Shown: positions 1-24,476 of the stretch, piece after piece
Layout of the letters: the number at the start of each line of letters is the position of its first letter
Numbering within the stretch: position 1 is the first letter of the stretch
Source: an uncultured Desulfobacteraceae bacterium
Lineage (GTDB): Bacteria; Desulfobacterota; DSM-4660; Desulfatiglandales; Desulfatiglandaceae
Direction of reading: 5' to 3'
NCBI GenBank assembly: GCA_964438065.1
Contig: CAYTJI010000001.1
Location: 1-24,476 of the forward strand
DNA: 24,476 nt
Notes under the pieces: model-generated
Databases searched by the model: none
What the model was told of the DNA's origin: nothing
The model's input: only the letters and a program-made list of their open reading frames with translations
Program-made: the position numbers and the translations under genes

Positions 1-3000
1 TCGAACAAGGACGTGGGCGCCCGGACCATTGAGATCAACCGGGCCGAGTATATCATCCGTGGCATCGGTTTTGTAAAAAAGATCTCCGATCTTGAAAACG
101 CGGTGATCAAGGTCAACGACAATGTGCCGGTATATGTGAAAAATGTGGCCCATGTCAGCCTCGGCCCGGCCCTGCGGCGGGGGGCCCTGGACAAAGGGGG
201 CGTGGAAGCCGTGGGCGGCGTCGTGGTGGTACGATATGGCGGAAACCCGCTGGCGGCAATCAAAAATGTGAAAAAGAAAATCGCTGAAATCGCACCCGGG
301 CTTCCGAAGAAAACCCTGCCTGACGGAACCGTGAGCCAGGTGACGATCGTGCCCTTTTATGACCGGACCGGCCTGATCTACGAAACACTGGGCACACTCG
401 ACACGGCCCTGACAGAGGAAATCCTGGTCACGGTCATCGTCATTCTGTTCATGCTTATGCACCTGCGCAGCTCCATCCTCGTGTCCGGTCTCCTGCCCCT
501 GGCCGTACTCATGTGCTTTATCGCCATGAAGCTGTTTGGTGTGGACGCCAATATCGTTGCCCTGTCCGGTATCGCCATTGCCATCGGCACCATGGTTGAT
601 ATGGGGGTGGTCCTGTGCGAAAACATCCTCAGGAGGCTGGATGAAGCCGGGCCGGGAGAGAACTCCCTGGAAGTCATCTACCGGGCCTCCACCGAGGTCG
701 GCAGCGCCGTGGTCACGGCCGTGTCGACCACGGTGGTCAGTTTCCTCCCTGTCTTCACCATGCAGGCCGCTGAAGGAAAACTCTTCAAACCGCTGGCCTA
801 CACCAAGACATTTGCCATGGTTGCGGCCGTCATCGTGGCCATTACAATTATCCCGGCCCTGGCCCATATTCTTTTCCGCGGCCGGATACGTGCCGGGAAA
901 CTCCGGTCCGTGGCCCTGTGGGCGCTCGTTGTGGCGGGCATTGCGGCGGCCATTGCCATAAAATGGTATCTGGGCCTGATCCTTGTCCTGACGGGTGTGT
1001 ATTATCTCCTAGAATCCAGAATCCCTCGGGTCGTACAAACAGCGGTCCCGTTCATGACCAGCGCGCTGGCCATCCTGTTTGTTGCCGTGGTGCTGAGCGA
1101 ACACTGGCTGCCCATGGGCCCGGAGCAGGGTTTTTTCCGAAACCTTTTCTTTGTTCTGGTCATGATTCTGGGTCTGCTGGTCCTGATTCAGCTTTTCATG
1201 CGTTTCTACCGGCCCCTTCTGGCCCTCTGCCTTTCCCACAAAACCGTGTTCATGACCATTCCGCTGGTGATTGTCCTGCTGGGCGGGCTGTCCTGGCTGG
1301 GGTTTGAAGGCATATTCGGATGGCTCCCGGACGGGATTAAAACCAGCCGCGCGGGCATCTATCTCTCGCAGAAATTTCCCGGACTGGGAAAGGAGTTCAT
1401 GCCGCCCCTGGACGAAGGGTCCTATCTGTACATGCCGACCACCATGCCGCACGCGTCCATCGGTGAGGTCCTGGACGTACTTCACAAACAGGATATGGCT
1501 TTCCAGAACATCCCGGAAATTGAATCTGCGGTGGGCAAACTGGGACGCGCGGACACGGCCCTGGATCCGGCCCCGATCTCCATGATTGAAACGATTATCA
1601 ATTACAAATCCCAATACCTTGTCGACAAGAGCGGCAAACGTGTCCGGTTCCGGTTCGATGAGGCCGGAAAAGACCTGTTCCGAAGCGCCGACGGCACGCC
1701 GCTTCCCGCTCCGGACGGCCGGCCCTATTATGTCCGGGGGGTTTACGCGCGTGATGACGCCGGTCGCCTGATTCCCGACCGGAACGGCAGGCCCTTTCGC
1801 CAGTGGCGCCCCCAGCTGGACCCGGATCTGAATAACCACCGTGCGGCGTGGAAAGGCGTCCAGAGCCCGGACGACATCTGGAACGAGATCGTCAAGGCCG
1901 GAAAGATTCCTGGGGCGACATCCGCCCCCAAGCTGCAACCCATTGCCGCGCGTATCGTGATGCTCCAGAGCGGCATGCGCGCGCCCATGGGCATCAAAGT
2001 CAAAGGGCCGAGTCTCGAAGCCATCGAAAAGGTCGGTCTGCAACTGGAAAAACTGCTCAAGCAGGTCCCTTCCGTGGAACCTTCCGCCGTGATCGCCGAC
2101 CGTATCGTGGGCAAGCCCTACCTGGAAATCATTATCGACCGAGAGGCGATTGCCCGGTACGGTATCATGCTTGAACAGGTGCAGGATGCGATCGAAGTGG
2201 CCATTGGAGGGCGGCGGATCACCACCACCGTGGAAGGGCGGGAACGCTACCCGGTGCGTGTGCGTTATGAACGGGAACTCCGTGACAGTATCGAAGGCCT
2301 GGGCCGCATCCTGATCCCCTCCCCGGCCGGTGCCCAGATCCCCCTGTCCCAGTTGGCTGAAATCCGGTATGTTCGCGGACCGCAGGTCATCAAGAGCGAG
2401 GACACATTCCTGATCGGCTACGTGCTCCTGGACAAAAAAGAAGGCTGGGCTGAAGTCGAGGTCGTTGAACAGGCCCGGGCTTTTCTCAACAAAAAAATCA
2501 AGAGCGGGAAACTGGTCATTCCGGCCGGCGTCAGTTACACGTTCGCCGGGAGCTATAAGAACCAGGTCCGTTCGGAAAAGAAACTCATGGTGGTGCTACC
2601 TCTCGCCCTTTTCATCATCTTCATGATTCTCTATTTTCAGTTCAAGTCCGTCCTGACCACCCTGCTTGTGTTTTCCGGCATTGTCGTGGCCTGGGCCGGT
2701 GGGTTTATTCTGATCTGGCTGTATGCCCAGCCCTGGTTCATGGATTTCAGCGTGTTCGCCAATCACATGCGCGATTTCTTTCAGGTGCATCCGGTCAATC
2801 TCAGCGTGGCGGTCTGGGTGGGGTTTCTTGCCCTGTTCGGCATTGCGTCGGATAACGGCGTCATCATGGCCACCTACCTGGATCAGACCTTCGACCAAAA
2901 CAAGCCGCAATCGGTAAATGAGATCCGTGAAGCCACGCTGGAAGCCGGCACCCGCCGGGTGCGGCCGTGTCTCATGACCACGGCCACGACACTTTTGGCC

Positions 3001-3204
3001 CTGATTCCGGTACTGGCATCCACGGGCCGGGGCTCTGATATCATGGTGCCCATGGCCATCCCGTCCTTTGGCGGCATGCTGGTCGTCATCATCAGCATCT
3101 TTGTCGTACCCGTGCTGTACTGCGCGATCCGGGAATTCGGATTCAAATCATCAAAAAGTGAGGCAACTCATGAAAGAGCCCAACCTTCGCAAATACCATC
3201 GTAA
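1..3204 (+). CDS. cusA: CusA/CzcA-family heavy-metal efflux RND permease, Cu(I)/Ag(I) type; 5'-partial (frame open from base 1)
   Basis: The frame reads SNKDVGARTIEINRAEYIIRG from base 1. It has the RND TM4 motif AIAIGTMVDMGVVLCEN, then AEGKLFKPLAYTKTF and GRERYPVRVRY, and C-terminal RVRPCLMT...PMAIPSFGG. Equivalents of the CusA methionine triad are present (YLYMPTT, APISMIET, RIVMLQSG). Confidence 0.92.
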   Translation, partial: SNKDVGARTIEINRAEYIIRGIGFVKKISDLENAVIKVNDNVPVYVKNVAHVSLGPALRRGALDKGGVEAVGGVVVVRYGGNPLAAIKNVKKKIAEIAPGLPKKTLPDGTVSQVTIVPFYDRTGLIYETLGTLDTALTEEILVTVIVILFMLMHLRSSILVSGLLPLAVLMCFIAMKLFGVDANIVALSGIAIAIGTMVDMGVVLCENILRRLDEAGPGENSLEVIYRASTEVGSAVVTAVSTTVVSFLPVFTMQAAEGKLFKPLAYTKTFAMVAAVIVAITIIPALAHILFRGRIRAGKLRSVALWALVVAGIAAAIAIKWYLGLILVLTGVYYLLESRIPRVVQTAVPFMTSALAILFVAVVLSEHWLPMGPEQGFFRNLFFVLVMILGLLVLIQLFMRFYRPLLALCLSHKTVFMTIPLVIVLLGGLSWLGFEGIFGWLPDGIKTSRAGIYLSQKFPGLGKEFMPPLDEGSYLYMPTTMPHASIGEVLDVLHKQDMAFQNIPEIESAVGKLGRADTALDPAPISMIETIINYKSQYLVDKSGKRVRFRFDEAGKDLFRSADGTPLPAPDGRPYYVRGVYARDDAGRLIPDRNGRPFRQWRPQLDPDLNNHRAAWKGVQSPDDIWNEIVKAGKIPGATSAPKLQPIAARIVMLQSGMRAPMGIKVKGPSLEAIEKVGLQLEKLLKQVPSVEPSAVIADRIVGKPYLEIIIDREAIARYGIMLEQVQDAIEVAIGGRRITTTVEGRERYPVRVRYERELRDSIEGLGRILIPSPAGAQIPLSQLAEIRYVRGPQVIKSEDTFLIGYVLLDKKEGWAEVEVVEQARAFLNKKIKSGKLVIPAGVSYTFAGSYKNQVRSEKKLMVVLPLALFIIFMILYFQFKSVLTTLLVFSGIVVAWAGGFILIWLYAQPWFMDFSVFANHMRDFFQVHPVNLSVAVWVGFLALFGIASDNGVIMATYLDQTFDQNKPQSVNEIREATLEAGTRRVRPCLMTTATTLLALIPVLASTGRGSDIMVPMAIPSFGGMLVVIISIFVVPVLYCAIREFGFKSSKSEATHERAQPSQIPS

Positions 3205-3295
3205 CATGGGCATCTGTATCGTTTTCCTGATCCTCCTTCAGACGGGAACCGGGATTTTTCTGAGCCCACGTCTCCGGAACGTCTCACGAGGCTGA
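3170..3295 (+). pseudogene. 41-aa ORF resembling the first helix of a PepSY-associated TM protein; probably a truncated remnant
   Basis: ATG at 3170 follows GAGG. The peptide MKEPNLRKYHRNMGICIVFLILLQTGTGIFLSPRLRNVSRG has an R-x-x-H-x-x-x-G start, one hydrophobic helix and TG. It stops inside the 3' end of the convergent gene. Confidence 0.45.
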
Positions 3296-3952
3296 AAGAA
3301 AAGACTGAATGAATTCCCTTACGCGGGCTTTGCCTTTGTAAACGCCGAAATGCCCTTCGCAGAGGATATCGGCATCAAGAGACAAGAGACGTTCGAGGGA
3401 CCGCAGATAGTCATCCCTGTCGGACAGGATAACCGGGTTGATGGGCCCGTGGACATCCTGCCCGAAAAGCACCTTGTATCCGTCCGATTCCGTGAGATAG
3501 ACCACCGATCCCGGGGAATGACCCGGGGTATGAATGGCCTCGATCCGTCTGCCTCCCAGATCAATCTCCTCCCGTGGCCCCTTTAACCTCCGGTCAATTC
3601 GAAAAGGCTGGATGGCCGCCCCGTACCATTTGGCCGCGGTGACCGTGTTGTCCCCTTTTTCAAGAAACGATGCTTCCAGTTCGTGGGCAACGACGTCCAT
3701 GGAGAGGAATTCTTTCAGGCCCGAAACCCCGCCGGTGTGGTCAAAATGACAGTGGGTAATCAGCAGGAGTTCAATTGAATCCGGTTTGACACCACAGGAC
3801 CGGATGTTACGCAACAGCTTGTGCTGCGCACGGCCGCACCCCGCGTCAACCATTGCGGCATGCCCGTCGAAATTGATCACGTAAACGGCCGCGTCTTCAG
3901 GACTGGTGTAGCCAGCTCCCCCAATTTGAAATATCTCACTCGTTATCTCCAT
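3284..3952 (-). CDS. Metallo-beta-lactamase-fold hydrolase (glyoxalase II-like), about 222 aa
   Basis: HxHxDH motif THCHFDHTGG, HTPGHSPGS, GQD and EGH. The start is placed at ATG 3952 (MEITSEIF), which has a GGGG upstream. The 44-codon extension in the ORF track looks non-coding. Confidence 0.88.
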   Translation of the reverse strand: MEITSEIFQIGGAGYTSPEDAAVYVINFDGHAAMVDAGCGRAQHKLLRNIRSCGVKPDSIELLLITHCHFDHTGGVSGLKEFLSMDVVAHELEASFLEKGDNTVTAAKWYGAAIQPFRIDRRLKGPREEIDLGGRRIEAIHTPGHSPGSVVYLTESDGYKVLFGQDVHGPINPVILSDRDDYLRSLERLLSLDADILCEGHFGVYKGKARVREFIQSFLSAS

Positions 3953-4143
3953 AAGACCCCATGCCGGCCCGGCCTGAATCGGTCCCGCTTTCTCGTTCAC
4001 GGAATTTTCCGCCCGACCCCAAAAAACCACAGAGAGCATCCGGCTGTGTGGATATATGGTGCCGCTATTTCCTCTAACACACAATATATCGACAGAAATT
4101 CTCTGAAAAAATCGTCAACTGGTTCATTTTGCAGTTTTTTTTC

Positions 4144-4172
4144 TTGACAATGCAAGGATAAGAAAAGATAGT
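4144..4172 (+). promoter_or_regulatory. Putative sigma70 promoter of the dcw operon
   Basis: TTGACA (4144-4149), a 17-nt spacer, then GATAGT (4167-4172), preceded by a T-tract and lying just upstream of mraZ. Confidence 0.65.
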
Positions 4173-4207
4173 GTCACGAAGTGGATAATTGTGTCACAAA
4201 GTGTCAT
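4168..4207 (+). promoter_or_regulatory. Four MraZ-type operator boxes with 10-bp period
   Basis: GTGTCACGAA / GTGGATAATT / GTGTCACAAA / GTGTCAT at 4171, 4181, 4191 and 4201. They overlap the -10 and the transcription start region. MraZ is known to bind 10-bp-period GTG(G/T) repeats upstream of its own gene. Confidence 0.75.
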
Positions 4208-4219
4208 GGACCAGGATAT

Positions 4220-4672
4220 ATGATATTCAGAGGACGTTTCAAACACAACCTTGACGCCAAGGGCAGACTCGCCATCCCGGCGAGATACAAAGAGACCCTG
4301 GAAAAAAACGGCCAGGACTGTCTGGTTGTGACCAACCATGACACCGGGGATGATACGTGCCTTTGGGCCTTTCCAATGGACAAATGGCTCGAGATCGAGG
4401 AAAAGGCGGCCAGGCTCCCCCAGTTCAACCGTGCGGCTAACGTCTATATCCGGTTTTTTATCTCAGGCGCGGTCGAATGTCCACTGAAAAACGGGCGGAT
4501 CACGATACCCCCGGACCTGAGACAGATTGCGGGCCTGAAAAAAGAGGTTGTCCTCGTCGGCTCGGGAACAAAATTTGAAATCTGGGAGAAAGGCAAGTGG
4601 GAGAAGGAATTTGAACGTTCCAGGGAAAAATTTCCCGAGGCCAGTGAAGCACTTGAGGAGTTCGGCATATGA
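4220..4672 (+). CDS. mraZ: Division/cell wall cluster transcriptional repressor MraZ, 150 aa
   Basis: MIFRGRFKHNLDAKGRLAIP, GRITIPPDLR and VVLVGSGTKFEIW. ATG 4220 has an AGGA ribosome site. It is the first gene of the dcw cluster. Confidence 0.95.
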   Translation: MIFRGRFKHNLDAKGRLAIPARYKETLEKNGQDCLVVTNHDTGDDTCLWAFPMDKWLEIEEKAARLPQFNRAANVYIRFFISGAVECPLKNGRITIPPDLRQIAGLKKEVVLVGSGTKFEIWEKGKWEKEFERSREKFPEASEALEEFGI

Positions 4673-4724
4673 AGTCCCTGTAAACGCCAATCCTGCTTCT
4701 TTTGTCCTGCGGATGTGGAAACAC

Positions 4725-4964
4725 GAGACCTCTGAAAACTGACCGGTTTTGCGCCAAATCAAATCAAAAAGCCTGCACTGATAAGAAGGGGAAGGCCAAA
4801 TCACGCCATCGCGTGAATAACCGACTCAATATATTGAATATTTTGAAGATTATAAGTTGATCCCAACCTGTCTGGGTGCCGGCCTGTCCCGTCCGGACGG
4901 CAGACAGGCAACGCATAGGCAGGCGCCGTGTTGGTGCAAAAAGAGGTCGCTTTTCAAAGGTCTC
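4725..4964. mobile_element. MITE-like element A (240 bp) between mraZ and rsmH
   Basis: Terminal inverted repeats GAGACCTCTGAAAACTGACC (4725-4744) and GGTCGCTTTTCAAAGGTCTC (4945-4964) match at 17/20 and extend inward (TTTTGCGCCAA / TTGGTGCAAAA). There is no coding capacity and no clear target duplication. Confidence 0.7.
4867..4923. repeat. Doubly nested CCTG...CAGG hairpins inside element A
   Basis: The outer unit is CCTGTCTG...TAGGCAGG (4867-4923). The inner unit is CCTGTCCCGTCCGGACGGCAGACAGG (4883-4908), with a perfect 12-nt palindrome CCGTCCGGACGG at 4889-4900. Confidence 0.7.
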
Positions 4965-5029
4965 ATGCGGCAGTTCCATCAGGAGAGGCAATCCAAATCC
5001 ATTTTCAAGGTATCGCAGGGATTTCAGGT

Positions 5030-5971
5030 TTGGGATACCCACACCAGCCAGTTCTCGTCCATGAAGTCGTCCGGTATCTGTGCCACAAGGCAGATGGCAC
5101 ATACGTGGACGGCACGGTTGGACCGGGCGGGCACAGCGAGGCGATTGGTCGGAGTCTCACCGCAACGGGGCGTTTGATATGCCTGGACCGGGATCCGGAA
5201 GCTATCCGAATGGCCGGGGAAAGGCTGACCTTTCTTAAAAATCGTGTCAAACTGGTCCAGGCAAACTTTGCAGACCTGGATGACGTTCTTTCATCGCTGG
5301 GAATCCAGTCGGTTGACGGTGTTCTGCTGGACCTGGGTCTGTCTTCCTGGCAAATCGAGCACTCGGGCAGGGGATTCAGCTTCAACAGAGACGAACATAT
5401 TGACATGAGGATGGATCCGAACGATGAAACGACGGCATATGAACTCGTCAATGCCCTTTCCCTACAGGACATTGAAAGGATCTTGAAAGAATATGGTGAA
5501 GAAAAAAGAGCGGGCCGAATCGCAAGGGCTGTTGTCCGGGCACGGGCCAAAAAGCCTCTTGAAACATCCTCTCAGCTGGCAGATGTGATTCGGTCGGCAT
5601 TCCCATCGTCGCATCGATTCACAGCCAGGCATCCTGCGACAAGAACATTCCAGGCCTTCAGGATAGCCGTTAACAGGGAATTACAGAATATCGATATATT
5701 TCTGGATAAGATTCCATCTCTGATTTCAGCAGGAGGAAGGCTGGTCGTCATATCCTATCACTCACTTGAAGACAGGCGCTTCAAACAGACCATGATGCAC
5801 TGGGAAAGGACCTGCACCTGCCCACCGGATTTCCCCCGGTGCGTCTGCGGGAAGGTTCCTCTTTTCAGACGTCTGTTCAGGAAAGGGATTAAGGCGGGTA
5901 CCGAGGAAGTGCACAACAACCCCAGGGCGCGCAGCGCGGTTCTGAGAGCTGCGGAAAGGATTCAGCCATGA
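5030..5971 (+). CDS. rsmH: 16S rRNA (cytosine1402-N4)-methyltransferase RsmH (MraW), about 313 aa
   Basis: HQPVLVHEV, DGTVGPGGHS, LLDLGLSSWQ, RGFSF, DMRMD, HPATRTFQAFRIAVN, SYHSLEDR and NPRARSAVLR. The likely start is TTG 5030; the ORF-track start at 4928 lies inside element A. Confidence 0.95.
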   Translation: MGYPHQPVLVHEVVRYLCHKADGTYVDGTVGPGGHSEAIGRSLTATGRLICLDRDPEAIRMAGERLTFLKNRVKLVQANFADLDDVLSSLGIQSVDGVLLDLGLSSWQIEHSGRGFSFNRDEHIDMRMDPNDETTAYELVNALSLQDIERILKEYGEEKRAGRIARAVVRARAKKPLETSSQLADVIRSAFPSSHRFTARHPATRTFQAFRIAVNRELQNIDIFLDKIPSLISAGGRLVVISYHSLEDRRFKQTMMHWERTCTCPPDFPRCVCGKVPLFRRLFRKGIKAGTEEVHNNPRARSAVLRAAERIQP

Positions 5972-6333
5972 CACGACCGGAAAAAATTTCGAGGATGGTG
6001 GGATCAAGGAATACGAACTCGGGCGTCCGCATAAAAAACAGCCGGGTCAGGAAAAGAAAGACCGGCATGACCCGAAAACAGGTCCTCCTGGCCGGTCTGA
6101 TCCTGTTACTTTTCATGGGCAGCGGAATCAGTTATGTATGGTCCAATTTCGAGATGACTCAGAGAGGATACGACATCAGTGAACTCAGAACTGAAGAGAT
6201 GCGACTGCTGGACAAAAACCGCAAATTGAGACTGGAACTGGCAATTCTGGAGTCCCCGCAGAATCTTGAGACCCTGGCACACAAACTGGGGCTTCGACAA
6301 CCAACCCCTGATCAGATTATTGTCCTGAAATGA
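5968..6333 (+). CDS. ftsL: Cell division protein FtsL
   Basis: It sits between rsmH and ftsI with ATGA overlaps at both ends. It has a basic N-terminus, a single TM helix (VLLAGLILLLFMGSGISYVW), a coiled coil, and ends ESPQNLETLAHKLGLRQP. Confidence 0.82.
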   Translation: MTRPEKISRMVGSRNTNSGVRIKNSRVRKRKTGMTRKQVLLAGLILLLFMGSGISYVWSNFEMTQRGYDISELRTEEMRLLDKNRKLRLELAILESPQNLETLAHKLGLRQPTPDQIIVLK

Positions 6334-8294
6334 AGGTCGGAGAAAAAAAACGGATTCGGTTCCGTATCTACCTGGTGGCCTTTTTTTTTCTACTGGCCTT
6401 GGGGACGGTCCTGGCCAGGGCGTATCAACTCCAGATACGGAAAAAGGATGCTCTGGACGCCATCGCGCGAAACGGTTATATCGGTACGGCGAAACTCCCT
6501 CCGGAACGGGGAACCATATATGACAGAAAGGGCCGTGAACTGGCACTGAGCGTGCGAGTAAAATCCGTATACGCCCATCCCAGACGGATCAAGAACAAGA
6601 GAAAAACAGCCCGGCGACTGGCCCGTATTCTGAAACAGAAACAGGGCAGACTTCTGCGCCTGTTGAGGAGCGACCGATCATTTGTATGGATCGCCAGGAA
6701 AATTCCTCCTGTTCAGGCACAAAAGGTCATGTCCGCCCGTCTGGAAGGCGTCAACATCGTCGCCGAGAGCCGACGCTACTATCCCGAGAAAGAAAGCGGG
6801 GCTCATCTGGTGGGCTTTGTCGGCGCCGACAATCAGGGGCTGGAAGGGCTTGAAAAAAAATTCGATTCGCTGCTGAGGGGCCCGCAGTGCACCCTCACCC
6901 TGATGCGGGATGCCTTGGGACGCCCGTTTTCGGTCAGCAACCGGACTCCTTCCGGCCACGGGATGTATGACATCATCCTTACGATCGATAAGGACATTCA
7001 ATGCAAGGCCCAGAAGGCATTACGCGCGACAGTCAGAAAGCTGAAAGCCAGGGCAGGCAACTGCCTGGTCGTGGCCCCTGACACCGGAGAGATCCTGGCC
7101 ATGGCGGTCGAGCCGGAATTCAATCCGAACGTCTTCTCGTCTTACAGGCCGGATCAGTGGAGAAACCGCGCTGTTACAGACTGTTTCGAGCCCGGGTCCA
7201 CCATCAAGCCGTTCCTCCTGGCCGCGTGCCTGGAAGAACATGTCCTCACCACCCGTACCACATTTGACTGTGAAGAAGGGGCATACCGGATCGGCACGCA
7301 TGTGATCCACGACACCAAGAAACACGGTGTCATGAACGTGGCGGAAATCATCGTTCATTCCAGCAATATCGGCGGGGTCAAAATGGGCCGGCGCCTCGGA
7401 TATGCAAAATTCTATGATTACCTGAAAAAATTCGGGTTCGGCAGCAGGCTGGGCAACGATTTCCTGGGAGAAAGGACCGGGTTCATCCGGTCTCCTTCAA
7501 AAACCCGGGAAATCGACCAGGCCACCGCATTTTTCGGCCAGGGAATCACCGGTACCTCCCTGCAGCTTGCCATGGCCATGGGGGCCATCGCAAACGGCGG
7601 CCGGTTGATGCGGCCTTTTGTGGTGAAAGCCGTTGTGGACGAATCCGGCCGAACGGTAAAAAGAACCCGGCCGCAGGTCATCCGAAGGGTGATATCTGCA
7701 AAAACGGCAGCCAGCGTCTCACGCGTGCTCGAAGGCGTTGTCAGCGATGAAGGCACGGGCGCGCCGGCAGCGATCGCCGGGTTCAGGGTCGCGGGAAAAA
7801 CCGGCACTTCCCAGAAAGTGGATCCCCGAACCAGGAGGTATTCCCGGACAAAGTACGTGGCCACTTTTGTCGGGTTCGTCCCGGCTCAGAAACCCAGGCT
7901 GGTCATCCTGGTCACGGTTGATGAACCGAAAGAGATTCATTACGGGGGACTGGTAGCCGGGCCCGTATTTAAAGATGTGGGGAAATGGACCTTGAATTAT
8001 CTCCGGGTCAATCCGGATGTCAGATCAGCCGGCAGGGACAAAAAGGCACTGAAATATGTGATGATCGGCAAATATGCACCGGCGCTGAGTGCATCCGCGC
8101 CAGAAAAGGTCACCAAAGGGAGCCTGCCGGATTTCAGGGGCCTGGGGATGAGGCAGGTCCTGAAAAAATGCAGGGCCCTCGGCCTGGATATACGCCTTGA
8201 AGGAACCGGCATTGCGGACCGTCAAAGGCCTTCGCCGGGGGTATCCCTCAAGAAAGTGCCGATAGTCAGGGTAAGTTTCAGCCCTCCCGGATAA
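6330..8294 (+). CDS. ftsI: Class B penicillin-binding protein FtsI (PBP3) with C-terminal PASTA-like domain
   Basis: N-terminal TM helix, RGTIYDRKG and GLEGLEKKFD. Catalytic motifs are SxxK (EPGSTIKP), SxN (SSNIG) and KTG (GKTGTSQK). The tail reads LPDFRGLGMRQV...QRPSPG. Confidence 0.95.
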   Translation: MKVGEKKRIRFRIYLVAFFFLLALGTVLARAYQLQIRKKDALDAIARNGYIGTAKLPPERGTIYDRKGRELALSVRVKSVYAHPRRIKNKRKTARRLARILKQKQGRLLRLLRSDRSFVWIARKIPPVQAQKVMSARLEGVNIVAESRRYYPEKESGAHLVGFVGADNQGLEGLEKKFDSLLRGPQCTLTLMRDALGRPFSVSNRTPSGHGMYDIILTIDKDIQCKAQKALRATVRKLKARAGNCLVVAPDTGEILAMAVEPEFNPNVFSSYRPDQWRNRAVTDCFEPGSTIKPFLLAACLEEHVLTTRTTFDCEEGAYRIGTHVIHDTKKHGVMNVAEIIVHSSNIGGVKMGRRLGYAKFYDYLKKFGFGSRLGNDFLGERTGFIRSPSKTREIDQATAFFGQGITGTSLQLAMAMGAIANGGRLMRPFVVKAVVDESGRTVKRTRPQVIRRVISAKTAASVSRVLEGVVSDEGTGAPAAIAGFRVAGKTGTSQKVDPRTRRYSRTKYVATFVGFVPAQKPRLVILVTVDEPKEIHYGGLVAGPVFKDVGKWTLNYLRVNPDVRSAGRDKKALKYVMIGKYAPALSASAPEKVTKGSLPDFRGLGMRQVLKKCRALGLDIRLEGTGIADRQRPSPGVSLKKVPIVRVSFSPPG

Positions 8295-8376
8295 TGCCGG
8301 CGGGAAATCCGGAAGCACGGAACACTGTGGATTACCAATCAACAAACGGATTCGCAGCCGAGATGGACACAAACAC

Positions 8377-9894
8377 ATGCGCCTGAAATCACTGCTCACC
8401 GGTATTTCGACCTCGGGCCCGGCCAACACGCCTGATCCGGAAATCAAAGGCCTGGCCTGTGATTCCCGGAAGGTTCGACCGGGATTTCTGTTTATCGCCC
8501 TGAAAGGGACATTACGGGACGGTCACGACTTTATTGAAGACGCCGTGCGAAACGGTGCCAGTGCAGTGGTGGGAGAATCATTTACAGGAACAGTCCCTGT
8601 TGCTGAGAATATCCCAACCTTTCAGGTCCCTGATTCCCGCGTTGCTCTGGCCCAACTGGCCTTGAATTTCTACGGACAGCCGTTCAGAAACATGAATCTG
8701 ATCGGGATTACCGGCACGAACGGGAAAACCACGACAAGCTACCTGCTGGAATCCATTCTGCTCACGGCCGGATCCAGACCCGGCGTTATCGGGACCATCA
8801 GTTATCGCGCACCCGGAATCACATGGCCCGCACCGCTAACGACTCCCGATTCCCTGGAGTTGATACGGATTCTTCGCAGCATGGCCGATACCGGGGTCTC
8901 CGACGTCGTCATGGAGGTCTCATCTCATGCGCTGGATCAGAAAAGGATCACGGGCTGCCCGTTCCGGACTGCGGTCTTCACCAATCTCTCCAGGGACCAC
9001 CTTGACTATCATGGCTCCATGTCGGCATATTTCGAGGCCAAAAGCAGGCTCTTCCGCGAACTCAGGTCCGAAGGAGACCGTAATGATACAAAGGCGGTGA
9101 TCAACGCGGATGATCCGTCAGCAGGAAAACTGGCCCGGCTCACTCCGGTCCCGGTCGTGACCTACGGCCTTGAGAGGGACTGTAATGTCCGGGCGGAACA
9201 GGTCGTGTCAGGCAAGTCCGGGGTGACCGCAAGGCTCATCGCGCCCGGCGGCCGGACAGAAGTCCGCTCGTCATTGATCGGCGGATTCAATATATACAAT
9301 ATACTTGCGGCTGCTGCCGCGGCCTTGTGTCTGGGCATATCCCTGGAAACCATCGCATACGGGGTCTCCCGCCTCCAAGGAGTGCCGGGCCGTCTGGAAC
9401 GGGTGCCGAACCGGCGGTCCCTGACAATTATCGTGGATTACGCCCACACACCGGACGCCCTGCTCAAGGCCCTGACTGCGCTCAGGCCGCTTGCAGGAGA
9501 AGGCCGGCTCATCACCGTGTTCGGTTGCGGTGGGGACCGGGACAGGGGCAAACGCCGGGAAATGGGACAAGTCGCCGCACAGCACAGTGACCTGGTGATT
9601 CTCACCTCCGACAACCCCCGAACCGAAGACCCGGAGTCGATCATCGCACAGATTGAACCGGGGATGCGGGATAAGGACATGGAAAAACTTCCGGGCCTTC
9701 CCGGCAGACGGTCGGCCGTTACAGGCTATTTCGTCGAACCGGACCGTGCCGAAGCGATTCAAAAGGCGGTTGAAGAAGCGGATCAGAAAGACATCATCCT
9801 GATCGCAGGAAAAGGTCACGAAGACTATCAGATCATCGGGACGCAAAAAAGGCATTTCGACGACCGCGAAGTGGCGGCAAAGGCCGCCTCGTGA
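8377..9894 (+). CDS. murE: UDP-MurNAc-L-Ala-D-Glu:meso-diaminopimelate ligase
   Basis: GITGTNGKTT, LTTPD, EVSSHALDQ, TNLSRDHLDYH, VDYAHTPD, FGCGGDRD, DNPR (meso-DAP specificity motif) and GKGHEDYQ. Confidence 0.96.
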   Translation: MRLKSLLTGISTSGPANTPDPEIKGLACDSRKVRPGFLFIALKGTLRDGHDFIEDAVRNGASAVVGESFTGTVPVAENIPTFQVPDSRVALAQLALNFYGQPFRNMNLIGITGTNGKTTTSYLLESILLTAGSRPGVIGTISYRAPGITWPAPLTTPDSLELIRILRSMADTGVSDVVMEVSSHALDQKRITGCPFRTAVFTNLSRDHLDYHGSMSAYFEAKSRLFRELRSEGDRNDTKAVINADDPSAGKLARLTPVPVVTYGLERDCNVRAEQVVSGKSGVTARLIAPGGRTEVRSSLIGGFNIYNILAAAAAALCLGISLETIAYGVSRLQGVPGRLERVPNRRSLTIIVDYAHTPDALLKALTALRPLAGEGRLITVFGCGGDRDRGKRREMGQVAAQHSDLVILTSDNPRTEDPESIIAQIEPGMRDKDMEKLPGLPGRRSAVTGYFVEPDRAEAIQKAVEEADQKDIILIAGKGHEDYQIIGTQKRHFDDREVAAKAAS

Positions 9895-9913
9895 AAATCC
9901 GCAAGACAGGGGG

Positions 9914-11332
9914 ATGCCGATGCCTGAGGCATGGGGGAACATCACGGTAGAGGAAATCCTGGCCCCGACCCGCGGAATCCTGCTTTCGGGAAATCTGCGG
10001 CAGGTCTTTTCCGGCCTGAACACCGATTCCAGACGCACGGCCTCCGGCGATCTTTTCATAGCGCTTATCGGGGATCGTTTCGACGGGCACAATTTCGCAC
10101 TGGATGCGATAAACCGGGGGGCAACGGGGATTGTCATACGGAAAGATCGCGCACAGGGACTCTCCCGTGTTAAGGGAGCGGCAGTCATCGCCGTCAAAGA
10201 CACCCTGAGAGCCCTGGGGGATCTGGCTGCATGGTGGCGACGCCGGCACAGGGTGAGACTTGTCGCCGTGACGGGCAGCGCCGGAAAGACGACGACGAAG
10301 GAAATGATCTCGCGAATCCTCGAAATTGAGGGCCGGACACTCGCAAGCGAGGGAAACTTCAACAATCTGATCGGCCTGCCGCTGACTCTGCTGCGTCTGG
10401 AAACCGGACATGAAAGCGCTGTGCTGGAAATGGGGATGAACCGGCCGGGGGAAATCGCACGACTGACCGAAATCGCAGATCCGGATGTGGGCGTGATTAC
10501 AAACGTGGGCATGGCGCACCTGGAAGGTCTCAAAGACATCAAGGGCGTTGCCCGGGCCAAGACTGAAATGGTGGAAAGGGTGTCTCCGGAAAGCCGGATT
10601 CTTCTGAACGGAGATGACAAACTCCTGATGGAGGCGGCTTCCCGGTTCGGAAGGGCTGTGACGACGTTCGGATTTGAGGAAAACAATGATATCCGTTGCA
10701 CGAACGTCCGGGATACGGGCCTGGCCGGGGTCTCTTGTTCCGTAACATACCGCGGGAAATCCATAGACATCCGGCTGCGTGTTCCGGGTCATCAGAACGT
10801 GTCCAATGCCCTGGCAGCGACTGCGGCTGCGCTTTTGCTGGACACATCCCCTGATCACATTGTCAAAGGCCTGGAGGCCTTCAGAGGCGTTCCGGGCCGG
10901 TTTACACCGATTGCGCTGCCCGGTGGCATCACGCTGGTAGACGACACCTACAATGCCAATCCTTCATCCCTGAAGGCGGCCCTGAAAGCGGTGGCCGCAC
11001 TCAGAAACAGCGGCGGAAGAATACTCATTGCGCTTGGAGAGATGATGGAACTCGGCGATGCGGCGGTCCCGGCCCATCTGGAGGCCGGGCGCATGGTGGC
11101 GGAAACCGCGGCGGCCTACCTTGTGGCCATGGGCGAACACGCGCCGGAAATGATAAAAGGCGCTCTGGAATCCGGGATGGGCCCAAACGGTGCAGAAACT
11201 GCAGGCACGCACGAAGAAATGGTCGACCGGCTGATCAGCAGGATCAAACCGGGGGACCTGATCCTTGTCAAGGGATCCCGAATGATGGATCTTGGCCGGG
11301 TTGTCGATGACATCCGGGCGCGTGTACCGTGA
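9914..11332 (+). CDS. murF: UDP-MurNAc-tripeptide:D-Ala-D-Ala ligase (start may be 9920)
   Basis: DSR, GDRFDGH, VTGSAGKTTTK, NFNNLIGLPLT, EMGMNRPGEI, DDTYNANPSS, GEMMELG and KGSR. Confidence 0.95.
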   Translation: MPMPEAWGNITVEEILAPTRGILLSGNLRQVFSGLNTDSRRTASGDLFIALIGDRFDGHNFALDAINRGATGIVIRKDRAQGLSRVKGAAVIAVKDTLRALGDLAAWWRRRHRVRLVAVTGSAGKTTTKEMISRILEIEGRTLASEGNFNNLIGLPLTLLRLETGHESAVLEMGMNRPGEIARLTEIADPDVGVITNVGMAHLEGLKDIKGVARAKTEMVERVSPESRILLNGDDKLLMEAASRFGRAVTTFGFEENNDIRCTNVRDTGLAGVSCSVTYRGKSIDIRLRVPGHQNVSNALAATAAALLLDTSPDHIVKGLEAFRGVPGRFTPIALPGGITLVDDTYNANPSSLKAALKAVAALRNSGGRILIALGEMMELGDAAVPAHLEAGRMVAETAAAYLVAMGEHAPEMIKGALESGMGPNGAETAGTHEEMVDRLISRIKPGDLILVKGSRMMDLGRVVDDIRARVP

Positions 11333-11389
11333 ACAGTCACGAGGGGAAATTTTACAAAGATCTCACAGCATCAAAAGGCAAACAGCCCC

Positions 11390-12469
11390 ATGTTCTACAA
11401 ACTGATCTATGCGTTCCACGCGGATTTGTCCTGGCTGAATGTGTTCCGGTACATTACCTTCCGGGCTATTCTGGCCTCCCTGACTGCCCTGGTGATCTGT
11501 TTCATCTTCGGCAGATGGGCGATCAACAAACTCCGCGCCATGCAGATCGGACAATTCGTCCGGGATGACGGACCACCGGAGCACAAATCCAAGGAAGGGA
11601 CTCCGACCATGGGAGGATGCCTGATTCTGCCCGCGATTGTCTTTTCCGCACTCCTGTGGGCAGACCCGGCCAATGTCTATGTGTGGATTGTAATATTTGT
11701 CACGCTGTCCTTCGGAGCCATCGGGTTTGCCGACGATTACCTGAAAGTAACCAGGAAAAACAGTCGCGGTCTGAGACCCCTTTCCAAATTTTCTCTGCAG
11801 ATTCTGGCGGCCCTGATCGTCGCCCTGGCACTCTATTATTACCCCGGTTATAATCTGCATCTGAACGTGCCGTTTTTCAAAAAGATTTCCCCGGACCTCG
11901 GCTGGGGGTATATCCCGGTGATCATCTTCATCATTGTCGGCGCATCCAATGCCGTAAATCTGACAGACGGCCTGGACGGCCTTGCAATCAGCCCGGTCAT
12001 TGTGGCATTCGGGAGTTACCTGGTTTTTGCCTACCTGTCAGGGCATGTCAAGATCGCCGGGTACCTCCAGATCCCGTATGTGTCGGGCGCGGGAGAAATC
12101 TCCATTATCTGTGGCGCCGCAGCGGGTGCGGGGCTGGGCTTTCTGTGGTACAACGCCTACCCTGCGGAGATCTTCATGGGGGATGTCGGCTCCCTGGGCC
12201 TTGGCGCGGTCCTGGGAACGGTCGCCATCATTACCAAACAGGAAATCGTGCTGATTCTGGTGGGCGGCCTGTTTGTTTTTGAAGCGCTCTCCGTCATATT
12301 CCAGGTCGCCTACTTCAAATTTACAGGCGGTCAGCGTATCTTTCGGATGGCCCCCATACACCATCATTTCGAGCTGAAAGGATGGCCAGAGCCCAAGGTC
12401 ATCGTCCGGTTCTGGATCATTGCCATCATCCTGGCACTGTTTTCCTTTACCACACTCAAACTGAGGTAG
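11390..12469 (+). CDS. mraY: Phospho-MurNAc-pentapeptide transferase
   Basis: A polytopic membrane protein with [28 protein letters not shown] and MAPIHHHFE. Confidence 0.97.
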
Positions 12470-12477
12470 CAGGTCCA

Positions 12478-13854
12478 ATGGCGCAACACCGGCATCCGCA
12501 ATTTTACGGGAGGAAAATCGTCGTGGCAGGGCTGGGTATTTCCGGACTATGGACCGCCAGGTATCTCGCGGCCCATGGCGCAGACGTAACGGTCAGTGAA
12601 AAAAGACCGGAGATGGACCTGGACCCGGGCATGTGCAGGGAAATCCGTGCCCTCGGCGTGGTCCTGGAGGCTGGCGGACACACGATGAAAACATTCATGG
12701 AGGCCGACATGATCATTGTCAGTCCGGGGGTCCCGACTGATATACCGATCCTTCACGCCGCACGGGAAAAAGGCATCCAGGTAATCGGCGAACTGGAACT
12801 GGCCGGCCGGCTCGTCCAGGCCCCTGTCATCGCCATCACCGGCACGAACGGAAAATCAACGGTTACGGCGGCCCTGAGCCGGATGCTGGAGCTGGCCGGC
12901 CTGAATGTTTTCGTGGGGGGAAACATCGGCACCCCTCTGATGGCCCTTGCCGCAGGCGGTGAAAAGCCGGACTACGCGGTCGTGGAGGTCAGCAGCTTTC
13001 AGCTAGACACGACCGTAACATTCTGTCCCCGTATTTCCGTAATCCTGAACATCACGCCCGATCACCTGGACCGGTACCGGGGTTACGACGACTATGTCCG
13101 GTCAAAGTTGAAAATATTCAGCAATCAGAAATCCGGGCATCATCTGGTCCTGAACGATGATGATCAAAGGCTGGCCGGGATCAACCCGTCATCCGGTGTT
13201 TCCGTGCTTCGTTACGGGACAGCGCAGAAGCCGGGCCGGCACGCATATGTCAAGAACGGGGAAATCCTGGCCCGTACCGATGACCGGCAGCCGGACAGAT
13301 TCCCGGTCGCGTCGTATAAGTTGCCGGGAAAACACAACCGCCAGAATCTGATGGCCGTCATCCTTGCCTGCCGGCTGATCGGGATCGACCCTGCTGTAAT
13401 CCGGCGGCATATCGGCAACCTCCGGGGACTTCCGCACCGGCTGGAATATGTGGGGGAAGTGGAGGGAGTGACCTATTACGATGATTCCAAGGCCACCAAC
13501 GTGGATGCGGCCGTCAGGGCGGTCGAGAGTTTCGACCGGCCCCTGATCCTCATCGCCGGAGGCAGGCACAAGGGCGCAGACTACTCCCCGCTGGTGCGCG
13601 CCTGCAAAAAACAAGTGCGAAAGGCTGTTTTCCTGGGAGAGGCAAAGGATCTGCTGTGTGCTGCCTTCGATGGGTGCATCGCCTTTTCCACGGCCCGGGA
13701 CATGGCTGAGGCCGTGGCCCTGGCCCGACAAAGTGCCCAACGGGGAGACACGGTCCTGCTTTCCCCGGCATGTGCCAGTTTCGACATGTTTTCTGATTAT
13801 AGAGACAGGGGCAGGGTATTCAAATCAATCGTTGCGGGATTGAGCCGTGGCTGA
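12478..13854 (+). CDS. murD: UDP-MurNAc-L-Ala:D-glutamate ligase, 458 aa
   Basis: VAGLGISG, ITGTNGKST, GGNIG, EVSSFQL, LNITPDHLDRY, DDSKATN and LSPACASFDMF. The start is set at ATG 12478, just after the mraY stop. Confidence 0.96.
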   Translation: MAQHRHPQFYGRKIVVAGLGISGLWTARYLAAHGADVTVSEKRPEMDLDPGMCREIRALGVVLEAGGHTMKTFMEADMIIVSPGVPTDIPILHAAREKGIQVIGELELAGRLVQAPVIAITGTNGKSTVTAALSRMLELAGLNVFVGGNIGTPLMALAAGGEKPDYAVVEVSSFQLDTTVTFCPRISVILNITPDHLDRYRGYDDYVRSKLKIFSNQKSGHHLVLNDDDQRLAGINPSSGVSVLRYGTAQKPGRHAYVKNGEILARTDDRQPDRFPVASYKLPGKHNRQNLMAVILACRLIGIDPAVIRRHIGNLRGLPHRLEYVGEVEGVTYYDDSKATNVDAAVRAVESFDRPLILIAGGRHKGADYSPLVRACKKQVRKAVFLGEAKDLLCAAFDGCIAFSTARDMAEAVALARQSAQRGDTVLLSPACASFDMFSDYRDRGRVFKSIVAGLSRG

Positions 13855-14950
13855 AAAACACGCAAAAGCTTCCGGATATGATTACATGATCCTTGTCCCG
13901 GTCCTTGTCCTGATCGGGCTGGGTCTGGTAATCGTGTACAGCGCCAGCAGCCACCTGGCGGAACATCGTCTGGCGGACAGTTCATTTTATCTGAAACGCC
14001 AGGCCCTGTTCTGTGCCGCGGGTCTGCTTCTCATGGTCCTGGCCAAAAAGATCCCATGCACCCTCTATTCCAAAATGGTCTATCCCCTGCTTGTCCTCAG
14101 TTTCTGTCTTCTTGGCATTCTGTTTGTACCGGGCATCGGACACAAAGTGGGAGGCGCATCCCGGTGGATCCGGATGAGCGGTTTTTCTTTCCAGCCATCC
14201 GAATTCGTAAAATTCACCCTGGCCGTTTACATGGCATATTCCATGTCGAAAAAGGCATCCGACATGGGTCGGCTGAGAACCGGCCTTGCACACCATCTTG
14301 TGGTGGCAGGCCTTTTTATCGTGCTCATTCTTCTGGAGCCGGATCTTGGAACCTCGCTGATTATCGGCGGCTGGCTCATGATCATGCTGTTTGTCGGTGG
14401 CGTCCGTCTGTGGCAGATCGGCTCGGTACTGGCCATCTCCTCGGTGGTCGTGTGGCAGCTCATCGCCCGCGCCGATTACCGGATGCACAGGTGGCTGGCT
14501 TTTTTGAATCCCTGGGACGATCCACAGGGCATCGGTTTTCAGATCATCCATTCCTTCCTGGCATTCGGATCAGGAGGACTGTTCGGCGCGGGGCCGGGGG
14601 CCGGGAAGCAGAAACTTTTCTACCTGCCTGAGCCCCACACGGATTTCGCTCTGTCCGTGGCAGGTGAGGAACTGGGTTTTGTCGGGGTTGCGTTCATTGT
14701 CCTGTTGTTCGGCCTGTTGATCATGCGCGGGATCAAGGTCGCCCTGAATGCCCGTGATCTGTACAGCTCGTACCTTGCCCTGGGAATTATCTGCCTGATC
14801 GGGCTTCAGGCAATCGTCAACATGGGTGTGGTCCTGGGGTTGCTCCCGACAAAAGGCCTGACGCTGCCGTTTATCAGTTACGGGGGATCCGCCCTGATTC
14901 TGAATCTGACGGGCATCGGCGTGCTGCTGAACATTTCATCAAAAACATGA
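13847..14950 (+). CDS. ftsW: SEDS peptidoglycan glycosyltransferase FtsW
   Basis: VYSAS, GASRWI, QPSEFVK, EPDLG, LPEPHTDF and GLTLPFISYGGS. The GTG start overlaps the murD end. Confidence 0.95.
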   Translation: MAEKHAKASGYDYMILVPVLVLIGLGLVIVYSASSHLAEHRLADSSFYLKRQALFCAAGLLLMVLAKKIPCTLYSKMVYPLLVLSFCLLGILFVPGIGHKVGGASRWIRMSGFSFQPSEFVKFTLAVYMAYSMSKKASDMGRLRTGLAHHLVVAGLFIVLILLEPDLGTSLIIGGWLMIMLFVGGVRLWQIGSVLAISSVVVWQLIARADYRMHRWLAFLNPWDDPQGIGFQIIHSFLAFGSGGLFGAGPGAGKQKLFYLPEPHTDFALSVAGEELGFVGVAFIVLLFGLLIMRGIKVALNARDLYSSYLALGIICLIGLQAIVNMGVVLGLLPTKGLTLPFISYGGSALILNLTGIGVLLNISSKT

Positions 14951-14972
14951 CACCCAAAACCCGCATAAATTG

Positions 14973-15011
14973 TTGCAGAAAAGACGTTATGTTTTTAATA
15001 TCAGTAAGTTA
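14973..15011 (+). promoter_or_regulatory. Possible internal promoter with overlapping IHF consensus site before murG
   Basis: TTGCAG (14973-14978), N17, TAATAT (14996-15001). TATCAGTAAGTTA (14999-15011) fits the IHF consensus WATCARNNNNTTR. Both lie in a 99-bp AT-rich gap. Confidence 0.35.
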
Positions 15012-15049
15012 TTGGATTTCTGGGCTTGCAGGATTTAGGTGAAAGGCAA

Positions 15050-16162
15050 ATGAATCATACGGCCGGAACCTTTCGGGCGATCATAGCGGGCGGCGGTACA
15101 GGCGGTCACCTTTTTCCCGGAATTGCCGTGGCCAGAGAAATTGAAAAGCGGTTTGATCACGCCGAGGTCCTTTTTGTGACTGGCCTGCGAAAAATGGAAT
15201 CGGAAATTCTGTCCCGCTATGGATACCATACCGTTTCCATCCGGGTGGAGGGGATAAAAGGCCGGGGCTGGAAAAAGGGGCTGAAGGTAATTTCCGGACT
15301 TCCCGGCAGCTTTCTGCAGTCAGTCTCTTTGATCAAGGCCTTTTCACCGGTCTTTGTTCTCGGCGTTGGAGGCTATGCTTCGGGTCCGGTGTGCCTGGCC
15401 GCCAGGATGATGGGGGTTCCGACAGCGATCCATGAACAAAACGCCGTTCCGGGTCTTGCCAACCGTCTGCTGTCCCGGTTTGTGGACTGTGTGTTCATTT
15501 CGTTCCCGGAAAGCCGGCCCTGGTTGAAAGGCCGCCGGCATGTCCTGAGCGGAACGCCGGTACGGGAAGAGCTTTTTTCCGGTATCCCCGCAAAGAAACC
15601 GGACTCATCGCGGTTTACCGTCCTGGTGGTGGGTGGCAGCCAGGGCGCCATGGCCGTTAACAGGGCCTTTGCCGAGGCCCTGGAGATCCTGGAATCGGAA
15701 GGCAGACATCCCCATGCGATCCACCAGACAGGAGAGACGGATTTTGCGAGGGTTCAGGAAGACTACCGCAAACGCGGCATTCGGGCGGAGCTTCACCCCT
15801 TTATCCGGGATATGGCCGCGGCATATCACCGCGCGGATCTCGTTGTCGGCCGGGCGGGGGCATCCACGATCTTCGAGCTCGCGGCACTGGGAAAACCCTC
15901 TGTTCTGATCCCCTACCCGTTCGCAACGCATGGGCATCAGGAAATGAATGCCCGCTGTCTGGTTCAGGCGGGGGCCGCGGAAATGATCCGGCAGGAAGAA
16001 CTGACCGGCGAGTGCCTGGCAAAGGTCCTGACCGAATTCATGAACAACCCGGACAGGCTGAAAACCATGGGGATCCGGGCCCTGACGATCGGCCGAAAAG
16101 ACGCGGCAGAGGTCATTGTGGATCATCTGCTGGAAACAGCGCTCGCAAAAAAACGGACCTGA
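15050..16162 (+). CDS. murG: Undecaprenyl-PP-MurNAc-pentapeptide GlcNAc transferase, 370 aa
   Basis: GGGTGGHLFPG, GVGGYASGP, HEQN, GGSQGA, RAGAST and HQEMNA. ATG 15050 follows AAGG. Confidence 0.96.
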   Translation: MNHTAGTFRAIIAGGGTGGHLFPGIAVAREIEKRFDHAEVLFVTGLRKMESEILSRYGYHTVSIRVEGIKGRGWKKGLKVISGLPGSFLQSVSLIKAFSPVFVLGVGGYASGPVCLAARMMGVPTAIHEQNAVPGLANRLLSRFVDCVFISFPESRPWLKGRRHVLSGTPVREELFSGIPAKKPDSSRFTVLVVGGSQGAMAVNRAFAEALEILESEGRHPHAIHQTGETDFARVQEDYRKRGIRAELHPFIRDMAAAYHRADLVVGRAGASTIFELAALGKPSVLIPYPFATHGHQEMNARCLVQAGAAEMIRQEELTGECLAKVLTEFMNNPDRLKTMGIRALTIGRKDAAEVIVDHLLETALAKKRT

Positions 16163-16173
16163 ACACAGCGGAT

Positions 16174-16339
16174 AACATTTTACCAAAAACCTGCAAGCGT
16201 CGAGTTTGCCTTGCACCTGCCTGCTGCAGGCAGGTGCAAGGCGGCAAGGGCGCAGACGTACGACGATACTTCAAGTCCTTGCCAACGCCGTCCCGCCTCC
16301 AGGCGGGATAAAATCGGCACTCCCGGAGGGTAAACTATT
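16174..16339. mobile_element. MITE-like element B (about 166 bp) between murG and murC, with nested palindromes
   Basis: Imperfect ends AACATTTTACC / GGTAAACTATT (9/11). It has the core CAAGGCG...CAACGCCG seen in the other elements, a perfect 17+1+17 palindrome at 16208-16242 and an 8-bp-arm hairpin TCCCGCCT-CC-AGGCGGGA at 16291-16308. Confidence 0.5.
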
Positions 16340-16396
16340 TTCAAAAATCCGGTCTAAACCGGACATTTCGGGATGTACCGCTGTTGATGAGAAAAA

Positions 16397-17794
16397 ATGA
16401 AAACACTCGGAAAGACAAAACACGCTCATTTTATCGGTATCGGCGGCATCGGGATGAGCGGCATCGCCGAACTTCTGCTCAACCTGGGCTACTCCGTCAG
16501 CGGTTCGGACCTGACGGAAACCGCGGTTACCCGGCGCCTGGCGGCCCTGGGGGGCCGAATCCATATCGGGCATGAAAGACGGAACGTGGAAGGGGCCGAT
16601 GTCGTGGTCTATTCCTCGGCCGTGAGGCCGGACAACCCGGAGATCCTGGAGGCCGGAGAGCGAAGCATCCCGGTGATCCCCAGGGCGGAAATGCTGGCGG
16701 AGCTGATGCGGCTCAAGTATGGGATTGCCGTGGCCGGCGCACACGGCAAGACCACAACCACTTCCATGATCGCCTCCATACTGACCCGCGGACACCTGGA
16801 CCCGACCGTGGTAATCGGGGGGCGGCTGAATATCTGGGGCGGATCAAACGCCAAACCGGGCCGGGGAGACATCCTGCTCGCAGAGGCCGATGAAAGCGAC
16901 GGGTCTTTTCTTGCCCTGTCTCCCGCAATCGTCGTGGTTACCAATATTGACCGGGAGCACATGGATCATTACGGCAATATGGATGCGATCCGGAAAACGT
17001 TTGTCGATTTCATCAACAAGATTCCGTTTTACGGAACCGCCATGCTCTGCCTCGACAATGAAGAAATTCAGGGAATTATTCCCCGACTCCGCAAAAAATA
17101 TGTCACTTACGGCCTGACCTCCCAGGCCGATCTCAAGGCCAGGGACCTGCAGAAAGAGGCGATCGGAACAAGCTTTGAGGTAATTTTTCACAACCGGAGC
17201 CTGGGCCGCATCACCGTGGAGGTCCCCGGAGACCACAATGTCTTGAATGCGCTGGCGGCTATTGCGGTCAGTCTCGAACTCGAGATGGATATCGCCGTCA
17301 TACGTGACGGGCTGAAGACCCTGGGGGGGCTCGAAAGGCGTTTTGAGGTCAAGGGCCGGAAGCAAGATATCGTTGTCATGGACGATTACGGACATCATCC
17401 GACGGAGATCATGGCCACGCTGAAGACCGCCAGGGAATGCTGGCCGGAAAGGCGGATCATTGTCGTTTTCCAGCCGCACCGGTACACCCGGACAAAAGAA
17501 CTGTTCGATCGCTTTGTCATCAGCTTTAATGAAGCGGACCTGCTGATCATTACCCCCATTTATCCCGCCGGAGAAAAAGAAATCCATGGCGTGAGCGCTG
17601 AATGGCTGGCCAGGGGAATCAAAGAGCACGGACACAGGGAAGTGCTTACCTGCCGGGAATCGGACGAAATTCTCCGGGCACTCAAATCACATGTCAGGCC
17701 CGGAGATCTTGTCATCACGCTCGGGGCGGGCAATATCGGCAGCGTCGGGAAAAAATTTCTGGATGAACTGGGCAAGGAGGGCAGCACACCCTGA
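16397..17794 (+). CDS. murC: UDP-MurNAc:L-alanine ligase
   Basis: GIGGIGMSG, GAHGKTTTTSM, EADESDGSF, DDYGHHPTEI and FQPHRYTRT. Confidence 0.97.
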   Translation: MKTLGKTKHAHFIGIGGIGMSGIAELLLNLGYSVSGSDLTETAVTRRLAALGGRIHIGHERRNVEGADVVVYSSAVRPDNPEILEAGERSIPVIPRAEMLAELMRLKYGIAVAGAHGKTTTTSMIASILTRGHLDPTVVIGGRLNIWGGSNAKPGRGDILLAEADESDGSFLALSPAIVVVTNIDREHMDHYGNMDAIRKTFVDFINKIPFYGTAMLCLDNEEIQGIIPRLRKKYVTYGLTSQADLKARDLQKEAIGTSFEVIFHNRSLGRITVEVPGDHNVLNALAAIAVSLELEMDIAVIRDGLKTLGGLERRFEVKGRKQDIVVMDDYGHHPTEIMATLKTARECWPERRIIVVFQPHRYTRTKELFDRFVISFNEADLLIITPIYPAGEKEIHGVSAEWLARGIKEHGHREVLTCRESDEILRALKSHVRPGDLVITLGAGNIGSVGKKFLDELGKEGSTP

Positions 17795-17829
17795 AAGGAT
17801 TCGGGGCGATCATCCCCGTGTGAACCGGC

Positions 17830-18759
17830 ATGAACAAAAATCAGAGGAACAGACTGGCAGCCATGACAGGCTACAAAACCATCTTTGACTGCCCCATGGC
17901 ACGCTATACAACCTTTCGTGTCGGGGGCACGGCCGAAGCCGTGTATCACGCTGATGATCTCGAAGAACTCAGTCAGATCATTCGATACCTGAACCGTGAA
18001 GGGATCCCCTGTTTCGTCATGGGCCGCGGAAGCAATCTCCTGATACGGGACAGTGGTATCAGCGGACTGATCATCCAACTGAAAGGCGCGTTGGCCACGA
18101 TCGAGCGGGAACACCCGGAGGATCCTACGCTTTTGCTGGGAGCCGGACTTTCCCTGGCGGATCTTCTGTCCTACTGCCGGCGTGCAGGTCTGAGCGGTCT
18201 GGAGTTCCTGGCCGGCATTCCCTGTACCGTGGGTGGCGCTGCAGCCATGAACGCAGGCGCCTTTGGTGAAGAATTCTGTCCCCGGATTCTGGAAATCCAG
18301 TGGCTCACCGCGCAGGGGGACCTCCGCGTCACGGAGCGCGCGCAACTCCGGTTTTCGTACAGAACCCTGGAAATGGAGAAAGACTCGGTAATTGTCCGCG
18401 TTCGGGTGCAGCTGCGTCATGATTCTGAAAAAACCGTCGCGCATCGTATCACTCAGTGTCTCAGGGAACGGAGACTTCGTCAGCCGCTCGAATACCCAAG
18501 CGCCGGCAGCGTATTTAAAAACCCTCCCGGCGACTTTGCTGGGAGACTGATTGAAGCGGCCGGTTTGAAAGGGAAAAAGATCGGCGGAGCCATGATCTCG
18601 GAAAAGCACGCCAACTTTATCATCAATACCGGCGGCGCAAAGGCGGAAGATATTCTGGGCCTGATGGATCTGGCTGAATCCAGAGTGAAAGAAGATACCG
18701 GTATTGAACTCGAACCGGAAGTCAGGATTCTGGGAAACGGCTTTACTGACAGCCGGTAA
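17830..18759 (+). CDS. murB: UDP-N-acetylenolpyruvoylglucosamine reductase
   Basis: YTTFRVGG, GSNLL, GGAAAMNAGA, PSAGSVFKNP, HANFIIN and LEPEV. Confidence 0.96.
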   Translation: MNKNQRNRLAAMTGYKTIFDCPMARYTTFRVGGTAEAVYHADDLEELSQIIRYLNREGIPCFVMGRGSNLLIRDSGISGLIIQLKGALATIEREHPEDPTLLLGAGLSLADLLSYCRRAGLSGLEFLAGIPCTVGGAAAMNAGAFGEEFCPRILEIQWLTAQGDLRVTERAQLRFSYRTLEMEKDSVIVRVRVQLRHDSEKTVAHRITQCLRERRLRQPLEYPSAGSVFKNPPGDFAGRLIEAAGLKGKKIGGAMISEKHANFIINTGGAKAEDILGLMDLAESRVKEDTGIELEPEVRILGNGFTDSR

Positions 18760-18794
18760 CGTTTCCGCTCACAAGGATATGAATCCCGGATAAA

Positions 18795-19622
18795 ATGAAT
18801 AAACGATCCGTGCTCAACAAACAGTCGGTAAAGAAAAGGAAAAAGAGGAAGGCCGGAAGACGCCCCCGCGGTTCTGTTCGGATGCGCAATGTCATACCCC
18901 TGCTCTTAAAGATCTCCGGATCGTGTGCGGTCGTCACAGGAATCAGCCTTTCGTTGATTTTTCTTTATCATTACGTGCTGACAACACCTTTGTTAAAACT
19001 GAAACAGGTGGAAATCGCTGGTGTGAATGAACAGATCCGGAATGAATTGATGGCCATGTGTGACTTGAGTCCGGAGCAGAATCTGCTGTTCCTCAATCTG
19101 AACGTACTGAAAAAAAGGCTCGAACAACATCCGTGGATCAAATCCGTTCAACTCAGAAGGCGTTTTCCCCACACCCTCTGCATTCGGGCGGAAAAACACA
19201 GACCCCTGGCGCTCGTGATTCGAAACGGCATCTACTACATAGACAGGGAATGTGAGATCTTCAAAAAAGTCACGCCGTCGGACGACATTGATTTCCCGGT
19301 AATCACCGGACTTTCCAGCCGGGCACAGAAGGCCCGGGAGCAGCTTCACCGGGCGGTCCGGGTCATCAATGTTCTGGAATCCCAGGATAAACCCTGGTCA
19401 TTGAAAAACCTTTCAGAGATACACATCCAGGAAGAGAGTTTATCCCTGTATTTCACCCATATTCCTGCGGCAATCATTGTGCAGTGCAACAGGATGTCAG
19501 ACAAAATGGCTGACTTGAAAAAGCTGGCCAGACACCTGCGCAGAACGGGTCGGATTCAACGTGTGACAGCCATTAACCTGAATTACGTTGACGGTGCAGT
19601 CGTCTCTTTCAGAAACGGATGA
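18795..19622 (+). CDS. ftsQ: Cell division protein FtsQ/DivIB
   Basis: A basic cytoplasmic N-terminus, one TM helix and a POTRA-like segment (HPWIKSVQLRRRFPHTL). It lies directly before ftsA. Confidence 0.88.
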   Translation: MNKRSVLNKQSVKKRKKRKAGRRPRGSVRMRNVIPLLLKISGSCAVVTGISLSLIFLYHYVLTTPLLKLKQVEIAGVNEQIRNELMAMCDLSPEQNLLFLNLNVLKKRLEQHPWIKSVQLRRRFPHTLCIRAEKHRPLALVIRNGIYYIDRECEIFKKVTPSDDIDFPVITGLSSRAQKAREQLHRAVRVINVLESQDKPWSLKNLSEIHIQEESLSLYFTHIPAAIIVQCNRMSDKMADLKKLARHLRRTGRIQRVTAINLNYVDGAVVSFRNG

Positions 19623-19661
19623 CCGCCCGTGTAACGGCGCCTGAAGCAGGAGCAGTCAAAG

Positions 19662-20885
19662 ATGTCCGGAGAAATCATAGTCGGATTGGATATCGGAACG
19701 ACCAAGATCTGTGCCGTTGTGGGAGAGGTGCGTCCCGACGGAATCGAAATTATCGGCATGGGCAGTCACCCTTCTGAAGGCCTCAGAAAAGGGGTGGTTA
19801 TCAATATCGAACAGACCGTAAACTCAATCAAAGAGGCCGTGGAAGAGGCCGAAACCATGGCCGGCTGTGAAATTTCATCGGTCTACGCGGGCATTGCAGG
19901 GGGCCACATCAAGGGGTTCAACAGCCAGGGCGTTATCCCCCTTAAAGAAAAAGAAGTGACCCGAAAGGACATCGAGCGTGTGATTGAAGCGGCCAGCGCG
20001 GTCGCCATCCCCATGGACCGGGAGGTCATCCATACTCTGGTGCAGGAATTCATTGTTGATGACCAGGACGGGATCATGGATCCCCTCGGCATGTCCGGCG
20101 TACGACTGGAGGCCAAGGTCCATATGGTGGCCGGCGCGGTCACGTCCGCGCAGAACATCATTAAATGCGCGAACCGGGCGGGGCTGGATGTGTGCAACAT
20201 CGTCCTCGAATCCCTGGCGTCGAGTGACGCCACACTGTCACAGGAAGAACGGAATCTCGGTGCGGCGCTCATCGATTTTGGTGGGGGAACGACCGATATG
20301 GCCATTTTCTCGGGTGGCAGCATCAAACACACCTCGGTGCTTGCCCTGGGAGGAGACAACCTGACATATGATCTGGCCATCGGCCTGAGAACACCGAAAC
20401 TGGAGGCTGAAAAAATCAAGATCAAATACGGATGCGCCTTTTCCTCGCTGATCGGGAAAGACGATACCATCGAGGTCCCCGGTGTGGGAGGACGAAAATC
20501 CAAGGTTCTCTCCCGTCAGGTGCTCGGGGAGATCCTGGAGCCCCGAGTGGAAGAGATATTCACCCTCATCCACGATGAACTGGTCCGTTCCGGTCACGAA
20601 GAAACCATCACATCAGGCGTCATCATTACAGGCGGTTCATCGGAGCTTGCCGGCGTCACGGAAATGGTTGAACAGATCTTCAACGCGCCGGCCCGGATCG
20701 GATACCCGCAGGGGATCACCGGGCTTGTAGAGGTGGTCAACAAACCCATGTACGCAACAGCTGTCGGACTGGTCATCTATGGCGCAAAATCCGGAAAAAA
20801 GGCAAAGAAATTCAGGATCAGGGACAGCAACATTTTTAACCGTGTGATGACCATGATGAAAAGATGGTTCAGGGAAGTCGTTTAA
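19662..20885 (+). CDS. ftsA: Cell division protein FtsA
   Basis: GLDIGTTKIC, GMSGVRLE, IDFGGGTTD, ITGGSS and a C-terminal amphipathic helix (NIFNRVMTMMKRWF). Confidence 0.97.
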   Translation: MSGEIIVGLDIGTTKICAVVGEVRPDGIEIIGMGSHPSEGLRKGVVINIEQTVNSIKEAVEEAETMAGCEISSVYAGIAGGHIKGFNSQGVIPLKEKEVTRKDIERVIEAASAVAIPMDREVIHTLVQEFIVDDQDGIMDPLGMSGVRLEAKVHMVAGAVTSAQNIIKCANRAGLDVCNIVLESLASSDATLSQEERNLGAALIDFGGGTTDMAIFSGGSIKHTSVLALGGDNLTYDLAIGLRTPKLEAEKIKIKYGCAFSSLIGKDDTIEVPGVGGRKSKVLSRQVLGEILEPRVEEIFTLIHDELVRSGHEETITSGVIITGGSSELAGVTEMVEQIFNAPARIGYPQGITGLVEVVNKPMYATAVGLVIYGAKSGKKAKKFRIRDSNIFNRVMTMMKRWFREVV

Positions 20886-20913
20886 CATTTCAGCCCAGCA
20901 AAGGAGGGAAGTC

Positions 20914-22218
20914 ATGAAATTCGAGATTGTGGATGAAAAAAAGATATACAACAACAAGACACGGATCAAGGTCGTGGGTGTCGGCGGCGGCGGCGGAAAC
21001 GCCGTCAACAACATGATCGACACAAAGCTGGCGGGCGTGGACTTTATCGTCGCCAATACGGATGCGCAGGATCTGGACAGATCCCTGTGCTCTGACCGGA
21101 TCCAGCTGGGGCCCTCCGTAACCATGGGGCTCGGCGCCGGCGCGGACCCGGAAATCGGCAGGGCGTCTGCCGAAGAAAGTATCGAGGAAATCAGAAATAT
21201 TGTGGACGGCTCGGATATGGTGTTCATTACCGCCGGCATGGGAGGCGGGACAGGCACCGGCGCATCCCCTGTGATCGCACGGCAGTGCAGGGAAAGCGGC
21301 GCACTGACGGTCGCCGTGGTCACAAAGCCTTTCAGTTTCGAAGGGGATAAGCGGATGGAAAAGGCCATGAAAGGCATCGATAGCCTCCGGGATGAGGTGG
21401 ACAGCCTGATCATTATCCCCAATGAGCGACTCAAGGCCCTCAGCGGAAAAGCCACCACCTTCAAGGATCTGATCGCCCGCGCGGACGAAGTACTGCTCCA
21501 TGCCGTCAAGGGCATTTCCGACCTCATCATGAGCAGCGGTTTCATCAACCTGGATTTTGCAGACGTCAAGAAGGTGATGGAGAAAATGGGAAGCGCCATT
21601 ATGGGGATGGGAAACGCCAGCGGGGAAAACAGGGCACTGGAAGCCGCGCAGATGGCGATCAACAGTCCCCTTCTGGAAGACATTTCCATTGACAGTGCCA
21701 AAGGCCTGCTGATGAACATCACCGGACCATCCGACATGACCATGGAAGAGATCGACGCGGCCTCCAATTACATCAAAGGGGAAGTTAACCAGAACGCCGA
21801 AATCTTCTGGGGAGTCGTATTCGATGACAGCAACAGTAACGAAATCAAGGTGACCGTGATTGCCACAGGGATAAACGGAAACGGGGACGGTAGAAGACTG
21901 GAATCGAAAGGCCTTGATCCCGAACAGAACCGGAAATCCGGAAATTACAGCAATGTGGTCAATATCGGCGAAAAGATCAGGGACCTGAGCCCGGAAGAAG
22001 CCGAAGCAAACTGGATAATCAAAAAAAAGGGAGGCGAGGTCATTCCGGAGTATCTTGAAATCCCTACCTTTCAGAGAAAAGGCTCAAATGGCGGCATTGT
22101 CCATGACAGTCCCGAGCCCCCGATCGGAAAGAAAAAAAGAGGGCTTTTCGGCCGGCTGAATATCGGCTTCAAGGACAATCTGGATTATCCGACTTTTCTC
22201 AGATTGAAAACGGACTAG
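20914..22218 (+). CDS. ftsZ: Cell division protein FtsZ with extended C-terminal tail, 434 aa
   Basis: GVGGGGGN, NTDAQ, the tubulin signature GMGGGTGTG, INLDFADV and terminal LDYPTFLR. Confidence 0.98.
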   Translation: MKFEIVDEKKIYNNKTRIKVVGVGGGGGNAVNNMIDTKLAGVDFIVANTDAQDLDRSLCSDRIQLGPSVTMGLGAGADPEIGRASAEESIEEIRNIVDGSDMVFITAGMGGGTGTGASPVIARQCRESGALTVAVVTKPFSFEGDKRMEKAMKGIDSLRDEVDSLIIIPNERLKALSGKATTFKDLIARADEVLLHAVKGISDLIMSSGFINLDFADVKKVMEKMGSAIMGMGNASGENRALEAAQMAINSPLLEDISIDSAKGLLMNITGPSDMTMEEIDAASNYIKGEVNQNAEIFWGVVFDDSNSNEIKVTVIATGINGNGDGRRLESKGLDPEQNRKSGNYSNVVNIGEKIRDLSPEEAEANWIIKKKGGEVIPEYLEIPTFQRKGSNGGIVHDSPEPPIGKKKRGLFGRLNIGFKDNLDYPTFLRLKTD

Positions 22219-22229
22219 CGGTTCACCGG

Positions 22230-22264
22230 CTCTGTTGAGGCATGGCCTCCAGAGATTAATTTGT
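22230..22264 (+). terminator. Possible intrinsic terminator of the dcw operon
   Basis: CTCTG-TT-GAGGC-ATG-GCCTC-CAGAG (10 bp with a 2-nt bulge, 22230-22254) begins 12 nt after the ftsZ stop. The tail ATTAATTTGT is weak. Confidence 0.35.
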
Positions 22265-22334
22265 CCATCCACTGAATTCAGGGCTCGGACGAGTTTCCAA
22301 CCCGGAAATGCGAAATTTTTTACGAAATCCAGGG

Positions 22335-22518
22335 AGTGTCCATCCATAAATGAGGATTTTTATTCAAGATCAAGGCGTGCGAAAAAAATAACCGCCCCGG
22401 TGAAATGGAGACACAACGGCATTTCACGGGACAGGCAGTCATCGTAGTTGATATTCCGAGGATTATTTTTTTGCGCAACGCGGATATTGGGCAAAACGGC
22501 CATTCATGCATGGAAACT
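22335..22518. mobile_element. MITE-like element C (184 bp) between ftsZ and the radical SAM gene
   Basis: Ends AGTGTCCATCCATAAATG / CATTCATGCATGGAAACT match at 15/18. Internal arms GCGTGCGAAAAAAATAACC / GGATTATTTTTTTGCGCAACGC are present. The interior is homologous to element A. Confidence 0.7.
22383..22437 (+). repeat. 55-nt direct repeat, copy 1
   Basis: AAAAAATAACCGCCCCGGTGAAATGGAGACACAACGGCATTTCACGGGACAGGCA is identical to 24422-24476. It contains the hairpin GTGAAATG...CATTTCAC. Confidence 0.95.
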
Positions 22519-22564
22519 GCTATGTGCAAGCCCTGGACATACATATTGAAAGGCGCTTAGCGGC

Positions 22565-24325
22565 GTGTCAAGTGATATCATCTCCCTTTACCGTTCCCGG
22601 CTGGCCCGGGAAAAGGGCACTGTTGTAAAAGATCGAGGGGGAAAACTGGCGGTGGCGCTGGCCTACCCCAATACGTACCGCCTCGGCATGTCGAACCTGG
22701 GATACCAGTATGTCTATCATCTCCTTAACAGACGGCCGGATGTGGTCGCAGAGCGCGTTTTTCTGCCTGAATCACAGGAAATGGCCCTTTATCTTCAGTC
22801 AGGGAAGCCCCTGCTTTCTCTTGAATCACAGGCGCCGGTCCACGATTTCGATGTTGTCGCGTTTTCTCTCTCCTTTGAAAATGACTACCTCCATGTCCTG
22901 AAAATCCTGGAATTGGCAAAAATTCCTCTTTTGGCGGAAAAGCGCTCCAAAAGCTGTCCTTATGTGATGGCCGGCGGCGTTACGACCTTTATGAACCCGG
23001 AGCCCCTGGCCCCTTTCATGGACTTCTTCCTTCCGGGGGAGGCGGAAGCCGTTCTGGACGAATTTCTGGACCATTTCCTGTCATATGGGAACGTCCATCG
23101 CTCCAGAAGCGATATTCTCCGGGACCTCTGTAGAAATATGAGCAGCGTGTATGTGCCCTCCTTCTACCATACGGAATACCACAGGGACGGCACCATCCGG
23201 TCCTTTCTGCCTACACGGGACCATGTTCCGGAAAGGATAAAAATTGCCCGTTCAACGGCTGAACAGATCCCTGCCTCCGGCATCACAACCCCGGACACCG
23301 AGTTCGGAGGCAAGGTCCTGATTGAACTCGGCAGAGGATGTACCCGTTCCTGCCGTTTCTGCGCGGCGGGATACGTGTACCGACCGCCCAGAATACCGGA
23401 TGAAACCACAACCCGTCTGGCGATTGAAGAGGCACTGCAAATTTCCCGCAATCTGGGTCTGATTGCCCCCGCCATTTCGGATATCCCCGGTATTGAAGAC
23501 CTGGCATCCCTGATCCTGGATAATGGCGGACGCTTTTCGGTCTCTTCCCTGAGGGCGGACAGCCTGACCCCGCGTCTCCTGGATCACTTGCACCGGGCCG
23601 GTCAGCGGACCATCACCATTGCGCCCGAGGCCGGCTCGGAGAGGCTCAGAAGAGTCATCAACAAACATCTGACGCGCAGCCAGATTGCCGATGCCGCAAA
23701 GCGACTGGCCTGCACGCACGCCTTTGCCGTCCGGCTGTATTTCCTTGTCGGCCTTCCGACCGAAACCCGTCAGGACATCCGGGAAATACTCGAACTGGTC
23801 AAGACGGTCAAACATCACATGATCAGGGAATCGGCGCCGCGGGGGACCATCGGGCAGATCCGGCTGAGTGTGAACTGTTTTGTACCGAAACCCTTCACGC
23901 CGTTTCAGTGGGTCCCTCTGGAGCAGATATCTTCTCTCAAGGAAAAACAGAAATGGCTGAAAAAAAACCTTGGCAGGGAAGGCGGAGTGCGGATAAACTT
24001 TGACGTCCCCAAATGGGCCTATGTCCAGGCCCTGCTTTCCATGGGGGACAGACGGGTATCTGCCATGCTCCTCCGGGCGCACGAGCAGAACGGGAATTGG
24101 ACGCAGGCCCTTCGCTTTTCCGACGTGAATCCGGATTTCTTTGTCTATCGACCCAGGGGAACGGATGAAATACTTCCCTGGGACTTTGTGGATCATGGAA
24201 TCTCAAAAAAACATCTGCTCAGGGAATATGCCCTCGCCATCCGGGGGGAACAGTCCGACATCTGCCATGTGGGCGAATGCTACCGTTGCGGCGTGTGTGT
24301 CCCGGCGAAACCGGACGGCCGCTGA
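22565..24325 (+). CDS. Uncharacterised radical SAM protein with N-terminal B12-binding-like domain (TIGR03960-like), 586 aa
   Basis: CxxxCxxC (CTRSCRFC, 23339-23362), YPNTYRLGMSNLG, FSLSFENDY, TIAPEAGSERLRRVINK, FVPKPFTPFQW and a C-terminal CHVGECYRCGVC. The family name is from recalled motifs, not a search. Confidence 0.85.
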   Translation: MSSDIISLYRSRLAREKGTVVKDRGGKLAVALAYPNTYRLGMSNLGYQYVYHLLNRRPDVVAERVFLPESQEMALYLQSGKPLLSLESQAPVHDFDVVAFSLSFENDYLHVLKILELAKIPLLAEKRSKSCPYVMAGGVTTFMNPEPLAPFMDFFLPGEAEAVLDEFLDHFLSYGNVHRSRSDILRDLCRNMSSVYVPSFYHTEYHRDGTIRSFLPTRDHVPERIKIARSTAEQIPASGITTPDTEFGGKVLIELGRGCTRSCRFCAAGYVYRPPRIPDETTTRLAIEEALQISRNLGLIAPAISDIPGIEDLASLILDNGGRFSVSSLRADSLTPRLLDHLHRAGQRTITIAPEAGSERLRRVINKHLTRSQIADAAKRLACTHAFAVRLYFLVGLPTETRQDIREILELVKTVKHHMIRESAPRGTIGQIRLSVNCFVPKPFTPFQWVPLEQISSLKEKQKWLKKNLGREGGVRINFDVPKWAYVQALLSMGDRRVSAMLLRAHEQNGNWTQALRFSDVNPDFFVYRPRGTDEILPWDFVDHGISKKHLLREYALAIRGEQSDICHVGECYRCGVCVPAKPDGR

Positions 24326-24351
24326 TAGGACATCCCGGCAGTTACCGGACA

Positions 24352-24476
24352 GAGTCCTTTGAACAACGACCGTTTTGTGCCGAATCAAGTCGAAGATCCC
24401 GGACCTTGAGCGGGGCGCGCGAAAAAATAACCGCCCCGGTGAAATGGAGACACAACGGCATTTCACGGGACAGGCA
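24352..24476. mobile_element. MITE-like element D, left part (runs off the window edge)
   Basis: It starts GAGTCCTTTGAACAACGACCGTTTTGTGCCGAATCAA, which aligns with the left end of element A (GAGACCTCTGAAAACTGACCGGTTTTGCGCCAAATCAA). It continues into the interior shared with element C. Confidence 0.65.
24422..24476 (+). repeat. 55-nt direct repeat, copy 2 (may extend beyond the window)
   Basis: Identical to 22383-22437. The preceding GGCGCGCG versus GGCGTGCGA extends the similarity. Confidence 0.95.

Follow-up and report, generated by a model that had tools for sequence, protein, structure and literature searches.

Hairpin-shaped repeats at gene junctions of a Desulfobacteraceae dcw operon include what are very probably worn-out MITEs of an apparently unnamed family

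The window, which is the whole stretch of 24,476 nt analysed here, comes from an uncultured Desulfobacteraceae bacterium and carries genes of the dcw operon together with four repeat elements, A to D (Table 1). An earlier sequence-only reading had placed four elements at these junctions. All four are there, and the motifs it saw shared among them are real family-conserved positions; for B, given as 16174-16339, the location holds, but the raised repeat depth covers a somewhat larger stretch. ORFs overlapping the copies are chance frames only, and no transposase gene was found in the window, as had been reported.

Table 1. Genes and repeat elements at the four junctions of the window
Feature	Positions	Strand	Description
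mraZ	4181..4672	+	upstream of element A; Pfam MraZ, E=4.8e-28
Element A	4725..4964	+	decayed GAGACC-tip ('A-type') MITE, 240 nt vs 142 nt in intact copies
Hairpin nested in A	4868..4924	+	CCTGTCTG...CAGACAGG; independent repeat, far commoner than A itself
rsmH (mraW)	5030..5971	+	Pfam Methyltransf_5, E=2.8e-108
murG	15026..16162	+	upstream of element B; Pfam Glyco_transf_28 N- and C-terminal domains
Element B	16172..16351	+	belongs to a separate 'B-type' repeat family of extreme abundance
Hairpins nested in B	16208..16242, 16291..16308		two hairpins
murC	16397..17794	+	downstream of B; Pfam Mur ligase domains
ftsZ	20914..22218	+	upstream of element C; Pfam Tubulin and FtsZ_C
Element C	22335..22519	+	GTGTCC-tip ('canonical') MITE copy; diverged right tip, nested hairpin
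35-nt hairpin in loop of C	22396..22430	+	CCCGGTGAAATGG...CATTTCACGGG; same module present in D
B12-binding radical SAM gene	22565..24325	+	between C and D; Pfam Radical_SAM_N2 and Radical_SAM
Element D	24352..24476	+	begins GAGTCC...; cut by window end; after radical SAM gene

The spacers that hold the elements are long. The likely start of rsmH is the TTG at 5030, where the N-terminus LGYPHQPVLVHEV lines up with the start of a relative's RsmH; the mraZ|rsmH spacer is therefore 357 bp, compared to 12 bp in the relative L134. The murG|murC spacer is 234 bp in the window versus 76 and 38 bp in the relatives L132 and L133. The adjacency of ftsZ and the radical SAM gene is kept in both of these relatives, with spacers of 33 and 55 bp versus 346 bp in the window. 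L132-L134 share 68% protein identity with the window, and the sequence collections hold no closer relative. No empty-site joint for C was seen in five runs that hold the organism; C is present in all of them. In a further relative, L131, an unrelated MITE of roughly 300 nt occurs three times at dcw junctions.

For A, C and D, the family resemblance is beyond chance: profiles built solely from copies in other metagenomes match them with E-values of 1e-6, 6e-34 and 5e-16, respectively. The A-type profile matches A in two collinear parts, positions 1-103 of the profile on 4725-4867 (E=1.1e-6) and positions 104-142 on 4925-4964 (E=0.009); the nested hairpin falls precisely between profile positions 103 and 104. 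At the right boundary of A, the contigs of run X1 part into differing flanks at 4964/4965. The organism stands at about 30x in X1, where the summed depth is 7,000-8,700 over the nested hairpin, 700-1,100x over the right arm of A and about 29 over the flanks. Several separate X1 contigs at the organism's own depth (26-29x) bear the segment 4882-4964 of this right arm; together with copies across Desulfobacterales, this bears out the claim that the family is multi-copy. For A the excess in depth amounts to 25-40 fold, and for B and C it is larger, though such sums pool different organisms and do not give copy numbers.

Element C is matched over 22336-22518 by the canonical profile (E=5.6e-34) and also by the profiles of three other subfamilies, GGGTA, GTTTC and A-type (E=1.6e-10 to 5e-23). 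Its left boundary is sharp, with breaks at 22335/22336 in hundreds of contigs drawn from four unrelated metagenomes. In four such metagenomes the summed depth over the left half of C is 2,000-73,000x, with variable flanks; on the right, the depth falls back to baseline after 22519. Most copies elsewhere omit about 22394-22447 of C and have AGGCATAT in place; L005 and L120 have modules similar to its nested hairpin at this internal position.

Element D is a hybrid, consisting of an A-type left arm (GAGTCCTTTGAAC...) and a C-type body and right arm. The A-type profile matches D at 24352-24392 with its positions 1-42 (E=0.08). In L001, a contig 99.9% identical to the window, D is complete, running from 11788 to about 11996 and ending ...CCATTTATGGATGGATAC; this copy matches the canonical profile at positions 39-141 (E=4.6e-16). 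The last 55 nt of D in the window are identical to C, and the window stops exactly where that identity stops, whereas in L001 2 of these 55 positions differ from C. Both facts would suit the view that the repeats are a chance resemblance, or an assembly artefact of a contig ending in a repeat. That view has next to no probability and is already contradicted: L001 is an independent assembly that reads through D and shows the complete element, the profile E-values go down to 1e-34, and other samples hold copies in the hundreds. Only the perfect match of the final 55 bases could be an effect of assembly. The sequence-only reading had also held that the left and right ends stay complementary within each complete copy. 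Read directly from the sequence, this is correct for A (17/20) and C (15/18), but not for D, because its two ends are of different types.

Element B is matched by a B-type profile made from L120, L097 and L132 (twice) with an E-value of 6.6e-45; canonical B-type copies reach about 45 nt farther right than B. The summed depth of B is up to 60,000 in X1, 861,000 in X2 and 20,000 in X5, with flanks at 30 in X1 and 7 in X5. Aligned with the A or C types, window B does not rise above shuffled controls (z about 0), while a short B-type copy aligns with other subfamilies at z=7-9; the link between B and the A/C types is thus only transitive. Neither inverted-repeat ends nor a duplication could be demonstrated for B. 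Assigning all four elements to one family was therefore too simple: A, C and D do form a family, and B belongs to a separate, only distantly related one.

A scan with the family core returned nine loci, eight in Desulfobacterales or 'delta proteobacterium' MAGs and the ninth labelled Thiotrichaceae, and at least 120 metagenome contigs. Intact copies are about 141 nt (139-143 nt) in size, versus 180-240 nt for the window copies; the family is non-coding and lies within the size range of MITEs (50-1000 bp). An intact copy has 21-nt tips that are mutually inverted, with a conserved hairpin-forming body (TTTTGTTCAAGATCAAGGCG ... CAACGCAGAGATTGGGCAAAAA) between them. Subfamilies have this body in common and differ in their self-complementary tips, and the length of the target-site duplication (4, 5 or 6 bp) goes with the tip. 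A perfect 6-bp direct repeat flanks 35 of the 58 non-redundant canonical copies, compared to 3.8 expected; its consensus is TANNTA, and non-palindromic cases such as TGGTTT and GAGTTA occur. Copies with GTTTCC tips also show 6-bp duplications, while 5-bp duplications were found for GAGACC tips (4/7) and 4-bp duplications for GGGTACC tips (5/7). None of the four window copies has a duplication left. These duplications, together with many copies in differing contexts, support the proposal of a multi-copy, non-autonomous inverted-repeat (MITE) family.

Among 20 tip types, the left tip agrees with the reverse complement of the right at 14.6 of 24 positions within a copy and at 10.6 ± 2.0 between types; the top ten types reach 16-20 of 24. 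This pattern had been taken for compensatory change, and is better read as a set of discrete subfamilies that each have a particular inverted-repeat tip and duplication length. Between subfamilies, the body is 68-90% identical and the tips 45-68%, although ascertainment accounts for part of the body conservation, a 19-mer from the core having served to retrieve the copies. A body better conserved than the tips is the opposite of the usual MITE pattern.

Could the hairpins instead be structured RNA modules kept by the host, which process, stabilise or attenuate segments of dcw mRNA and whose ends are maintained by compensatory evolution at the RNA level? The predicted folds of A (-91 kcal/mol, z=-5.5) and B (-80.7 kcal/mol, z=-6.1) are strong, but those of C (z=-2.4) and D (z=-1.5) are marginal at best. 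All four window copies share the operon's orientation, but this arises by chance at p=1/8, and across the family no orientation to flanking ORFs is preferred (17 co-directional forward, 21 reverse, 10 convergent and 10 divergent), which counts for selfish rather than host-selected elements. The + strand folds better than the - strand by 9.6 kcal/mol in 86 of 93 family copies, which could hint at a strand-specific structure, as far as predicted folds go. An excess of G-T over A-C cannot be separated from shared ancestry and is absent in the variable centres (63 vs 67). Tips that vary between types yet remain complementary within a copy would also fit an RNA, but the target-site duplications show transposition, and relatives lack these elements at the same junctions. 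The Rfam search that had been suggested gave no match for the window at the gathering threshold and no relevant one for canonical, A-type and other copies even at E<=1; A-D contain no terminator-like site. With unbiased orientation, no Rfam match and no terminator signal, a dedicated RNA function, which the sequence-only reading had offered as its alternative, is unsupported, and we consider it very unlikely.

The reading that we prefer is that A, C and D are, with high probability, worn-out small hairpin-shaped mobile elements (MITEs) and B a copy from a second, distantly related and still more abundant family. The ends point to a possible mover. The A-type tip, GAGACCTTTG(C)AAAA, is identical to the published end of ISNme1, an IS5-family element (PMC4596501), in support of the IS5-like ends noted earlier. 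This published 15-mer, GAGACCTTTGCAAAA (PMC4596501, Table 2), is the only one compared; in L093, L099, L008 and L005 it forms the right tip of A-type copies, and the tips of A in the window agree with it at 12 and 13 of the 15 positions. Neither the window nor about 770 kb of other contigs yielded a transposase with such ends; mobilisation in trans and the IS5 assignment are what we infer from the tips alone. A duplication of 5 bp is made by A-type copies and also by ISPg1/IS1126.

The elements are non-coding DNA, most likely moved by cut and paste through transposases whose genes lie elsewhere in the genome; copies with the GAGACC tip would depend on an enzyme of the IS5 family, similar to those of ISNme1/ISPg1. 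Insertion duplicates 4, 5 or 6 bp of the target according to tip type, as the flanking repeats show. In this operon the copies would have landed in the short spacers mraZ|rsmH, murG|murC and ftsZ|radical SAM and behind the radical SAM gene, breaking no gene. They would later have decayed, losing their duplications, mutating at the tips and taking up small nested hairpin modules, and D would have arisen when elements of two subfamilies recombined. The window copies are probably passengers transcribed together with the dcw operon, and any effect on the mRNA would be incidental.

A more specific, tentative proposal, which we hold as possible but rather doubtful, is a modular MITE of one body and many keys. 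The ~100-nt hairpin body would be selected at the level of the element and would repeatedly gain new 21-nt tips suited to different transposases, and this would account for the 4-, 5- and 6-bp footprints. Recombination in the body would swap tips, with D as a natural hybrid, and the body would also be where a second tier of tiny hairpin elements lands. It might be a cruciform or synapsis scaffold, or else bind a host factor needed for efficient mobilisation. If true, this would reverse the usual rule of conserved MITE ends and a drifting interior.

The same features can be turned towards a structure-specific route, in which the elements, or at any rate B and the small nested hairpins, spread via single-stranded DNA hairpins (REP/BIME with RAYT, or IS200/IS605-type HUH), the conserved body being the recognised part. 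The body outdoes the tips in conservation; the many tip types keep complementarity with little common sequence; in different subfamilies, small hairpin modules are found repeatedly at one internal site; the hairpin nested in A, like B, is far commoner than A-type and C-type arms; and B is without clear inverted-repeat ends or duplication. We nevertheless regard this route as unlikely. The A-type and C-type subfamilies show regular target duplications of 4-6 bp, their length following the type of tip; this is the signature of a staggered DDE cut and is not left by HUH transposition; in addition, the GAGACC tip is a known IS5-family end, and a RAYT or TnpA gene was seen beside no copy.

Taken together, these observations indicate that the A/C/D family is real and fairly ordinary selfish DNA, but with an unusual modular build. 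It is apparently unnamed and very abundant in the genomes of sulfate reducers (Desulfobacterales), and it ranks among the most abundant short repeats in the sediment and vent metagenomes that hold these bacteria. The literature search found its core sequence in no paper, and no paper pairing MITEs with Desulfobacterales; the family appears undescribed. Its copies break assemblies (the window itself stops within one) and swell intergenic regions, even in an essential operon. Its recognition aids MAG assembly and annotation and guards against calling such hairpins regulatory RNAs or terminators. The family also offers a natural system for asking why a MITE would keep its body conserved when tips and insertion footprints vary. 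What this means for the dcw operon itself is modest: large hairpin insertions are tolerated at its gene junctions, which have been struck repeatedly in different lineages.

Several known repeats resemble parts of this system. The small GC-rich nested hairpins of A, B and C (CCTG...CAGG, CCCG...CGGG) are reminiscent of the RAYT-mobilised REP/BIME sequences, which are short, very abundant, clustered palindromes. REPs lack the inverted-repeat tips and target duplications that mark the main 141-nt elements. For these main elements, to which the comparison was confined, the size of 141 nt, the duplications and the absence of a RAYT gene beside the copies seen do not agree with the REP/BIME pattern of 20-40-nt palindromes that make no target duplication and are linked to a RAYT gene. 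ERIC/IRU sequences are likewise imperfect palindromes (~127 nt) in transcribed intergenic spacers, also inside operons, with longer variants made by insertion at fixed internal sites and a wide spread across a bacterial order. They share no sequence similarity with the present family; the mobility and footprints of ERIC are poorly defined, whereas the family here has clear target duplications, discrete tip subfamilies and a far higher metagenome abundance.

Correia elements (CREE/NEMIS) of Neisseria are, like the present family, hairpin-forming MITEs of 100-160 nt with end subtypes and AT-rich targets, which enter intergenic sites and are often transcribed as part of operons. Their own features are a TA duplication, an IHF site, promoter elements and transcripts cut by RNase III; the family here makes 4-6 bp duplications (TANNTA in the main type) and has no sequence similarity to them, and no IHF consensus, promoter or terminator was detected in it. 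ATR of Neisseria meningitidis and BrickBuilt/MITEPgRS of Porphyromonas gingivalis are MITEs with IS5-family ends of the ISNme1/ISPg1 type; like the present elements, they are non-coding, multi-copy and intergenic, and are presumed to depend on an IS5-family transposase acting in trans. The inverted repeat at their ends, GAGACCTTTGCA(AAA), equals the A-type tip (PMC4596501), and the sequence similarity is confined to this tip of 12-15 nt. Different from ATR and BrickBuilt, the present family resides in a Desulfobacterales host and possesses a conserved 100-nt hairpin body that is common to subfamilies with quite different tips.

The ~141-nt MITE family that includes A, C and D consists of transposable elements. 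Its commonest form is 141 nt in length and reads GTGTCCRTCCATAAATGAGGA-TTTTTGTTCAAGATCAAGGCGTGCGAAAAAAATAACCACAGGCATATATTTGATATTCCGAGGATTATTTTTTAAGCAKAACGCAGATATTGGGCAAAAA-GGCCATTTATGGATGGACAC. A perfect 6-bp direct repeat flanks 35 of 58 non-redundant complete copies, and at least five of the six positions agree in 45 of them; when left and right flanks were paired across different copies, 3.8 perfect cases were expected. The duplication has the consensus TANNTA, and the existence of non-palindromic examples (TGGTTT, GAGTTA and GAGGTA) shows that it is duplicated target rather than inverted-repeat sequence. Two other readings, an integron attC site and an IS200/605-type element, were dropped in view of these duplications and of the genomic context. 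A core scan of genome contigs returned nine loci, eight in MAGs of Desulfobacterales or 'delta proteobacterium' and one labelled Thiotrichaceae, and a shorter core was present in at least 120 metagenome contigs. Neither the core nor the A-type tip (GAGACC) was present in viral contigs, and the plasmid collection gave zero matches to the canonical element (tip GTGTCC) or to B.

The repeats are abundant in the environment. Multiplicity was read from summed contig depth in public runs; such sums pool different organisms and do not give copy numbers. Read in this way, positions 22335-22395 of C reach 2,000-73,000 in vent, marine-sediment, salt-lake and wetland metagenomes. Hundreds of contigs switch to differing flanks at 22335/6, and in most copies elsewhere AGGCATAT replaces ~50 nt of C's centre. 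In metagenome run X1, where the organism is at ~30x, the right arm of A sums to 700-1,100x, its left arm to ~60x and its nested hairpin to 7,000-8,700x, and the stretch 4882-4964 is carried by several separate contigs at 26-29x. For B, the summed depth is up to 60,000 in X1, 861,000 in run X2 and 20,000 in run X5. Single-copy sequence, which would have removed the basis for a repeat family, is thus ruled out for A, B and C. X2 contains hardly any of the window's organism (flank depth 0-11), yet the B-type repeat stands at 861,000, so other, far more abundant organisms there must carry very many B-type copies.

The four stretches picked out in the sequence-only reading have the positions and features described for them, and they lie at gene junctions in and just after a complete dcw cluster. 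The nearest proteins elsewhere share at most 73% identity and belong to MAGs of Desulfobacterales and 'Deltaproteobacteria'; the runs holding the locus are metagenomes from hydrothermal vents and marine sediment. The longest rsmH frame opens at GTG 4928, within A; homology with a relative's RsmH places the true start at TTG 5030, so that gene and element do not overlap. We compared the junctions with those of relatives at 68-69% identity in the radical SAM protein (contigs L131-L134). In L131, ~300-nt copies of an unrelated MITE, with outer ends GTAACAGTTTAGC and an inner inverted repeat GGTCTCTTTTGAAAAGTCCAC, lie at murG-murC, ftsQ-ftsA and ftsZ-radical SAM; members of the window's own family are found further downstream in the same contig. 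Together with the window copies, these insertions indicate that dcw junctions were struck repeatedly and independently, which fits the spacers being the only insertion-tolerant places in such a cluster. Gene callers have turned the L131 copies into small ORFs.

Features of the window and of contigs from its relatives
Feature	Coordinates	Details
AcrB/CusA-type pump gene and metallo-beta-lactamase-fold gene		upstream of the dcw cluster
dcw cluster, complete		+ strand; mraZ, rsmH, ftsL, ftsI, murE, murF, mraY, murD, ftsW, murG, murC, murB, ftsQ, ftsA, ftsZ
B12-binding radical SAM gene		downstream of the dcw cluster
mraZ-rsmH spacer		window 357 bp (to the conserved TTG start of rsmH, 5030); L134 12 bp
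murG-murC spacer		window 234 bp; L132 76 bp; L133 38 bp
ftsZ-radical SAM spacer		window 346 bp; L132 33 bp; L133 55 bp
Element A	4725-4964	
Element B	16172-16351	
Element C	22335-22519	
Element D	24352 to window end	
Small GC-rich hairpin modules in the MITEs	4868-4924, 16208-16242, 16291-16308, 22396-22430	CCTG...CAGG and CCCG...CGGG
Unrelated MITE copies, L131	3210-3520, 6750-7050, 9590-9850	three in the dcw cluster
Histidine-kinase-like gene (HisKA/HATPase_c), L134	7795-8748	between murF and mraY, within the dcw cluster
Main tips of the family		GTGTCC...; GAGACCTTTGAAAAATG... (A-type, 142 nt); GGGTACCTTGAAAAATC...; GTTTCCATCCGAAAAC...; GAGGCTATCTCAAAAAT...; GATTCTGTTGATTTATG...
Tips on which an autonomous partner would be sought		GAGACCTTTG, GTGTCC, GGGTACC

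To place the window copies, we used profiles whose source copies all lie outside the window. The A-type profile matches A in two collinear pieces, with E=1.1e-6 for 4725-4867 (profile positions 1-103) and E=0.009 for 4925-4964 (positions 104-142); the 57-nt hairpin of A falls precisely between positions 103 and 104, and the left arm holds further extra sequence relative to the profile. C matches the canonical profile with E=5.6e-34, and three other subfamily profiles match it as well. D is cut by the window end, and an independent assembly, contig L001 (99.9% identical), continues through it and contains the complete element. There, the left end is A-like (GAGTCCTTTGAAC...) and the right end C-like (...CCATTTATGGATGGATAC); positions 39-141 of the canonical profile match with E=4.6e-16, and the left tip matches the A-type profile weakly (24352-24392, E=0.08). 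These profile matches and end types show D to be a hybrid, with an A-type left arm joined to a C-type body and right arm. Nested in the latter part is the 35-nt hairpin also present in C. Over 55 bases (24422-24476 in D), C and D are identical, and the identity stops exactly at the final base of the window; across the same 55 nt, D in L001 differs from C twice, at the equivalents of 24452 and 24461. Repeat D is probably where the contig broke, and the exact identity may reflect gene conversion or be a product of the assembler. The window and L001 show 11 differences, and three of them (16272, 24452 and 24461) fall inside elements, which make up ~4% of the compared length.

None of A, C and D has retained a target duplication and their tips are mutated; those of A and C pair at 17/20 and 15/18 positions. 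All three have the appearance of old, immobile copies. With zero empty-site joints, C was present in five runs, from five studies, where the organism could be detected. Just upstream of C, 22262-22334 shows a 3-4 fold depth excess in X1, and ~22291-22334 resembles by eye a GTTTCC-type left arm (GTTTCCAACCCGGAAATGCGAAATTTTTTACGAAATCCAGGG); the GTTTC profile gave no match to this putative family fragment. C may have inserted within an older family member.

Across the family, copies sharing the core sort into ~20 tip types. Within a copy, the left tip agrees with the reverse complement of the right tip at a mean of 14.6/24 positions (16-20 in the ten best types), compared to 10.6 +/- 2.0 between types. 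Duplication length varies with the tip type, at 6 bp with GTGTCC and GTTTCC, 5 bp with GAGACC (4/7 copies) and 4 bp with GGGTACC (5/7 copies). Between subfamily consensuses, body identity is 68-90% even with the 19-mer search word left out, whereas tip identity is 45-68%. Since a core word was used to fish for copies, ascertainment explains part of the core's conservation, but not the variety of tips carried on one body. The earlier proposal that the ends differ between copies and stay complementary within them is correct; what lies behind it is a set of discrete tip subfamilies, presumably served by different transposases, in place of copy-by-copy compensation.

B stands apart. Four A- and C-type subfamily profiles (nhmmer) had zero matches in it, and pairwise alignment with these types was no better than shuffles (z about 0), so we rejected a direct link. 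A profile made from B-type copies of three other contigs (L120, L097 and L132) matches B with E=6.6e-45. The L120 copy is 91% identical to B with the same two nested hairpins, L132 has two copies, and L097 carries a short form without nested hairpins; canonical B-type copies run ~45 nt past 16347. The short form, GAGTTTGCCGAAGATGCAAGGCG ... CAACACAGCAGATTCGGCAAAATCGG, parallels GATTTTTGTTCAAGATCAAGGCG ... CAACGCAGAGATTGGGCAAAAAG, and aligns to two other subfamilies with z=9.4 and z=7.2, a score reached by 0/500 shuffles, with reverse-complement controls at z about 0. This short copy is the sole bridge between the B-type and A/C families. By these comparisons, B is a member of a distinct, extremely abundant family, distantly homologous to the A/C body. 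Of the single family first proposed, A, C and D are upheld by the profiles, and B moves to a separate family with distant homology via the short form.

The hairpin modules add another level. The hairpin within A is ~10 times commoner in X1 than A's own arms, and modules like those of C and D occupy the same internal site (AACCRC|AGGCA) in two different subfamilies, in contigs L005 and L120. These nested modules resemble a second layer of very small hairpins that move or expand. Two canonical copies carry an identical ~295-nt loop insertion (L013 7276-7569 and L108 563-856, TTCAGACCTCGTTATTCG...CACACGAGGTCCGGG); this represents a further element nested within that region of the loop.

Compared with their shuffles, A and B have far more stable folds (z=-5.5 and -6.1) and C and D marginally more stable ones (z=-2.4 and -1.5). 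The sequence-only reading had offered as an alternative that the fold is kept as a structured RNA processing or stabilising dcw mRNA segments. The + strand fold is indeed 9.6 kcal/mol better than that of the - strand in 86/93 copies. However, 142 copies show no orientation bias with respect to the long ORFs that flank them (co-directional 17 forward and 21 reverse, convergent 10, divergent 10), A-D contain no intrinsic-terminator-like site on the + strand, and the suggested Rfam search left both the window (at the gathering threshold) and intact family copies (at a permissive one) without a match. In a strand-specific wobble test, the G-T excess over A-C at the tips (96 vs 42) was a product of redundant, related copies; it is confined to arms of common ancestry and gone in the variable centres (63 vs 67). 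As the arms were inherited from a common ancestor, this excess is not independent evidence for selection at the RNA level. A dedicated host RNA role is unlikely; the hairpins may affect the dcw transcript incidentally.

No transposase is found among the window genes, as had been noted, and a tRNA scan returned zero tRNAs. In all fetched loci, we searched for matches to the tips alone, for inverted pairs of tips 0.6-4 kb apart and for inverted repeats in general; the yield was MITE pairs and noise only, and neither the window nor ~770 kb of fetched contigs contained an autonomous element. A 2.6-kb tip pair in contig L013 proved to be two separate MITEs, one with another element in its loop. The published inverted repeat of ISNme1 (IS5 family) is GAGACCTTTGCAAAA, and ISPg1 and P. 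gingivalis MITEs have similar ends (PMC4596501). A-type copies in four contigs (L093, L099, L008 and L005) have exactly this 15-mer as their right tip, and window A agrees with it at 12/15 and 13/15 positions. The IS5-like (IS1106-like) ends suspected earlier, and an IS5-family partner, are thereby supported for the A-type; from these ends we infer the partner's identity and mobilisation in trans.

The core sequence of the family turned up in no paper, and we found none that pairs MITEs with Desulfobacterales; the Desulfobacterium autotrophicum genome paper mentions an unusual repeat load and leaves the repeats undescribed. The window itself holds four decayed passengers. The family is new and unnamed, and belongs to a known kind of element; its modular architecture is unusual and merits follow-up at the family level.

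Follow-up and report, generated by a model that had tools for sequence, protein, structure and literature searches.

The window analysed here, a stretch of 24,476 nucleotides from an uncultured Desulfobacteraceae bacterium, holds the dcw cluster of cell-division and cell-wall genes. Its 5′ part encodes an AcrB-type pump and, on the minus strand, a metallo-beta-lactamase-fold protein, followed by mraZ (4181-4672) and rsmH; then come ftsL, ftsI, murE, murF, mraY, murD, ftsW, murG, murC, murB, ftsQ and ftsA, and the 3′ part carries ftsZ (20914-22218) and a radical-SAM gene (22565-24325). Four repeat copies, all placed on the plus strand, are the subject of this analysis: element A (4725-4964) between mraZ and rsmH, element B (16182-16350) between murG and murC, element C (22336-22518) between ftsZ and the radical-SAM gene, and element D (24352-24476), which is cut by the window end. 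DNA of the same species, 99.8-99.9% identical to the window, is found in the NCBI MAG GCA_053938745.1, in the JGI sample 3300013103 (Ga0164318) and in several ENA and Logan assemblies, the samples holding it including ERZ27227322, ERZ2433807, ERZ23491052/60, SRR21418560 and SRR32938001/09. Because these independent assemblies agree with the window at A, B, C and D, where none of them shows an indel, the segments described below are not assembly artefacts. The lengths of the four elements agree in at least 10 assemblies of the species, with no polymorphism between filled and empty states, and therefore nothing indicates current activity. Of ten other assemblies, five end within element A (window 4885-4986), and the window end itself coincides exactly with the end of a 55-nt exact repeat of C and D (24422-24476); in practical terms, such repeats fragment metagenome assemblies within a core operon.

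Homologues bear names such as "Deltaproteobacteria bacterium" and "uncultured Desulfobacterium sp.", by which the organism appears to be deltaproteobacterial (Desulfobacterota-like). Outside its own species, the closest relatives of this organism are 76-77% identical in FtsW, with 77% for the nearest. In the nearest of them, L013, mraZ and rsmH lie only 11 nt apart and element A is absent, so that element A represents an insertion in the lineage of the window. Apart from this absence, comparison of the spacers at the orthologous locus was uninformative, given the 76-77% identity of FtsW and the presence of an unrelated MITE in the spacers of L013. That MITE is 250-300 nt long, has a 33-nt perfect inverted repeat and is found in the murG-murC, ftsQ-ftsA and ftsZ-radical-SAM spacers (12314-12608, 15856-16146 and 18694-18956 of L013), its copies being 87-93% identical. 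The strains L013 and L014 differ by tandem duplications of 14 nt and 25 nt and by a 63-nt in-frame indel in murD (L013:7342, 9684-9746 and 11091); none of these indels is a hairpin, the one in murD being an in-frame deletion. Within the species of the window, the NCBI MAG carries an 86-nt insertion at window position 4016/4017 (L080:3963-4048) that is absent from the window and from L081. It includes a fragment of the right end of a MITE, is flanked by an imperfect 10-11-nt direct repeat and changes the 5′ end of the metallo-beta-lactamase-fold gene.

Elements A, C and D are copies of one genuine MITE family. A degenerate pattern built from the positions common to the three, TATTNNGARGATTATN{9,10}CAACGCNG, was scanned over metagenome contigs and gave 64 matches in 63 loci, about 6 of them attributable to chance, and a profile search with nhmmer recovered about 75 family copies, with two or three copies on several contigs. 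The unadorned MITE measures about 142 nt and folds as a single long hairpin (z -4.7 in L023), and compensatory changes were seen in 12 of the 31 pairs of the consensus hairpin. Terminal inverted repeats are present in all subfamilies, the sequence of the repeat varying from one subfamily to the next. Target duplications of 4-6 bp flank family members, for example TAGTTA (L054, L067), TAGCGA (L056) and TAACTC (L023), with 4 bp in the GAGCC subfamily; none is visible at the window copies A, C and D themselves. A scan of genome contigs with the 19-mer TTGCGCAACGCGGATATTG of C and D was discarded, as it returned only nine chance matches in unrelated phyla, the match in L004 being coding sequence.

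Each of the three window copies has its own affinities. Copy A, of the A-type subfamily, begins with GAGACCTCTGAAAA and ends with TTTTCAAAGGTCTC; it matches the core of the family, its ends match those of L064, L069 and L050b, and it folds with a z of -4.3. Its left arm contains about 45 additional nt (4768-4812); these do not resemble a hairpin and have the direct repeat GCCAAATCA on either side. Copy C (nhmmer E 1.6e-27) is of the S1a subfamily and resembles the S1a copies of Ga0164318, a sample that also contains the window species. Copy D, completed by L001 (13430-13637), is 90% identical to C across 141 nt and is chimeric, with a left arm of A type and a right arm of S1a type, as in C. 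The same combination of arms was found in L068:1596-1819. In both D and L068 the two arms come from different subfamilies, and therefore the two ends no longer match. L038 is also chimeric, with the fusion at CAGGCAGG. Since chimeric copies exist, recombination between MITE copies is real, and it also shuffles the modules described below. A 28-nt perfect palindrome at L053:2521-2548 (z -5.0) consists of two S1 MITE terminal repeats only, and looks like a MITE with a deleted interior, that is, a collapsed MITE.

Element A contains a 57-nt GC-rich insert, element X (4867-4923, CCTGTCTGGGTGCCGGCCTGTCCCGTCCGGACGGCAGACAGGCAACGCATAGGCAGG), which lies on the minus strand, reversed relative to the MITE. 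Excising it restores ..GATCCCAA^CGCCGTG.., the family consensus being ..CCCAACGC..; the rejoining of CAA^CGC on removal of 4867-4923, first noticed in the window, thus reproduces the junction of the whole family. The site is empty in all other MITE copies (about 70). The 57-mer folds at -14.4 kcal/mol (z -2.1), and its reverse complement aligns end to end with a 55-nt insert at L029:5097-5151, with 44 identities in 58 columns and a global score of 55, compared with a maximum of 28 among 2000 dinucleotide shuffles. The L029 insert lies in the left arm of its MITE, directly after alignment column 42, and the window insert in the right arm, directly before column 107. Because columns 42 and 107 (alignment A2) form a predicted pair, the two sites are exact mirror images of each other. 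Both inserts have the same orientation relative to their respective MITE arm, and inspection of the sequences showed that their flanks are dissimilar. We propose that the 57-mer is a small non-coding GC-rich palindromic element of about 55-57 nt that was inserted secondarily into one arm of the MITE.

The internal organization of element X is less clear. It includes a 26-nt hairpin (4883-4908, plus strand; -7.0 kcal/mol, z -2.5) headed by CCTGTCCCG, a head common to the site-III units described below, and the 10-mer at 4883 is, as the first-pass annotation had stated, identical to the start of the reverse strand of the 41-mers of C and D (CCTGTCCCGT). That annotation also expected an intact outer hairpin to remain once this inner hairpin was removed. 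The remaining 31-mer is not more stable than shuffled sequences (-4.6 kcal/mol, z -0.41, 60 of 200 shuffles), and therefore nesting inside the window is not established by structure alone. An alternative division of the insert gives a 42-nt sub-unit (4867-4908, plus strand; CCTGTCTG...CAGACAGG), in which an 8-bp outer stem surrounds the inner hairpin, and which aligns with a 40-nt part of the L029 insert with a local score of 41 (maximum 31 in 2000 shuffles). Where the internal parts begin and end is ambiguous, since CAACGC also occurs within the insert. The case for one hairpin inserted in another at this particular place is weak.

Other positions of the MITE family are also occupied by small modules in some copies and empty in others. 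At site III (AATAACCG^CAGGCATAT), C and D carry identical 41-mers (CCCCGG...CGGGACAGG, type 1; 22395-22435 and 24434-24474, plus strand; fold z -3.2), the copy in D lying within the 55-nt stretch that is identical to C. This site is filled in about 18 distinct loci and empty in about 43, these counts being approximate. Because empty sites exist, here and at the site of X, the segments are insertions. The first-pass annotation had proposed such secondary insertions into MITEs, and the family indeed comprises filled and empty copies, as opposed to copies all carrying hairpins at the same positions. Site-III units always start with CCCC(G/A) and end with CGGG(A/G)CAGG, their interiors differ and covary, and they are 41 nt (type 1), 50 nt (type 2), 23, 32, 33 or 36 nt long, with in addition a 57-nt composite. 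Their stem is paired in 90% of cells and has three covarying pairs, with a score reached by none of 500 shuffles; these results show that pairing is kept through compensatory changes, and the covariation of the stem extends across the unit types. All site-III units occupy a single junction in a single orientation. The type of hairpin follows the contig or sample, not the MITE subfamily: L054 has t5 and t5' in two subfamilies, and L057 has t4 and t5'.

Site II (ATCAAG^GCGTGCG) holds a 25-26-nt insert in D (TCGAAGATCCCGGACCTTGAGCGGG, 25 nt, 24390-24414, plus strand), L021, L053, L055 and L068, and is empty in C and in most other copies, and site I holds TCCCGCCATGGC(GG) in five copies. All pairwise combinations of presence or absence at sites I and II and of site-III type occur. 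The kinds of module found in the family are thus CCTGTCCCG...CGGGG units of 23-50 nt, GTCCCGCC..GGCGGGAT mini-hairpins, a TTAA-flanked 22-nt hairpin, the 25-nt site-II insert and element X. Type 1, type 2, the site-I module, the TTAA unit and X are more stably folded than shuffled sequences (z -2 to -5.4); t3, t5, the site-II insert and a 24-mer of L029 are not. No target duplication was seen for any of the CCTG-type units, in agreement with what had been observed in the window. The class of inserts with CCTG ends defined by the first-pass annotation needs to be divided: the inserted units are real, but the label merges at least three types of unit with the palindrome of the B family. In the window, CCTGYC-N5-35-GRCAGG occurs 5 times with 0.19 expected, for a pattern that was defined after the fact; CCTGYC alone is over-represented (51 compared with 30 expected), and the 11-mer common to the units has an E of 0.08 within the window, which is borderline. 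In related loci, more than 15 inserted units have CCTGTCCCG as their head. In about 80 kb from the same or a close organism this sequence occurs about 15 times with about 1 expected, and all but about 3 of these occurrences are inside MITE copies.

Element B, of about 170 nt, belongs to a repeat family distinct from the MITE. BLAST found 7 related copies in contigs of Ga0164318, at most 95% identical, three of them in L021, two in L038 and one each in L049 and L070. A 35-nt perfect palindrome (16208-16242, fold z -6.5) contains the CCTGCCTGC-T-GCAGGCAGG hairpin that the first-pass annotation reported in element B. The hairpin is there, but it is not an insert into a MITE: it forms a constant module of this separate family, being present in 7 copies, with one deletion variant in L049 that lacks a segment of about 58 nt including the palindrome. 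A mini-hairpin, GTCCCGCC-TCCA-GGCGGGAT (16289-16308, fold z about -3.5), lies further along element B, and S1 MITE copies carry the same stem at site I, as an insert of 12-14 nt. The spacers of the dcw cluster contain fragments of further repeat families, at 14950-15040 (ftsW-murG) and at 22260-22335 (upstream of C); their counterparts in Ga0164318 contigs are the flanks of B-family copies and a third type of element.

Small related units were found at different sites and in different orientations, as the first-pass annotation had supposed. Besides element X in A and its counterpart in L029, the evidence comes mainly from the MITE copy L054:3180-3420, where the loop of a site-III unit holds a 24-nt unit, CCCTGTCCCGGTATTTTCACGGGG. 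This is the reversed counterpart of the 23-nt site-III unit of L031, with 18 of 21 aligned positions identical and a score of 27 compared with a shuffle maximum of 26. L054:3180-3420 is a genuine Russian doll, one unit within another, so that the insertion of hairpins into each other, which had been deduced from the window, finds its example in a related locus. In the same copy, the TTAA-flanked hairpin CCGCCAAAGTTCGGTGGCGG is present in both arms in direct orientation. The combination GTCCCGCC-N2-4-GGCGGGAT was found in three unrelated contexts, namely MITE site I, the B family (16289-16308) and another site in L022 (7752). These results show that the same unit recurs in either orientation and at sites that are mirror images or not homologous, and that nesting occurs.

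The first-pass annotation had suggested an HUH or RAYT-type enzyme as the agent of mobilization. A crude scan for the HUH...Y motif in all ORFs of 520 kb of related loci had a single candidate match, a 106-aa ORF in L067, and Pfam analysis of 10 ORFs adjoining the repeats found housekeeping families only and no transposase; no HUH/RAYT gene was recognised in these samples, which together are far too small to exclude a single-copy gene. The flanks of the units have no common target sequence, the left flanks being CCCAA, GCCGG, ATCAAG, GCCTG and GCAGGC. No convincing solo unit outside composite repeats was found in the about 80 kb from this organism or a close relative. The sole candidate, L027:249-300, is a CCTGT-tagged hairpin with a 10-bp stem inside a 199-aa ORF without Pfam match, and may be an in-frame insertion into a gene. 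Other solo candidates with a CCTG tag were dismissed as chance 9-mers in murE and ftsZ. The idea that inserts always lie in unpaired loops was downgraded to suggestive, because 53% of the junctions of the MITE helix touch an unpaired column anyway. Rfam gave no match at gathering thresholds; at E<=1 it returned noise only (Na+ riboswitch, snoU13 and GHRLOS, at 13-17 bits). A terminator and promoter scan of 4000-5500 detected no relevant site in or around element A.

The reading that we favour, with a probability of roughly 60%, is that the units are discrete, secondarily inserted modules that have been copied between places. Under this reading, modules of several kinds, 12-57 nt long, would come and go in the MITE family, each as a discrete unit and at one of a few fixed positions. 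The units would be non-autonomous, unable to move alone, and the agent that copies them would recognise a position or structure in the folded MITE and not the flanking sequence; the mirror-image sites of element X favour such recognition over that of a sequence. A trans-acting HUH-type enzyme acting on single-stranded DNA would be the best-fitting known chemistry because of the lack of target duplication, the layout of hairpin foot and unpaired tag, and the action of such enzymes on folded DNA. We regard the involvement of an HUH/RAYT-type enzyme specifically as a tentative suggestion that is rather unlikely. Recombination among MITE copies would afterwards reshuffle the modules, and enzyme-free palindrome dynamics probably contribute to size variation, as in the collapsed MITE of L053:2521-2548 and the 86-nt indel at 4016/4017. 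Going further, the units might represent a novel class of mobile hairpins of 23-57 nt in Desulfobacterota, with a CCTGT tag and a CCCG/CGGG foot, moved by an enzyme that acts, whichever the strand, at a structural position of extruded MITE hairpins and not at a given sequence. We put this forward as an unlikely speculation, and note that an enzyme of this kind would explain both the mirror-symmetric sites of one element and the presence of other units in loops.

The main rival is that a few ancient insertions into a master MITE were followed by inheritance, amplification and gene conversion or illegitimate recombination, without independent mobility of the units; the modules would have diverged under pressure to stay paired and spread together with the MITE. 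Much of the data is explained in this way. The single position and single orientation of the site-III units fit a single ancient insertion, their types are homologous with compensatory changes, the chimeric copies D, L068 and L038 indicate that recombination alone can spread modules, at least 10 assemblies of the species lack strain-level polymorphism, and the 520-kb motif scan and the Pfam analysis of 10 ORFs turned up no mobilising enzyme. What ancient insertion with inheritance and conversion does not account for is recurrence at non-homologous or mirror-image sites and in opposite orientation, as for X in A and L029 and for the t3-like unit reversed in L054b, or the TTAA hairpin in both arms and the three contexts of GTCCCGCC..GGCGGGAT. 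Moreover, similar types of hairpin occur in subfamilies whose flanks are, by eye, about 70% alike, which is low for homologous conversion. We hold this explanation to be possible, though unlikely. An origin without any enzyme, through template switching and palindrome growth within the long-hairpin MITE, or as collapsed remnants of larger nested palindromes, would draw on several local observations: the 28-nt collapsed palindrome of L053; the site-II insert of L021 and L053, which pairs with flanking MITE sequence (CCGGGATC/GATCCCGG); the type 1 unit, which resembles the 23-nt unit extended by an inverted duplicate of its TTTCA arm; the L049 copy of the B family, which resembles a deletion between the GCAAG..CG direct repeats flanking the palindrome; and the 86-nt indel of a MITE fragment between strains. 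However, the stems of most units are entirely internal and have no relation to the flanks, near-identical units at different sites require a donor copy, and the TTAA hairpins of the two arms are direct and not mirror-image copies. As a general account of the units it seems improbable.

Even less probable, in our view, is a functional role for the hairpins, as RNA or DNA structures that act, for instance, as attenuators, stabilise mRNA or bind proteins, and that were selected where they lie in the dcw operon and are not mobile. Element A does form part of the transcription unit of mraZ and rsmH, C and D immediately precede genes of the same strand, and the pairing of the units is conserved; yet the same units stand beside unrelated genes in many contigs, the hairpin is not followed by a T-run, the terminator scan predicted no site in A, Rfam offered no match and the nearest relative is wholly without element A. 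The most far-fetched alternative is that we have over-read chance, a long imperfect hairpin always resembling nested hairpins and CCTG/CAGG ends being coincidental in GC-rich DNA. The failure of the outer hairpin to reach significance on its own, the borderline E of the common 11-mer in the window and the general excess of CCTGYC speak for it. For the whole insert, chance is ruled out by the family-wide empty sites and by the end-to-end homology with the independent insert in L029.

For the spread of the smallest bacterial hairpin repeats, a question that arises for REPs and SDRs alike, the MITE family described here provides a natural experiment, with many near-identical "landing pads" that are filled or empty at defined positions, units in both orientations, and nesting. 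Should a structure-directed activity be responsible, a complete genome could reveal it and synthetic hairpins could serve to test it. Otherwise, the locus illustrates clearly how mosaic intergenic repeats are built up through recombination and the dynamics of palindromes.

Several known systems resemble the units in part. REPs carry an unpaired GTAG or CGTC tag at one end, occur within longer palindromic repeats and contribute to mosaic intergenic regions (PMC3733652, including section 7), and REP/REPIN elements are mobilised by RAYT tyrosine (HUH) transposases (PMC3733652; PMC3116915). The units are like REPs, which are extragenic palindromes of 20-40 nt, in having an unpaired tag at one end. 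Unlike in REPs, this conserved unpaired end is CCTGT (on the reverse strand) or ACAGG and not GTAG/CGTC: GTAG is absent from all displayed units, and CGTC occurs solely within the stem of 4883-4908. The interiors of the units are highly variable and their ends conserved, and the units are found almost only inside other repeats, which sets them apart from REPs. The crude scan of 520 kb of sampled loci did not find a RAYT gene. The SDRs of Nostocaceae are reportedly of about 21-27 nt, in some cases hairpin-forming, and are said to occur as insertions in each other as well as in MITEs, and to encode no enzyme. Among the cyanobacteria examined, SDR-like repeats were not found outside Nostocaceae (PMC5861425). 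The very small size of the units here and their nesting in each other and in MITEs (L054:3180-3420 and the MITE inserts) recall SDRs, a resemblance in behaviour that is not evidence of membership. They differ from SDRs in phylum and sequence, reach 57 nt and occupy a few fixed positions of one MITE family.

The BIMEs of enterobacteria and the ERIC and Correia elements are mosaic intergenic repeats of hairpin modules or MITEs in the form of long imperfect palindromes, with size variants that arise by internal indels at fixed sites. The repeats described here share the mosaic of hairpin modules and the long-hairpin MITE with internal size variants. They have no sequence relation to those elements, and their internal variants are recurrent small palindromes, mirror-sited and mutually nested. 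IS200/IS605 elements and PATEs make no target duplication, have subterminal hairpins at their ends and act on folded single-stranded DNA, and IS200/IS605-type elements insert 3′ of a fixed tetra- or pentanucleotide. Although the units also lack target duplications, their left flanks differ from one another and include no constant tetra- or pentanucleotide, and the sampled loci yielded no TnpA gene. To our knowledge, all known PATEs are far larger than the units. A literature search on MITEs in Desulfobacterota or on internal insertions in ERIC elements yielded nothing usable. The units here differ from REPs and SDRs in their tag, in their variable interiors, in being restricted to positions of a single MITE family that are fixed and mirror-symmetric, and in the phylum.
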